DNA of 64,000 nucleotides from a virus (IMGVR_UViG_3300012983_000031:156296-220295), one strand, 5' to 3'. Numbered from the stretch's first letter, positions 1 to 64,000 are shown. Program-made: numbers and translations. The notes: generated by a model from the sequence alone, not told the origin.

Positions 1-38
1 ATGAGATAAATAAAGCGAAAAGGAACCTGCTTTTAAAA

Positions 39-293
39 ATGAAGAAGATTCTTGCGCTTATTCTGATTGCTACATTCACATCCTGCATAGGATTGGTAGA
101 TTATGGATATGATTATCCTGTGATGCCTCCACCACCTCCAAGACCGATGGTGACCTATGTTACAAGAACATGCTATTCATGCAACGGATCTGGCAGAGTT
201 AGGTTAGTTGACAGATATGGAAGGGTTATGTCAAGACGTTGCCATAGCTGCGGAGGAACTGGAAGAGTTACAATTAAAAGTTCGAGATATTGA
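39..293 (+). CDS. Putative lipoprotein with DnaJ-type zinc-finger repeats
   Basis: MKK + hydrophobic stretch + FTSC lipobox-like Cys; Pro-rich linker; CYSCNGSG and CHSCGGTG (CxxCxGxG) motifs. Confidence 0.65.
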   Translation: MKKILALILIATFTSCIGLVDYGYDYPVMPPPPPRPMVTYVTRTCYSCNGSGRVRLVDRYGRVMSRRCHSCGGTGRVTIKSSRY

Positions 294-326
294 TTTTTGT
301 AGTCATAATTTAGATTTTTTGTTTTT

Positions 327-357
327 GGGTCGAACTTTTTTGTTCGATCCTTTTTTA
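327..357 (+). terminator. Intrinsic terminator
   Basis: GGGTCGAAC-loop-GTTCGATCC followed by T-tract. Confidence 0.7.
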
Positions 358-396
358 TTTAAAAGAAAAGTTGTATCTTTGCAACAAATTTAAAAT

Positions 397-606
397 ATGT
401 TTATAGTGATGGAAGATAATAAAAACACAAATGTCAGCTGTGGCGGATGCGGATGCGGATGTCTTTCGCTTATTGTCACATTTCTTTTAATTACATTTAC
501 AGTTACATGTTTGGTTAATTCATGCAAGAGAGGCTCTCTGTGGGAAGGATGTGTGGAGACAGCACACGAGTATTATCAGACGGCGGATAGTGTTTGGAAC
601 AAATAA
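397..606 (+). CDS. Small Cys/Gly-rich membrane protein
   Basis: CGGCGCGC then one hydrophobic helix; TATCTTTG -7 promoter element at 374-381. Confidence 0.65.
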   Translation: MFIVMEDNKNTNVSCGGCGCGCLSLIVTFLLITFTVTCLVNSCKRGSLWEGCVETAHEYYQTADSVWNK

Positions 607-627
607 TTTAAAAATAAAAAAACAATT

Positions 628-1062
628 ATGTTAAACATCAACGATTTAATTATGAAGGCGATGAAGGAACGCCAGGAGCGTACTGTCATCGACACTTACC
701 GTGCAATTAAGGCAAAGATTCTTGAGTTTAAGACACAAAAGAACGCACCAGTATATGATGAGGCTGCTGAAGTTAAGCTGCTCCAGAAGATGTTAAAGGA
801 ACGCCAGGAGTCAGCTAATATCTACAAAAGCAACGGAAGAACAGATCTTGCTGACAATGAACTTCAGCAGGCGGATGTTATTTCACAATTGATTCCAGAT
901 CTGCCAAGCGAATTAGATGTTGAGGAATATATAGTTTCTCATTATCCTGATTTAATAGAGCAAAAGAAGATGGGTGCTGTTATTAAAGATGTTAAGTCAG
1001 TTTTCCCGTTGGCTGATGGATCTGTTATCGCTAATGTTGTTAAGAAATATATAAAGAAATGA
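628..1062 (+). CDS. yqeY: GatB/YqeY domain protein
   Basis: AMK...KMLKERQESANIY..NGRTDLADNE...MGAVIKDV...ADG pattern of the YqeY family. Confidence 0.85.
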   Translation: MLNINDLIMKAMKERQERTVIDTYRAIKAKILEFKTQKNAPVYDEAAEVKLLQKMLKERQESANIYKSNGRTDLADNELQQADVISQLIPDLPSELDVEEYIVSHYPDLIEQKKMGAVIKDVKSVFPLADGSVIANVVKKYIKK

Positions 1063-1841
1063 TTATGTCTCAAAAAACCATTGCAGACGTTTTGCGCAAT
1101 TGTCCGTTGAACAAAAAATTGTATTCAACGGCATATGGTGATTTGCTTTTTAAGTACGTTAAGTTTGACGACATTGTAACATTTTCAAATGAACATAATA
1201 AAGAAATAATATTCGATAGGAATGGTTATCTTTGTTATGGCGAGGTTGTCTTTAGTTGCACAGTAAAAGGAATGAAAGATGGTGGCGGATTTGTAAAAAA
1301 AAGCGATTCGTGCCTGTTGTTCCCGTGCAGAGGTAATCATACATGGGAAAATTGGAGGTCTGTGTTATTCGATCAAGGAGACATTCTTTTTGATGATGTT
1401 AGAACCAATGATGCTTATCAATTTGTTGCCTATGATGATATTGGTTGGATCGAGGTAGAAAATTCAAAAGCTCAAATATTAAATATGCCAATCAGTCATT
1501 TTCGGTTTGCATCGTTTGATGAATGTGAAAAATTTTATAATGATTTCACAACATCTGATGATGTAAAAAAAGATGAACCATCATGTGATTTTGACAAAAC
1601 GAAATATTTCTGTAAGCAGGATGAAAGTGAACATGATCCTAAGTTCAAACCATACGATAAGGTTATCATTCGTAATAACGACAATGATAGCTGGAAAGCG
1701 ACATTCTATTCACATGGTGTGATGAATCCAAATGGAACAATTGAACACTATACAACTGGCTGCACATATTGTGGTTACTGGCAATGCTTACCTTATAATG
1801 ATCAAACAAAACATCTTATCGGAACAGCAAACAAACCATAA
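1059..1841 (+). CDS. Hypothetical phage protein
   Basis: 260-aa ORF overlapping previous stop; C-terminal FKPYDKV...CLPYN...HLIGT motif recalled from Bacteroidota phage proteins. Confidence 0.75.
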   Translation: MIMSQKTIADVLRNCPLNKKLYSTAYGDLLFKYVKFDDIVTFSNEHNKEIIFDRNGYLCYGEVVFSCTVKGMKDGGGFVKKSDSCLLFPCRGNHTWENWRSVLFDQGDILFDDVRTNDAYQFVAYDDIGWIEVENSKAQILNMPISHFRFASFDECEKFYNDFTTSDDVKKDEPSCDFDKTKYFCKQDESEHDPKFKPYDKVIIRNNDNDSWKATFYSHGVMNPNGTIEHYTTGCTYCGYWQCLPYNDQTKHLIGTANKP

Positions 1842-1847
1842 AACAAA

Positions 1848-2411
1848 ATGGTAAAGGATAGACTATATGTTTTTTGCTTTTCCCATGAGGACTTTAATGA
1901 CTACATGAGGATGTCAAACCTGTTCGAGTCACCTGATTCTGAAATGGCTGTTATATCCATATGCTCACAGAACGATGATGACCCGTTCCATTGGTTTCAG
2001 GAAAACCCATACGGAAATGTACTGAACATAGATTTTGATGATATGGATCCATCAATATGGTGGAGATCAAACATGTATGATATTCTTATGGATAAGTATC
2101 TTGATGGGAAAAATGTGGATGATGAATTTAAGTTTTATGTTGATGATTGCCAATCATGTGAATTACATGCGATGACATATAATCAGGCTGAAAAAATAAC
2201 AAATTACATACGAACTAATATAGATCTTGGAATAAGAAAATTTTTCATCCATTGCTCCGCTGGAGTCTCGCGATCCCAAGGTGTTGTCAGGTATATCATG
2301 GATACATATGGCAATGAGTTTCAGGTGATAACAAGAAAAGAAAATCCATGCATCACACCTAACATACACGTTGTCAGAATGCTTAAACGAGTTGATCGTT
2401 TCAAGAGATAA
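1848..2411 (+). CDS. Protein-tyrosine/dual-specificity phosphatase-like protein
   Basis: HCSAGVSRS = HCxxGxxRS P-loop; upstream IDFDD; downstream PN. Confidence 0.85.
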   Translation: MVKDRLYVFCFSHEDFNDYMRMSNLFESPDSEMAVISICSQNDDDPFHWFQENPYGNVLNIDFDDMDPSIWWRSNMYDILMDKYLDGKNVDDEFKFYVDDCQSCELHAMTYNQAEKITNYIRTNIDLGIRKFFIHCSAGVSRSQGVVRYIMDTYGNEFQVITRKENPCITPNIHVVRMLKRVDRFKR

Positions 2412-2434
2412 ATAAAAAAAAAATGTAATACGCA

Positions 2435-3337
2435 ATGGTACATAAACTCAATGAGCAACGCAGAATACATAAGGCTGTTCAGATTGTAACAACTGTGGGA
2501 AACAAAACGGCTAAAGCTGGAGATATTACTGCGGAAACGATATATAATTCTACTAAGAATGAAGCGCATAATGAAGCAATTAATAAAATCGCAAATTATG
2601 TTGTGTATGAACTAAAGAGAAATAAAAGAAAAACTGAGGCAGAAAAGAAACCAGTGCTGAAGAATGGTGACTATTTTGCAGTGGATGGTGGCGCGGTAGG
2701 GATATTCAAAGAATATAGTAACGACGGTTTTATATCTGCATACGCTATTGTTGACAATGAAGGAAGATTGTTCGCTTCACCAAACGGAACGCATACCGTT
2801 GAAGTTCGTAACGATAGCACACGATTTGCTTATAAGCATGAAATATCAATGATAAACAGCGAACTCCAGGAACATGGATATACATGGAAAGCTGACACAA
2901 AAGAATTAATATATGGAAGATGGACACCTAAGATGGGTGAACTCTATTATTATCTTCTCATAAAAGGAGCGTGCGAGTTCTTTGTTGCAGATGGTGAATG
3001 GAAGGATTCCGCAGCAGATAAGAACAGGAACGAGAACGGTAACTGCTTCATGACAAGACAGGATGCTGCTGCATGGATGAAGAAACTTAATGATGCAACA
3101 AAAGAAGTTCGTGAGGAAATGATGAACAAGGCGAACCCTTGGATTGGATATGTGCCGAAGGATGAGATCAAAGATGAGATTAAAGATGAGCCGATTGTTC
3201 CAAAGGATGAGTCAAAGGATGAGCCGATACAGGAACAGATTGAAGAAGAAACTCCAAAAACAACAGAAACAGATAATGTCGAAAAGAAAAGTAAAGTTGG
3301 CATACTTATCAATGCCTATCACAGGTTATTCGGTTGA
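2435..3337 (+). CDS. Hypothetical protein
   Basis: 300-aa ORF, acidic low-complexity tail with KDE repeats. Confidence 0.75.
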   Translation: MVHKLNEQRRIHKAVQIVTTVGNKTAKAGDITAETIYNSTKNEAHNEAINKIANYVVYELKRNKRKTEAEKKPVLKNGDYFAVDGGAVGIFKEYSNDGFISAYAIVDNEGRLFASPNGTHTVEVRNDSTRFAYKHEISMINSELQEHGYTWKADTKELIYGRWTPKMGELYYYLLIKGACEFFVADGEWKDSAADKNRNENGNCFMTRQDAAAWMKKLNDATKEVREEMMNKANPWIGYVPKDEIKDEIKDEPIVPKDESKDEPIQEQIEEETPKTTETDNVEKKSKVGILINAYHRLFG

Positions 3338-3590
3338 TGAAAGAATTAAACGGGCTGATATGCTGAAGGTCGCTCTGGCACATGAATACGACTGTGGCGT
3401 TATCAGCCCTTTTGATGCAGCACCGTATGATCCGAACAAGCCTTATGGACAATGCATGAAAGAATGTATTTCCAAATTGATTGATTGCGATATGGTTATA
3501 TTTGATAGCGGATGGTATAACTCCAACGGTTGCAGGATAGAAGCAGAGGTAGCAAGAGGATGTGAAAAGGAAATGATATTCTTGCACTGA
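3276..3590 (+). CDS. DUF4406 family protein (nucleoside 2-deoxyribosyltransferase-like fold)
   Basis: AYLSMPITG...SPF...LIDCD...GW..SNGCRIE..VA; start reassigned to ATG 3276. Confidence 0.8.
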   Translation: MSKRKVKLAYLSMPITGYSVDERIKRADMLKVALAHEYDCGVISPFDAAPYDPNKPYGQCMKECISKLIDCDMVIFDSGWYNSNGCRIEAEVARGCEKEMIFLH

Positions 3591-4435
3591 TGAATGATTA
3601 TCATTATAATATTGATGTCATGAAATATGTTGACAAGATGAAGCATTTCTGCCAGGTAAACGGAGTAAAGCTTAATCTTGTAAATCCTATAACGATACAG
3701 GATAAGCTTGCATGGCTAAACATTTATGATGAAAATCCGCTTAAGGTAAAATGTGCAGATAAAATTCATCTTCGTGATTATTCTTTAGATGTTCTCGGAG
3801 AAGATTTGTGCATTCCAATAATCAAAGTTTATGATAATGTGAATGATATAGATTGGAATGAATTACCGAACCAATTCGTTATCAAATGTAATCACGGTTC
3901 TGGTATGAACATTATTGTAAAGGATAAAAGCAAGTTGGATGTTAACAAAGCTGTTCGTCAACTAAATGTATGGATGAAAGATGATTTTTCTATGCGTAAC
4001 GGATTTGAAGCTCATTATCATGATATACCACATAAAATTTTTGTAGAGGAATATAAAGAATGTAACGGAACAATTCCATACGATTATAAGTTCCTGTGTT
4101 TCAATGGAGAACCAGTGTATGTTCAGTTGTTTGCTGAACGGTTTGGAAAAGATAGGCACATGAATTATTATGATATGGATTTCAATTATGTCAATCTCTG
4201 CAGAAGAGATTTCAAAAACAATCTGAAAGCGAACCACAAAAAGCCGATAAGATTTAATGACATGATCGAAATGGCAAGGAAACTGGCAAAGCCGTTCAAG
4301 TTCGTTCGCGTGGATCTTTATTGCATAGATGACAAGATATATCTTGGCGAACTGACATTTACCCCAGGGGCGTGCGTGTTCAAATACAAAAACGATATGG
4401 ATAACAAAAGGGTTGGAGATCTTCTTAATATATAA
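3590..4435 (+). CDS. TupA-like ATP-grasp protein
   Basis: ADK, FVIKCNHGSG, IFVEEY, DYKFLCFNG, FVRVDLY, GELTFTPG motifs of ATPgrasp_TupA. Confidence 0.9.
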   Translation: MNDYHYNIDVMKYVDKMKHFCQVNGVKLNLVNPITIQDKLAWLNIYDENPLKVKCADKIHLRDYSLDVLGEDLCIPIIKVYDNVNDIDWNELPNQFVIKCNHGSGMNIIVKDKSKLDVNKAVRQLNVWMKDDFSMRNGFEAHYHDIPHKIFVEEYKECNGTIPYDYKFLCFNGEPVYVQLFAERFGKDRHMNYYDMDFNYVNLCRRDFKNNLKANHKKPIRFNDMIEMARKLAKPFKFVRVDLYCIDDKIYLGELTFTPGACVFKYKNDMDNKRVGDLLNI

Positions 4436-4453
4436 AACAAAAACAGAAAAGAA

Positions 4454-6445
4454 ATGAACATTTATCTTACTGCGATAGCAAAAAACGAATACAAATACAT
4501 TTATGAATTTGTATCTCATCACATCAATATAGGGTTTGACAAAATCATAATATATGATAACAACGATCCGAATGGAGAGTCATATAATGATCTTCTTAAA
4601 GAATATTTAGATAACGGAAAGGTTGAGATAATTGATGTTCGTGGTAAAAAGTGTCAGCAGCTTATTGTATATCATGATGAATATATTCGTAATGCTAATG
4701 TTGACGGATGGATGTTCTTTCTTGATATTGATGAATTTATCATCATGCAGTCATGTGCTGACATTCATGAGTTCATGTCAAAGGAAATATTTAATGGATA
4801 TAACCAGATTCTTTTCAACTGGATGACAATGAGTGATGATAATAAAGTATATTATGAGCCGCTTCCTCTCCGTAAACGATTCAAGAGACCAGTGATGACA
4901 ATGGAGGGATCATTACTGTGCGACATGAATCGCCATGTAAAGTGTGCAGTTCGTTTGAATTGCGTTAAGAATATAATATTCTACACACCTCATAATGCTT
5001 TTAATGTTCTTCCAGTGTGTGACCCGTTGGGAAAGGAACTCCAGAACGGACCATTTAACTACAATCCAGATTATTCAGAAATTTTTATCAAACATTACCA
5101 TTATAAAACCATAGAGGAGTTTGTCACAAACAAGATGACAAAGGGATTCTCCGACGGTTCTTTCAACGAGTCAAATAAGTTTCAGGATTTTTTTGATAAA
5201 AATGATCTTACAGTTGAAAAGGCGAAATGGATGATTGATTACATATTCAAATTGCAAAATGGTTTGATACCGACAAATGTGTCAAACAATAAGGTTTCAT
5301 TATCTAATAGTAGCAAGATGAAACTTTTCATCAGACTATATTATAAATTCGAGGCTATATACACCTGTGCCGATTATATAGGCAGAGAGGATGACGCGCT
5401 CATCAAAAATCAATTTAACATTATTGTCAACAATGTTCTTGATGAGATAATGCCTATCATAAGATCGTTTTCAAATTTATTTGATAAGATTGAACCAGAA
5501 CTTGTTTACTTAAAAAATAATGTTATACCATATATCAATTCAAAATCAGATAACATTTCAACCGTTAAAAATGATATATTGTCATGGAGCTATAAATGGC
5601 GTTCGCTTATAAAGCTTGCTGAAAATCTTTATGGGGCAGAAAATGTTCCAGATGAAGACATAAAAAACCATGACAACATGTTGACGAGATTCAAGGTTGA
5701 TTTATACACCGTTTGCTGGAACGAAATAGATCTTCTTCCGTTTACCATTGATTATTGGAAACGATTTGTTAACCATGCGTATGTATTTGACAACGGATCG
5801 AATGATGGAACCATAGAGTATCTGAAACAATTCAAATGGATAACTGTTATACCATTTGAAACAGATGGAATAAATGATGAGGTTATGCTGTCTATAAAGA
5901 ATGAAATGTGGAAACATTCAAAAGGTTCTGCAGATTATGTTGTTGTGTGTGACATAGATGAATGCCTATATGCAAAGGATCTTGAAGCGGAACTTGTTTA
6001 CATGAATCATGCAAAACAATCTGTATGTCATCCAAGATGGTATAATATGATTGGTACAGAATTGTATGAACACCAAGAAGGTAAGTACCTTCATGAGATT
6101 ATGAGAAACTCGTATGAAGGGAACATTTATGATAAAGCACTTCTGTTCAACCCAAATTACATTACTGATATAAATTATGAACCTGGATGTCATGTTTGCA
6201 AACCTTCTCCACAAGATTATGATGTGTATAATGGAAATAGAATATTCTGTTTTCACTATTCACGGGCGTTCGGTGTAGATTATGCCATAAGAAAAACTCA
6301 TATAAACGGTAAACGCCTGTCCGAAACAAACAGGATAAAAGGATACGGAATACACTATACGTATTCTGATGAAAGAGTCAGAGAAGCGTATGAGAGAAAT
6401 TTACAGAAATCATTTGATGTAAATCCAATCATTGATGAAGAATAA
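4454..6445 (+). CDS. Two-domain glycosyltransferase (GT2-like Glyco_tranf_2_4/GT92-like domains)
   Basis: Two GT-A modules: AIAKNE..IYDNN..FLDIDEF..HY and VCWNE..FDNGSNDGT..VCDIDE..HY. Confidence 0.85.
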   Translation: MNIYLTAIAKNEYKYIYEFVSHHINIGFDKIIIYDNNDPNGESYNDLLKEYLDNGKVEIIDVRGKKCQQLIVYHDEYIRNANVDGWMFFLDIDEFIIMQSCADIHEFMSKEIFNGYNQILFNWMTMSDDNKVYYEPLPLRKRFKRPVMTMEGSLLCDMNRHVKCAVRLNCVKNIIFYTPHNAFNVLPVCDPLGKELQNGPFNYNPDYSEIFIKHYHYKTIEEFVTNKMTKGFSDGSFNESNKFQDFFDKNDLTVEKAKWMIDYIFKLQNGLIPTNVSNNKVSLSNSSKMKLFIRLYYKFEAIYTCADYIGREDDALIKNQFNIIVNNVLDEIMPIIRSFSNLFDKIEPELVYLKNNVIPYINSKSDNISTVKNDILSWSYKWRSLIKLAENLYGAENVPDEDIKNHDNMLTRFKVDLYTVCWNEIDLLPFTIDYWKRFVNHAYVFDNGSNDGTIEYLKQFKWITVIPFETDGINDEVMLSIKNEMWKHSKGSADYVVVCDIDECLYAKDLEAELVYMNHAKQSVCHPRWYNMIGTELYEHQEGKYLHEIMRNSYEGNIYDKALLFNPNYITDINYEPGCHVCKPSPQDYDVYNGNRIFCFHYSRAFGVDYAIRKTHINGKRLSETNRIKGYGIHYTYSDERVREAYERNLQKSFDVNPIIDEE

Positions 6446-6447
6446 CA

Positions 6448-7206
6448 ATGGCAAAGATAGTTATATATACTTGCATCATTGGAAAATATGATACACCATG
6501 CGATGACTTTGAAAAGCGTGAAGGATATGATTATAAATTGTATTCAGATATTGCAATAAATACGAACTCCTGGAATAGCTATATAATCAAGTTGGCGAAC
6601 TTAGATGAGCTTGGCGAGACGAAATGCCAGCGGTACATAAAGACGCATCCGTTCGAGTTTCTTAACGATTATGATGTTGTTGTGTATATTGACGCGAACA
6701 CAAGGATTGACGATAAGCTTTACAGATACATAGAGGCGAACATGGAAAATCCGATAACGTTTAAGGTTCACCCTAAAAGGAAATGTATATATGAGGAACT
6801 TAAAGAGTGCTGCATACGGATGAAAGAGGATCAAAAAATGTGCAATTTTCTTTATAGCAGGTATGAGAATGAGCGTTACCCAGCAAAAAATGGTTTGTTC
6901 GAGAATAATATAATCATATCACATCCAAAAGATCCTAACGTTCAGGAAATATTCAGGCGTTGGTGGGATGAGATAAACATGTATTCAAAAAGGGATCAGC
7001 TTTCTTTGAATTATGTTTTGTGGAAATATGATTTAAAAAAATATGTGCATGCTGCTGCGACAAAGGATTTCCCTCCACGGAAGCATCACCCGTTGGGTTC
7101 GTTAGTGATCGAGGACAAAGAATCAGATAAAAAACCAAAACAAAAATCAGAAAAAAAAGTGGCAGAATTTTTCGGAAAAAAAATTGAAATATTCTATAAA
7201 AAATAA
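6448..7206 (+). CDS. DUF616 (TOD1/MUCI70-like) glycosyltransferase-like protein
   Basis: YTCIIGKYD, YIDAN, HP.R.CIYEE, WW.EI...SKRDQLS.NYV. Confidence 0.85.
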   Translation: MAKIVIYTCIIGKYDTPCDDFEKREGYDYKLYSDIAINTNSWNSYIIKLANLDELGETKCQRYIKTHPFEFLNDYDVVVYIDANTRIDDKLYRYIEANMENPITFKVHPKRKCIYEELKECCIRMKEDQKMCNFLYSRYENERYPAKNGLFENNIIISHPKDPNVQEIFRRWWDEINMYSKRDQLSLNYVLWKYDLKKYVHAAATKDFPPRKHHPLGSLVIEDKESDKKPKQKSEKKVAEFFGKKIEIFYKK

Positions 7207-7409
7207 TTGAAAATTTTTTTTGAAATATTTTATAAAAAATAATTGGGAAAATTTTTTGAAAATTTTTTTGAAAAAAAATGAAAAATTTTTTAAAAATATT
7301 TTTTTATATAAAATAAAAGTTGTAACTTTGCAACAGAATTTAATAACATACAAGTAATGTTGCTTGCATTTTCGAAATACAAGTATATACGCTTTCAAAA
7401 AACATTTAT

Positions 7410-7670
7410 ATGAATAATATTTTATCGAAAGAACAGATAGATGTTTTTATAAAAACATATTGCGCTACACTTACAGGATTGTTTGCTGCAGATAAAAATA
7501 ACACCCTGTCGGTGCATGACGCGATTGATTGGGCGGCAAAAACAGCCATGTTCACTGTTGAACGCCTTACGGATCAAATTGGTCTTCTGTCAGCGCGTCA
7601 AATGATAGAGAACCTTAAGAATGTTGAACGTTCTAACAATCCAGATTATCCTAATGTGACAACAAGATAA
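7410..7670 (+). CDS. Hypothetical protein
   Basis: ORF downstream of TAACTTTG promoter element (7323-7330). Confidence 0.65.
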   Translation: MNNILSKEQIDVFIKTYCATLTGLFAADKNNTLSVHDAIDWAAKTAMFTVERLTDQIGLLSARQMIENLKNVERSNNPDYPNVTTR

Positions 7671-7779
7671 AAGTACTCCATAATTATATTTCAAATTGCT
7701 TCCGTGACATATCGGCGATATATTTAGACGACAGTTATAATTCTCCATATTCAACACAGCTGAATACATGTCACGGGTT

Positions 7780-7815
7780 TAGGGTCATCCTTCAAAAAAA
7801 GGTGACCCTTTTTTA
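7780..7815 (+). terminator. Intrinsic terminator
   Basis: AGGGTCATCC...GGTGACCCT + T-tract. Confidence 0.7.
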
Positions 7816-7868
7816 TTTGTGAATGATTCACAAAAAAGGATCGCCAGAGTGTAGCGATCCAATGTTCG

Positions 7869-8063
7869 TTAGATTAAGTTTCCACATGGTTTCCAATCTG
7901 CGATGAAAGTTTTAGAAATGGATTCTAACAATGGTGGAATCGGTTTCTGGAGTTCGCTGTTAACATTTGTTAACTTTTGAACCTCGGTTGTTTGTTTAAC
8001 ATCTGTTAACATTTCAGTGTTATCACCTATTAAAATATGTTTATAAATGTTAATTTGTTGCAT
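7869..8063 (-). CDS. Possible small protein
   Basis: Between a minus-strand -7 element (8088-8095) and a terminator (7831-7860); sequence is rich in TTAAC motifs so may be non-coding. Confidence 0.35.
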   Translation of the reverse strand: MQQINIYKHILIGDNTEMLTDVKQTTEVQKLTNVNSELQKPIPPLLESISKTFIADWKPCGNLI

Positions 8064-8354
8064 TGTATTTGGTAGTTAAATCTGTTGCAAAGTTACATCG
8101 AATATTTTATATAGAAAAGAAATTGTATGATGAATGTTCAATTTCACATTTGTTAACAAACGTGTTTGCGTTCAGTAATGTCAATGACATTACTTATTTT
8201 CGATAATGTCAATGACATTACCGAACTCCAGCGAACACCACACATCTCTCATCGTATGGGTGCCACGCATTTTGTAATGTCATTGTCATTACCAAAGTTG
8301 GATAAATAGAGAGATATACAAATGTGTATATTATATAATGAGTAGAAAATAAAG

Positions 8355-8750
8355 ATGGAAACAGAGATAAGTAAATATTGGAGAACTGAGTTAGGTCGTG
8401 AGTTCAGGGCAAAGATACTTAATAAGATAGGAATGTATGCGGAGAATCTTGGAGTTCTTGACGTTCTCGATGGTAGGAAATATCATGCAAGTTTTAACTT
8501 AAGTTCAGTAATAGCAACAATAATTCCGTTGAGTATGTCATGCAACATGTCTTCACGAAAGGTTTCGTTTGTCGCTTATATAAATGTTGACGGGCATGTG
8601 AATAAGTCTGGAGAATGGATTAGGGATAATATTGAACTTTTTGATACACAGTTAAATAAAATCAATACAGATATTGTTTGTGTTAACAGCCTTTTGATAT
8701 TACTCGACTGTTTGCATACCGCTGTGCAGACAAATAAAATAATAAAATGA
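8355..8750 (+). CDS. Hypothetical protein
   Basis: 131-aa ORF directly after the triple palindrome; GATAAATA at 8301-8308 upstream. Confidence 0.7.
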   Translation: METEISKYWRTELGREFRAKILNKIGMYAENLGVLDVLDGRKYHASFNLSSVIATIIPLSMSCNMSSRKVSFVAYINVDGHVNKSGEWIRDNIELFDTQLNKINTDIVCVNSLLILLDCLHTAVQTNKIIK

Positions 8751-8756
8751 TGGCAG

Positions 8757-8813
8757 TTAACAACATTTAACACAAAATATTTTGTAGTTACATATATTAT
8801 GCTTACCTTTGCA
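8757..8813 (+). promoter_or_regulatory. Bacteroidota sigma-A promoter for the phage sigma gene
   Basis: TTAACAACATTTAAC...TTTG...TACCTTTG (-7 at 8804-8811). Confidence 0.8.
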
Positions 8814-8843
8814 GATGAATTAAAAACAAAAGCAATTTGAATT

Positions 8844-9704
8844 ATGATTATCAACAAATCTTCGGATAGTGTTTACGTCAGGGGAAGACAGGAGGTTCTT
8901 TTCAGATACCTCAACATGTTCAGAAAGTATAAGCCCCTAACTTTTGAAAAGGAGAATGAGTACATCACCAGATACAAGGTTGATGGCGATTTGAATGCAA
9001 GGGACATGCTGATTAAGTGCAACCAGCGTTTCCTTTATTCTGCTGCGAAAAGGTTTTCAAGCGATGCGGAAACCATTCTCGACCTCATTGATGAGGGAAA
9101 CCTTGGTCTTATAGAAGCCATTGAAAAATTCGATTTCACCTTTGGCGTTCGTCTTCTTTCCTACGCACAGGCGTACATATCAAGAAATATGGTGAACTAC
9201 TTCTGTAACGACAGGATGATAACTCGACCGATGGATACAAAAATCGGTAGCCGTGTTGCTAACGAACGTAATATCTTTTACAGCATCTATCAGCGTGAGC
9301 CAACTTATGATGAACTTCGTGACATCCTTTACAAGAAATATGGCATTGACGTAAAGTCAGATGATGACCTTTCACAAAACAGAGTTGTTCGCATTGATGA
9401 TCCAGTTTTTGACGGTGAAAATTCATACACGGTTGAGAACACAGATGAATATCTTAACGCAACGAACTGCTACAACGATTACGACAAGACGATAGAGCAG
9501 GACAACACAAAGGCTATTGTTCTGGCGGCGTTGAACAAGATTAACCCGAAAGAGGCTGAAATCGTGAAGATGCGATACGGTATCGGTTATGATCACGAAT
9601 ACATGCCTTGGGAGATTGCAAGCGTGTACAATGTCACTGAAACCAGAATACACCAGATTGTGGCGAAGGCAACAAAGTCGCTCGAATATGTTATGACAGC
9701 ATAA
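8844..9704 (+). CDS. Phage-encoded RNA polymerase sigma-70 family factor
   Basis: Region 1.2 (YL..F.KYKPLTFEKE), region 2 (DLIDEGNLGLIEAIEKFD...LLSYA), region 4 HTH (RYGIG...EIASVYNVTETRIHQI). Confidence 0.92.
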   Translation: MIINKSSDSVYVRGRQEVLFRYLNMFRKYKPLTFEKENEYITRYKVDGDLNARDMLIKCNQRFLYSAAKRFSSDAETILDLIDEGNLGLIEAIEKFDFTFGVRLLSYAQAYISRNMVNYFCNDRMITRPMDTKIGSRVANERNIFYSIYQREPTYDELRDILYKKYGIDVKSDDDLSQNRVVRIDDPVFDGENSYTVENTDEYLNATNCYNDYDKTIEQDNTKAIVLAALNKINPKEAEIVKMRYGIGYDHEYMPWEIASVYNVTETRIHQIVAKATKSLEYVMTA

Positions 9705-9749
9705 TGATACAATAACATAATGTTTAATAAAAAAAATACAGAAACGATT

Positions 9750-10250
9750 ATGAGTCAAAAAAACAAACAAAGCAAAAGCAAGAAGCAGTATGCGGATAAT
9801 TTTTATTATCCGTTTGTGAACCCGAACATTACTTACGGATTCTACAAGACATCGGAAGGTGATATTCGCAAGTCGAAATTCATCAAACTAAGTTTTCAAA
9901 GGAAAGATATTTATCACGCCGAAAACTCAAAGAGCGTTGTGTGCAAACTCAAATGTTACCTTTCATTTAACGTTCCAGATTTTATGGTTACGGAAATGAT
10001 GAAATTCACATCCTTTGAGGTTACAGGTGTTGCAATCTGTTCGGATGATGACACATTTGAACTTAACAAGGGAAAACTTATTGCCAGCGCAAAGGCGGAA
10101 AACGAGGCTTATCGAGTGGCAAGAAACATGTTGAAGACGATGCTCCAACAGTATGAGAACTTCCTTATTGGAGTTCGATCCCAGTTGGATATGTTTGAGT
10201 CGTTCAGCAAACATAACAACGATTTCATTGAAAGAGTTGTCGCTGAATAA
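9750..10250 (+). CDS. Hypothetical phage protein
   Basis: ORF after the sigma gene; GVAICSDDDTF...GK.IA..KAE motif. Confidence 0.75.
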   Translation: MSQKNKQSKSKKQYADNFYYPFVNPNITYGFYKTSEGDIRKSKFIKLSFQRKDIYHAENSKSVVCKLKCYLSFNVPDFMVTEMMKFTSFEVTGVAICSDDDTFELNKGKLIASAKAENEAYRVARNMLKTMLQQYENFLIGVRSQLDMFESFSKHNNDFIERVVAE

Positions 10251-10366
10251 GATAAAGGGGGATCTGTGATTCCCCTTTTTATTTTTCCTTTGTTAACATA
10301 AATTAACAATAATAATTTGCTCATGTCAAATAAAGTTCGTATATTTGCATCAAATTTATATTGATT

Positions 10367-10777
10367 ATGGTTACAAAGGAAATGATTGAAGAACTGAAGA
10401 AACAGGCAAAAGAGAAACTGGCTTACAAAAAGGCTCATAGAAGGGAGTTGATTATTAAGCACTTACAAGAAATGATGCCTTTTGATGATGAGCATATTTC
10501 AACGCCGCCTATTATTGATAAGGAAACGTATGATGAATATGTCATTCCTAACTTCATAAGGTGCGGTGCTATACCATCTTCTCAACTTATTGTTGGAAGA
10601 AAATACTACGGCAGTTGCAGGAATGCGAGTGAAGCGGTCTGGCTCGGTGACAAGTTTGAATATAAGCGAACTAAATTCGGCTCAACATATACAGAGAAGA
10701 TTAACAACTTTGACAACGATGACGGTTACGATCTTTTCGTTCCAATTCGTGAAATAAAAACAGAAAATAATCCATAA
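10367..10777 (+). CDS. Hypothetical protein
   Basis: Follows terminator 10256-10285 and promoter (-7 at 10340-10347). Confidence 0.75.
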   Translation: MVTKEMIEELKKQAKEKLAYKKAHRRELIIKHLQEMMPFDDEHISTPPIIDKETYDEYVIPNFIRCGAIPSSQLIVGRKYYGSCRNASEAVWLGDKFEYKRTKFGSTYTEKINNFDNDDGYDLFVPIREIKTENNP

Positions 10778-10795
10778 TATTTTTTGAAAAATAAA

Positions 10796-11248
10796 ATGGT
10801 AAAGAATTTGAAAAAGGAACCGAAAGACGGTGACATTCTGGTGCTAAAGAATAATCATAATATAATTTACAAATACAACGGAAATTATAATGGTTATGCG
10901 TCGTTCAAATACAATGCGTTTCATGTAGCACTTTGCTTTTGGGGAGAAAATGATGTTCCTACGGTGACGCATAAGGAGCATGACACAGAGGTTGTTTCCT
11001 ACGGTGCTGAATGGGAGTTCGCAACTGATGAAGAAATAAAACGTTTTAATGAAGGTCTGGAACTTGCAACCGATCAAAAGTTTCGTGAACATGTTTATGA
11101 AAATGTGGATAATATTGCAGAGTTAATGACGGAACTTTATGAAATTGATACTGATGATGAAAGAATTAAAATCGTTCTGGACACAATAAAGTCAGGATGG
11201 ATTGAAAAAATAATTAAAGATAAAGATAATTTCAAAAAATTAAAGTAG
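10796..11248 (+). CDS. Hypothetical protein
   Basis: Co-oriented ORF in the cassette. Confidence 0.7.
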   Translation: MVKNLKKEPKDGDILVLKNNHNIIYKYNGNYNGYASFKYNAFHVALCFWGENDVPTVTHKEHDTEVVSYGAEWEFATDEEIKRFNEGLELATDQKFREHVYENVDNIAELMTELYEIDTDDERIKIVLDTIKSGWIEKIIKDKDNFKKLK

Positions 11249-11250
11249 TT

Positions 11251-11526
11251 ATGGAAAACGTTATTTATAACCAAGCATCCCAAACGTATATTGATACGAT
11301 TAGATCAATTAAGGAGGAATACAAAGAAACTATAAAGAAGATGGATGAAATCATCAAGGAAGCCTCCTTGAAGAAAGAGTTTTATGTTTCTTTTACAAAG
11401 AACAATTTCCCTACAATCGAAGAAGATGCAAAATATCTTAAGATGTATTACATAGCAATGGGGTTCAATGTTGATTATTACATAGCGGATGTTAAAGGAT
11501 CAACCCTTGTTATCAAGTGGAAATGA
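11251..11526 (+). CDS. Hypothetical protein
   Basis: Co-oriented ORF; terminator 11561-11590 follows. Confidence 0.7.
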   Translation: MENVIYNQASQTYIDTIRSIKEEYKETIKKMDEIIKEASLKKEFYVSFTKNNFPTIEEDAKYLKMYYIAMGFNVDYYIADVKGSTLVIKWK

Positions 11527-11781
11527 GTTCATTTCAATGTCTTTTATTTTTATAAGTTGGTGGGATCGCCGAAAGGCGATCCTTTTTTTGTTGATGCCGA
11601 GGCAGAAATCTGTCGTCAGGCGTGGTTTGATAATGTCAATGACATTACTTAAATTAAGTTGATGGAAAAATATTATTGATACGTTAACATCATTTAACCA
11701 AAATAATTTGTCAGTTCAATAATAAATTTGTAACTTTGCAACATAATTCAATAAAGTATAAACCAATAAAACAAAAACAGA

Positions 11782-12015
11782 ATGAAGAAAGTTATAATCA
11801 ATGCAAGTATGGCGAATGCGCTTGATAAGATTGCAACACGGTCAAAGATGAATGACTGGTTCATAATTCACACAGATGAAGAACATAACCTGTATGTGGA
11901 TGTGGATGATGTAATAACTTTGTTTGAAGGTGCAACAGAATTTGATCTATCTGCACTTAAAAGTATTGATGTATATAATATCATCGAACTTTTTTTGCGT
12001 ATTCATAAAAATTAA
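11782..12015 (+). CDS. Hypothetical protein
   Basis: Cassette promoter (-7 at 11731-11738) and A-rich leader. Confidence 0.7.
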   Translation: MKKVIINASMANALDKIATRSKMNDWFIIHTDEEHNLYVDVDDVITLFEGATEFDLSALKSIDVYNIIELFLRIHKN

Positions 12016-12026
12016 ATAGAAATAAT

Positions 12027-12164
12027 ATGGAAAAGATTTATATTGTGATAGATGAAATCAAACGCAGATTGAATAATCTTGAAAAATGTAATACGGATAA
12101 CCCTTTAATCAAACAGGATATTGGGTGCTATAAAAGTTTGCTTACGTTTATTAACTCCTTATAA
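12027..12164 (+). CDS. Small hypothetical protein (45 aa)
   Basis: MEKIYIVIDEIKRRLNNLE...; fills the gap with an A-rich leader; below ORF-track cutoff. Confidence 0.55.
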   Translation: MEKIYIVIDEIKRRLNNLEKCNTDNPLIKQDIGCYKSLLTFINSL

Positions 12165-12173
12165 AAATAAATT

Positions 12174-12511
12174 ATGGGTACAACATTTTTTCAGGCATCG
12201 ACGATTTTGAAACACAAATTTCAGATGTGTACAATTTCCTGAACAACTGCAAGGAAACTGTAATCAACTATCTACGCAGCAAGGGCGGAAAGATTGAACT
12301 TTCTCCAATAGAGCAAACGAACTTCAAATTTTGCTTTCAGGAAATGGAAGGATTCTACACCGTAAAATCAATCGAACTCGACAAATCAGACGGGTATGTA
12401 CTTATCGTTGAGTCAAAATCAGGCGACACATACATAATCGCAGAGGATATTTTTCACACCGATCTCTACATTCAATCAACGATTATTGATAAAATTTTGA
12501 AGGATAAATAA
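12174..12511 (+). pseudogene. Frameshifted paralog of the 24548-24898 protein
   Basis: ATG 12174 is out of frame with the body (12227-12511); one extra T in the T6 run 12186-12191 restores MGTTFFSGIDDFETQISDVYNF, resembling MDTVFKDLNHFKNGLDIVYYF. Confidence 0.55.
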
Positions 12512-12526
12512 CAAAAACATGTAACA

Positions 12527-12925
12527 ATGAAAGGCGATTTTAGTATTTATATGGATGACCAAACAAAATTGTTTGGAATATCTGACAGCGACGGAAACAT
12601 CATCGTTAACGCAAAATATGACTCTCTTAACGACATGGGAGAACTTTACACTATGCTCGTTCTTGGAGAAATAGATAAAATGTCAATTCCTGACAAGGAA
12701 CAATGGCTTGAAGATAACGAAATCGAAACGTTAAGAGTGTGTGAAAACTGTGGCAAACTGATGCACGAAGGGTACACGCTCGCTGGCGAACACGCTTGTT
12801 CAGATGAATGCGCAATCAATCTTTATGTTGACAGGAACGGAAACGTGCTGCCTAACGCAGAGGAACTGTTCAATGAGGACATCGAGAACAATGGTGATGA
12901 TTGCTACTGGACTGCATGGGAATGA
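12527..12925 (+). CDS. Hypothetical protein with CxxC...CxxxC zinc-binding motif
   Basis: RVCENCGK...ACSDEC; ends YWTAWE. Confidence 0.75.
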   Translation: MKGDFSIYMDDQTKLFGISDSDGNIIVNAKYDSLNDMGELYTMLVLGEIDKMSIPDKEQWLEDNEIETLRVCENCGKLMHEGYTLAGEHACSDECAINLYVDRNGNVLPNAEELFNEDIENNGDDCYWTAWE

Positions 12926-13227
12926 AAATAATTTAGTTTTAATATGTTTCATTTCTTGAAAGGATAAACTACGTTTCATAATGATAAAAAACATTTTACA
13001 TTTGCGGATCATCGAAAGATGATCCCTTTTTTTGTTGTGCTTCAATAAGTTAAAAATAAAATGCGTAAATATGGTAATGTCAATGACATTACTAAAACGC
13101 AAATCCTGGTGTTAACAAACGTTAAGAACCAATCACTGGAGTTCGACTTAACACCATTTAACAGAAATATTTTTGCCATGTCATTTTTTATTCCTACCTT
13201 TGCAGACGTTTTTCAAATTAATATAAT

Positions 13228-13842
13228 ATGGTACTTACAACAAAATTTATCGAAGACAATTTCAGAAGATTTAATGCAGATTATTTTGACGGAAAACTTA
13301 TAACACCTATGTTCGCAGTAAGCAATAAAAAGATGGCGTTCGGTACATTACAGGTTGGCAATAAAAGATCGACAAAAGAAGTCACATATAAAATGAGTGT
13401 ATCTGATTACTACATAAGAAGCGAACAGGATATTCAGAATACAATCCTTCACGAAATGATCCACCTTTACATAAGACAGAACGGTCTTCGTGAAAGGGGT
13501 GATGCGCATGGTAAACTTTTCCAGTCGATTGCTGATAAGATAAATAAGCATGGTTGGAATGTTACCACAAAAACATCATCCAAGAATCTTGTTCCAAAAA
13601 CAAAAACGCTTTATAATATGGTCGCATTCATTGATGCAAACGGAAAACCGTTTCTAATGCGATACAGCAGAACAAAAAAGTCTAACTTGATACGTTGGTT
13701 TATCAAACAGGGTGTTGACGACAATAGCGTTATATGGTTTGTTTCAGATAACATCCATTATGACGGCTTCCCTTTGTGTGTAAAAAGAATCAGGGGAAAG
13801 TACATCAGTGATGATGAATACAACGGCATTAAGAAAAGTTAA
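13228..13842 (+). CDS. SprT-like zinc metalloprotease domain protein
   Basis: F..FN..YF, TILHEMIH (HExxH), AHG..F motifs. Confidence 0.85.
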   Translation: MVLTTKFIEDNFRRFNADYFDGKLITPMFAVSNKKMAFGTLQVGNKRSTKEVTYKMSVSDYYIRSEQDIQNTILHEMIHLYIRQNGLRERGDAHGKLFQSIADKINKHGWNVTTKTSSKNLVPKTKTLYNMVAFIDANGKPFLMRYSRTKKSNLIRWFIKQGVDDNSVIWFVSDNIHYDGFPLCVKRIRGKYISDDEYNGIKKS

Positions 13843-13913
13843 CTAAAATATTTTGTTCAATACAAATAAAAGCGGTAACTTTGCAACAAAATAAAACTAA
13901 ACATAAAACAATT

Positions 13914-14258
13914 ATGGGAACAAAAGTTTATTTCATTGAATATACTGGAAACCACACAGGGACACAGTACAACGATGATTTGGTAGGCATTGCCTTAAGT
14001 ATGACAGACGCAATCAATCTTATGTTTGACATCATACAACATGATCGGGAACTGTACGGAAATTTCATCAGCACAAAAGAAATGATTGAAGAAGATCGAA
14101 AATATTTCCTGTCCGCTGGAAAAATGGATGAATATATCCGTTCGACAAAAGGTTACAGTTATACAGATGAAGCAGGAAACGTTAATAATGTATTGGGGTA
14201 TTTCAGTTTCCGTATAAAGGAAAAAGTTATCTTTATAGGTAAGTATCAGGAAGACTGA
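13914..14258 (+). CDS. Hypothetical protein
   Basis: Promoter -7 at 13876-13883; start reassigned to ATG 13914. Confidence 0.7.
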   Translation: MGTKVYFIEYTGNHTGTQYNDDLVGIALSMTDAINLMFDIIQHDRELYGNFISTKEMIEEDRKYFLSAGKMDEYIRSTKGYSYTDEAGNVNNVLGYFSFRIKEKVIFIGKYQED

Positions 14259-14267
14259 CCGATATCT

Positions 14268-14370
14268 TTAACATCATTTAACTAAAATAATTTGGTTATG
14301 TCAGAATAAGTTCATAACTTTGCATCATCAGAATAAAAAATAGTATTAACCAACAAAAACAAAAACAATT
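14268..14370 (+). promoter_or_regulatory. Representative cassette promoter and leader (one of >50 near-identical copies)
   Basis: TTAACATCATTTAACTAAAATAATTTGG-N-TAACTTTGCA then AATAGTATTAACCAACAAAAACAAAAAC-ATG; matches the Bacteroidota -33 TTTG / -7 TAnnTTTG consensus. Confidence 0.9.
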
Positions 14371-15285
14371 ATGGATAGTGAACTTATTTTCAACATGGCG
14401 GCGAACAAAACAGTTTCCGAGATTAACAAGATGTATAATTACAGGAAACTCATTGACGATGTGCTGCCAGAAGCAATCAGGATGTACCTGTCAAGAAACT
14501 TGATTGATACGAATGAAAATAAAAAACTGTATTGCAGCATTTGCCTTGAAGGTGATGCACAGGGTCTTTCGTCGCTTGAGTTGCCAGAGGTTAAATCAAT
14601 ATGGCAAGATCCAGAAGAAGGAATAATATGGCTCGACATCTACGGTGCTGAACAGCCAATAGAACTTGATGACATTTATCTCGAAGATCAACTTTTAATC
14701 GTTAACGAATTGAAGTTCGATGACAACAAAAATAAAATCCATTTCGTCAACGATAGAAGCGAAACACAACGTGGTGTTAAGTTGAATGACGGTCGTATCG
14801 TTTCATTGTATGATGAAAATAACCAGTTCTACCTCCGTTTCGATGATGTAATCGATCTTGAAAAAGGAATTATTGTTTCTGGCTCAAAAGGCGTTCACCA
14901 ACCAGAGTTGACAAAAGATGAACTCGCAAACGGTTACACTACGCTTAACAAACTCATTCGAGAAGGAAAGGCTGAAAAGGAAGAAGTTCATTGTTACGAT
15001 GAATGCAGTTATGATGCAAGTGTGTGGCTTAATGAATATGAAAATGATTCAGAATGTATTGACATTAATGAAATTATTGATTATTTTGCAGAACATGGGT
15101 TCAACGTTACCAAAGAAGCGTTGCAGCATAACATTGATGCGTGGAGTTCTGATTTCAAGTCAGGTTATCGTGATGATGAAAACGGCTATCATCTTTTTAC
15201 ACCGTGCGGCTGCAACAAACTTTCTTTCAAAGCAACATCACTTGATGCTAACTGCATCACATGGCAGTCAACATACGAAGTTTAA
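14371..15285 (+). CDS. Hypothetical protein (probably multi-module)
   Basis: 304-aa acidic ORF after a consensus promoter. Confidence 0.8.
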   Translation: MDSELIFNMAANKTVSEINKMYNYRKLIDDVLPEAIRMYLSRNLIDTNENKKLYCSICLEGDAQGLSSLELPEVKSIWQDPEEGIIWLDIYGAEQPIELDDIYLEDQLLIVNELKFDDNKNKIHFVNDRSETQRGVKLNDGRIVSLYDENNQFYLRFDDVIDLEKGIIVSGSKGVHQPELTKDELANGYTTLNKLIREGKAEKEEVHCYDECSYDASVWLNEYENDSECIDINEIIDYFAEHGFNVTKEALQHNIDAWSSDFKSGYRDDENGYHLFTPCGCNKLSFKATSLDANCITWQSTYEV

Positions 15286-15514
15286 CATTTTTTACTAACC
15301 AGAGGGTTGGGTTCGCCTGAAAAGGTTTCTGTTCTCAACCCTCATTATTAAAAAACATTATGGACATTTGAACGAACACGGCAAAAGTATTTTTGATAAA
15401 AGTTTTGACGATTAACATTTTTTAATCAAAATAATTTTGTCAGTTCAAATATTATCTGTAACTTTGCAACAGAAAAATAAAAAATAGTATCAACCAACAA
15501 AAACAAAAAGCAGT

Positions 15515-15796
15515 ATGACTACAACATTGGAAAATGGAACGAAAATCGTTTCGAGTGTACTTACAGAAGACCAGCATAACGCTGCCGTTGAAATCATTAA
15601 AAAGAACCTTCGCACGAACGGAAACTATACAGCCGTTGAAGCAGATGAAGAAATGGTGAAGGAGTGGGCTAAAAATTACAATGATGAAAGTGTTCTATTA
15701 AACGATGCACTTGAACATTACGGTGACGTTTTCACCCTGATGGATCAAATCTCCTATGGTTTCGCACAACCTCTTGGTGAATTTGTCGTTTATTAA
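15515..15796 (+). CDS. Hypothetical protein
   Basis: Consensus promoter (-7 at 15459-15466) and leader. Confidence 0.75.
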   Translation: MTTTLENGTKIVSSVLTEDQHNAAVEIIKKNLRTNGNYTAVEADEEMVKEWAKNYNDESVLLNDALEHYGDVFTLMDQISYGFAQPLGEFVVY

Positions 15797-15817
15797 TAAA
15801 CTAAAAATCATACAGTT

Positions 15818-16054
15818 ATGACAACAAAACAACTTATTGCCAGAGTCAAAAAGTACTTTCGTGTTAATGGTTCTATATCTCTAAAAGGTATGTCAGTTCA
15901 CGAAATGACACAAGGTATGGGAAAGATGATCAATCTCGACAGGCTTTGTGTGGATGATAACCAACTTGGAGTTATGGCTGTACAGAACTCATGGTTTATT
16001 CCTCTGGAAGAACTTACATTCAGCGAATTAAAGAACGTTCTAAAACATTTTTAA
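15818..16054 (+). CDS. Hypothetical protein
   Basis: Co-oriented cassette ORF. Confidence 0.7.
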   Translation: MTTKQLIARVKKYFRVNGSISLKGMSVHEMTQGMGKMINLDRLCVDDNQLGVMAVQNSWFIPLEELTFSELKNVLKHF

Positions 16055-16057
16055 GAA

Positions 16058-16546
16058 ATGAAAGTAGTAAAAAAGCATACAATATCTGATTTGACACACG
16101 AGAATCTCGTGGATTTGTTCGCAACCGCCCTGTATGGATCGTCTTACTTGTATGCGTATTATGACGATGTGTTCTACAACTCATTGCCAGATGACAAAAA
16201 GCAAGGTGATTGTCTTGAAGACAAACTTGCAGACACCCTTTTGAACGGCGGAGAAATTTATTTTCTCGACTCCTATGCAGAAGGTGAACTGTACGGCGAA
16301 CTCCAGAAAAAGGAAATTGTTGAAAGCGAGGATGGCTGCGAGGATGGCAAATACACTTTGACCTTGAAGGACATCATTGAAGGTCTGGAACATGCGGCGA
16401 ACGGAACGTATAAAAAATATAATGAGGATGAAGATTATGGTGAAACTGCGTTCGATTATTATGCCAAAGATTCCTCGGCATTTGATTTGACAGAAGCAGA
16501 CATTCTCATTCAAATCATCCTGTTTAATGAAGTCGTTTACGGATAA
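16058..16546 (+). CDS. Hypothetical phage protein
   Basis: Ends D...AD..IQ..LF.EVVYG; terminator 16587-16630. Confidence 0.8.
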   Translation: MKVVKKHTISDLTHENLVDLFATALYGSSYLYAYYDDVFYNSLPDDKKQGDCLEDKLADTLLNGGEIYFLDSYAEGELYGELQKKEIVESEDGCEDGKYTLTLKDIIEGLEHAANGTYKKYNEDEDYGETAFDYYAKDSSAFDLTEADILIQIILFNEVVYG

Positions 16547-16858
16547 GAATGAATGTGATATAAATAAGTCAAAGATCAATTAATGATGGGAAGGCTCCAC
16601 AGCGGTGGATAAAGCCTTCCCTTTTTTTTGTTGTGTATCAATAAGTTACAACAAAGATTAAGACTGAATAACGTTGACAGGGGGTACCCGCAAAGTAATG
16701 TCATTGACATTACCAGTTCTGAAATGGTTCCAAGTTGGAACCAATTAAATTCAAATTATTAACAAAATTTAACTAAAATAATTTTGCAGTTTCAAATATT
16801 GTTTGTAAATTTGCATCACGATTAAATAAAGTATAAACCAGCAAAAACAAAAATCATT

Positions 16859-17149
16859 ATGAGTAAGGTATTAAACAACACAGTCAGGTTCTACGGATAC
16901 GGCAACGAACTGACGATGAAGTTTTCCGACAGGGAAATGAAAGATCTCCGTTATTACACAATCCCGACTCGTGGTTATGACAGATCGAAATTGACATACG
17001 GCGAACTGTATAATTTCTCCCTGCACGCGTTTTGCAGTCATGAACTCCGCAATTCATCAAAGGGTGGAAGGCTTGCCGCCGCTTTTCCATATCACAAGAA
17101 CGAAAGGGTGATTTGGAACCTTGAACATCATTTTAATATAAACCAGTAA
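16859..17149 (+). CDS. Hypothetical protein
   Basis: Consensus promoter (-7 at 16806-16813). Confidence 0.7.
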   Translation: MSKVLNNTVRFYGYGNELTMKFSDREMKDLRYYTIPTRGYDRSKLTYGELYNFSLHAFCSHELRNSSKGGRLAAAFPYHKNERVIWNLEHHFNINQ

Positions 17150-17158
17150 ATCTTTTGA

Positions 17159-17365
17159 ATGATGAAACATCTTAATGTAATAGTGTTGGCGATAGGAATT
17201 ATATCATTCCTAATTCCAGTTGTATTTTCATACATCAGGCTTAACGAACCAATGGATGAAACGGTTTCAGCGACATTACTGATTATTGGTTCTGCTTTGA
17301 TTGTAATTTCTTATGTATGGACTATAATCGAAAAATCAAATGACATTAAAAAAAATGAGCAATAA
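17159..17365 (+). CDS. Small two-TM membrane protein
   Basis: Two hydrophobic helices. Confidence 0.7.
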   Translation: MMKHLNVIVLAIGIISFLIPVVFSYIRLNEPMDETVSATLLIIGSALIVISYVWTIIEKSNDIKKNEQ

Positions 17366-17558
17366 ACTGTTTATATGTAGCATATCTCTGATTTTCGCTT
17401 CGCTTTTGCTCGCTGCAATATCAGTTGTTCTTGCTATGCTGTTTGAACTGTATGAAATTTCAATCACAATCGCAATGATAGGTCTTATTTCTGAGGTAAT
17501 CGGTTTTGGGCTTTATATCGTCGCTTTGGTTAGAGATCCCTATTGTGATTTGTGGTGA
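17355..17558 (+). CDS. Small two-TM membrane protein
   Basis: Two hydrophobic helices; overlaps previous stop. Confidence 0.7.
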   Translation: MSNKLFICSISLIFASLLLAAISVVLAMLFELYEISITIAMIGLISEVIGFGLYIVALVRDPYCDLW

Positions 17559-17676
17559 AATTATTTTCAGCGGTTTAACATCATTTAACTAAAAGAATTT
17601 GGTGATGTCAAAATAAGTCCGTAACTTTGCAACATCAAAATAAAAAACAACCAACAAACAAAAAACAAAAGACATT

Positions 17677-18510
17677 ATGGAGAATTACAAAAAGACTTTG
17701 AAAGAATGTGGTTTCAATTACCTTGGCGGTCTTAAAAGATCAGCAAAGATGACGAAGTCGTTCAATCACAATGTAGCCACATACTGTGTGTACCTTGCAC
17801 CAGCAAACATGGCTGGGAGAACTAAAAAGGGAACAAGAATCAATGTGTGTCCTATGAGCACACACTGTAAGGAACTCTGCCTTAATTCCTCTGGACACAA
17901 TAAGGCTGACATCCTTTCGCATGGCAAAGAAAATTCCCGTCAGTCAGACATCAACAAGTGCCGTATCAAGAAAACGAAACTGTTCTACAACGACAGGGAT
18001 TTGTATATGGATATTCTTATCCATGAAATCACCCGTGATCGCAAATATGCACAGAACAACGGCATGGAATTTTCAGTTCGCCTCAACGGTACATCTGACC
18101 TTTCACCTGAAATCATGTGCAAAGATGGAAAGAACATTCTTGAAATCTTCCCTGATGTTCAGTTCTACGACTACACCAAAGTCCCAAACAGAATTAAACT
18201 GATGAAACTTTATCCTAATTATGACATCACATTTTCGTTCGATGGCTACAACTGGGATACATGCGAGGAATTTCTTAACAACGGCGGCAAGGTTGCTGTG
18301 GTGTTCGACAGCGAAAAGATGCCAGCATACTATAAGGGATATAAAGTAGTGGATGCAAACGAATATGATATGCGCTACCTCGATCCAAATGGTTGCATTA
18401 TGGGACTGGAATTTCATCCAATCGTAAAGGATGGAAAAGTGATGAAAGCACAGGATGTTGACGATCCGTTTGTCATTAAGACACAAAACAATCCTGATGT
18501 GAAATTCTGA
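17677..18510 (+). CDS. Gene product 88 (GP88)-like phage protein
   Basis: YLAPA, NVCP...C...CL..SG, VRLNGTSDL, VQFYDYTK, DMRYLD motifs. Confidence 0.7.
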   Translation: MENYKKTLKECGFNYLGGLKRSAKMTKSFNHNVATYCVYLAPANMAGRTKKGTRINVCPMSTHCKELCLNSSGHNKADILSHGKENSRQSDINKCRIKKTKLFYNDRDLYMDILIHEITRDRKYAQNNGMEFSVRLNGTSDLSPEIMCKDGKNILEIFPDVQFYDYTKVPNRIKLMKLYPNYDITFSFDGYNWDTCEEFLNNGGKVAVVFDSEKMPAYYKGYKVVDANEYDMRYLDPNGCIMGLEFHPIVKDGKVMKAQDVDDPFVIKTQNNPDVKF

Positions 18511-18618
18511 TAACAAAACTTACATAAAACCATAACTAAACATATACATTTTGTTTTTTTGTTGGTTGGGTCGGCTCGGTGCTCCTTATGGTTCGAGCCG
18601 ACCTGTTTTTTGCATCTT

Positions 18619-18730
18619 ATGAAATATGTTAACGAATGTTAACACCAGGAGGACAACTCTGGTAATGTCAATGACATTACTTGAAATTCGTCGCTGACGC
18701 GTTTTTTAATCGACACCTGTACAACTTACC
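18619..18730. repeat. ~110-bp intergenic repeat, inverted copy at 30285-30395
   Basis: AATATGTTAACGAATGTTAACACCAGGAGGACAACTCTG-palindrome-TTGAAATTCG...TTTTTTAATCGACACCTGT near-identical in reverse complement. Confidence 0.9.
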
Positions 18731-18874
18731 AGATGATAATCAATAATGCAGCAGACAAAGAATTTGATGCCGTTTAACGTACTTTAACACAATATATTTG
18801 TTTATTACAAATATTATCCGTAACTTTGCACCAGATTATAAATAAATCCGTGAGGATTAAATAACAATTTACTT

Positions 18875-19159
18875 ATGACAAAGACTGAAATAATGTACAG
18901 GATAACCGATACTTTCGGAAAACCTGCAAGCCCGCTACCAAAAAAATGTAAGATGCTGGGCGTAAGAGTGTTCGCAGATAGAACCATTCTGATTGACGGC
19001 AACAACCAATGCCGAAGGATTGAGTATTACACCAAAGACAAACTCGCCACAATACTTTATGAAATAGGAACTGACAAGGACAGGATCGATCTCCTGATGT
19101 CAAAGAATGTTTCACAAAAGATAGTGGATGACTATCAGAAGATAAAAAAGGATTGTTAA
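18875..19159 (+). CDS. Hypothetical protein
   Basis: Promoter -7 at 18821-18828; terminator 19202-19236. Confidence 0.7.
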   Translation: MTKTEIMYRITDTFGKPASPLPKKCKMLGVRVFADRTILIDGNNQCRRIEYYTKDKLATILYEIGTDKDRIDLLMSKNVSQKIVDDYQKIKKDC

Positions 19160-19308
19160 TAAATAATGATTGAATTTTTAATTATGAATAATGAGTGTTT
19201 TGCCGTGCAGTTCGTGAGAATAGTACGGCATTTTTACATTCTTTAACTAAAATAATTTGGTAATGTCACAATAAGTTCGTAACTTTGCATTATAAAATAA
19301 AAAACATT

Positions 19309-19500
19309 ATGAAACGAACAATAAAGCGAAAACAAAATCTGTACGATGTTGACTGCATATCCGAAGGAGGAGTGTGTTATGTTACACATTTGTTTTGTGA
19401 CTGGGATACAGTTAAATCATACAGGAGAATTGCACGAATGCTCGGCGAAACAATAAGATACGAGAAATCAGGAACTAAAGAATATACATACACATTATAA
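19309..19500 (+). CDS. Hypothetical protein
   Basis: Promoter -7 at 19280-19287. Confidence 0.65.
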   Translation: MKRTIKRKQNLYDVDCISEGGVCYVTHLFCDWDTVKSYRRIARMLGETIRYEKSGTKEYTYTL

Positions 19501-19524
19501 ACCAATTAAAAAACAACATCAACT

Positions 19525-19929
19525 ATGACACCAATTAAAATGAACAATGTGGCTAATTACGAAGCAATTTCCGTAACGCTTACACCAGAAAGATTCCCAA
19601 TCGCTTACAAGAACAAACTTGAAGAACTCATGGATGTTCAGGCGTTCGATACGATTGAAGAAGCGGAAGCGTGGATCAAGTCAACGCCGATTGAACTCGA
19701 ACTGTATTACGAAAACGGCTACGGGTTGTTCGGAGCAGAAGCGGAAGTAATCGAAGACGGATGGATCAGATCACCGTATTCAACAGCACCAGTTCTGGAT
19801 GATGACGAATATGAAATCGTCAAGAAGCAATCAGACCTGACAACGGATGAAATCGTCAATAAGGCGATTGAACTCGCACGTCAGCACAGATTGAGTGAGT
19901 TGAAGGATTTTGTATGCAACACAATCTAA
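19525..19929 (+). CDS. Hypothetical protein
   Basis: A-rich leader; terminator 19941-19971. Confidence 0.75.
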   Translation: MTPIKMNNVANYEAISVTLTPERFPIAYKNKLEELMDVQAFDTIEEAEAWIKSTPIELELYYENGYGLFGAEAEVIEDGWIRSPYSTAPVLDDDEYEIVKKQSDLTTDEIVNKAIELARQHRLSELKDFVCNTI

Positions 19930-20012
19930 AAAGGCATAAAAGGATTGAAGGTCATTCTTCAATCTTTTTTTGTGCGAATAAATAAATGGATAAAACAAAC
20001 ACCAGAAACAAT

Positions 20013-20231
20013 ATGGGAAATAGAACTATCAAAGATCTCTGTGGAAATGAATATTTCATACAGGAAGCAAAGGACAAAGGCGGAACATATCTTGAAGTTC
20101 ACGAAGTCGTAAACGTGGATGGAAAGAAAATGAAGACATATCTTTGCGAACTCGGAATGTCACTTAAGGATGATGACAACGAAATACTGGATGAAATAGA
20201 TGATTTGAAGGCGAAGTTCGTCAACGAATGA
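20013..20231 (+). CDS. Hypothetical protein
   Basis: No host-type promoter; AATAAATA upstream at 19977-19984. Confidence 0.6.
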   Translation: MGNRTIKDLCGNEYFIQEAKDKGGTYLEVHEVVNVDGKKMKTYLCELGMSLKDDDNEILDEIDDLKAKFVNE

Positions 20232-20471
20232 CACAGGCGAACGGCACAAACACATAATAACTGGATGATCGATTTCTCGATCATCTTTTTTTGTTCAATG
20301 GCAGAATCGGCATGGGGTGCCACCCTGTCGGTAATGTCAATGACATTACCAGACCTTCATCCCGTCGTCTTGGTTCGCTCTGGAGTTCGACAAAAAAACA
20401 AAAAGTCCGATCCTGTCATCACGACAGAACCGAACCACAAAATCTAAATACTAACTAAATTATCTAACCGA

Positions 20472-20927
20472 TTATTTTATCTTTACGAACTTTAACGTGT
20501 CGGAAACGTATTCACCATATTCATTCAGGTAATATGTCGATCCCTTTGGAATGATGCAATCGCAAATGAAATCATTCGCCATTGCCATCATCAGATAATG
20601 TTCCTTCATGTTATCATCAACTGTACAAAAACCATCACAATTACGAACTATCTTTTTGCATGAGTGAATACCGTAATTAATTTTATACTTTTTTTCGATC
20701 GGATTTTCAGGATAAATGTAATGGGGATAAATGTAATTGTCGTATGGATACTTGTAACTTTCCTCTGGAGTTTCAAGATAAGATGTGTTTGGCAAACTTT
20801 TCTTCCATTTATATGTACCGAAACATGGAGAAACCAAACCATAACTTGTACGGTGTAGAACCTTCTGCACCTTGATGTTCCTTTCAGCAACCTGTTTGAC
20901 AGGCTTGTTTTTTGTAACCCAACACAT
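20472..20927 (-). CDS. Hypothetical phage protein, MCW...IPKGS.YY family (paralog 1)
   Basis: Shares MCW, V.KVL, SP, GxHS, IC...IPKGS.YY.NE.GEYVS with 24988 and 25549. Confidence 0.8.
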   Translation of the reverse strand: MCWVTKNKPVKQVAERNIKVQKVLHRTSYGLVSPCFGTYKWKKSLPNTSYLETPEESYKYPYDNYIYPHYIYPENPIEKKYKINYGIHSCKKIVRNCDGFCTVDDNMKEHYLMMAMANDFICDCIIPKGSTYYLNEYGEYVSDTLKFVKIK

Positions 20928-21087
20928 AATATTATTTGATTTTAATTTGATGATGCAAAGTTAAAAATAATTTTTGAAGAATCCAAAAAATTTTTCTTAA
21001 AAAATATTAAAAAATTCTGGATTAAATTTTACAATTCGATCCAGAACCAAAAACGAAAATGTTTTTAACCTTGCCAAGTTGATATGA

Positions 21088-21630
21088 TTATTTATTTCCG
21101 AAAATGTTATACAGCCTAAATTTCTGGAACCAGAAACCTTTTGGAACCATGTTCTTTCCGTACTTGTTCTTTCCGTTTTCAAGAATGTGCCGTGAAACGA
21201 TTTCACCCTGAAACGAAAGTTTATGAATTTCAAATGTGTTCTTGTAATCATAATGGTAACTGTCAATCACAATCACACCATTATCAAGAACAATCTTGAA
21301 ATCATTTGATCCGTTTATACATTTCATCACGGCATTATACAATGAGTTGTTAAACTGATCACCCTCCATCCTTAAAGGATATATCGGCTTCTCATTCTCG
21401 CCTATGTATATCGAACCAGTAATGAGAACAGGATCGTTGTACGATTTTATGTTTTCAAGAAAATCCTTGATTATATACTTTCGTTCATCATATTTCCATG
21501 CTTTGAACGCAACACCGTTCTCCAAGTCTGGAGTTCGCTGTGAATCCATGCAGAACTTGACATAACTCTCATACGATAAGTTCAAGTTCTTTGTGTCGAT
21601 TAATGTTGTTAAACTGTTTAATTTTGGCAT
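21088..21630 (-). CDS. Hypothetical protein
   Basis: Minus-strand promoter (-7 at 21655-21662). Confidence 0.75.
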   Translation of the reverse strand: MPKLNSLTTLIDTKNLNLSYESYVKFCMDSQRTPDLENGVAFKAWKYDERKYIIKDFLENIKSYNDPVLITGSIYIGENEKPIYPLRMEGDQFNNSLYNAVMKCINGSNDFKIVLDNGVIVIDSYHYDYKNTFEIHKLSFQGEIVSRHILENGKNKYGKNMVPKGFWFQKFRLYNIFGNK

Positions 21631-21822
21631 ACTGTTATGTATTTTAATCTGATGCAAAGGTACGAATTATATTATAAACTGCCAAAAAATTTTAGTTAAA
21701 AAATGTGAAAAGTTTTGAAAAAAGATCTGGAAAAAATTCTGGAAAAAGTAATGTCATTGACATTACATCGCTGGCGAACTTCACCGATGACTCATATCCG
21801 AAACCTGACAAAATGTCATAAT

Positions 21823-21859
21823 AAAAAAAAGTTCGGCTACCTGTCACAGGCAACCGAAC
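21823..21859 (-). terminator. GTGA-loop family intrinsic terminator
   Basis: GTTCGGTTGCCTGTGACAGGTAGCCGAAC + T-tract; same hairpin at 48077-48112. Confidence 0.8.
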
Positions 21860-21908
21860 ACAATCACTATAACTTTATTATTATTATGAATACTTAAATA
21901 ACTTTAAT

Positions 21909-22661
21909 CTATTCCTCTATTTTTGGAACATCTTCTTCATCAATATACACATACGTTCCAAGTTCCTCGTCGTAACGGTAATCACATTCATACTCTGGAT
22001 GCGTTGAGAAATAAAGTTCATACGCACGCTTTGATTCACTATCTGGATATTCGCAATCCACAAGCACACCGCCCTCATACACGCCTGTACCAGTGTTGTA
22101 TGATGTATCTTCGTCAGCATAAACGAACTCCACACGAACGTCAGGGAACAACTCTGACAGTTTCTGTATAATCGGATCGGGGAAATTCCAAGCCGTTTCA
22201 AAATTCACCTCCGAAAGTTCGCCGTTTATGTCATACACGATGTTCGACTCTAAAGCGTTCCATTTCGTTCCCCAGTTATGGATTCTCCAACTGTACCAGT
22301 CTTTATGACCGAACTTCACGATGTTTTCCATGTACTTCTTTCCAAGTTCTATTGATGCCTTGAAAGATTCTGGATTATCTGCCTTCTGCTTTTCAATAGA
22401 CCTCATGAACTCAATTTCATCCTGATTCCAAGTGATCGGATGCTTTGCTTTCAAAAGAAGGTAACGCATACCAAAATCACCTTGAGTACCAGATGTGATG
22501 TTAAGTTCCTCTGGCATTGGAATAATCTTGTTGAAATCGAACACGCAGCCAACGATGTTGTTTTTGTCGTTGATCGTTTCTGTCTTGACTAATTCGTCAA
22601 GTTTCTTGATTTGCTCTTTGTCACCTGAAAACGAAAGGCGTACTCGGATATAATTTGGCAT
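21909..22661 (-). CDS. DUF1281/YubB (Api92-like) ferredoxin-like domain protein
   Basis: MPN, FDFNKIIPMPEEL, WYSWRI.NWGTKWNA, FETAW..P..I..KLSE.FP motifs. Confidence 0.75.
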   Translation of the reverse strand: MPNYIRVRLSFSGDKEQIKKLDELVKTETINDKNNIVGCVFDFNKIIPMPEELNITSGTQGDFGMRYLLLKAKHPITWNQDEIEFMRSIEKQKADNPESFKASIELGKKYMENIVKFGHKDWYSWRIHNWGTKWNALESNIVYDINGELSEVNFETAWNFPDPIIQKLSELFPDVRVEFVYADEDTSYNTGTGVYEGGVLVDCEYPDSESKRAYELYFSTHPEYECDYRYDEELGTYVYIDEEDVPKIEE

Positions 22662-22763
22662 AATTCTTTTTTTGATTTTGTTGGTTAATACTATTGTTTT
22701 TTAATTACGATGCAAAGTTACGAATAATATTTGAACTGGCAAAATTATTTTAGTTAAACGATG

Positions 22764-23258
22764 TTAACAAGGTGAAAAAATACGATCATGGACAAACTTG
22801 AACTCATATTTCGCCAAACTATCCCTGTAATCTTTCATCATGGCAATGTATTTGGATATTGGGCAAATGCTTCTGTGATCTGGCGTTCGCTTCTCATTAA
22901 AATAGAAGAACCAGATATGACCTAACCAGTCATTCGTGAAGAAATAATGACCGTCAAGCCTTTCCTTAATCACATCATACCCTGACATCAAATCAGCATT
23001 ATGAGAAAAAGAAAATGACATATCACACAAACGATTCTTTTCGTGATCGAAAACGATGTTCAAAATGTGATCGTTGTCGCAATAAATCTGATTAAAGATA
23101 CGAAGCATTTCTTCATCAAGAACACCAAAAGGTGCCTCATGAAATTCGTACTCGCTGCATCTGTGCGATATGTAACCCTCGGCGATAGAATGAGGAACGC
23201 CATCAAAACGAAACGATTTCCTAAGTTCTTCGTTCGTGCCTTCTGTGAAAATAGCCAT
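22764..23258 (-). CDS. Hypothetical protein
   Basis: Co-oriented cassette ORF. Confidence 0.7.
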   Translation of the reverse strand: MAIFTEGTNEELRKSFRFDGVPHSIAEGYISHRCSEYEFHEAPFGVLDEEMLRIFNQIYCDNDHILNIVFDHEKNRLCDMSFSFSHNADLMSGYDVIKERLDGHYFFTNDWLGHIWFFYFNEKRTPDHRSICPISKYIAMMKDYRDSLAKYEFKFVHDRIFSPC

Positions 23259-23262
23259 AATA

Positions 23263-23718
23263 TTATTTCTTTTTGTCAAACATTCTTTTTGCAATCCTGT
23301 TCATTTCAGCATAAGTCATTGAAGGTTTACCTTCCATCCTGAAATGCTCACCCTTGCCGTAATGTGGCGGAATGAGTTCGATGTGTTTAGCCTCCAATTC
23401 AAGCATCCTGCTTAAGCACCAGAGAATGACACCCATATCGAACGAAACATTATACAGGCATACATAATGATCATGCACCTCCGAATAAAAGGATGAAAGG
23501 GGCTTCTTGGCGTACCATGTGTTCTTAATTTCATCCTTAAGTTCGTCGTTTATCATATCGACAACTTTCAACATCATGTTCGCAATCTCATGTTCGCTGC
23601 CAGAAACCCAGCCGTAAACCTGACCGAAAAGATAACCGAGATCGCTAACTACATCCGTTCGCTTGTACCATCCCTTTGCATACAGGATGATGTCATTGTA
23701 TGGAAAATTCTTTATCAT
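23263..23718 (-). CDS. Hypothetical protein
   Basis: Promoter -7 at 23764-23771 and leader. Confidence 0.75.
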   Translation of the reverse strand: MIKNFPYNDIILYAKGWYKRTDVVSDLGYLFGQVYGWVSGSEHEIANMMLKVVDMINDELKDEIKNTWYAKKPLSSFYSEVHDHYVCLYNVSFDMGVILWCLSRMLELEAKHIELIPPHYGKGEHFRMEGKPSMTYAEMNRIAKRMFDKKK

Positions 23719-23821
23719 AACTGTTTTTGTTTTTGTTGGTTTGTACTTTATTTAATTGTTATGCAAAGTTACGAACTCCATCCGTAACAACCAAATAATT
23801 TTAGTTAAATGATGTTAATCG

Positions 23822-23907
23822 GATCAAAAAAGTTCGACCATGTCATCACGACAGAGCCGAACCAAAATAACAATCTTCAATTAATCATTAAAAATGGTCT
23901 ATACATG
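23822..23907 (-). ncRNA. Candidate small RNA (gene-less promoter-terminator unit)
   Basis: -7 element 23910-23917, ~45-nt U-rich body, GTGA-loop terminator 23826-23862; at most a 9-codon ORF. Confidence 0.6.
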
Positions 23908-24152
23908 TGCAAAGGTACGAACTTATTTTGAATCCGCCAAATAAATCAGGTTAAAATACGTTAAAGGAATATCATTTTCGTTACACTACGAAAATGGTCT
24001 GCGGGACAAAGTAATGTCATTGACATTACCGAACTCCTGCGGAAGGCGCACCATGTTGTCTGGAGTTCCTTATCGCACATAAAAAAGTTCGGCTACCTTC
24101 ACAGGCAACCGAACACAATTATTTAATTTCAAATAATAATGTACACAAATTC

Positions 24153-24551
24153 TTAAAAATTATTATGTAGATAATAAAGCCAATTCTGAATCTTTACAAA
24201 TGGAGTTTCCCTTATCTCGATGAATCTTATTTTCCACTTGTACGCCGTCTTTATGTCGTTAGCGTAAAGATACTTTTCCAGAGAATGAACGTTCGATCCT
24301 CCCTTGCCTATCCACAATCCAGGCTTGTGCGTATAGATGTAAACCAAGTTATCAATCACGATTACATCATTGACAGGATAATTTACGTTGTTGTGATACA
24401 TCCAAACAGAAATGTTCTCACAAACATGATCAACAATTTCCATATCCATCACCAAATCAGAAAGGAATCGGAGTAGCCAGAAATTTTTTTTATAACTACC
24501 AAGATGTTTTTTCAGGTAGTTCTTTATGTATTTCTTCACGAATTTGTTCAT
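24153..24551 (-). CDS. KH-domain protein resembling the ribosomal protein uS3 KH motif (paralog 1)
   Basis: IYTHKPGLWIGKGGSNVHSLEKYL = GxxG loop as in uS3 RPGIVIGKKG. Confidence 0.65.
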   Translation of the reverse strand: MNKFVKKYIKNYLKKHLGSYKKNFWLLRFLSDLVMDMEIVDHVCENISVWMYHNNVNYPVNDVIVIDNLVYIYTHKPGLWIGKGGSNVHSLEKYLYANDIKTAYKWKIRFIEIRETPFVKIQNWLYYLHNNF

Positions 24552-24898
24552 TGCTTCTTTGTGTTAATTGTGTTAAACACTTTGGTAACAATCATTTCCT
24601 CGATGATCAAATCGTGGTTGATGTCATCCCAATAGATGTCACGCTTCTGATTGTCTTCATCCACACTTTCCAGATAGAAACTTTTCTTGTCGTTCGTCAG
24701 GCGAATTGCAAGAGTCGTGAATGTTCCTTCAAGTTCAAGATAATCAAATCTGAACTCATCCTGTTCGTCTTCGTCAAGTTCGATGTCGCCAGTTTCCAGC
24801 AACCCGTCAACGATTGTGTGGAAGCACATGTCGTGAAAATAATAAACAATATCCAATCCGTTCTTGAAATGATTCAAATCCTTAAATACAGTATCCAT
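24548..24898 (-). CDS. Hypothetical protein
   Basis: Consensus promoter (-7 at 24947-24954); paralog of 12174-12511. Confidence 0.75.
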   Translation of the reverse strand: MDTVFKDLNHFKNGLDIVYYFHDMCFHTIVDGLLETGDIELDEDEQDEFRFDYLELEGTFTTLAIRLTNDKKSFYLESVDEDNQKRDIYWDDINHDLIIEEMIVTKVFNTINTKKQ

Positions 24899-24987
24899 AC
24901 TGCTTTTTGTTTTTGTTGGTTAATACTATTTTTTATTTTGATGATGCAAAGTTACGAACTTATTCTGACATCACCAAATTATTTTAG

Positions 24988-25542
24988 TTAAATGATGTTA
25001 ACCTTCATCTTTTTCTTGTACCATTTAAGCCAGTAGTTAATCGTATCATCAAACAAACTGTATGGTAATGTCGCTTTTTTCACCAACGAACGCCCGTAGT
25101 TGTTCTCTGGATCGTTGACTCCCAAGAACACAATCCTGTCAGAAACATATTCGCCGCATTCATTCATGTAATATGTCGATCCCTTCGGTATGACGAAATC
25201 ACAAATGAAATCATTATTTTCACATGAAAACATCATCACTTCATGCTCGCCATTCTTCGTGCTGCTCACGAACTTTGTATCTGTGCCGTAAGTTTTGCAA
25301 ACCTTTCTTTCAATATGTGCTGCGCTGTGAAAGCCGCCATCTATGCCTAACTTAATGTCGCTACGATCTACATATCGGATGTTTTCAGTTCGCACCTCAC
25401 CGACATACCAATTAAATGTTGAATATACAGGTGATGTTAAAAACTTTGAAAATTTGTTCAAAGTTAACACTTTCTTCACCATGATATTCTTCTTCGCAAA
25501 ATGCGGAACTGTATGTTTTGTCTTGTTTGTTATCCAGCACAT
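24988..25542 (-). CDS. MCW...IPKGS.YY family (paralog 2)
   Basis: Motifs shared with 20472 and 25549. Confidence 0.8.
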   Translation of the reverse strand: MCWITNKTKHTVPHFAKKNIMVKKVLTLNKFSKFLTSPVYSTFNWYVGEVRTENIRYVDRSDIKLGIDGGFHSAAHIERKVCKTYGTDTKFVSSTKNGEHEVMMFSCENNDFICDFVIPKGSTYYMNECGEYVSDRIVFLGVNDPENNYGRSLVKKATLPYSLFDDTINYWLKWYKKKMKVNII

Positions 25543-25548
25543 AATAAT

Positions 25549-26037
25549 TTATTTTTTGTGTAACACATTCTTCAAAATATGATCAATAAGATAATCATCA
25601 GCATAACGAATATCCACATGAACATCAGTGAACGTAATCTGGTTGGAAACGTAGCCGCCATATTCGTTAATGTAATATTCCGATCCCTTCGGTATAACGA
25701 ACGAACAAATAACATCCGAATACATTTTTCTGAACAAATAATCTTTGTTTCCTTTTTTGTTTACCTGATAAAAAGAATATATTCCTTGATCGGATAGGTG
25801 AACCTGAATTTCATGTGCACTATGGAATCCCTTATCAATGCAGTAGTTTCCATTTTCACTGTATATGCCACCTATTTTTGTTTTCTTCGTTTCACCTATT
25901 TTCCATCTGCAATCTACAACTGGTGATGAAAACGAATGACTTTTTATGTTATATTGAAGAACCTTCTTTACAGATATGTCTTCATCAGCGACATGCTTAA
26001 TGGGTATGCCGTTTAGTTTGTCAGTAGCCCAACACAT
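25549..26037 (-). CDS. MCW...IPKGS.YY family (paralog 3)
   Basis: Motifs shared with 20472 and 24988. Confidence 0.8.
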   Translation of the reverse strand: MCWATDKLNGIPIKHVADEDISVKKVLQYNIKSHSFSSPVVDCRWKIGETKKTKIGGIYSENGNYCIDKGFHSAHEIQVHLSDQGIYSFYQVNKKGNKDYLFRKMYSDVICSFVIPKGSEYYINEYGGYVSNQITFTDVHVDIRYADDYLIDHILKNVLHKK

Positions 26038-26055
26038 ACTAATCTTTTTTAACTG

Positions 26056-26247
26056 TTAAACATTACGAATCTTTGTCAGTACAGGCGTGAAAGTTGACTC
26101 CTCGATAACGTAATCGGAGGAACCATGCAAAGAATTTTTGTAATCAACGCATTCCTGCTTCTCTGGTGTCCAGTAAGTTACTGGCGAATATTCCCGTGGG
26201 GTAGAGAAGACCACACGGAAAATCGGTGTCATTGCTATTGGCATCAT
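26056..26247 (-). CDS. Hypothetical protein
   Basis: Co-oriented ORF; start reassigned. Confidence 0.6.
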   Translation of the reverse strand: MMPIAMTPIFRVVFSTPREYSPVTYWTPEKQECVDYKNSLHGSSDYVIEESTFTPVLTKIRNV

Positions 26248-26261
26248 AATACTATATGTTT

Positions 26262-26414
26262 TTAACTTTGATAATCCTCGCTCAAAGGTTCTGAATAAAC
26301 CCAAATCTTATCCACGATGTAACGCCTCGTGTTCTTGTGAAACACTTTCTTACCGAATATGTCAGTGAAATCATACACGGCGAACTTCGGCAGTTTAGAT
26401 ATTCTTCTTCTCAT
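26262..26414 (-). CDS. Small basic protein (50 aa)
   Basis: MRRRISKLPKF...; first gene after promoter (-7 at 26458-26465); below ORF-track cutoff. Confidence 0.6.
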   Translation of the reverse strand: MRRRISKLPKFAVYDFTDIFGKKVFHKNTRRYIVDKIWVYSEPLSEDYQS

Positions 26415-26515
26415 AAATGTTTTTTGTTGGTTAATATTATTTTTTATTTTGATGATACAAAGTTACGGACTTATTTTGAATCCACCAAATTATTTTAGTT
26501 AAATGATGTTAACAC

Positions 26516-26596
26516 AATAAAAATAGGATCGAACCTGTTTCACAACAGACTCGACCCGTCAAAAAATCTAATAATTTAATACCATGAAAAACACGT
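26516..26596 (-). ncRNA. Candidate small RNA (gene-less promoter-terminator unit)
   Basis: -7 element 26599-26606, body UUUUCAUGGUAUUAAAUUAUUAGAUUUUUUG, GTGA-loop terminator 26525-26557. Confidence 0.6.
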
Positions 26597-26870
26597 TGCA
26601 AAGTTACAATTTTTCCATGAAATAAAAAATAGGAAAATCCCTATTTCTTTTTCCAAAATAAAATTCAGTAAATTTTACAAAAATAAATTTACAAAAATTC
26701 ACAAAAACGAACTACAACCGCTGGCGTTCGTCATCAGTAATGTCAATGACATTACCAAACACCGCACCCGCGCTTTCACATTCGTTAACATATTCAATCA
26801 GGCACATAAAAAGGGATCGACCCCAAACAGGATCGACCCCCAGACCATGAGCGAAATATATCACACTTTA

Positions 26871-27533
26871 TCAATCTTCATATTCAATGTTCCAGCAGCA
26901 ACGTTTGTAACCTTCAAGACCCTCTACTGATTCCGCAACGGAAATGTTATCGAAAGCCCATTTGCCGACATACTTTGCGTTTGGCTTCGTCTTGAGTTTG
27001 CCATCTATTGTTACATCTGTACAATAATCACCGCCTCCCCTTCCGTTACCGAACGAACACAAGATGGGTAGTGGGTGAATGATCCACTTGTCAGGATCTT
27101 CATCAGGAAACTCAACATACTGCTTCTTTGTGTGGTTGATTGCATACTTGTATTTGAAATCCTGAAAATCACTTACACGATCACAGAGTTCATTATATTC
27201 TGGTGTCTTGCTGTCATCAGAATTTCCGTAAATGAAAACATCTGCCTCGTCGTACACATCAACGCCGCTGTCATCCTTCTTCGTAAGACGATGATGTGCA
27301 GTGCCGATCCGATCAGCGTAATCTCCGCACCAAACGAAGGGAACGCCAGTCTTTTCCGTATCATACAAATCAATCATTCTCAATGCAGCCATGACATAAT
27401 AATTGCCGACATAAGAGTGCTCCATCATCTTCGCCATGTTGCCGAAATCGTAAGGCGAAATGGTAGCCATGATGATGCTTTCTTCATCCTTGTAGTTCGG
27501 CTTAAGGATCACCGCCCTGTAATATTGTCCCAT
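26871..27533 (-). CDS. Conserved hypothetical phage protein
   Basis: MGQYY...KMMEHSY.GN...WCGDYAD...HPLPIL..GNGRGGGDY...G.WA.D. Confidence 0.8.
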   Translation of the reverse strand: MGQYYRAVILKPNYKDEESIIMATISPYDFGNMAKMMEHSYVGNYYVMAALRMIDLYDTEKTGVPFVWCGDYADRIGTAHHRLTKKDDSGVDVYDEADVFIYGNSDDSKTPEYNELCDRVSDFQDFKYKYAINHTKKQYVEFPDEDPDKWIIHPLPILCSFGNGRGGGDYCTDVTIDGKLKTKPNAKYVGKWAFDNISVAESVEGLEGYKRCCWNIEYED

Positions 27534-27567
27534 AATTGCTTTTGTTTTTGTTGGTTGATACCTGTTT

Positions 27568-27798
27568 TTATTTCTCGAATGTTATGCGAACGTTGGAAAT
27601 TTTCCTTTCCTTAAAATCAATCTCGAAATCGAGGTTTTCCTTAATCCAGTCATCAGGTCGCAATGAATCAAGCGTACCTTCATCTGGCAACTGATATGCA
27701 CCAATGAGTTCATCACCGTACCACATCTTAATTGTTCCTGTGGCATTCTTTTGAGCAAGTTTGTTCACCTGCGAAATGATTAATTCTTTTTTTGTCAT
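27568..27798 (-). CDS. Hypothetical protein
   Basis: Cassette ORF. Confidence 0.7.
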   Translation of the reverse strand: MTKKELIISQVNKLAQKNATGTIKMWYGDELIGAYQLPDEGTLDSLRPDDWIKENLDFEIDFKERKISNVRITFEK

Positions 27799-28142
27799 AA
27801 TCTATTACATTTTGAAAATCGTTTGAAAAATCGCCAATTCCATGCGGTACGATTATAATGTTTTTATTTATTGCTGCAAAGTTACGTACTTATTTTGACA
27901 TGACCAAATTATTTTTGTTAAACAATGTTAATACGAACTTCATACAACACTATTTAACATCCGTTAACGATAAGACGACTTATGGAGTTCGCCTCCTTGG
28001 TGGCAAGTAATGTCAATGACATTACCGAACTGCCTTCAACGGGCGACTGCCGTGAACATGCAAAAAAAATGCCAGACTACCCTCACGGGCAATCTGGCTC
28101 TCGTAAAATTCGATTCGATTATAAAAAAACTTAAAAAAATAA

Positions 28143-28625
28143 TTAATGTATTTCCTTTTCGGCATAAGTTACACAGGCATAAGCACCGCCATCACACGAA
28201 CGTATTTCAGAAATGCCTTCTTCATCCAAAAGTTCGTGTTCGTACTTGTCGCCGTTTTTAACGAACGTGTCTATGATGGAGTGGATCGCATCATTCTTTG
28301 CCTCTATCACCTTTTCCCTGCTACCGTAAACAGTCGCTTTCGCAGTAGGTGGGAATCCAGCGTAACTTTCAAGAACGTTGAGAACCCATACCTTGCTTTT
28401 ATCCGAATCAGGTATAGAAAGCAAACCTTCATCAATGGCATCAGTTATCATGTCCGATATGTCGGAAAGATGTTCGTCGATGCTGTCATCATCAATATAC
28501 TGGGCGTTCGGGCAATCACCCAAGAACTGATCAAACGAATCATAAACATAATAACCGCCTTGTTCGCTGCCGTTAAAGTGAGGATTGATCTTCACATCAC
28601 CGTAAATAGTGTTAATTGTCTTCAT
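28143..28625 (-). CDS. Hypothetical protein
   Basis: Cassette ORF overlapping upstream stop. Confidence 0.75.
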   Translation of the reverse strand: MKTINTIYGDVKINPHFNGSEQGGYYVYDSFDQFLGDCPNAQYIDDDSIDEHLSDISDMITDAIDEGLLSIPDSDKSKVWVLNVLESYAGFPPTAKATVYGSREKVIEAKNDAIHSIIDTFVKNGDKYEHELLDEEGISEIRSCDGGAYACVTYAEKEIH

Positions 28626-28990
28626 GCCTGTTTGTTTTTAATTGTTTCGTATAATGCGTTAAGAATCTCCAAAAGCGAATCAACAGAAAGAGAATCTATA
28701 AGTAGTTCTTCAATACACTTTGGTCGCAAAAATATACATGTACTGTCAGGATCGATCCCGTCTTCAAAAACAGGACTCCATACATGCAGACCAGTTACGG
28801 GAACAATCTTGCCGTTTATAATCGTTGCAACTGGCGTTCGCAAATTCACATCATACTCCATAACGTCTGAACAGTCGCCAGAATCAATTTCATTCAGGCA
28901 GATGTGAGTTATCATGTTCACCGTTTCTTTCCTCAAATCCTTGTATGAGTTAAGTATGTCACCCATCATCAGTTTAGTTTTCTCCTTCAT
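28622..28990 (-). CDS. Hypothetical protein
   Basis: Promoter -7 at ~29038. Confidence 0.75.
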   Translation of the reverse strand: MKEKTKLMMGDILNSYKDLRKETVNMITHICLNEIDSGDCSDVMEYDVNLRTPVATIINGKIVPVTGLHVWSPVFEDGIDPDSTCIFLRPKCIEELLIDSLSVDSLLEILNALYETIKNKQA

Positions 28991-29092
28991 TGTCTTTTGT
29001 TTTTGGCGGTTGATACTATTGTTTTTTAATCACGGTGCAAAGTTAAGAATAATATTTGACATAACCAAATTATTTTAGTTAAATGATGTTAA

Positions 29093-29440
29093 TCAAACCT
29101 TAACCTGACCGCCCTGCATATCCTTTACAACAATATTGAACCTGTCCATGTTCACATCCGTTCCAGTCTGCTCCCAATAGAAATGGCGAACGCCAAACAG
29201 AACCCTTTTCTTGAAATTGCAAACAAGGATCGCCAGATTATTCACATTACCGTAATCCGCCGAACTACCGAACATGATGATTTCCTTGTTAGGCAAATCA
29301 ACGCTGAACATGCCGCCGCCAAGAACATTTCGTTCCTCTTCGTCATTAACCAGATCCTTGTGGCGTTCCACCTTTCCGAACCTGAAATCAGGAGTGAAAC
29401 ATGAATCGTACAATACTACAAACTTATTGCGTTTTTCCAT
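29093..29440 (-). CDS. Hypothetical protein
   Basis: GGG.F...FGSSADYG motif. Confidence 0.7.
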   Translation of the reverse strand: MEKRNKFVVLYDSCFTPDFRFGKVERHKDLVNDEEERNVLGGGMFSVDLPNKEIIMFGSSADYGNVNNLAILVCNFKKRVLFGVRHFYWEQTGTDVNMDRFNIVVKDMQGGQVKV

Positions 29441-29646
29441 TATAAAATCACTTTTTTATGATTTACTAAATCCTCGATCCATCCTTCTTCGATTTCACCA
29501 AGCAAGGACAGATACCCCCTTGCCTCCGAAAGTGTCTTGAAATCCATGTACACCTTGTGACGGGCACGACCATCAAGATACTTCTCGCTGTGGAAATCTA
29601 TGTAATGAAGCCTGTATCTCATTTTGTCAATAATCTTATGTAACAT
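29440..29646 (-). CDS. Hypothetical protein
   Basis: Translationally coupled ORF. Confidence 0.6.
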   Translation of the reverse strand: MLHKIIDKMRYRLHYIDFHSEKYLDGRARHKVYMDFKTLSEARGYLSLLGEIEEGWIEDLVNHKKVIL

Positions 29647-29996
29647 CCGCTGAAAGCGGTTCCGTCATCGTTGTGTAATCTCTCTAAAACGTGAAAAGGA
29701 TAAAGGGATGCACGACCTTCACTTTGTCTTACAGCCTTGATAACCTGTTCTTTCGTCATTTTCATTACATCACTCTTTTTAAAGTAATCACGGTTAAACA
29801 CGGCAACCTTGTTATCACCGCTGACATCATCGTTCGGATTGTTGTCACCGAACTCGAAAGATTCAACGAGCCATCCGTAATTATCTGAAAGATAATCGGC
29901 TACCTCAAATTCATCCAGTGTGTCGGGAACTTCAACTTCAGTTGGAAGATCGACCTGTTCACCGTCTGTTTCCCATTTAATGTTTGAAATCCTCAT
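29619..29996 (-). CDS. Hypothetical protein sharing an N-terminal module with 40760-41149
   Basis: I.W...DLPTEVEV.D.L...ADYL...YGW.V.SF. Confidence 0.75.
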   Translation of the reverse strand: MRISNIKWETDGEQVDLPTEVEVPDTLDEFEVADYLSDNYGWLVESFEFGDNNPNDDVSGDNKVAVFNRDYFKKSDVMKMTKEQVIKAVRQSEGRASLYPFHVLERLHNDDGTAFSGCYIRLLTK

Positions 29997-30146
29997 AATG
30001 ATAATGTTTTTTGTTGGTTAATACTATTGTTTATTTGTTTGATGGTGCAAAGTTACGAACTTATTCTGACATCACCAAATTATTTTAGTTAAAGAATGTG
30101 AATTGGATCAAAAAAGTTTTCAGGAAAAAAATCTGAAAAACATTTC

Positions 30147-30186
30147 CAGAAAAAATTCAAGAAAAAATTCAAGAAAAAATTCAAGG
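30147..30186 (+). repeat. 12-bp A-tract tandem repeat
   Basis: (AGAAAAAATTCA) x3. Confidence 0.75.
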
Positions 30187-30470
30187 CAATTTCTGGAGTT
30201 CGATCAAAATAATATGTTAAACTTTATTAAAATTAATTTTTTGCCGCCAAATTCGCTCTCTGCTGCGTTTTATTTGTTGAGGCTGTAAGTTGCACAGGTG
30301 TCGATTAAAAAACGCACCAGCGGCGAATTTCAAGTAATGTCATTGACATTACCAGAGTTGTCCTCCTGGTGTTAACATTCGTTAACATATTCCATCAGCG
30401 CATGAAGAAAGGGATCGAACCAAATCGATCCCCCTCGCACATAAACACAAAAATGAATAAAAGAATTTCC

Positions 30471-31178
30471 CTAATAGTAGATGGTCTTCAAATCAGGATA
30501 GCATTCCTGCGTTTCATCAACCAGAACGACCTCGCTGATCTCTGTATTGATGTGACCTGCATCCGCATAATCTACACCATCCGCCGCCATCTTCTTCGCA
30601 ACTTCAAGTGCTTCATCGTCGCGGCCAGCATAGATGTACTCTGAATCTGGAATGAAATCTGGATCATCTTCTACGCTGAAATCAACACGGTAACATACGT
30701 TCACCTTCATCAGTTCGTCAGCCGAAAAGTTGAACAGAATTGGTTCCTTTGAATTGTCATGGATGTTAACCGCACCGAAAGGTTTACAGTCAACTCCGCC
30801 GATCCTAACGATTCGCCATACGTTCCTGTTATCGAAAACATGCTTGAACGAATCAGGAGTAGCGGTAACATAGTCGCCGACATTGAACCCCGAACACTGC
30901 TCGCTGAAATCAGCCTTATGCACGGTCAACGTGTAGTGCTCATTATTATACTCGCCAGAACGCCAGCATGAAAACATGTTCGGTGTATCAATGAAATCCT
31001 CGAACTGATCACATTCTGGATCCCAGAGCGAAAACGGCTCCTTTTTATATTTCTCCGCCATCTTGTGGAGTTCATTCTGCGCATCCTTCTCGCTGCCGTA
31101 CACACCGACAACGATGTTGACCACATCACCTGAAAGGTCGTTGACGAAATTCTCCACTAATACAAATACTTTTTTCAT
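30471..31178 (-). CDS. Hypothetical multi-module protein
   Basis: 235-aa ORF with consensus leader. Confidence 0.8.
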   Translation of the reverse strand: MKKVFVLVENFVNDLSGDVVNIVVGVYGSEKDAQNELHKMAEKYKKEPFSLWDPECDQFEDFIDTPNMFSCWRSGEYNNEHYTLTVHKADFSEQCSGFNVGDYVTATPDSFKHVFDNRNVWRIVRIGGVDCKPFGAVNIHDNSKEPILFNFSADELMKVNVCYRVDFSVEDDPDFIPDSEYIYAGRDDEALEVAKKMAADGVDYADAGHINTEISEVVLVDETQECYPDLKTIYY

Positions 31179-31223
31179 ACTGCTTTTTGTTTTTGTTGGT
31201 TGATACTATTTTTTATTTGGTAA

Positions 31224-31433
31224 TTATATACTATTTGACCTTTTTATTTCTTCTTTTGTTGCAAGACGGAATAACTTGCCTACTGATGCTTTCTCTTCTC
31301 CGAAATCATCATACATACATCCATCTTTATGGCAAACATATATTTTACCTTTTGTAAATGATGTGCCTAATTTTTTCCAGTTCTCTATACAAATGTATGA
31401 TTTACCTTTTTTTACTGTAATATTATTTTCCAT
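31224..31433 (-). CDS. Hypothetical protein
   Basis: FTKGKIY motif; ends FRLATKEEI. Confidence 0.7.
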   Translation of the reverse strand: MENNITVKKGKSYICIENWKKLGTSFTKGKIYVCHKDGCMYDDFGEEKASVGKLFRLATKEEIKRSNSI

Positions 31434-31743
31434 ACCTACTTTGACGTTTTGGATATAATTGTATATAGTTTCCTTTTATTTTGATGATGCAAAGTTACGA
31501 ACTTATTTTGACATCACCAAATTATTTTAGTTAAACAATGTTAATCGGATCAAATTAATTTCTGGAGTTCGCCCCAGTTCGCCCGTTAAGTAATGTCATT
31601 GACATTACCGAACTCCAAACAGATGAGGTTATATTTCTGTTATCTGGAGTTCGCACACAAAAAAGGTTCGGCTACCTGTAAAAGGTGACCGAACCAAAAT
31701 AAGATATTATAAAAAATGTTAAACTTTTGTGTATAATAATTTT

Positions 31744-32283
31744 TCAAACGTTGATGTCCTGCCATTGATCCGTCAGGTCTTCATTTGTGTCAATATCCTC
31801 TACCGATGTGGTTTCAACGTACTGGCATCCTGAATTTGGATCATACAGACTCATGTATTCAAACTTCAACTTCGCATCTTCAAGCGAACGCCCCTTAATC
31901 GTTACTTCCGAACGGAAAGTTACCCTGAAAAACGTTTCCTTTGATGGATTTCCGTTTCCCTTAAATGCTTGCAGGGTTTTCTGGAGTTCAATTTCGTCAT
32001 GTTGGTCATTAATGGCTTGCAGGATTCTCTGGAGTTCGACTTCGTCAAGTTTGTTGGCGAATATTTCTTCCCCGTCATCTACATTAACGACAATATTCCC
32101 GTTGCCAGTCAGCCAAACGTGGTTTAGCCTGTGGGTGTTTCCGAACGCATCTTCGATGTCGATGTCACTTCCGTGGAAATCAACCATTGAGTTGAGATCC
32201 TCCGTTCCGTTATAGTTGATGATCCTTGATGTTATGTCATTCATAAGATCCTCAAGCCGCTGTATGTCAAATGTACTTGTCAT
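31744..32283 (-). CDS. Hypothetical protein
   Basis: Cassette ORF. Confidence 0.75.
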   Translation of the reverse strand: MTSTFDIQRLEDLMNDITSRIINYNGTEDLNSMVDFHGSDIDIEDAFGNTHRLNHVWLTGNGNIVVNVDDGEEIFANKLDEVELQRILQAINDQHDEIELQKTLQAFKGNGNPSKETFFRVTFRSEVTIKGRSLEDAKLKFEYMSLYDPNSGCQYVETTSVEDIDTNEDLTDQWQDINV

Positions 32284-32513
32284 GCCTGTTGTATTTTAAT
32301 ATTCTTTATTACTCCCTTGTCGTTCGTCGTGTAGATGATTGACAGGATATTCTTTCCGTCTTTGGAGAAGCGGACTATGTTTCCGTCTATCTCTATATTG
32401 TAGTCGGTGAAAAGGTTCTGTGCAGTTTCGATGTTGTAACTGTTGATGTTTCCTTCAACCCCAAGCCCTACCCTATTGAGAATGTCGGTGATGAATGTCT
32501 TTAGTTCTTCCAT
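32280..32513 (-). CDS. Hypothetical protein
   Basis: Promoter -7 at 32541-32548. Confidence 0.7.
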   Translation of the reverse strand: MEELKTFITDILNRVGLGVEGNINSYNIETAQNLFTDYNIEIDGNIVRFSKDGKNILSIIYTTNDKGVIKNIKIQQA

Positions 32514-32591
32514 GTTGCTGTTATTTATTGTTTGGTGGTGCAAAGTTAAGCATAATGTTTTACACCACCAAACAATTTCAGTTAAATGTTG

Positions 32592-33077
32592 TTAACGAAC
32601 TCTGTCGAAAATCCTGTGTGCATTCACCCAGCCCTCGTTCTCGGTTTCCATGCCGTCGGATGAATAGTTGAAATCATCGCCGAACGCCTTCTTAAAGCAG
32701 AGAAGCGTGAGGCACACAGCCACATCATAAGGCTTTTCAGCGGTCTTGCAGAAATTGAAACTGTAATCTTCTGGATCATCCAAAAGGATTGCGCACGTTT
32801 CGTGAGAAAAATCGTTAACGCCGTCATCGTAGCCGTTGAACCACACCTTTGTGTCGCTGAACTCTGGTTCGCCTGTACCCATTCCGCCTGCGAGCCTCAA
32901 CGGGATCAGTTCCTTAACGTACTTCATCTTTTCGCTGTCGTACACATCAGTTTCAACCCTTTCAGGTAACTTTGCGAGGCACTTTTTAAGCAGTTTGACT
33001 GCTTTCTTGAACTTCGTTTCACCATCCTTGATGTCCTTTGGATTCATTGTGAACTTCCAATAATGCGTGTAACCCAT
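32592..33077 (-). CDS. Conserved hypothetical phage protein
   Basis: MGYTHYW...FNG...HET...FCKTA.KPYD.AV...SSDG. Confidence 0.8.
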   Translation of the reverse strand: MGYTHYWKFTMNPKDIKDGETKFKKAVKLLKKCLAKLPERVETDVYDSEKMKYVKELIPLRLAGGMGTGEPEFSDTKVWFNGYDDGVNDFSHETCAILLDDPEDYSFNFCKTAEKPYDVAVCLTLLCFKKAFGDDFNYSSDGMETENEGWVNAHRIFDRVR

Positions 33078-33511
33078 AATCGTAATGTTTTTTGTTGGTT
33101 AATACTATTTTTTATTTTGATGATGCAAAGTTACGGACTTTATATGACATAACCAAATTATTTTAGTTAAAGAATGTTAACTGGATCGATCTTTTTTCAC
33201 TCGCTGTCATACAGGATATAAATTATTTTTTCACAGACGGTAGTGTCTTGCTTCTGCCACAGTGAATGATTGATCAAAAATAAGGATGATTCAGTTTTTA
33301 GGATCATCCTTATTCATTGTTCGGTTTTGTTTTCTTACTCGTATTGGCTGTTCACTTCTTCAAGCCAGTCCTCATTGACGAGATAACTGCCTGATTCTGC
33401 CGTGGCGATCACATTGTCGTCGTAGCCTTCTTCTTCAAATAGATTGGAAAGGTCTTGGCTTTCTGGCCAGTCAATTTTAATCCATGCCACAATGTTTACG
33501 TTTTTTAATTG

Positions 33512-33802
33512 TTAATAATTGTTTTCCTCATCATCCTCCTCGACAATGGAGTAGTAACGGCTGTCGTATTCATAGGATCTCGTTCCGTCATCCTGTGTTG
33601 ACGTGAAATAAGGTTTCCAACATCTGACAAGCCCCCAGTTGTTGAATGATGTGTCATAGTCCTCATTGAAGAAACGAAGCAGTAGATTTTGTGCATCCTT
33701 CAATGTCATTCCCTTTGCAAGTGTGATAGTTGTCTTGCCGTTGAAATGTATGTCCCTCTGTGCAATGTAAGGGTTGGTCTGTCCTATAATCTTGTAACTC
33801 AT
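33512..33802 (-). CDS. Hypothetical protein
   Basis: TN.YIA.RD..FNGK...YDSRYY motifs. Confidence 0.75.
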   Translation of the reverse strand: MSYKIIGQTNPYIAQRDIHFNGKTTITLAKGMTLKDAQNLLLRFFNEDYDTSFNNWGLVRCWKPYFTSTQDDGTRSYEYDSRYYSIVEEDDEENNY

Positions 33803-33823
33803 AATGCTTTATGCTTTATATTG

Positions 33824-34102
33824 TCAATACATGGATCGTTCAAGTTTAGCCTTTAATGCCGTCAGAATGTCACCCTGAATGTTATCTGGAAGATCCTCTA
33901 TCTTGTAGATAGGATCGATTTCGTCATCAAAATCGATGTCCCTATAATCATAGCAGTATAAAATACCATTGATGATTTCAACCGTATTGGCGACTGAACA
34001 TTCATCATCCGTGTATGATGCGAGATCGATCAGGTACGGAAGGTTAACCATCCTTGCACTGTGTGATTGCAGAATCGACTTTATCTTTTCAAATTTATTC
34101 AT
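33824..34102 (-). CDS. Hypothetical protein
   Basis: Promoter -7 at 34130-34137. Confidence 0.7.
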   Translation of the reverse strand: MNKFEKIKSILQSHSARMVNLPYLIDLASYTDDECSVANTVEIINGILYCYDYRDIDFDDEIDPIYKIEDLPDNIQGDILTALKAKLERSMY

Positions 34103-34190
34103 AATGCTTTTTGTTTTTTGATTACAGTGCAAAGTTACGACTATTATATGACATCACCAAATTATTTTAGTTAAATGATGTTAAACCATT

Positions 34191-34496
34191 TTATTTAAGA
34201 CAAAGCGTGTTGAGTAATTCCCTGACCTTTTCCTGATCATCATTTGATCTTGTGCCGACATGCCATTCAATAGCCTCATCGTCATCAAAGTAACTATACT
34301 CCTTCCAGTCATAGATAGTGAACCGAAGGTTGTCATCACTGATGACATCCCATTCCCTTGTCGATTTGTTACCATAATCATCTGGCTTGTAGTAATTAGG
34401 TTCAAGACCCAACTTGCTTCTGATTTCATCAGTTGATGCAAAGATAGTCAAGCCGTGATGTGATGTGCCTAAAACGGCGGAAACGTCTGTTCTCAT
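34191..34496 (-). CDS. Hypothetical phage protein
   Basis: K...EW...FTIYDWKE...WHVG motif. Confidence 0.75.
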   Translation of the reverse strand: MRTDVSAVLGTSHHGLTIFASTDEIRSKLGLEPNYYKPDDYGNKSTREWDVISDDNLRFTIYDWKEYSYFDDDEAIEWHVGTRSNDDQEKVRELLNTLCLK

Positions 34497-34798
34497 AATT
34501 CAATATTTAATAATGTTATTTTATTATAGTGCAAAGGTACGGACTTTATATGACATAACCAAATTATTTTAGTTAAAAGGTGTTAACACGAACTTCAGTG
34601 AACCTTATTTAACATCAGTTAATAATACTGTGACTTCTGGAGTTCGCCTCCTGTGATCTGGCGGTAATGTCAATGACATTACTTGGCAGGCAGCATCCTA
34701 CGATTCTGGTGATAATCTGGCGTTACAACACAAAAAGGGATCAACCCCGAAGGATCGATCCCGCCAAGCAATACGAAAAAAGAAATTTAATATGTAAA

Positions 34799-35506
34799 TC
34801 AAGAATGTTGCTTCCAAGAGTTGACAAGATCATCTATCAACTTCGCCTGCTCCATCGTTATGTCAGTAACCGTGTAGTTGAAAGTAGGCGGTATTTCCGA
34901 TAGTGTCATCGTCTTTTCGTCAAGAACAAGCCCGTTTGCATCGACTGCGTTCATGAACTCCATTATTTCCTCTGACGTTGATGGTCGCATGTCATCAGAT
35001 TCATCCAAGTTCGCAAAGTTGTTGCAAGGCTCGAACATGAGTTCGTCGTTTGGTCTGTAATATTCTGCGAGCGTTGTAACCTTGTCACCATTCATCTTGT
35101 TGAATATGAAAACACCGTCATTATCAGTGATGAAATCCCCGTGCCTTGCATCATTGATTGTCCACTTGTGGAATTTGCTTTCACATTCGTTGACTTCCAT
35201 GCACTTGCACGTTTCGGCGAAATCGTCAGAGAAATAATTTGCGTTTGACCTGCCTGTAATCTTGACGATCTCCCGTGGTTCGATTCCATCATTGGTGACG
35301 ATAATGTCATACAGGTTGAACTTGTGGTAATGGCAATGCCTGCTGCCAACCAAAAGCGTATCGTTTTTATCCAAGGCGGCGATTTCTGCCGAACTGCCAT
35401 CCGTGAAAGAATAGAACGTGTCGTTCACCGCTGATATTGTATGGAACGTAACTGTTTTATCAGTTATCATGGCGATCTTATCGCCTTCATTAAATCTGTG
35501 TGCCAT
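34799..35506 (-). CDS. Hypothetical protein
   Basis: WTINDARHGD and RPST.EE motifs. Confidence 0.8.
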   Translation of the reverse strand: MAHRFNEGDKIAMITDKTVTFHTISAVNDTFYSFTDGSSAEIAALDKNDTLLVGSRHCHYHKFNLYDIIVTNDGIEPREIVKITGRSNANYFSDDFAETCKCMEVNECESKFHKWTINDARHGDFITDNDGVFIFNKMNGDKVTTLAEYYRPNDELMFEPCNNFANLDESDDMRPSTSEEIMEFMNAVDANGLVLDEKTMTLSEIPPTFNYTVTDITMEQAKLIDDLVNSWKQHS

Positions 35507-35510
35507 AACT

Positions 35511-35726
35511 TTATTTGTTCTTTGTTAATTGTTTCTTATCCATTATCCCATGAGCCATCAGGCACATCAGGAGTTCGTTTTTTGGCTCAACACCGTAATA
35601 AAACTGGTTGAGAAGAAGATTTATGTAGCCTTTAAGCGTTGTTTGATCATTCCTGTGCTCTTCCATCCACCTGATTCCAACGTTGTAGGCTTCATTTCGT
35701 AAATTCATTAATTCCTGTCTATCCAT
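35511..35726 (-). CDS. Hypothetical protein
   Basis: Promoter -7 at ~35748; start reassigned. Confidence 0.7.
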   Translation of the reverse strand: MDRQELMNLRNEAYNVGIRWMEEHRNDQTTLKGYINLLLNQFYYGVEPKNELLMCLMAHGIMDKKQLTKNK

Positions 35727-36022
35727 ATTGTTTTCTGTTTGGTGATGCAAAGTTACTGACTTTATTTGAAACAGCAAAATTTTCCATGTTAATTTTTGTG
35801 AAAATAATGAAAATATTTTTTGGAAAAAATTCTGGAAAATAATCTGGAAAATTTTTTGAAAAAAATAATAATGCAAATTCAGTAAGCGAACGCCACCGAT
35901 CACATCATCCTATGGAAATACATGAGATTTTTCTTGACACACTACACAGATTATATGAGTGCCTTACCCATATTGCCATGATGAACTTTAGATGATGAAA
36001 TCCTGTCATTGAATCACTGGCT

Positions 36023-36370
36023 TCAGCCGATCCAGTCAATCCTGCTGTACTCCATGCAGAAATGGTCGAAGAACTCCTTGCTCCACCTCGTGAAGAATAT
36101 GTAATCGTCACGCATTATCTTGTAGAGTGGGAAATCCTTTTCCTCACATAAGGTTTCCTTGATCGTCTTGTTGAGAAGATCCATAAAGACCTTGAACATC
36201 TTCTCCCTGTCACTTTCCTCGCCAGAGAACATCCTGACGAACTCCCGATGCTGGTTCATCAAATCATGGATGTCATTCACCGCCTTGTAAATGGGGTAGC
36301 GGTAATCCTGCATACATTCGTATGCGTCTATCAGTTCGTTGAACGCTGGTATGTAACATACTGTTGACAT
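36023..36370 (-). CDS. Hypothetical protein
   Basis: Promoter -7 at 36420-36427. Confidence 0.7.
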   Translation of the reverse strand: MSTVCYIPAFNELIDAYECMQDYRYPIYKAVNDIHDLMNQHREFVRMFSGEESDREKMFKVFMDLLNKTIKETLCEEKDFPLYKIMRDDYIFFTRWSKEFFDHFCMEYSRIDWIG

Positions 36371-37039
36371 AATTCATTTCTCCTTTCATTGCTGTATTAC
36401 TTTTGTTTTTAATCTGATACAAAGTTACGAACTCCATCCGTAACCACCAAATCTTTTTTCCTAAAAAATGTTAAATCGAAACAGGATTTATATGAAATGT
36501 ATATGAGAAGGACAATTTATTTCCTAATATGATAAATGTGAACTCCAGACATCACGTCATTACCTTATATTATAATTCAGGATCAAATTAATTTCTGGAG
36601 TTCGCCATTAACATTTGTTAACATACTTCGGCAGATGATGATGCACGCGTCGGTCATCAGGTAATGTCAATGACATTACTTACTGGGGGTACCCCCTTCC
36701 TTGGGTACTGGTCAAAGCCTTGGGTTCACCTCCTTGAACTGTTGGTAATGTCAATGACATTACTTCTGGATCCGTGAAAGCATCTTGGTCATGGATTTAC
36801 TTGGACATATATGCACTTCTGGAGTTCGGCAGTGTCCCTGATCTGTTGGTAATGTCAATGACATTACTTGGCTGGCGACGCGTGCCAGATCCTGGTGTTA
36901 AAAAATGTTAAATGATGTTAACAAAAAAACAGGGACTACCCTCACGGGCAATCCCTGCAAACAACTTTAGTAAAAAATATAATCAAGACAAAAAGGTCAT
37001 TCTTTAGTCATCATGGAAGGAAGCACCTTCTTCATTTAC

Positions 37040-37426
37040 TTAACATACATTCTGTGCCTGTTCGAGGATTAATTTCGCCGACTTCTGGAGTTCGCCAGAT
37101 ATGAACCTGTTTGCTATTTCATCCGCCTGTTGGAAAATAGCATCCGCAAACTTCTGCATCTGCTTCTCCGAACGCCTGCCTACTTCTTTCAGGAAAACGT
37201 AATATCCCTGATGCTCCATCTTACCGTCATACATAACGCTGTAACTGTGCTCCTTGATGTTTATAGGTGTGACATAGCATGTGATGCCACGCCTCTGGAT
37301 CGCATCGCTGAAAACAGAGTGACCGCCAATATTGTGTTTAACCTCGATACGGATTGTGTTCGCCTTGAACCCCTTTCCGTCATCCACAGGATTCTCTAAC
37401 TTGATGTCTTTAATAAATTCCTTCAT
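37040..37426 (-). CDS. Hypothetical protein
   Basis: Cassette ORF. Confidence 0.75.
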   Translation of the reverse strand: MKEFIKDIKLENPVDDGKGFKANTIRIEVKHNIGGHSVFSDAIQRRGITCYVTPINIKEHSYSVMYDGKMEHQGYYVFLKEVGRRSEKQMQKFADAIFQQADEIANRFISGELQKSAKLILEQAQNVC

Positions 37427-37429
37427 GCT

Positions 37430-37735
37430 TCAAATGTCTTTATAAGTTAATTCTATTTCTGGAAAAAGTAATTGCGCTGAAAGCGATATGCCTGTCATCA
37501 AAGGATAGTACGCATTCTCTGGCGAACGAACATCATCCCCATGGGACAGATGATAGGATTTCCTGATCCCCTTCATGAAACACACATCCACATCATCCCC
37601 TTCAAGCCAAGCATAGAACCTGCACCTGTTGCCTTCCAGACCGAACGAACGTTCAACCCTTTTGTTTTCGACGAGTTCCCTTGCAAGTTCTATTTCTGGA
37701 GTTCCCGTTAAATCGTATATGCTAACACTTTTCAT
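37430..37735 (-). CDS. Hypothetical protein
   Basis: Cassette ORF. Confidence 0.7.
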   Translation of the reverse strand: MKSVSIYDLTGTPEIELARELVENKRVERSFGLEGNRCRFYAWLEGDDVDVCFMKGIRKSYHLSHGDDVRSPENAYYPLMTGISLSAQLLFPEIELTYKDI

Positions 37736-37983
37736 GCGAAATCCTGATATAGATCATGGTATATTGCATCAATTACCTTTTGAGGCAGTTTGCAGAGTGA
37801 TGCTGTTCCGTAGCCGTTCCTGCCCTCGAATGAGAGTGCGACTATTGTCTTGCCGTTGTCTGTCAGGGCGTAGTACTTTCCGCAAGCGGCTGAAAGTTGA
37901 ACGCTTCCACAATCCCTAACGACTTCGTTGATGAAGGAAAGTTTCTTGTTTTCCTTGCCTGATGTCAAACCAATCTTCTTCAT
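37732..37983 (-). CDS. Hypothetical protein
   Basis: Cassette ORF. Confidence 0.7.
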   Translation of the reverse strand: MKKIGLTSGKENKKLSFINEVVRDCGSVQLSAACGKYYALTDNGKTIVALSFEGRNGYGTASLCKLPQKVIDAIYHDLYQDFA

Positions 37984-38006
37984 AATTCATATTTGTTTTT
38001 AGTTGT

Positions 38007-38180
38007 TTATCCTTTTGAGAATATTACTGATATGTCCCCCTGTTCGTTGAATGCGTAGAGAGTCTTCGGTGATTCAGTCAGTCGGTAACGTTTGAACGCC
38101 TCACGATAATCTTCAAACTGTTCCTGTATGTTGCCGAAATCAGCGTGAAGCGTGTAACGTACATATTTTCTCTTTGCCAT
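38007..38180 (-). CDS. Small hypothetical protein (57 aa)
   Basis: MAKRKYVRYTLHADFG...; first gene after promoter (-7 at 38222-38229); below ORF-track cutoff. Confidence 0.65.
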   Translation of the reverse strand: MAKRKYVRYTLHADFGNIQEQFEDYREAFKRYRLTESPKTLYAFNEQGDISVIFSKG

Positions 38181-38432
38181 AGTCGTTGTTTTTTATGATT
38201 ACTTATTTTTTTAATTCATTGCAAAGTTACGTACTTATTCTGACATCACCAAATTATTTTAGTTAAATGATGTTAAACTGGTGAAAATAATTTCAGCATC
38301 TTCTGGAGTTCGCCCTCTGCATCCTGTGGTATTCCTGATATGTCATTGTCGGGAACCCGTTGCTGGATCTTGGCACGTTGGTGATGTATTCATCCCATAG
38401 ATGTTTTGGTGGCATAGTGATCTTGTATTATG

Positions 38433-38708
38433 TTAATAATATATGTTCTTTGATATTAATCTACTCTTTTTCCAGTGTTCCATCTTCTCGTTAACGTCTT
38501 TCGTCAGGTAGTCAACACATTCATAATATGTCGGAAACCTATACTTGCACAGTAACGTTCCGTAACCGTAATCACGATCATCATAAACATATTCTATCCA
38601 TATCTTAAATAACCAAAGATTCAGAAAAAGTTCTTCTGCATGATATTCGCTGTGACCATCAGCGAACGTCTTCTTTACGATGCGAAATGTCTTGTTACCT
38701 ATCTTCAT
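38433..38708 (-). CDS. Hypothetical protein
   Basis: FRIVKK...Y motif similar to 62966 protein. Confidence 0.7.
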   Translation of the reverse strand: MKIGNKTFRIVKKTFADGHSEYHAEELFLNLWLFKIWIEYVYDDRDYGYGTLLCKYRFPTYYECVDYLTKDVNEKMEHWKKSRLISKNIYY

Positions 38709-38760
38709 AATTATATTGTTTTTTGTTTGATGATGCAAAGGTACGACTATTATTTGAAAC

Positions 38761-38856
38761 TACCAAATATATTTCGTTAAAGAATGTTAATTTGATCAAG
38801 ATAATTTCTGATGACCAAGACGACTCACCGACATGGAGTAATGTCATTGACATTAC
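38761..38856. repeat. ~95-bp direct repeat (second copy 40123-40218)
   Basis: TACCAAATATATTT.GTTAAAGAATGTTAATTTGATCAAGATAATTT.TGATGACCAAGACGACTCACCGACA...palindrome. Confidence 0.9.
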
Positions 38857-38961
38857 TTTTCTGGCTATTAACTTCAGCATACTCGTCCGCCATGAACAAA
38901 AATAAAAAAGGATCGATCCATTATGTTCTGGATCGATCCCATTTCATGTTATGTATGTTTG

Positions 38962-39249
38962 TCAGCAAGCCTTGACTGCAAGACAGGCATACTGTCCTTT
39001 CAGTTTGATGTTGATATGGAATACCTTGCCATCGAGTTTGATCTTCACTCCGAAAGGACGTTTTGTCGATGAAACAAGTTGAATGCCATAGTCTGGAAAA
39101 TTCTTGTTGATTGAATTGAAGATCACCTTGCCGTATTCATTGATGTCCTCGTACTGGCTTTCATCACGCCATCTGTCATACAGGTTGAAGAAACAGTTGT
39201 CAATATTTTCATTGTTGATGATCGCTGATAATTTTTCGTAAGTAGTCAT
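38962..39249 (-). CDS. Hypothetical protein
   Basis: LY.RW.DE..YED...Y and TKRPFG motifs. Confidence 0.75.
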   Translation of the reverse strand: MTTYEKLSAIINNENIDNCFFNLYDRWRDESQYEDINEYGKVIFNSINKNFPDYGIQLVSSTKRPFGVKIKLDGKVFHINIKLKGQYACLAVKAC

Positions 39250-39272
39250 AATGCTTTTTGTTTTTTTATATG

Positions 39273-39632
39273 TTAATTAGTAATCTCTCCAGTTTCTTTA
39301 AGTTGATCGATCATCCAGTCATATCCCAAGAAGCCTTCGGATTTCTTGTCAGCCTCTTTAGACTCTGATTTCGTGACAAGCCTTACATTTACGTTTGCCA
39401 CCCATCCGTCGCCAAAGTCATGTTGAAAGTTACCCTCGTTCAATTTAGGGTAAATATTCTTGCCGTACCTGAATCCACGGCATGATCTCGTGTATTTCCT
39501 ACCCTCGCCCGTCCATCTGTTGTTCCAAGTGTTGAACCTCGGCATGGTAAGGGTGAAAAGAATATGATCCTTCTTCTCTGGCTTTATTTCAGTAAGTTTG
39601 TATAACTTTCCGTCTATTTCTATTGTCTTCAT
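39273..39632 (-). CDS. Hypothetical protein
   Basis: F.L.MP...W...W.GE, FGDGW.A, S.GF.GYDWMI motifs. Confidence 0.75.
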   Translation of the reverse strand: MKTIEIDGKLYKLTEIKPEKKDHILFTLTMPRFNTWNNRWTGEGRKYTRSCRGFRYGKNIYPKLNEGNFQHDFGDGWVANVNVRLVTKSESKEADKKSEGFLGYDWMIDQLKETGEITN

Positions 39633-39648
39633 AATCTGATTGATTTAC

Positions 39649-40068
39649 TCATTTAACAAAATGTGCGATGTCGAAATATATTTCAACAAAGCATTTATTT
39701 CCAATCATGCTCATTTCAAATACTATTCCTCCGCTGAAAGAACCGTATTCAGTCTTACCTCTCTTGATGATTTCATAAAGACCGTGATTTAGCCGTTCCC
39801 TCATACTGTCGATCATCTGTTCCTTCGTTGGTATTTCCTCCTTTGATCCATTGCTCCATGTCCAATCATTATCTTTCATGAATTTAAGCACAATATCAAA
39901 GTCAAAAGCACTCACCTCCTCATCAAATGCCTTGTTAAAGTTCCTCATGATGTTGATTTCATGACCAATCTTTAGGTCATTCATGTACTCGCTATCAAGT
40001 ATCTCATTAAGTTTCTTGATGTCAGACTCATGAAACTTACGCCATGTAGTGTTGATTTTGTATCCCAT
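39649..40068 (-). CDS. Hypothetical protein
   Basis: Promoter -7 at ~40098; start reassigned. Confidence 0.75.
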   Translation of the reverse strand: MGYKINTTWRKFHESDIKKLNEILDSEYMNDLKIGHEINIMRNFNKAFDEEVSAFDFDIVLKFMKDNDWTWSNGSKEEIPTKEQMIDSMRERLNHGLYEIIKRGKTEYGSFSGGIVFEMSMIGNKCFVEIYFDIAHFVK

Positions 40069-40325
40069 TGTCTTTAATGTTTTTGTTATTACTGGTGCAA
40101 AGTTAGTGACTTTATGTGACATTACCAAATATATTTTGTTAAAGAATGTTAATTTGATCAAGATAATTTATGATGACCAAGACGACTCACCGACAGGAAA
40201 TAATGTCATTGACATTACAACGCGGGACGAGGATATTTGAGTTTCTACTTATCAGGTTCGTATATAACAAAAAAATCGATCCCCAAGTTAATGGAGATCG
40301 ATCCGTGTCAAGTGTTGTGGCTATG

Positions 40326-40739
40326 TTAATAATCATTCGCTATGGTGTAAAGTGCAAGGTTGACTTTGACCCAGTTGCTGTTATTGACAGTCGATTCTAT
40401 GATCCTGATTCTGTATTCAGTATCGGATTTACTGTTAATATATTTGTTGAGGCTTTCAATATCCTCGCCACGTTTGCCTATCCAGATTCCTGGCCGATCT
40501 GTGACAAGATATATCACATCATCTATGACGAAAAGATCATTGAACTGTCTATTCTGCTTATTGTTTTTAGTCATCCACAATGCGAAATAGATGCAGATGT
40601 TTTCAGTCTGTTTCTTATCCTCTGCAATGGATGCAAGCCAACGGTAGAAAAGATAGTTTTTCTGATACTCGCTTCTCGAATTTTTATTCAAAAAATTTTT
40701 TAGAAATCTTTTCAGATATTTCTTTAAAATATTTTCCAT
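40326..40739 (-). CDS. KH-domain protein resembling the uS3 KH motif (paralog 2)
   Basis: LVTDRPGIWIGKRGEDIESLNKYI vs uS3 [20 protein letters not shown]. Confidence 0.7.
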   Translation of the reverse strand: MENILKKYLKRFLKNFLNKNSRSEYQKNYLFYRWLASIAEDKKQTENICIYFALWMTKNNKQNRQFNDLFVIDDVIYLVTDRPGIWIGKRGEDIESLNKYINSKSDTEYRIRIIESTVNNSNWVKVNLALYTIANDY

Positions 40740-40759
40740 AATTATTCCTGTTTTATTTT

Positions 40760-41149
40760 TCAGAAAAGTTTGTCAAACTTGTCAAGTATGACATAAGAAA
40801 TTGCCTTCTGCAAGTTGCCGTCACCAGCCTCCTTATATTCAGCGACAATCTCATCAGCCAATGCTTCCGCAACCTCATCTACAAACTTACCGAAAAGATT
40901 CCAACCGCTTGATGCGAACAGATCGATCACCTGTTGACGGATATTGTCATCATCATTATTCTCATCATCCTGTTTCAGGTTCTGTCTAAAAGGAATGGCG
41001 AATGAATCTACGCACCAACCGTATGTTTCAGTCAGATAATCAGCAATCTGATCCGCTGTGAGATCATCAGATACCTCTACTTCTGTAGGAAGGTCATCTG
41101 GAACAGTGCCGCTGTCTGAACAATCCCAAATAATGTATGTAATTTTCAT
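40760..41149 (-). CDS. Hypothetical protein sharing an N-terminal module with 29619-29996
   Basis: DLPTEVEVSDDLTADQIADYLTETYGWCVDSF. Confidence 0.75.
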   Translation of the reverse strand: MKITYIIWDCSDSGTVPDDLPTEVEVSDDLTADQIADYLTETYGWCVDSFAIPFRQNLKQDDENNDDDNIRQQVIDLFASSGWNLFGKFVDEVAEALADEIVAEYKEAGDGNLQKAISYVILDKFDKLF

Positions 41150-41293
41150 AAGATTTTTTGTTTTAATAGTTAATGATATTTTTTATTTTCTATGCAAAGG
41201 TATGAATAATATTTGATATGTGCAAGCAATTAACATACTTTAACCTGAACTTTTTTATTCCCTGTGATAGTTATACCTGATATGATCTCGTAA

Positions 41294-41776
41294 TCAATAC
41301 ATTCCTTCTGGTGCTTCAAGAGCAAGACCTAATTCAATAAGATTGCGAAAATCAAAATGATGGGAAAGAAGCCAATCAATAACATTTAAGTTTAATTTGA
41401 AACTATAAGAGTTATCAGTAAGGTGATGTGTAAAAACTAATATCCCATAATCTTCAAACCCAATATTCTTTGAATCTGCTGGAATATAGATAGAACATAT
41501 TTCTTTCAACTCTTTTTTTTCCTCCTCCGTCATGCTTGACATGGGTCGGAGATAGGGTTTACAATTAATAAGAGGATATGAAATTACGCTACTATAAAAA
41601 CCATAATGCCAAACAGTGACTCGTTTCTTTAATGCAGACGTGCCATAATTATCAATTTCTCTTAAATCATAAGCATCTGTATATTTACCTTTAGAATATT
41701 CTATTGCTACTTTAACTCCATAAGGCAACCTTGCTGAAAGGTCTATCAATACAAGTTGTTTTTCTTTTTGTGCCAT
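41294..41776 (-). CDS. DLSARLPYGV-family phage protein (paralog)
   Basis: DLSARLPYGV...KPYLRPMSSMT...IDWL..HFD.R.LI..GLALEAPEGMY shared with 58668, 60151, 60761. Confidence 0.8.
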   Translation of the reverse strand: MAQKEKQLVLIDLSARLPYGVKVAIEYSKGKYTDAYDLREIDNYGTSALKKRVTVWHYGFYSSVISYPLINCKPYLRPMSSMTEEEKKELKEICSIYIPADSKNIGFEDYGILVFTHHLTDNSYSFKLNLNVIDWLLSHHFDFRNLIELGLALEAPEGMY

Positions 41777-42062
41777 AATTATTCCTCCCAATAATAAATG
41801 ATTTAACTTTTTACTCTGCAAAGTTAAACATAATATTTGTAACCAGCAAATTAAATTAGTTAAACAAGGTTAACACGAACTCCAGTGAATCTTATTTAAC
41901 ATCAGTTAACGATCCAGTGATCAATGGAGTTCGCCTTCTGCGATCTGGCGGTAATGTCAATGACATTACTTGACAGGCGAGGCACTTCAGTCTTGACTGC
42001 CATCAGGATATGTTGCAACAATAAAAAAGCCGATCCTTCAATTTAGAAGAATCGGCTGTTAA

Positions 42063-42296
42063 CTAAAGAATCCTTACTGGTTCGCTGTCGTAGGTCATTT
42101 CATTTCCAGTCCATTGCTTGACCGTTCCTTTCGGCAGTATCGTTCCTTTGCTGTATTTTTCATCTATGCAGGAGATCTCCCACATCCTGCCCCACTTGAC
42201 TTCTAAAGGAAGGTTCGGAAAAGTCCTGTAAGGTTTCTCAGGAAAGATGCGTTCATTACCGTGTCCGTCAACGGCTACCCAAGTTTCAGTTTTCAT
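42063..42296 (-). CDS. Hypothetical phage protein
   Basis: WVAVD..G.E.IF...P.R...LPKGT...G.E.T...EPV. Confidence 0.75.
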   Translation of the reverse strand: MKTETWVAVDGHGNERIFPEKPYRTFPNLPLEVKWGRMWEISCIDEKYSKGTILPKGTVKQWTGNEMTYDSEPVRIL

Positions 42297-42352
42297 GATT
42301 AATCCTTATTTAAGTTTTAGTCAATCGCTTTGCTTTTTTGAAAAAACATCAG

Positions 42353-43189
42353 TTAAATATCTCCGAGCAAGTCGTTATAGCATCTGCCACAAAGAAATCT
42401 GTAATGTGTTATACAATTTATATCGGCATCGTATGGATCAATCACATAACTTGCAGGCTCACCGCATACAGAACAGAAACCAGCAGTATGCTTTCGTTCC
42501 TCCAGTTCTCTTTTTTCCATTTCAACCTTTTCCCTATATGCTGAAATCTGTTTTGCAAACTCTGTCTTTTGTGCATCAGTCCAGTCATAACTACTGGATA
42601 GATCGATCACGCCAACTGCAAACAAATCATCATACACGCCAAACCTGTTTGTGCTTAAACCAACATTTATAGTATGCTCTGGTATAATTTCACACGGATT
42701 ACCGCAACGGCATATAATGTAATCCTTATCCTTCTTGAACTTGAAGCCAGTAATATCAACTGGAGGTAGGTTCTCACCATATTCTGTGTAAGGCTTAACC
42801 CATTCCTTATAGAATTTGTTTCTTGTCTTGCAGTGTTTAGTTATGACCTCTGGTGCAGGATCACCCTTATGGTAAAATACTGATCTTCCATCCCTTGTAA
42901 ACAAAAGCATCCACTCACCATCAATAACCATGTCCTCATTATGGGAAGAATGATCCCACTTGTCGCCGAAAAAGAACCGACCTATCTTAAAACGCTCCGT
43001 ATCATTAAAGCAATGTATAATACACCCATTACGTTTCATTATATAAGTAGGTGAATATCCCTTTGCTGTCGATACGGGATCAGCATCATAATCATAAGGA
43101 TCAATCCCAAGTTCTGTTTCAGGATCATATCCGCCTCTATAAAACTGGAAAAAACCCAAACGTGAATTGTAACGTACACTTTGTTTCAT
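42353..43189 (-). CDS. Hypothetical protein with C-terminal CxxC..CxxC zinc finger
   Basis: CSVCG...DPY.ADI...LCGRCY. Confidence 0.8.
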   Translation of the reverse strand: MKQSVRYNSRLGFFQFYRGGYDPETELGIDPYDYDADPVSTAKGYSPTYIMKRNGCIIHCFNDTERFKIGRFFFGDKWDHSSHNEDMVIDGEWMLLFTRDGRSVFYHKGDPAPEVITKHCKTRNKFYKEWVKPYTEYGENLPPVDITGFKFKKDKDYIICRCGNPCEIIPEHTINVGLSTNRFGVYDDLFAVGVIDLSSSYDWTDAQKTEFAKQISAYREKVEMEKRELEERKHTAGFCSVCGEPASYVIDPYDADINCITHYRFLCGRCYNDLLGDI

Positions 43190-43516
43190 AATATGTAATG
43201 TTTAATTGTTTGATGATGCAAAGTTACGAACTTTATTTGTAACCACCAAATTAAATTAGTTAAAATGTGTTAACGCGAACTTCATGCAACACAGTTTAAC
43301 ATAAGTTAACGATCCAGTGATCGCTGGAGTTCGCCTTCGTGATCAGGATGTAATGTCAATGACATTACTTGGCAGGTACCCCGCATAAGATTCCTGAAAA
43401 AGATTCTGAGAAAAAACACAAAAAAACCGAGCAGAAAGTCTGCCCGATTTTTCAAGAAAGTTTTTGGAAAAAAATCTGGTTTTATTTTTGTAAAAAATCC
43501 TGAATTATTTCTGCGA

Positions 43517-43738
43517 TTAATCCAGCATAGAATTTCTGAAATCTTTTATTTCGTCATCCGATAGAAACCCATGTTTTCCTACGAACATTTTAAGCCACGA
43601 TTCAGCCTTGTCAATGATGTCGTTCGCCCCAGCAAGGTAACTGTCACGTAAAATGATCCACTTGTCGTTGAATATGCTTTTTCCGTTAGCGAACTCCATT
43701 GCTTTCCTTTTAAGCCCGTTACTCTTTTTTCCAGCCAT
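43517..43738 (-). CDS. Hypothetical protein
   Basis: YLAGA motif; start reassigned. Confidence 0.65.
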   Translation of the reverse strand: MAGKKSNGLKRKAMEFANGKSIFNDKWIILRDSYLAGANDIIDKAESWLKMFVGKHGFLSDDEIKDFRNSMLD

Positions 43739-43739
43739 G

Positions 43740-44276
43740 TCAGTCACAGGGATGAAAGTTAGGCAATGCTTCAAGAGCCTCCGTATTAACAGGGGTTGCT
43801 TGGAGTTCGTTTATTGCAACTGCATCGTCATCAGTGCAGTTAGCCTTGTCGTCGCAACACAGGTGCTTTGATGATTTGGTTGAGGCTTCATGCTCAATTA
43901 CTTCCCTTGCTATATTAAGCAGTTCATCAGTCCATTCGCAGATGCTATCATTAGACGGAACATCATCATGACCGTAGGCGGAATGCATACATTCTGAAAC
44001 GGCGTGCCAGAACTTCTTCCTCATTAACACATCCTCGTCAGTCACCCAGAGATCAAAAGACTTAGAGGTATTATCTGGATAGTAATCGCCATCCAATGTG
44101 TAGCGTTCAACACTTTCCGTGTCTGAATTATTGTGCTGAACGACAGCAACAATAGGAAACTCGTTACATTGAAGATCCCACTTGATAATCTCGACAGGAT
44201 TTCCTTCGCCAGTAACAACTTGAAGAGATTTGTCTTCAATTTGTTTCCTGTATTTGATGTTAAATCTTTCCCTCAT
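43740..44276 (-). CDS. Hypothetical protein
   Basis: V.T..G.PV.II.WD...PI.A...DL motif. Confidence 0.75.
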   Translation of the reverse strand: MRERFNIKYRKQIEDKSLQVVTGEGNPVEIIKWDLQCNEFPIVAVVQHNNSDTESVERYTLDGDYYPDNTSKSFDLWVTDEDVLMRKKFWHAVSECMHSAYGHDDVPSNDSICEWTDELLNIAREVIEHEASTKSSKHLCCDDKANCTDDDAVAINELQATPVNTEALEALPNFHPCD

Positions 44277-44846
44277 ATTCGTATATGCGTTTTTTAATTA
44301 AACAATTCAGGTGCAAAGGTAAGCATAATATATGAAACCGCAAAATTATTTAAGTTAAATAGTGTTAAGCGAACTCCAGATATTTCCAAGACGAAAGATG
44401 ATTGGCTGGCAGTAAAAGGTAATGTCATTGACATTACTCACGGATCGTGAAGGCGGATTGCGATCTGCCAGTTTTTTATCTTGGAGTTCATAAAATATGC
44501 GAAATCCAGATAACAGAAATATAACCTCATCTCTTTAGCGTTCTGTAATGTCAATGACATTACTTGCCCTCAAGAAGGCGCATACATCTCTTCAGCGTGA
44601 ATAGTTGACTGATCTCTGGAGTTCGCTTATATATATTGTACCCGTTCATTTTCAAATATTATTATGAGAAAAGTTTTGCGTTAATTTTTGAGATGGTTTC
44701 CTGTAATAATCATGAAAATAATCTGAAAAAAGTTTTGGAGTTTTAACATCATTTAACCAAAATAATTTTGCCAATTAAAATATTGTCCGTACCTTTGCAC
44801 CAGATTAAGAAACAAAAGTATTAACCAACAAAAAACATTAATGATT

Positions 44847-45389
44847 ATGGCAACAGTATTTGGAATCACGTTCAACTCACAGAACGAATTTGACATCAAC
44901 AAAAATTTCGACTGCATCAGTTCAATGGAAGATGGAGAAGAAGAAACAACGTTCCGCACGAAGAAGGTGTATCATCATGACGACGATCCTGACATCAGGT
45001 TTGATTACAGGTATGTCATAACGGCATGGACATCGGATCAGAACACTACGTACTATGCTCTGTATCTCATTCCAGAGTTCAGTTCAATCAGCGAACGCCA
45101 CCAGCAAGAAATAATCGATTTCTGTGGATGTGACACTCCTAACATCAGCGACATCATGAGTTACGGTGCTGATATTATAATGGGTGCAGAAACATACGAC
45201 GGGGAATACAGTCAGGATGTTGTGGACAATATCGCACAGGTCATCGACACAATCGACTCATTGATTGGATTCTATCTTGACAAATACCAAAACAGAATCG
45301 GTACGACAGGATGGGATATGTTGGAAGACTACATCAATGATGTGAACTGGATGACCGCCACTATGGAACGGTACAAAAAACAGGCATAA
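44847..45389 (+). CDS. Hypothetical protein
   Basis: Consensus promoter (-7 at 44790-44797); ends GFYLD...NRIG.TGWD. Confidence 0.8.
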   Translation: MATVFGITFNSQNEFDINKNFDCISSMEDGEEETTFRTKKVYHHDDDPDIRFDYRYVITAWTSDQNTTYYALYLIPEFSSISERHQQEIIDFCGCDTPNISDIMSYGADIIMGAETYDGEYSQDVVDNIAQVIDTIDSLIGFYLDKYQNRIGTTGWDMLEDYINDVNWMTATMERYKKQA

Positions 45390-45785
45390 CCATTTTGTTT
45401 TATTAATACTTCTTTTGTTGTTAGGGGGCAACGGGCTTTAAGTTCGTTCGCCCCTTTTCTTGTGTGCATAAGAACCGACAGGGGACAGAGGAGAATGGAG
45501 GCGACAGCCAAGTAATGTCACTGACATTACAGCCTGATTAAGGAGGCGAACCCAAGGCTTTGGTCAGTACCCAAGCACGAGATGTAAACAGTAAGTAATG
45601 TCACTGACATTACCGCCAGATCACAGGATGAGCAATCAGGGTTCCGTGGCGTTCGTTCAGATCAAATTATTTTCACGAATTTAACATTGTTTAACTAAAA
45701 TATTTTGGAGGTTACAAATAAAGTTCGTACCTTTGCATCAGATTAAGAAACAAACAAGTATTAACAAATTAAAACAAAATGCCTT

Positions 45786-46280
45786 ATGAAAAAGAACAAC
45801 AAGAAAATCTGGACTATCTGGGATAACAACCAGTCCTATGACGAATGGAAGGAAAATATGATTAACGATGGTTACGAAGATGAGGAACTTTCGTATGACT
45901 TCTTCTGCGATGATTTGTCAGAGCAACTTAACTGTGAACGCCTTAACCTTAATATAAATGTTGATGGGTATATCGTGGTGTTCGCAAATATGGGTTTATG
46001 GAACGGCAAACACAACGGGGCAGGAATTATCGGAACGAACGTGAAGGATATTCTTTACTCGGAATGCGACTACGTTCATTGGTATTGCGACAGGTACAAC
46101 GTTCGCTGCGATGCTGCACATCATGACGGCACAAACCACTACCTTTACCGTGTGGCAAAGGATAAGGAAACAGCGGAGAGGCTTATTGACAAAATCGTTT
46201 ATAATGGTATAACGGAAGAACAGTTTCGCAAGGCAACTCGGAGTCTGCGACCTTATATCGCAAAGGTGTACGGATGGTGA
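45786..46280 (+). CDS. Hypothetical protein
   Basis: GLWNG, HHDGTNHYLYR, VYGW motifs. Confidence 0.8.
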   Translation: MKKNNKKIWTIWDNNQSYDEWKENMINDGYEDEELSYDFFCDDLSEQLNCERLNLNINVDGYIVVFANMGLWNGKHNGAGIIGTNVKDILYSECDYVHWYCDRYNVRCDAAHHDGTNHYLYRVAKDKETAERLIDKIVYNGITEEQFRKATRSLRPYIAKVYGW

Positions 46281-46381
46281 ACGAACTCCAGCAACAGGAA
46301 TAAGGACAGTCAGAAATGACTGCCCTTTTTTTGTGACTTATTGACAAGAATGCGGATGACATCATCTCTGAGGATCAGGGA

Positions 46382-46575
46382 ATAATGTCATTGACATTAC
46401 AGACGGCGCGACGTGCATGGTCATCTCTTGGAGTTCGTTGCCAAGATAACGATAAGGATCCTTTTTCCAGGGAGTAATGTCAATGACATTACAGATGACA
46501 CGACGTGCATGGACATCTCTGCCAAGGCAACGCTAAGGATCCTTCTCGTCCTGAAAATAATGTCAGTGACATTAC
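46382..46575 (+). repeat. Degenerate tandem repeat (~85-90 bp) built on the palindrome
   Basis: palindrome-AGA.G.C.CGACGTGCATGG.CATCTCT...GCCAAG...AACG.TAAGGATCCTT twice, then a third palindrome. Confidence 0.85.
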
Positions 46576-46731
46576 CTCCAGATCACGGGACACTGCCGAA
46601 CTCCAGAGGTTGCCTTGAAATTAATTTCACCAGTTTAACGTTGTTTAACGAAAATATTTTGGTGGTTATAAATAAAGTTCGTACCTTTGCATCAGTTAAA
46701 GAAAGTATTAACTACTAAAACAAATGGCATT

Positions 46732-47142
46732 ATGAAACTAAATCAGCAGTTCAAAAACGTCTTCACTTATGCAGCAGGCATTCAAAAATGGTGCAGCGAC
46801 CAGTATGAACTTGTAGGAAAGGAACTTAAGCATTCGTTCTGCGAGGCGTTCGCAATCTGCGACTGGAACGGAACAACGCACCAAAAGTTCGACAAAATAA
46901 TCGACACCTGCAATAGGCTGCTTAATGAATACAAGGATGACTATAAGGCATTCACGGAAATCGTGGTATCTGTCAACCTACTGGCGTTCGCAAATGATCA
47001 ACTCATCAATCAGGATATTGAAGACAGGGAGGAAATCATGAATTTCTACTCAGACCTTTTTTACAAGTTGAAGGATGAGTTCTACAAGCAATATGAAAAT
47101 AACGAAGAAGCGTGTGACTACTTCTTTGAAATGACAGATTAA
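46732..47142 (+). CDS. Hypothetical protein
   Basis: Promoter -7 at 46682-46689; ends YFFEMTD. Confidence 0.8.
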   Translation: MKLNQQFKNVFTYAAGIQKWCSDQYELVGKELKHSFCEAFAICDWNGTTHQKFDKIIDTCNRLLNEYKDDYKAFTEIVVSVNLLAFANDQLINQDIEDREEIMNFYSDLFYKLKDEFYKQYENNEEACDYFFEMTD

Positions 47143-47525
47143 GGTTCAAAATAGATAGGCATTTGTAATTTTTCGTGTTAGCGTGGGGCACTTTCGTCGT
47201 GATGACGGGAGTGCTCATTTTTTATTTACATCAGGCGAACTCCAGAAATCCGACAGATCCTGATTTACCATCTCGTGATCTGTGGTAATGTCAATGACAT
47301 TACTTCAGGGGTACCCTCCTCGTAAAGTATCCGATTGATTTTCAGCAAGATAACTGGAATAAAATATGAATAAAAACCAAAAATAATTTGTGATATTTTT
47401 TGATCCAGATCTACAGGATATTCAAGAATAAAAAATGTTTTTTATTTTCACATTATTTAACGCCAAATATTTGGATATGTCATGTGAAGTTCGTACCTTT
47501 GCATAGAACTTATAAAAATAGACAA

Positions 47526-47765
47526 ATGGATAATACATTTAACATCGGTTCGATTCACTCGGTTATTCAGAATAATCCTGACGGAACACGTGACCAAGTT
47601 TACATGAAGGTCGTTCCCAAAGTGAAGCGTACATGCGTGGGTTGCTACATGTTCAGAAGGTTTCATCGCAACGTGTCTGATAGACTTTGCAGGATGTGCA
47701 TAGCCACCTACACGAAGACAGGAAACGATGTTCAGTTAGAATATGTCGAAACAAAATACCAGTAA
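47526..47765 (+). CDS. Cys-rich small protein (tandem paralog A)
   Basis: M.NTFNIG...DG...CVGCY...CRMC. Confidence 0.7.
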   Translation: MDNTFNIGSIHSVIQNNPDGTRDQVYMKVVPKVKRTCVGCYMFRRFHRNVSDRLCRMCIATYTKTGNDVQLEYVETKYQ

Positions 47766-47784
47766 CCAATAAAACATTTACATT

Positions 47785-48021
47785 ATGGAAACTTTCAACA
47801 TCGGACAGATTATTTCCTACGTTCAATCAGCGGTGGATGGTTCAAATGAAAAGATTTATCTTGAATGCGTTGAGAACAATGAAGAATCTTGCAGGGGATG
47901 CTACGTCGGCAAGCCAAGATGCAAGGCTAACAAGAAAGCAATATGCCAGAGGTGTCAGGCTACGCAGCAAGACATCGCCCAGTCCATCAAGTTCTCTCTG
48001 CATCACATACTATATGAATAA
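47785..48021 (+). CDS. Cys-rich small protein (tandem paralog B)
   Basis: METFNIG...DG...CRGCY...CQRC. Confidence 0.7.
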   Translation: METFNIGQIISYVQSAVDGSNEKIYLECVENNEESCRGCYVGKPRCKANKKAICQRCQATQQDIAQSIKFSLHHILYE

Positions 48022-48076
48022 ATTTGTTTCATACATAAATGTTAATTTTCATTTTAGTGAGTTTTTAGCGAGTGGA

Positions 48077-48112
48077 GTTCGGTTGCCTGTGACAGGTAGC
48101 CGAACTTTTTTT
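48077..48112 (+). terminator. GTGA-loop family intrinsic terminator
   Basis: GTTCGGTTGCCTGTGACAGGTAGCCGAAC + T7. Confidence 0.8.
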
Positions 48113-48448
48113 GTGGCGAACTCCAGTGATTCCTTGGGCTCGTCTTAACTTTCATTAACATAACACAGACAGGAACGCAACCGTTAATCTCAGAATCGTC
48201 AGATGCCCGACAGTAGGTAATGTCACTGACATTACAGACGGCGAAGGCGATCTGAACCTACTGCCACAACCCGCCGAGATCTTCAGATGCCTGACAGAAA
48301 GTAATGTCACTGACATTACATCCTGATCGCAGGATGTTATCATCAGGATAAGAATCGTTATACTGTTAATATTTTTTAGCATAAATAATTTTGCCAGTTC
48401 AAATATTATTCGTAACTTTGCATCATCAAAAATAAAAACAGTATAATA

Positions 48449-48640
48449 ATGGTAACAAATGAATTTAAGGTAGGTGATAAAGTCAAGTTCGGAGCATATG
48501 GATACTTCGACATGGATAAACCATATACTATTATCGAAATCAAAAACACGCTCAATATGCTTGGTGGCATCGTGTATATGCTTGAAGATGAAGACGGGCA
48601 TACTGTCACCGCATACAAAGACGAGATAGTGAAATACTAA
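48449..48640 (+). CDS. Small beta-barrel-like protein
   Basis: FKVGDKV start; consensus promoter. Confidence 0.7.
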   Translation: MVTNEFKVGDKVKFGAYGYFDMDKPYTIIEIKNTLNMLGGIVYMLEDEDGHTVTAYKDEIVKY

Positions 48641-48918
48641 TATGCCATTTAGATTTTTTGTTGGAGGCTCGCACCCATACCCTTGGGTTCGAGTCTTTTT
48701 TATGCAATTATGCGAACTCCAAGGAACCTCATCATCTCTGGGTGATCTTGTTGTAATGTCAGTGACATTACTTGATGGACGACGGATCCAATCCTTGGTT
48801 AGCATAGGCTTGCTACATTTAGTTAAATAATGTAAACACAATGAAGAAATATGGATATTCGTTTTGTTATTTCAAATATTATTCGTACCTTTGTACCGAA
48901 TTAAAAAACTATATAGCA

Positions 48919-49233
48919 ATGGGTTTATATAAGAATAATAAGTCAGCAAAGGTCGGCACTGAAATTGAGTGCCCAGTTTGTCATAAAAGATTTATCAAAA
49001 AGTCTTATCAACAAGCCTTTTGCTGTAAGGATTGCAAAGAGAAATTTTGGAATCGCACAAGAAAGTCCAATGGATATTTCCGTAGGTACAATGCTGAACA
49101 CCCAGAAAGATTGGAACGAGTAGGAATCAATACTGAAATGGATGCAAACTTATGCTTGGGTGATGATGAGTGTGAAAGCCTTGCACAAATTACATTAGAT
49201 GAAAGTTGTAAATATGATAATTGTTTCTTCTAA
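48919..49233 (+). CDS. Zinc-finger protein
   Basis: ECPVCHKRF....QAFCCKDC. Confidence 0.75.
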   Translation: MGLYKNNKSAKVGTEIECPVCHKRFIKKSYQQAFCCKDCKEKFWNRTRKSNGYFRRYNAEHPERLERVGINTEMDANLCLGDDECESLAQITLDESCKYDNCFF

Positions 49234-49549
49234 AATATTTTAATGAAATAAACCCATAGGGACTATATATACTTCGTTACAGGGTTGGGTTCGGTTGTAC
49301 ATCGCAACTGAACCTTTCTTTTTTATTCTGACAACGAGTACAATCGCACGCGTCGCCCATCAGGTAATGTCAATGACATTACCTCCTGATCGCGAGATGG
49401 TAAATCAGGATCTGTCGGATTCACTGGAGTTCGTTAAATAATGTTAAACACATTCATTTTGTCGGGAAATCCTTTGGATATGTCACAGGAAACCACTAAC
49501 TTTGTACCACAATTCAAAAGAGTATTAACCAATTAAAAAACAAAGCATT

Positions 49550-49735
49550 ATGAAAAAGGTAAACATTCAAGTGACACTTAACATTGTCGCCATTGTCGAA
49601 GATAGTTATGAGGATGCAGGTGTAGATAACATCTTAGATTGCATCGAAATCACAGCCAACGGAGATGAAGAATTTGTCAAAGTCGAATCATGCGAAATTG
49701 AAAATTTCCACTCAACTGATGTTGAAAAGTATTAA
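49550..49735 (+). CDS. Small acidic protein
   Basis: Promoter and leader upstream. Confidence 0.7.
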   Translation: MKKVNIQVTLNIVAIVEDSYEDAGVDNILDCIEITANGDEEFVKVESCEIENFHSTDVEKY

Positions 49736-49755
49736 CCAATTAAAAAACAAAAAAT

Positions 49756-50145
49756 ATGAAAAAGGAGTATTACTTAATCAACGTAATCGGCAAGGATGGA
49801 TATTCGTTTGTCGTATATGGATGCTTTAAGGATGATGAAGATGCTATTGAACAGGCACAAAAACGTTCCTTGTTCCAAGACGAAGAAGATGCGGACAGGG
49901 CTTGTGCGGAAATTGCATCGGATGAAGATGTAAGGCATTTCAGAGAGTGTGAATGCCTCTTTGACTTGACCAGCGGATCGAAGACAGTTTCAGTCGAGTT
50001 CTACTATGAGAACGGACAGTACGGAATCTATGCAGCAGGCAGCAGCGACAGCGGAATTACAGTCAATGGAAACACACCAGAAGAATGTGCGAAAAATTTC
50101 TATCCGTATCTCAAAGATTATCTGACAAATTTATGCAGGATATAA
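49756..50145 (+). CDS. Hypothetical protein
   Basis: Own copy of the GTATTAACCAATTAAAAA leader. Confidence 0.75.
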   Translation: MKKEYYLINVIGKDGYSFVVYGCFKDDEDAIEQAQKRSLFQDEEDADRACAEIASDEDVRHFRECECLFDLTSGSKTVSVEFYYENGQYGIYAAGSSDSGITVNGNTPEECAKNFYPYLKDYLTNLCRI

Positions 50146-50274
50146 TCCGAAAATTTTCTTGACATTTTTTAACAAAAAAAGTTGGAAAAAAATTTGGATA
50201 TTATTTTGAAAGTTCGTAACTTTGCATCATCAAACAAACAACAATAGTATTAACCAACAAAAAACTAAAACATT

Positions 50275-50538
50275 ATGGCACGTAAAATTTTCTCTAACGG
50301 ATGTTTCGCAGAAGCACACGAAATCATCATCAACGGCAAAAAGCAATGGCGTTGGGTAGTTACATCTTTCGAGGATGACACGTTTGAAAACGGCGAGAAC
50401 ATCATCGTGAACGAAAAGGGCAAAAAGGAAGAAGACCTTTTCCCACAGGAAGACGAACCTACAATCGAGGAAAACATCGACTACTTGCTTAATGATGACC
50501 TCTATGCAGGAATAACAGAATTTGAAGACAGATATTAA
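50275..50538 (+). CDS. Small acidic protein
   Basis: Consensus promoter (-7 at ~50217). Confidence 0.75.
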   Translation: MARKIFSNGCFAEAHEIIINGKKQWRWVVTSFEDDTFENGENIIVNEKGKKEEDLFPQEDEPTIEENIDYLLNDDLYAGITEFEDRY

Positions 50539-50795
50539 AAGATAGTTTCTTTCTCTGCTCATAATTTTACTTCGGCAGGTGCTCGGACTGAAAAGTTCGG
50601 GCACTCGCTTTTTTGTGGCGAACAACCCAGTTATACGTGGATCCGTCGCCAGTCAAGTAATGTCACTGACATTACACACCAGATCACCAGCGGGAATGGA
50701 TCCATCAAGGTGGAGTTTGTACACACAAAAAATGTTCGGCGAACTTCACAGCCAGCCGAACACAACTCAAATTTTCAAACTTAAATTATTCAAAA

Positions 50796-50954
50796 TCAAT
50801 CATCTATACAATAATCTTGTCGAATATCCTGTCGTAAATTGCGACAACCAGTTTCAATCGAACCATTATCTGATGTGCAGGTAGCACCGTATTGCATCAC
50901 ACGCAGTATTGCACCCATTAGACCAGACTTTCCTGTACATCCTTTTGTTTTCAT
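50796..50954 (-). CDS. Small hypothetical protein
   Basis: Promoter -7 at 50982-50989; terminator ~50727-50762. Confidence 0.6.
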   Translation of the reverse strand: MKTKGCTGKSGLMGAILRVMQYGATCTSDNGSIETGCRNLRQDIRQDYCIDD

Positions 50955-51404
50955 ACTGTTATATGTTTTTGTAATTCGGTACAAAGTTACGGCTTTTATT
51001 TGAAACAACCAAACGTTAAAACGTTAAAATACGTTAAACGAATGCAATGATAACATTCTTTAGCATATACGTTAAACTCAGGTTCATCGACGCATATCCT
51101 GATAGTAATGTCAATGACATTACATCCTGATCACAAGATGGTAACATCAGGATTATACTGATAAGCATTGAAGTCCCTTGAGGAGGATACAGCAAAGGAA
51201 TGTCAATGACATTACACCAGCTCACGACGGGTTTGCTGATCCATCTTCTGGAGTTCGGCGAACTTCATATGCAACCGAACCCACCATATAAAATTACGAT
51301 ATTCAAATTATCTTTGTTAAAGAAATCACTTTAACACATCGCTGACCATACGTACCCGACATACGTGACCGATTCATAACAGCTCCGTAATGTCAGTGAC
51401 ATTA

Positions 51405-51734
51405 CTACTGGGGTGCCTCCTCTTCAGACACTGCGGAGAAAAACGGATTGTACTTAAGTGACTTGATGATGTTTTCAAGATACAGGCACTCGTCCAAGAA
51501 TCCATTCACCTCATCATGTGACAGACTGAACCATTCGTTACTGACCCTCGACATCGCATGACGAGCGTGAAGCATCTTCTCCATACGGAACGGGTGGCTT
51601 GTCCTGTGGTGAGCGACCATGCTAATTTCGTTGGCGTTGCCTGTCTGCAACTTCTTTATACGACCTTCGATAGACCCTCTCGTCACGCCTATCTTGTAAT
51701 ACTCGCCATCCGTTAGAAGATAAACATATCCCAT
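51405..51734 (-). CDS. T5orf172/GIY-YIG-superfamily nuclease-like protein
   Basis: GYVYLL...YKIGVT....RIKKLQTGN...EKMLH...EWF. Confidence 0.85.
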   Translation of the reverse strand: MGYVYLLTDGEYYKIGVTRGSIEGRIKKLQTGNANEISMVAHHRTSHPFRMEKMLHARHAMSRVSNEWFSLSHDEVNGFLDECLYLENIIKSLKYNPFFSAVSEEEAPQ

Positions 51735-52200
51735 GTAATTATTGAGGTTGCTTTTTGAGTTCGCACTATTTATTCGAGTCGATAGTTCTCTGGAGATCGT
51801 CATCATAATGTCAGTGACATTACTTCGGATTATCCAGCTGGAAAATTCAGGAATAATTCTTCGTAAAAATCTTGGAAAAAAGTTGATAAAAAAGCTGAAG
51901 CTTTTTCCAAAAATAAATATAAGGGTGATTGCGGATAATCACCCGAATTTCTTTTCTGTTTTTTCATAATTGTTTTTGGAGAGTGGATGTGGTTCGAGAG
52001 GATAGCATCCATTTTTCGTCAATGGGACTCTGATGGCAGGTTTGCTTTTCAGGCTGTAATGTCAACGACATTACCTGACGACCGACGAGATTGAGCGGTG
52101 TTAAATACCTGTCGGTTGTGAACAAAAAAAATCAAGAGCGAACTTCACAGCCAGCCCTTGATGCTCAATAACCTAAATACTATGATAGAAAAAAAAGATA

Positions 52201-52611
52201 CTACGCAATCGATTTAACTCTGCCCTCATACGCCTTGACTATCTTTGCCAATTCCGCATCACAGGCATCGTACAATTCATCATAATCATCGTACTCATTC
52301 CGCAGTTCATCAAACCTGTTTACAAAATCTTGCGGTTCTCCGTCAATTTCCTTGTAGTACACAATCTCGAATCCGTCATAGTCGAACGACAATGTGTACG
52401 CATATTCAAGGTTGAACCAACCCTTGCAGAGTTTAACGAAGAACTCTGGTGCTTTACGTTGTGTGTAAGCGAACACAAGAAGAATGTTATCAGCCTCACG
52501 CTTTAATTTGAATGAATCAAGATTACCTACGAAATCAGCGGTAGTCATCATCCTGTCGATGTTTGCTGGTGTTCCAACAAATGCAATCACGCTGCTAATG
52601 GTCGCTGACAT
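52201..52611 (-). CDS. Hypothetical protein
   Basis: Promoter -7 at 52658-52665. Confidence 0.75.
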   Translation of the reverse strand: MSATISSVIAFVGTPANIDRMMTTADFVGNLDSFKLKREADNILLVFAYTQRKAPEFFVKLCKGWFNLEYAYTLSFDYDGFEIVYYKEIDGEPQDFVNRFDELRNEYDDYDELYDACDAELAKIVKAYEGRVKSIA

Positions 52612-53388
52612 AATTCCATTAAGTTTTAATTGGTTAATACTTCCTTTAATTATGGTACAAAGTTACTATTTTTCGCTGACCCTACCAAATAAAACGCAAA
52701 CAAATTTAAGGTCATTAACAAACTTTAACGAACTACATTGGAATGCTCATACGCCCGTGAAGGCGTTGAAGTAATGTCAGTGACATTACCTGACGCTATT
52801 GTTACCTTCTTTTGCAAATCATTGATTATCAATACGTTATATACATTTTTACATCTCATTTTCGTGATAAGATAGATACGGTGCTAACCAGAAAGTTAAT
52901 ACATTAATTTACCTGTTCCATCTGAACACTCATTAGTTGTAACAGGAGTTGTTCGAGTCTGTCGCGGGAAGTAATGTCACTGACATTACCGAACGATCTC
53001 CCGCAGGTTTTCTTAGGAAACTTATGAAAAAAAATCCAAGAAAAATACACAAGAAAAGTTGAGATTTTTTTCAGTAAAAATTTCAAGAAAAATCTTGGAA
53101 AAAATACAAGGAATACAATGAACTCATCTTGGCTTCCTCACAGCATTGTAATGTCAATGACATTACTCAGCTCGGAACTGTGCAGATTGGCTGCACAGTA
53201 ATACCTGGTACTCAGCAAGACATAGTAATTACCATCGCGTGATCTGGTGGTAATGTCACTGACATTATATCCCGATCAGGATCGATCGACAGGCATCGAT
53301 GGTCTTCTCTTGGGTTCGCTTGACACAAGCAAAAAGGACACCGAACTTATGTCCGATGTCCTACCGACTTTTGCGGCATTACTGCCGA

Positions 53389-53856
53389 TTATTGATATGC
53401 TTTCCTGTACAATGCCCAATATACTGACAACGTGTCGTTTAATGATATGTTAGACGGAAGCATAGGGTACACCTCATTCTTAATGATGATTGTTGCAAAA
53501 TCTCCGCTAACCTGCACGCTCCGAACTGCAACAACTTTGTGGCGATAAAGGATTCTCGGCATTTCAACATCCGATTCAAATTTAAGTGTGGACGATTCCC
53601 CATCATTGACACCGAACCTGTTTACAAGACCGATTATCTCATTTACAATATCATCCTGCATATCGTTGATTTCCTCAAAATACACGCAGGGCTGCTTCTT
53701 CACGTTCACTACCTTTATATCCTTTTCGGGATAGTAGTTCACACCCACCTTGCAGAACGTTCCGTTTTCGTTCGTGATGATGTCGGTGATTACACCTTCA
53801 TCCAGATAGAGATTGCACTTTGCAATTACACTCATTCCAATTTCCAAATTCTTCAT
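53389..53856 (-). CDS. Hypothetical protein
   Basis: Promoter -7 at 53903-53910 and consensus leader. Confidence 0.75.
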   Translation of the reverse strand: MKNLEIGMSVIAKCNLYLDEGVITDIITNENGTFCKVGVNYYPEKDIKVVNVKKQPCVYFEEINDMQDDIVNEIIGLVNRFGVNDGESSTLKFESDVEMPRILYRHKVVAVRSVQVSGDFATIIIKNEVYPMLPSNISLNDTLSVYWALYRKAYQ

Positions 53857-54351
53857 AATTCCATTTGTTTTTTGTTGGTTAATACTCTTTTGAATTGTGG
53901 TACAAAGTTAGTGAATTTTTATGGCATATCCAAAGGATTTAACGACAAAATGAAGGTATTTAACATTATTTAACAAACGGTATAAACAGAAGAGAAAGGA
54001 TGTGCCAGCCGAGTAATGTCATCGACATTACATCCTGAACCCGCACGTGTGGAGCGGCTCACCAAGGGATTCCGTGAAGCGTCATCATAATGTCAGTGAC
54101 ATTACATCCTGAACTGCTGCTGTATCCTCTCTTGACGAGAAGGTTCATGCGACAACCCAATCTACGGCAGCACAATCGTCTGCCTTGTACAGTTGTTAAT
54201 GTCAGTGACATTATTGGATCGGCAAGATAGCGAGGATTAACTCGTGTCGTGCGCAGATAAATATTTGGAATCGAGATCCATCGCGGCGAAGTTAATGTCA
54301 GTTACATTACCGCCAGATCACGGGATTCCTTCTGCTGGAAAGAATTATACA

Positions 54352-54447
54352 AAAAAATCAGCGGCTACCCTCACGAGCAACCGCTGACAAAAAATGTTGA
54401 TATGAGCAAAATAAAAATCCCTTAATTCATTATTCTTTTTAATTGTG
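54352..54447 (-). ncRNA. Candidate small RNA (gene-less promoter-terminator unit)
   Basis: -7 element 54451-54458; only ATG-AAT-TAA mini-ORF; body GGGAUUUUUAUUUUGCUCAUAUCAACAUUUUUUG; GTGA-loop terminator 54358-54387. Confidence 0.6.
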
Positions 54448-54914
54448 ATACAAAGTTACGGATTTCCTATGACATATACAAGAAAAACACAAACGAAATT
54501 AAGGTCATTAACAAACTTTAACGCACAGCATTGACCACCGAAATCTTCAGATGCCCGACAGCAGGTAATGTCAGTGACATTACTCAGCTCTCAGTTTCGA
54601 GTTGATTTCCATCACCGATTTCTCGTAAAAAACTTCCAAGAAAATCTCGGAAAAAAATCAAAAAAGTTTCAAGAAAAATTTCCAAGAAAAAAATGGAAAA
54701 ATTCATGCGGAAAAATCCAAAGTAATGTCGCTGACATTAAACGCTGGAAAGTATAGCAGAAGTCACTGTCCAAGCAAACAGAACGCAACAGGAGGTAATG
54801 TCGCTGACATTACAAGACGACCGAATAGGGCGGATACTAATCCGTCCTTACACAAAAAATGGGATTGCCCCTTGCGGAACAATCCCACGAAACAATTCTT
54901 ACATATATGAAAAC

Positions 54915-55469
54915 CTAACTAATCTCATAATCTTCTCCGTCAAAACTGATGGACACGATATTGTCAAAATCCACGTTGTTGGGGATAATCTGCTTGCCGA
55001 CCAACAGGCCTGCCTCGCTCTGCTTTGCAGATTCCTTGTGTTCGGGACTATATTCTTTAATGCTTTCCAACTCGCTATCGGTTGCAGGCCGTCCGTCCAC
55101 GAAATAAGAGTAACGAGTGGCGACACCATTCTTCACATAGCAACGTACATACAACTTGCCGTTGTGCTCGATAACTTTGCCCTTTACGAGCCAGGACCCC
55201 CATTTCAGACCCTCGCTCTCAAAAGTTGCAGTAGAGCCGTCAGCCACAAGTGCTTCATTCACTCTCTTCTCATAAGAGCCGCCAAAATCATAGGTGCTCT
55301 CCGCTTCTTTCTCAACTAAATGGTCAGCGACCCACGAACTGCCTTCCTTATGGTAGAAAGGGTTGTTCGTCTTATTCATCTTTGCCTCAGAACGGCTGAT
55401 GATGGTTAATTCCTCAGTTGTGGTGCTTTCAAGCAACTTTACCAAATCATTCTTACTGATAGTTTTCAT
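54915..55469 (-). CDS. Hypothetical phage protein
   Basis: KMNKTNNPF...Y..RVN...WG.W...HNGK.Y motifs. Confidence 0.8.
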   Translation of the reverse strand: MKTISKNDLVKLLESTTTEELTIISRSEAKMNKTNNPFYHKEGSSWVADHLVEKEAESTYDFGGSYEKRVNEALVADGSTATFESEGLKWGSWLVKGKVIEHNGKLYVRCYVKNGVATRYSYFVDGRPATDSELESIKEYSPEHKESAKQSEAGLLVGKQIIPNNVDFDNIVSISFDGEDYEIS

Positions 55470-55858
55470 AATTGTAAGTGGTTTAAGTTAATACTATTGT
55501 TTCCTAAATCTGTTGCAAAGTTACGGAAAATATTTGATATAAACAAGGCCTGAGGGCAACTTTTTTAAGCCATTTAACATTTTTTAACAATCTGTACGGC
55601 AGACCACTCCGCCGTGTCGGACAGTGGTGTAATGTCATTGACATTACTCGCCGATCACGAGATGGAAGACGACCTTATCTTCCAACGAATCGCTACCTTT
55701 ACTTAATTCCAAGACAACCAGTTTGGATCGCTCTGTAATGTCACCGACATTACTCTGGACGAGAAGCAGAAGTACCTGTCGGAGTACCTGCCACAAAAAA
55801 GTTGAGGCTCGCATCACTGCGAACCCCAACCACAAATTATCCCAAAATAAAGATTCCT

Positions 55859-56071
55859 TTACAAATTTGATAGCATCCACACCACCGCTGCGACTATCAG
55901 CACCACTATTAAAATCCAGAACAAGCCAGAGCAGATGCTTACTAATGCGGCAAATATACCCTCCACCGAAATACCGAACAACCAAAACAACTCTTTCAGA
56001 ACGAACCACAACATAGGCAGAACGAACACCAAGAGAAAGAGGCAGATGAATGTCTTAAATAAAAATTTCAT
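55859..56071 (-). CDS. Small membrane protein
   Basis: Almost entirely hydrophobic; promoter at ~56099. Confidence 0.7.
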   Translation of the reverse strand: MKFLFKTFICLFLLVFVLPMLWFVLKELFWLFGISVEGIFAALVSICSGLFWILIVVLIVAAVVWMLSNL

Positions 56072-56506
56072 ATCAGTTACATTTATTGGTTGATGTTGCA
56101 AAGTTACGGCTTTTTTCTGACACCGCAAAATTTTCAGTGTTAAAAAAATTAAACAACCGAAATTTTTTTTCACACGAACAACCCAAATCTCAGAAGGGCT
56201 TCACAATAATGTCACCGACATTACTCACTGGAAAAAACAACCCCTCGGTTGCCGAAGCCACCTCTATGAAGGCGGTCAATCTTACGGGCATAATGTCAGT
56301 GACATTACCCGATGGAAAAAAGGTTCCTTAGCGTTGCCTTAACGAGAGATGTTCATGCACGTCGCGCCGTCTGTAATGTCACTGACATTACTCCCTGGAA
56401 AACCAACAAGTCTTGTCTTCAGCACACGTTCAATGAACAAAAAAGTTCGGCTACCCTCACGGGCGACCGAACTCCGAATAACCTAAAACCTATTATGCGT
56501 AAATGT

Positions 56507-56668
56507 CTATATCTTCTTTATGTCAAGCGGACACTCCGACAACACGTTTAATGCCTTTCCGCACTTTCCGCAGATGTAAGTAGGCATCCAATCCGACAAA
56601 CTGCCGTATTTCGCTGACCGCTTGGTGTAAAAGGGGCAACCCCTTGATATGCAGATGCTCTTTAACAT
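56507..56668 (-). CDS. Small Cys-rich protein
   Basis: C....CP...CGKCG...CP; promoter at ~56696. Confidence 0.6.
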   Translation of the reverse strand: MLKSICISRGCPFYTKRSAKYGSLSDWMPTYICGKCGKALNVLSECPLDIKKI

Positions 56669-57208
56669 ATATCCTTGTCTTTTTGTTTTATAGTGCAAAG
56701 TTACGGCTTTTCCGTGACATACCGAAATTTTCCGTGTTAAAAAAACTTAAACCGCAAAACTTTTTTTCACGCAGCACGGCAACGCAGCAGTGCCTCCGCC
56801 TGCCAAGTAATGTCAGCGACATTACGAAGCAATGTCCATCGATTTCCGCCATTGGACATGGAAGCCAATGAGATGCTCATCAACCCGTGAACCAATCCAA
56901 GTAATGTCATCGACATTACGAAGCAATGTCCCCGCTTTTTCCGCCATTAAGAAAATTATTTATGTCAAAAATTGTTAAATAGGTGTTAAGAAACGTGAAC
57001 AAGGATTTTAACATTTTTTACGTTAAGGAATTTTGCCATATCAAATTTTTTTCGTATGTCTGTATATACGATGACATCAAACCGTGAACCTCTCAAAGTA
57101 ATGTCAGTGACATTACACAAGGGCAAGCACGAGCACGAACGTCGTTGTCAGCAAAAAAAAAGGCGACCCGCTTGGGTTCGCCATTAAATACAAGATTAAA
57201 AAATACTC

Positions 57209-57442
57209 TTACTCACCGAATATGTCGGAACTTAATTCATCGAGCAAGTCCGACACGTCATCGAGCCATCCGCTCCTCGCAAGCGTTCCCAACGCAGCCA
57301 TAGGGAAGAATATCAGCGAGAATCCAAGCAGAGGACTGATGCTGAATGTGCTGTCAGCCGCTATGATGCCGAACATGAACACCAAAACCATTAAAAGCAT
57401 TACCAGCAACTTGAAACTTTTATACAACATAAGTGCGTGCAT
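57209..57442 (-). CDS. Small two-TM membrane protein
   Basis: Two hydrophobic helices, acidic tail; promoter -7 at ~57484. Confidence 0.7.
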   Translation of the reverse strand: MHALMLYKSFKLLVMLLMVLVFMFGIIAADSTFSISPLLGFSLIFFPMAALGTLARSGWLDDVSDLLDELSSDIFGE

Positions 57443-58667
57443 AAGAATCTACTTTTTTAGTTAAACTATTTATGTTATCTTATGCAAAGTTACGAACTTC
57501 ATGGCAAACACGCAATAGGTAAATTCCTATTTCACAAATATTAACATAAGGATGCGGCAGAACAGCAAGAATCTTGATGCTGTAAGTAATGTCAGTGACA
57601 TTATGTAAGCAAAAATGATGACTTTGCTTACACACTTTTGAAAAACCTCGGAACTTTTTTTGCAAGAGGTGTCATTTTGATAGGTGAACTGCAATTTTTG
57701 CTTACAATATGTCAAAACGCACGTTTATACGCCGAAAACGCTGGGCAACAGGGGGTAATGTCAGTGACATTATCACCAGATCACCCAGAAACACCCCTAA
57801 ATGACCAATATTTGATGGCATATATGGAAGGTATATGATATATGGTGCCTACGCATATCATGCCAAAAACATTATCAAATTCAGCACGTGCGGACATATT
57901 TTATATCTGATAACGAAATCGTCACCGAAGAATTTTTATTGCGATACGGAAAGGAATGCGGAAAGGGATACGGAAGTTCGTTCGGAAATACGTACTGATT
58001 CTGCTACCGAAAGTGTTAACAAATGTTAAACGGAAATTGATACTACTCCAAGCAAACAGAAGTAAACGGTAGGTAATGTCAATGACATTACTGAAGCTGC
58101 AAAGACGACGCGATTCAGTAGAGGGGGTTCTGAATTGGCTCAGAAACGGACCTTGGAAAGGGGCCGATTTTTTGGGTTCGGGAGAGGGGGACCGAGGGGG
58201 ACCTTTGATCCCGTAAGCGAACTCCAGGAATCAGATTAAAATTAATTCTATTATTTTTCCCCCACTTTTCCCCACTAAGTATCGAACTCCAGTAATTACT
58301 TATGTTCTTATATTTTTGGATCTTCAACATTATTAATAATGTTGTAATATTTTTTCAAGATAATTTAGAATTATTTCTTGTGTTCGTTATCATGTATTAT
58401 TTTTTGTATTTCAGTTAATTATCTGTCATTTTAATATTTTTTTTCTTTATTGTATATCATTCTTGTGTTGAAATATATTATTTTTCTTTTCAGAGATCGA
58501 ACTCCAGGAATTGGTTAGTTATAGTTGTTTATCTATTCGTTCGAACTCCAGTTGTTTATTGTTTGTTCACATATTTTTTTTCATGTTTTGCTTAAAAAGT
58601 CATTTATTTATTTTTCTATATGGATTAAAAGTAGTATCTTTGCGTCGCGAATTAATTTTTGTTTATT

Positions 58668-59138
58668 ATGGAAAGAATTGATAGGGATTTATTGTTAAGG
58701 GATTTATGTTCCCGTATTCCTTACGGTGTTGTATGTGAGGGTTATTACATGGAGGAATCTGGTTATGGTGTTCCTTATGGCAGTCGTGATCGTATAGTTG
58801 GCAATGTTGACGGCATTGATCATATTGGTTTTGATGATGGTGAGGTATATGTGATAATTGATGGTATTCCCTGTGAGTTATCTGATGTTCGTTGTTTTTT
58901 GCGTTCGATGGATTCGATGGATGATGAAGAACGTAAATGTTTAAAGACGTTGGTTAGTGAAGATTTATCCGAGTTTGGAAAATTCATTAAAGACGGTCAT
59001 GGTTTATCTCATGATGGGCTGTACATGTTTGATAAGCAAAGGCAGCTTGATTGGCTACTTAAAAACCATTTCGATTTCAGTGGTATAATAGATAAAGGTT
59101 TGGCGTTAGAAGCCCAAAATGGTATGTATAGCAAATAA
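58668..59138 (+). CDS. DLSARLPYGV-family phage protein (paralog)
   Basis: LLRDLCSRIPYGV...LRSMDSM...LDWL..HFD..G.I..GLALEA..GMY. Confidence 0.8.
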   Translation: MERIDRDLLLRDLCSRIPYGVVCEGYYMEESGYGVPYGSRDRIVGNVDGIDHIGFDDGEVYVIIDGIPCELSDVRCFLRSMDSMDDEERKCLKTLVSEDLSEFGKFIKDGHGLSHDGLYMFDKQRQLDWLLKNHFDFSGIIDKGLALEAQNGMYSK

Positions 59139-59493
59139 AATTATTTTAATTTTATGTCTGTCATTGAATGTTGCATAATGCTTTGTATTGCGATTGCTGT
59201 ATGTTTCGTTTGCGCGATAATATTTTTTTGTAATTCTAAGGATCATGTTTAGTATATATAACATTTTGATTGTGGTTGTTGTTGCTTACGCGATAAGGCA
59301 TTTTCTCAAAAGTATGAATGAGGATTAGGATATGGTCATTATGATTTGGATCCGATAGCGTAATCGTTGGTGAATTCAGCAGGGCTGCAGCGTTATTAAC
59401 ACAATTTAACAGAAATAATTTTCTCATTTGAAATAAAAGTTGTAACTTTGCAACAGGATTTTAAAAAGTAATAATTAAAAACGATTAAATCAT

Positions 59494-59775
59494 ATGGCAA
59501 AGTACACATGTATGGATTGTATCAACTATCAGCCGCCGAAGACGGTGTTTGATTGTTTTGAAGATATTGGTGGCGGCGTTTTTGTTCCGAAGGACAAGCG
59601 TATTGATCATCGTTGTGAAAAGTGTCCTGCTGCGTTTGCGAAGTTCTGGAAGGAGAACGGCAGTAAGAATCGAAAGGATATAGTGTTTGATTTGGAATGC
59701 TTCGATCCAAATGAATTCTTAAAGAGAACGGATAAGTTAATTAAGTTATCAGAAAAAATATTGAATAGGTTATGA
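59494..59775 (+). CDS. Cys-containing hypothetical protein
   Basis: Promoter -7 at 59443-59450. Confidence 0.7.
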   Translation: MAKYTCMDCINYQPPKTVFDCFEDIGGGVFVPKDKRIDHRCEKCPAAFAKFWKENGSKNRKDIVFDLECFDPNEFLKRTDKLIKLSEKILNRL

Positions 59776-60173
59776 AACAGGAAGAATTAAAAGAGTTCAC
59801 AAAACTTTATAGGATATTCGAAAAAAACTGTGATCGTGTATGCAACATTTTATCCAAATACGATGAATATCCTGATTATTACGATTTGGGCTTTGCTGAT
59901 AATTTCAGATTGGCTGATTCGAATAAAGAAGTAATATGTGAAGGTGATGAATATTGGAGTTATGGTGGTCACGAACATCATACAGGCTATTTCGATGCTT
60001 CTTATCTCACTTTATCTGATGAAGAATTAAATGCTATTGCAAAAAATAAAATGGAGGAATACTTGAGAAAGGTTCAGAAGCGGAAAGAAGAAGCAAAGAA
60101 AGAGCAGAATGATATAGACTATAAGAAATATTTAGAGCTTAAAAATAAGTTTGAAAATGAATCAGAAAGATAA
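59772..60173 (+). CDS. Hypothetical protein with C-terminal coiled coil
   Basis: Ends Y.ELK.KFE. Confidence 0.75.
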   Translation: MKQEELKEFTKLYRIFEKNCDRVCNILSKYDEYPDYYDLGFADNFRLADSNKEVICEGDEYWSYGGHEHHTGYFDASYLTLSDEELNAIAKNKMEEYLRKVQKRKEEAKKEQNDIDYKKYLELKNKFENESER

Positions 60174-60537
60174 AGAACTCGTATTAAAGGATTTGAGCGC
60201 AAGGTTGCCTTACGGGGTAAAAATAGTTAATATTATGTCGGGGCATGTATTAGTCCTCACATCGCAACTTTATGCAACCGTTGCTATTGAAAACTTTAGA
60301 CCGTATCTCCGTCCAATGTCAAGCATGACTAAGGAAGAAAAGAAGAAATACTACGATCTTTGTGATATTGCAGAGGTGGGGTATTATGAATTTGGTGAGT
60401 TGGTTTCTGGATTTAATAATTATGATACAGTGGAGTCTATTGATTATCTTAATTCAATACATGTAGACTATCGTGGACTTATAGAAAAAGGTCTTGCTAT
60501 TAAAGTAACAGAAGAAAATAATCCTTATAAAACTTAA
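60151..60537 (+). CDS. DLSARLPYGV-family phage protein (paralog)
   Basis: KDLSARLPYGV...RPYLRPMSSMT...DYRGLIEKGLAI. Confidence 0.8.
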   Translation: MKMNQKDKELVLKDLSARLPYGVKIVNIMSGHVLVLTSQLYATVAIENFRPYLRPMSSMTKEEKKKYYDLCDIAEVGYYEFGELVSGFNNYDTVESIDYLNSIHVDYRGLIEKGLAIKVTEENNPYKT

Positions 60538-60542
60538 CTGTC

Positions 60543-60728
60543 ATGACACAGGAAGAAATAAATGATAGAATGGAAGCTTGCCCTTGGAGGGAGCGTCCAC
60601 GAGGATATGAATATGTTTGCACAAGATACTTTGGCACTTATGTTCCCTGTGACGGATGTTGCGGATGGGTTGTTGATTATCCAAGGCTTAAAGAATTAGA
60701 AAAACAATATAAGCAAAAGAAACAATGA
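60543..60728 (+). CDS. Small Cys-rich protein
   Basis: CPW...C...CDGCC. Confidence 0.65.
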   Translation: MTQEEINDRMEACPWRERPRGYEYVCTRYFGTYVPCDGCCGWVVDYPRLKELEKQYKQKKQ

Positions 60729-60760
60729 AGTTTATTGAAAATGAATAAAACCGAACTGAC

Positions 60761-61150
60761 ATGACACAGGAATACAAAGAACTGCTACTTAAAGACCTTT
60801 CAACAAGGTTGCCGTATGGAGTGAAAGGTATTATAACATACAACGGAGATAAAGATATCTTCACCGTGAAAGGTATTTCTAATGTCTTATTTCTATCTGA
60901 CGCTGAATGTTGTCATGTTGATGATTTTAAGCCATATCTCCGTTCAATTGATGATATGACAGAGGAAGAGAAAAAATATTTGATGTCTTTGAAATACCAG
61001 CCATCTGCATTAAAGTGGAAGAATTTAATTATAAGTTCACAAGAAATCATTGATTGGCTTAACAGAAAGATGTTTGATTACAGGGATCTTATACCACTTG
61101 GTTTGGCGTTAGAAGCACCTGAAAGAATGTATAACGTAAATGAAAAATAA
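60761..61150 (+). CDS. DLSARLPYGV-family phage protein (paralog)
   Basis: KDLSTRLPYGV...KPYLR...FDYRDLIPLGLALEAPE.MY. Confidence 0.8.
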   Translation: MTQEYKELLLKDLSTRLPYGVKGIITYNGDKDIFTVKGISNVLFLSDAECCHVDDFKPYLRSIDDMTEEEKKYLMSLKYQPSALKWKNLIISSQEIIDWLNRKMFDYRDLIPLGLALEAPERMYNVNEK

Positions 61151-61325
61151 CTATGATCAAAAAATTAATAAAAAGTTTTCGTGACTCAGGTGAAGGATGC
61201 GTCTATGATGTATATTATGACACAAATACTGGGCGTTATTCTCAACGAAGAAGAGGTAGAGATGAACAGGATATTGATGAAAGTTCTTGGCACGTACAAG
61301 GAATGATTAGATAATTTGAATAACT

Positions 61326-61655
61326 ATGGCAACAATTAAAAACCAAACTGACAATATGAAAACAGGTATTGAACTAATTGCTGAAGAAAGGCAAAGACAA
61401 ATTGAAGTTGAAGGTTGGACAAAAGAGCATGACGCAGAACATACTAACGATTCTTTAGCTCTTGCCGCTGTATGTTATGCCTTACCAAGCGAACTCCGCC
61501 GTTACTCTTATTGCCCTTTAATAAAAGAAAGAGTTCCTGATTTTTGGCCTTGGGGTAAAGATTGGTGGAAACCTTGCCCAGAAGATAGAATTAGGGAATT
61601 GACGAAAGCTGGATCGCTTATTGCTGCTGAAATTGATAGGTTACAAATGAAATAA
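61326..61655 (+). CDS. Conserved phage protein (IAEERQRQ family)
   Basis: IAEERQRQI..EGW..EHD...LA.AA.CYA...WPW...WWKP...RELTKAG.LIAAEIDRL. Confidence 0.8.
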   Translation: MATIKNQTDNMKTGIELIAEERQRQIEVEGWTKEHDAEHTNDSLALAAVCYALPSELRRYSYCPLIKERVPDFWPWGKDWWKPCPEDRIRELTKAGSLIAAEIDRLQMK

Positions 61656-61783
61656 AATTATGAAAGTGATGCGATGCAAGAAACTTGGAGGTAGAGAAGT
61701 TCCACGTAGTTGTCATGTTCTCAACGGAAGAAAAAATTATTGTAAAGATTTATTTATAGCTATTGAAGCATCAAAAGGAATAT

Positions 61784-62050
61784 ATGAAACTAAATAATTG
61801 TAAAGTCTATAAAGCATACTGGTGGGAGGAATTGCTCGCTAATATTCTACCATACTATCTTCCATTTATTAACAAGAGAAGAAGGGTTAGAACCAGACGA
61901 AAGTATAAAAATAAATGGAAAAATAGATTTATGACTGATATGACTAATTTGTTAAAAGAAGCATATCCCAATAAGAAACCTAACTTCAAAACAGTTAATC
62001 CAGATTGGTTTGAAACTGATTACAGTTGGAAAATAACAAATGAAAAATAA
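61784..62050 (+). CDS. Hypothetical basic protein
   Basis: Co-oriented ORF. Confidence 0.55.
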   Translation: MKLNNCKVYKAYWWEELLANILPYYLPFINKRRRVRTRRKYKNKWKNRFMTDMTNLLKEAYPNKKPNFKTVNPDWFETDYSWKITNEK

Positions 62051-62145
62051 AAGGAATATGGAAATAAAATCACATACAGACATTCCTCAGAGCGAGACTT
62101 TAAGAAATGGTTAAAACAATTTTATTTAAAAGGAAAGGAAAGAAT

Positions 62146-62571
62146 ATGATTACAGAAGATTATGTTAGTTTTGAAACTGCAAAACTCTTGAAGGAAAAGG
62201 GGTTTAATGATAAAGGCAGATATGGGTATAATTCTGAAGGCAATGTATGTGAGCCTATTGTCGGTTGGAAAAAAGTATCTCCATTTTATCCTCGTCCAAC
62301 TCACCAAATGGCAATGAAGTGGCTGAGAGAAGTGCATAATATTGATGTTGATATTGAACCAGCTGTCGGTATGCTAGGAGTCAAAGTATATATTCCTTTT
62401 ATTAGTACATATAAGTCACGTGAAGATGATCCATCAAAAGTACGTCAATTAAGAAGAGGAATATATTATAAGGATGATAAGGGAATTATCCCAGCATTAC
62501 AGCATTTTGATTCTTACGAAGAAGCTTGTGAAGTAGCATTAAAATATTCACTTGAGAACTTAATTAAATAA
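62146..62571 (+). CDS. YVSFETAKLLKEKGF-family phage protein (paralog A)
   Basis: YVSFETAKLLKEKGF...PT..MAMKWLREVHNI...YEEACE.ALKYSLENLI. Confidence 0.8.
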   Translation: MITEDYVSFETAKLLKEKGFNDKGRYGYNSEGNVCEPIVGWKKVSPFYPRPTHQMAMKWLREVHNIDVDIEPAVGMLGVKVYIPFISTYKSREDDPSKVRQLRRGIYYKDDKGIIPALQHFDSYEEACEVALKYSLENLIK

Positions 62572-62573
62572 CG

Positions 62574-62963
62574 ATGGCAACAATTATAGAATATTATGTA
62601 AGTTTTGAAATTGCAAAACTACTCAAAGAGAAAGGGTTTAATGAGAAAGTCATTTGTTATTATGATGATGGAGGCTCATTGAATTTAAATAAGTTTGTTG
62701 AATTTCAATGTTGTAATCAAGGATACGGAAGTGGTGTATTTGCTGCCCCAACTCTTATAATGGCAATGAAGTGGTTGAGGGAAGTTCACAATATCTTTAT
62801 TGAAATTAGGGTAAGTATAGACCTTAATGGTAATTATCATTATAGTTATTCTATTCTTAATAAAGAATGCAAATATGTAAGACAAGGATATACTGATTTT
62901 GATTGGGATTATGAAGATGCTTGTGAAGCAGCTATTAAATACAGTCTTGAAAATTTAATTTAA
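62574..62963 (+). CDS. YVSFETAKLLKEKGF-family phage protein (paralog B)
   Basis: Same motifs as 62146. Confidence 0.8.
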   Translation: MATIIEYYVSFEIAKLLKEKGFNEKVICYYDDGGSLNLNKFVEFQCCNQGYGSGVFAAPTLIMAMKWLREVHNIFIEIRVSIDLNGNYHYSYSILNKECKYVRQGYTDFDWDYEDACEAAIKYSLENLI

Positions 62964-62965
62964 CT

Positions 62966-63172
62966 ATGGCAAAATATAGAATAGTGAAAAGAGAATATCC
63001 TAATGGACAGATAGATTACGAAGTCCAAAAAAAGATATTAGGTTTATTCTGGTGGAATTTTGAAAACGTAGATGCCATAACAACGGGTATTTACGATACT
63101 CTTGATGATGCTGAAATGGCAATTAAAATGCATAAAGAAAAAACTAAAAAAATAGTTATTGACGTAAAATGA
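62966..63172 (+). CDS. Hypothetical protein
   Basis: KYRIVK...Y.VQKK..G.FW motif. Confidence 0.7.
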   Translation: MAKYRIVKREYPNGQIDYEVQKKILGLFWWNFENVDAITTGIYDTLDDAEMAIKMHKEKTKKIVIDVK

Positions 63173-63516
63173 AAGCATACACAGATTTAGAACAGTCAAA
63201 GAAGTTAGCAGAGATACTTCCAATAGAAACTGCGGATATGAGATTTTGCTTTAGTCACACATTAGGTGGCAGAATAACAGGACATTATCCTATGATAGGT
63301 AGAGAACCTTCTATGGGGACTATCCCTTGTTGGAGTCTTGCAGCATTGATTGATGTTCTGCCAGCAATTAAAGGCGGCAAACCAATAATAGTACTTGATG
63401 ACAACTATATTACATATCCACTCATAAATGATTTACATACTAAATCAGACAATGACAATCTTATTGATGCGACTTACGATATGATTATACGTTTGAACGA
63501 ATTAAATTTGTTGTGA
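63169..63516 (+). CDS. Hypothetical phage protein
   Basis: T.LEQSKKL.EILP.ETADM...PCWSLAAL..VLP. Confidence 0.8.
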   Translation: MKAYTDLEQSKKLAEILPIETADMRFCFSHTLGGRITGHYPMIGREPSMGTIPCWSLAALIDVLPAIKGGKPIIVLDDNYITYPLINDLHTKSDNDNLIDATYDMIIRLNELNLL

Positions 63517-63649
63517 TTATGGATGAATATGATAGAGGTTATTATGATGCTCTTAAATGGGTATATGACCACACTGGTGGAGATAACTATAAATTATCAG
63601 TGAAAGCTAAGATGCAAGACATCATTAGAATATTAAATTTAGATTGATT

Positions 63650-63871
63650 ATGACTAATATTAAAATTGTAAGAAGATTGGCAAGAGGACAATATGAAGAA
63701 GGAACTGAACCAGAAGTATATGACATATACTTTGACGTTGGTCTATTTAGTCCACTTATAAAGAATTGGAAAATTGATAAATCTGCTTTAACAAGAAAAG
63801 AGGCTATTAAGCATCTTATGCCTTGGCTTTTAGATACAGCAAATAATAAGATTTATGTAACCACTGAATAA
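63650..63871 (+). CDS. Hypothetical protein
   Basis: Co-oriented ORF. Confidence 0.6.
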   Translation: MTNIKIVRRLARGQYEEGTEPEVYDIYFDVGLFSPLIKNWKIDKSALTRKEAIKHLMPWLLDTANNKIYVTTE

Positions 63872-63884
63872 ACTGAGTTTAATT

Positions 63885-64000
63885 ATGAAAAAAGGAATTG
63901 ATTTAATTGCCGAAGAACGACAAAGGCAGATTAATAAAGGTTATGATGCCAATCATGATTCGCAACATGATTTTAGAGAATTAACGAACGCAGCAAGAAC
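63885..64000 (+). CDS. IAEERQRQ-family protein, truncated by window edge
   Basis: MKKGIDLIAEERQRQINKGY...HD; paralog of 61326. Confidence 0.75.
   Translation, partial: MKKGIDLIAEERQRQINKGYDANHDSQHDFRELTNAAR

Follow-up and report, generated by a model that had tools for sequence, protein, structure and literature searches.

A palindrome family confined to the early-gene cassette domain

The window analysed here, a stretch of 64,000 nucleotides, belongs to the 220-kb record of an uncultured cattle-gut jumbo phage, in which palindromes sit between early-gene cassettes. Each palindrome-bearing gap is untranscribed and lies after the terminator of one cassette and upstream of the next host-sigmaA-type promoter, and the palindromes follow the transcription-unit boundaries one by one (Table 1). 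The family, GTAATGTCA-N-TGACATTAC, is 19 bp long and comprises 62 copies in the record, all located at window positions 8175-58091. These were retrieved with the pattern TAATGTCA-N-TGACATTA, allowing at most one mismatch, and the same search returned no copy in the remaining 156 kb. Symmetry of the 9-N-9 type is perfect in 51 of the 62 copies, whose core is near-invariant while the flanks are unrelated. Distances between palindromes range overall from 28 bp to 3.6 kb; 40 copies fall within the last 14 kb of the 50-kb cassette domain, and few genes are found in the dense stretch at 52.6-58 kb. No description of these sites was found in the literature searched.

Every cassette has its own promoter, and the window holds about 48 promoters of this type. 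Only about half of them have an upstream palindrome, the nearest palindrome center then lying 92-134 bp away, measured to the T of the -7 box, and a half-site-like GTnATGTCA occupies a fixed position in the promoter spacer of about 17 of the 48. The first array (8175..8292) is flanked by a divergent host-type promoter (~8086, minus strand) and by a 131-aa gene preceding the phage sigma factor gene; its counterpart in related phages consists of tandem pairs 48-49 bp apart. The array at 36661..36867 follows a terminator (36958-36929, minus) and precedes a promoter (~36427, minus), the array at 54013..54813 encloses an “empty” promoter-terminator cassette (54357-54458, minus), and the single site 20331 is located between two convergent terminators. 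A T5orf172 gene (51405-51806, minus) lies exactly between two palindromes and is also conserved in the relatives, within their dense region.

We found no candidate for a protein that binds the palindromes: the 107 ORFs of the window gave no match to a DNA-binding Pfam or PHROG family except the sigma factor, and the record, which is only ~60% complete, gave none to HTH_3, ParB (ParB_N) or HU. Nor did the record contain a tyrosine recombinase (PF00589) or a Y1/RAYT transposase above the cut-off, its sole PF01797 match being sub-threshold (14.9 bits) and carrying a stop.

Table 1. Palindrome arrays, single palindromes and example cassette signals in the window
Feature	Position	Strand	Details
3-palindrome array	8175..8292	.	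19-mers 8175-8193, 8203-8221, 8274-8292; center distances 28, 71 bp
20 single palindromes, one per intergenic gap	11630..50675	.	each between terminator and next promoter; 19-mer starts 11630, 13074, 16695, 18662, 20331, 21748, 24011, 26737, 28007, 30334 (first ten); 31590, 34664, 38838, 40200, 41951, 43350, 47285, 48753, 49364, 50657 (last ten)
3-palindrome array	36661..36867	.	starts 36661, 36745, 36849; distances 84, 104 bp
Palindrome pair	44419..44563	.	126 bp; divergent junction of minus-strand and plus-strand cassette blocks
Palindrome pair	45512..45613	.	83 bp; spacer homologous to that of 36661-36763
Example cassette promoter	45681..45738	+	TTAAC-N5-TTAAC boxes, -33 TTTG, -7 TAnnTTTG
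3-palindrome array	46382..46575	.	distances 92, 83 bp; two homologous spacers, 9-bp indel apart
Example intrinsic terminator	48074..48108	+	16-bp stem and T-run, -24.3 kcal/mol; 118 bp before palindrome
Palindrome pair	48217..48319	.	84 bp; downstream of terminator 48074-48108 (plus)
3-palindrome array	51105..51405	.	distances 92, 190 bp; last copy abuts 3' end of T5orf172 gene
Palindrome pair	51805..52074	.	251 bp; first copy abuts start of T5orf172 gene
4-palindrome array	52771..53268	.	distances 200, 177, 102 bp; ~780 bp without ORF
7-palindrome array	54013..54813	.	distances 74, 109, 96, 273, 157, 73 bp
Palindrome pair	55629..55753	.	106 bp; after terminator 55831-55800 (minus)
3-palindrome array	56206..56391	.	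distances 84, 83 bp
3-palindrome array	56807..57116	.	distances 94, 197 bp
Final 3 palindromes of the domain	57586..58091	.	distances 169, 318 bp

Neighboring palindromes are spaced at near-integral helical turns

The original prediction, made from sequence alone, held that neighboring palindromes are separated by near-integral numbers of DNA helical turns, and proposed a Rayleigh test against shuffled positions as a check. All start-to-start distances on which it rested were reproduced exactly by the pattern search, both the short ones (73, 74; 83 three times, 84 three times; 92, 92, 94, 96; 102, 104, 106, 109 bp) and the long ones (126; 157; 169; 177; 190; 197, 200; 251; 273 bp); two neighbor distances were missing from its list, one of 71 bp (8204 to 8275, a one-mismatch site) and one of 318 bp. 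The same spacings are present in independent assemblies of other samples (L032, L033, L035-L040) and are thus not assembly artifacts. The claim itself held: the 28 neighbor distances of up to 320 bp are non-uniform modulo ~10.5 bp, with a Rayleigh Z of 10.6 at 10.5 bp and of 11.9 at 10.6 bp, the global maximum of the 4-40 bp periodogram at 10.5-10.6 bp, and a mean phase of about zero at a period of 10.45 bp. When every distance was shifted by up to 8 bp and periods of 10-11 bp were scanned, none of 4000 jittered sets matched this signal; the number rose to 4 of 4000 with three homologous spacers dropped and to 3 of 4000 with unique values only. The 28-bp tandem pair is out of phase, and the phase is gone at window distances of 418-488 bp.

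The accompanying claim that most spacers are unrelated in sequence was likewise confirmed, since only two clear families of homologous spacers exist (5 of the 28 spacers), besides one group of A/T-rich, low-complexity spacers. The spacers carry no AA/TT curvature signal that follows the phase of the palindromes. A further expectation, that indels between related phages would come in units of ~10-11 bp, was met only in part: spacers differ between strains by +11, +20 and +40 bp but also by -15, -17 and -27 bp, and within homologous spacer families 12 of 23 length differences deviate by no more than 1.5 bp from a multiple of 10.5 (binomial p 0.12), so that indel sizes in homologous spacers are not significantly quantized.

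The helical register recurs in related phages and reaches the cassette promoters

Related phages keep the 9-N-9 format with changed letters (TTAAT[C/T/G]TCA, GTTAT[C/T]TCA and GCGATCCGA). Their 79 palindrome distances peak at 10.6 bp (Z 12.4; 1 of 2000 jittered sets), with a p of 0.001 in a V-test set in advance, and the signal persists when a single interval is taken per homology family (71 families, Z ~13, jitter 0 of 2000). Pooling yields 101 distances with a Z of 22 at 10.57 bp, which fall into classes near 62, 73, 83, 93, 104, 113 and 125 bp with empty gaps between them. The periodicity also holds across lineages without detectable spacer similarity. Relatives showed no phase signal at distances above 140 bp (n=11), and their tandem pairs at 48-51 bp are out of phase. 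In a strain variant, two of the long intervals measure 163 bp instead of 190 bp and 183 bp instead of 200 bp, and no longer keep phase. The strain variant L034 carries insertions of units and of cassettes with palindromes at their borders, the whole units gained measuring 83-85 bp and 136 bp. As a separate and weak observation, contig joints of related strains end at palindromes and promoters.

The distance from the promoter-proximal palindrome to the -7 box is periodic as well, with a Z of 15.8 at 10.9 bp (pooled n=47; jitter 0 of 2000) and, after collapsing homologs to 26 families, a median Z of 8.9 (p < 1/300). In the window alone this periodicity is weak (p ~0.035) and is lost after de-duplication. 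The two periods differ, being ~10.5 bp between palindromes and ~11.0 bp from palindrome to promoter. As a negative control, the 22 distances of 54-78 bp that separate palindromes from the strong intrinsic terminators upstream of them displayed no periodicity (p 0.79).

The palindromes are probably duplex DNA sites

The true terminators are GC-rich hairpins separate from the palindromes, and fold at -21 to -24 kcal/mol versus -8 to -10 kcal/mol for a palindrome, which as a stem would contain no more than 3 G-C pairs and which lacks a consistent T-run. A search of the palindromes against Rfam returned no match. In relatives, a non-wobble mismatch interrupts the would-be stem at 22 of 54 sites, and the half-sites vary independently of each other (16 symmetric versus 19 expected, and 18 versus 21), which fits reading of half-sites by a dimer rather than a stem. 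The weak fold, the frequent half mismatches in relatives and the lack of an Rfam match speak against an intrinsic terminator or structured RNA.

Three known classes of repeat were also considered. The range of distances and the spread of copies among genes over 50 kb speak against a CRISPR array; integron attC-type sites are disfavored by the absence of a PF00589 match in the record and by the fact that every cassette has its own promoter; and the criteria for REP/REPIN elements are unmet, given the sub-threshold, stop-containing PF01797 match as the only candidate and mostly unrelated spacers.

A looping model and its alternatives

The inference drawn originally was that bound dimers must lie on the same helical face, and that the function is architectural and acts at the level of DNA rather than through RNA hairpins or CRISPR-like repeats. 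Both parts pass every in silico test that could be run. The same-face part is supported by distances clustering at multiples of ~10.4-10.6 bp with a phase near zero, replicated in divergent relatives, although the word “must” is too strong because no binding protein has been identified. The DNA level is supported by the position relative to terminators, the independent halves, the lack of an Rfam match and the variable spacing; given the register with the downstream promoter, however, regulation tied to that promoter is a better fit than a role in architecture alone.

Position, conservation, helical register, half-site independence and replication in relatives are thus shown, while protein binding, DNA looping and the resulting effect on transcription are inferred. 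With this division in mind, we favor, with moderate confidence, the explanation that the palindromes, as duplex DNA, are bound by a dimeric, self-associating protein, as yet unidentified, which influences the cassette promoters via small loops. A sequence-specific dimeric protein would recognize the 19-bp palindromes as duplex DNA; the phage itself most probably encodes it, since the version of the site differs among related phages. This putative binder would self-associate, or contact the promoter-bound complex, across 6-13 helical turns. As the sites lie in the gap after a terminator and upstream of the next promoter, occupied sites would share one face of the helix among themselves and with the promoter, a geometry in which the DNA could form small loops or the sites a cooperative array. 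This would probably result in coordinated control of the early cassette promoters, where shut-off and activation cannot be distinguished, and the array may also insulate neighboring cassettes from each other.

Among the alternatives, a role in genome organization is possible but unlikely: bound, phased sites could be centromere-like, condensation, domain-marking or replication-origin elements that draw the 50-kb early domain together as a single structure, with parS/ParB, matS/MatP and origin iterons as the systems of comparison. The confinement of all 62 sites to one 50-kb domain, with 40 of them in its last 14 kb, and the gene-poor dense part (52.6-58 kb) speak for it, and wrapped or bridged nucleoprotein arrays equally predict phasing. 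Yet the sites individually follow the borders of transcription units and share a helical register with the -7 box of the promoter that comes next, ParB_N and HU matches are absent from the record, and an origin would not require 62 sites over 50 kb. We regard it as very improbable that the palindromes work by forming hairpins in RNA or single-stranded DNA, for example as terminators, processing sites or antisense-RNA units. The 19-mer RNA does fold better than shuffled sequence (-8 to -10 kcal/mol), and a simple terminator scan flags a few copies; against this stand the location 54-78 bp past strong T-run terminators, the paucity of G-C pairs (3), the want of a consistent T-run or Rfam match, the stem mismatches and independent halves in relatives, and a helical periodicity that would be meaningless for RNA.

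The quantized spacing could instead be a mere by-product of array evolution, through unit duplication, recombination between palindromes or slippage of a ~10-bp motif, without selection for a helical face. Homology does exist among some spacers (the 83/84-bp and 83/92/103-bp families), whole palindrome-bounded units (83-85 bp, 136 bp) have been gained in a strain variant, and the contig joints at palindromes and promoters lend weak support. We nevertheless judge this unlikely: the periodicity survives with one interval per homology family and across lineages lacking detectable spacer similarity, empty gaps separate the distance classes in place of a spread around a single ancestral length, and the register reaches the promoter but not the terminator. 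Similarly doubtful is a selfish or recombination element, be it a REP/MITE-like repeat, an integron-attC-like joint or the target of the neighboring GIY-YIG-like nuclease T5orf172, with the periodicity reflecting an insertion preference. Gain and loss of cassettes bounded by palindromes between strains would fit, as would the T5orf172 gene flanked exactly by two palindromes and conserved in the relatives' dense region; however, the record has neither an above-cut-off Y1/RAYT transposase nor a tyrosine recombinase, no mobile unit is known that consists of 19 bp between unrelated flanks, and to our knowledge no insertion mechanism gives whole-turn spacing to neighboring sites and promoters alike.

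Returning to the looping model, it is tempting to speculate that a family of jumbo phages from the cattle gut keeps its entire early-gene domain folded as a series of micro-loops, by means of a phage protein on 9-N-9 palindromes that are specific to each lineage and lie a whole number of turns from one another and from every promoter, such that dozens of host-type promoters would be switched together and mutually insulated. We consider this bolder reading clearly less likely than not; if true, it would represent a control grammar that is based on looping, operates at genome scale and has been described for no phage.

Comparison with known systems

Helical-phase dependence is the classic signature of proteins communicating along DNA and is known from single operons; here, the phase rule spans 50 kb and ~60 sites and is kept in relatives with altered site sequence. 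It offers a testable handle on how large uncultured phages coordinate many small early genes, the 19-mer being both a bait for a new family of DNA-binding proteins and part of a set of natural specificity variants, and, if the protein loops DNA, it could supply compact orthogonal gene-control parts for Bacteroidota. For operators spaced 57.5-155.5 bp apart, looping by LacR is strongly sensitive to helical phase, with a fitted period of 10.95-11.6 bp in vivo (PMC1762422), compared with 10.5-11.0 bp for the phage sites. GalR, NagC and AraC are further looping regulators with auxiliary operators. Like LacI-type auxiliary operators (O1/O3 at 92 bp), the phage sites are dyad-symmetric, 60-150 bp apart and phase-dependent, with several sites per promoter region and a weak half-site-like element inside the promoter; unlike them, they number 62 over 50 kb, serve dozens of promoters in arrays of up to 7, and lie ~100-135 bp upstream of the -7 box, and their protein is unknown.

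The PeSL (promoter-early stem-loop) cassettes of T4-type phages (PMC2839356, PMC4122927) share the small genes of unknown function, the strong host-type early promoter with a terminator and the plastic region, in which repeated regulatory motifs mark points of cassette gain, loss and swap; repeats that flank ORFan cassettes and mark recombination joints, a criterion for this likeness, are found here too. In PeSL, however, the stem-loop is the terminator. Here the terminators stand apart, and the untranscribed gap holds the palindrome as a third element that is repeated in arrays and spaced in helical phase; the PeSL abstract reports no phasing. Baculovirus homologous regions (hrs; PMC4535591) also carry arrays of 3-8 palindromes ~60-70 bp apart, dispersed over a large viral genome, and the repeats act as early-promoter enhancers and possibly as origins. 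The IE1 dimer binds these hrs. They belong to a eukaryotic virus, and their palindromes form part of direct-repeat units that are conserved (64 bp in SpltNPVII); the phage spacers, by contrast, are mostly unrelated and phase alone is kept.

REP, BIME and REPIN elements are short multicopy extragenic palindromes between transcription units, sometimes clustered with preferred spacing, and resemble the phage sites in being many and short at such positions. REPs are imperfect, propagate in doublets whose spacers are conserved and have an associated RAYT transposase, in contrast to the unrelated spacers and the lack of a RAYT gene at cut-off in the phage. Finally, lambdoid origin iterons are 19-bp dyad-symmetric repeats that change by lineage together with their binding protein and form a phased, wrapped complex, the O-some. 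The phage palindromes match them in length, dyad symmetry, lineage-dependent sequence and phasing, but where the lambdoid origin has four adjacent iterons at one intragenic locus, the jumbo phage has 62 sites at cassette boundaries.

Palindrome spacing within the window

The virus record is one contig of 220,295 bp, classed as linear and, by CheckV estimate, ~60% complete, and the window is its final 64 kb. Bovine gut or rumen metagenomes are the source both of near-identical contigs and of the runs in which the sequence occurs; none of these runs is listed as RNA. With up to one mismatch allowed, 62 sites match TAATGTCA-N-TGACATTA, all within window positions 8175 to 58091, and the same pattern finds no site in the remaining 156 kb of the record. 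The original prediction held, from sequence alone, that neighboring palindromes are spaced at near-integral helical turns; every value in its distance list was reproduced, with 71 and 318 bp missing from the list. For the 28 neighbor distances of ≤320 bp, a periodogram over 4 to 40 bp has its global maximum at 10.5 to 10.6 bp (Rayleigh Z, 10.6 to 11.9), and the mean phase is approximately zero at 10.45 bp. When each distance was jittered by ≤8 bp and periods of 10 to 11 bp were scanned, the observed periodicity was matched in 0/4000 replicates, in 4/4000 with homologous spacers dropped, and in 3/4000 with unique values only. The claimed helical spacing thus holds for window distances of ≤320 bp, with the 28-bp pair out of phase, an exception already recognized in the prediction; distances of 418 to 488 bp are not in register. 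The claim that most spacers are unrelated also held, clear homology being confined to two spacer families. Assemblies made independently from other samples have identical spacings, and AA/TT periodicity within the spacers is not significant.

Replication of the phasing in related phages

Homology searches with two proteins, the sigma factor and a 184-aa product of the dense region, led to relatives. These related phage contigs, at 55 to 60% protein identity, have the cassette layout and promoter grammar in common with the window and carry different palindromes in the same 9-N-9 format. Other searches gave no relatives: an exact 19-mer pattern scan had 0 matches in viral contigs and only single chance matches per contig in metagenome and genome contigs, the relatives' own palindromes had only single matches in viral contigs, an 8-kb blastn query had no relevant match in the phage collection, and a related-locus search with single proteins found none. 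Homologues of a 164-aa protein were rejected as a route, the contigs obtained (L053 to L055) being unrelated and without such palindromes.

The relatives' 79 neighbor distances of ≤320 bp, none excluded, are most strongly periodic at 10.6 bp (Z, 12.4; jitter null, 1/2000), and a V-test at a preset 10.5 bp and phase 0 gives a P value of 0.001. The pooled distances (n = 101) reach a Z of 22 at 10.57 bp and fall into classes of 62 to 63, 71 to 74, 81 to 85, 91 to 96, 101 to 109, 110 to 115, and 124 to 126 bp, with the gaps between classes empty. Collapsing 133 intervals from the window, strain variant, and relatives into 71 homology families, one interval each, leaves a Z of ~13 (V-test P, ~1e-4; jitter, 0/2000). 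Tandem pairs at 48 to 51 bp are out of phase, and the relatives' distances of >140 bp (n = 11) give no periodic signal.

The prediction that indels between sites would come in units of ~10 to 11 bp was only partly borne out. Relative to the window, the strain variant L034 has indels of +11, +20, and +40 bp, yet also of -15, -17, and -27 bp; the -15-bp change converts the 109-bp spacing, a predicted exception, to 94 bp. Among homologous spacers, 12 of 23 length differences lie near a multiple of 10.5 bp (P = 0.12), so that quantization is not significant. Across 52 to 58 kb, whole cassettes and palindrome-plus-spacer units have been gained or lost between L034 and the window, with break points inside palindromes, and contigs from other runs offer weak evidence of joints at palindromes and promoters.

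Two further observations concern the relatives' sites. In the GTTAT[C/T]TCA lineage, the two halves differ at position 5, one having C and one T, at 36 of 42 sites (6 symmetric sites observed versus 21 expected), a systematic, unexplained asymmetry whose orientation flips inside one array. The palindrome of contig L059 is GC-rich and unrelated in sequence; its ~15 copies mostly occur singly, each in its own intergenic gap.

Positions of the features discussed
Feature	Location	Strand	Remark
131-aa gene	window 8301-8750		ahead of sigma factor gene; no host-type promoter
Phage sigma-70-family gene	window 8844-9704
~48 promoters	window 8757-57065		TTAAC-N5-TTAAC, then -33 TTTGG, then -7 TAnnTTTGCA
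Palindrome	window 20331		between convergent terminators
Palindromes	window 44419-44563		between divergent promoters
A-tract repeats	window 21696-21766, 35801-35888, 54652-54713		GAAAAAATTCTG-like, 12-bp period
T5orf172/MUG113 (GIY-YIG-like) gene, 133-aa	window 51405-51806	-	exactly flanked by two palindromes 418 bp apart
T5orf172 homologues	L056 6059-6373; L057 5300-5602		palindrome-dense region of relatives
"Empty" cassette	window 54357-54458	-	full promoter, two-codon ORF (ATG AAT TAA), strong terminator
TTAAT[C/T/G]TCA-N-TGA..ATTAA palindrome	contigs L041, L044, L056, L058
GTTAT[C/T]TCA-N-.. palindrome	contigs L028, L057
GCGATCCGA-N-TCGGATCGC palindrome	contig L059, 4574-20063

Position of the sites relative to terminators and promoters

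Small genes follow one another between ~7 and 58 kb of the window. Every gene, or group of a few genes, has its own Bacteroidota-type promoter (-33 TTTG, -7 TAnnTTTG) with two TTAAC boxes, 10 bp apart, upstream of each cassette promoter, and GC-rich hairpin terminators with T-runs 3' of the genes. The first palindrome lies 54 to 78 bp past a strong terminator stem (118 bp in a single case), without periodicity in this distance (P = 0.79). Since they are sited beyond terminators that fold far more strongly (-21 to -24 versus -8 to -10 kcal/mol), the palindromes are not terminators but an additional, third element of the untranscribed gap. Measured to the T of the -7 box, the promoter-proximal palindrome lies at distances that group near 103, 114, 125, and 134 bp. 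This periodicity is weak for the window taken alone; pooled with the relatives (n = 47) it gives a Z of 15.8 at ~10.9 bp (jitter, 0/2000), and the signal is kept after homology collapse to 26 families (median Z, 8.9).

The promoter grammar is kept across lineages, including contigs L028, L041, and L044. The 10-bp spacing of the paired TTAAC boxes suggests a second bound factor. A half-site-like GTnATGTCA occurs within ~17 of the 48 promoters and could serve a putative palindrome binder as a weak partner site, although this is no more than suggestive. The idea that the phage sigma factor reads the palindrome as a -35-like element was rejected: the palindrome's flanks lack a conserved -10 element, and relatives have TGAGA for TGACA. 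The "empty" cassette is predicted to yield an RNA of ~95 nt. The A-tract repeats lie upstream of some promoters, adjoining palindromes, and the 8-mer GGAGTTCG or its complement CGAACTCC, of unknown function, has 74 copies in the whole record (49 in the window), often 30 to 60 bp away from palindromes.

Search for a putative binding protein

Pfam and PHROGs searches of 107 window ORFs revealed no DNA-binding family besides the sigma factor, and the record, incomplete as it is, has no HTH_3, ParB, or HU match. A candidate binder is the product of the 131-aa gene, located behind a triple palindrome; Pfam gave no match for it, Atlas no informative one, and its stored model is poor. Here the motif GATAAATA lies immediately 3' of the third palindrome, and relatives retain tandem palindromes at the matching spot. 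The T5orf172/MUG113 protein is another candidate, for binding or nicking the palindromes.

Proposed mechanism and alternatives

On balance, we lean toward an unidentified dimeric protein that would bind the palindromes and, over 6 to 13 turns, make contact with the promoter complex as well as with other copies; binding is inferred, and no binder was found. Such a protein is probably phage encoded, because the site sequence changes with lineage. Whether the outcome would be shut-off, activation, or insulation cannot be distinguished from the evidence.

Among the alternatives, RNA hairpins are the least plausible; the original prediction had likewise favored a function at the DNA level. In the relatives, half-site position 5 varies independently between the two arms (symmetric sites, 16 observed versus 19 expected and 18 versus 21), the L056/L044 lineage has a non-wobble mismatch in the would-be stem at 22 of 54 sites, and Rfam has no match for the palindrome; together with sequence conservation and helical register, this favors reading of double-stranded half-sites by a dimer. 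It is unlikely that the spacing is an evolutionary by-product of unit duplication; the periodicity persists after homology collapse. We likewise doubt that the palindromes serve genome organization or as origin sites, or that they are a selfish or recombination element, against which the record has neither a Y1 transposase above cut-off nor a tyrosine recombinase.

No paper describing the palindromes of these phages was found in the literature searched. The proposed dimeric binder resembles bidentate repressors, whose effect is strongly dependent on helical phase at spacings of 57.5 to 155.5 bp (PMC1762422). In cassette layout, the PeSL regions of T4-type phages come nearest, although their stem-loop is the terminator (PMC2839356), unlike the palindromes here. 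The baculovirus hrs, palindrome arrays that enhance early promoters, are a functional analogue (PMC4535591).
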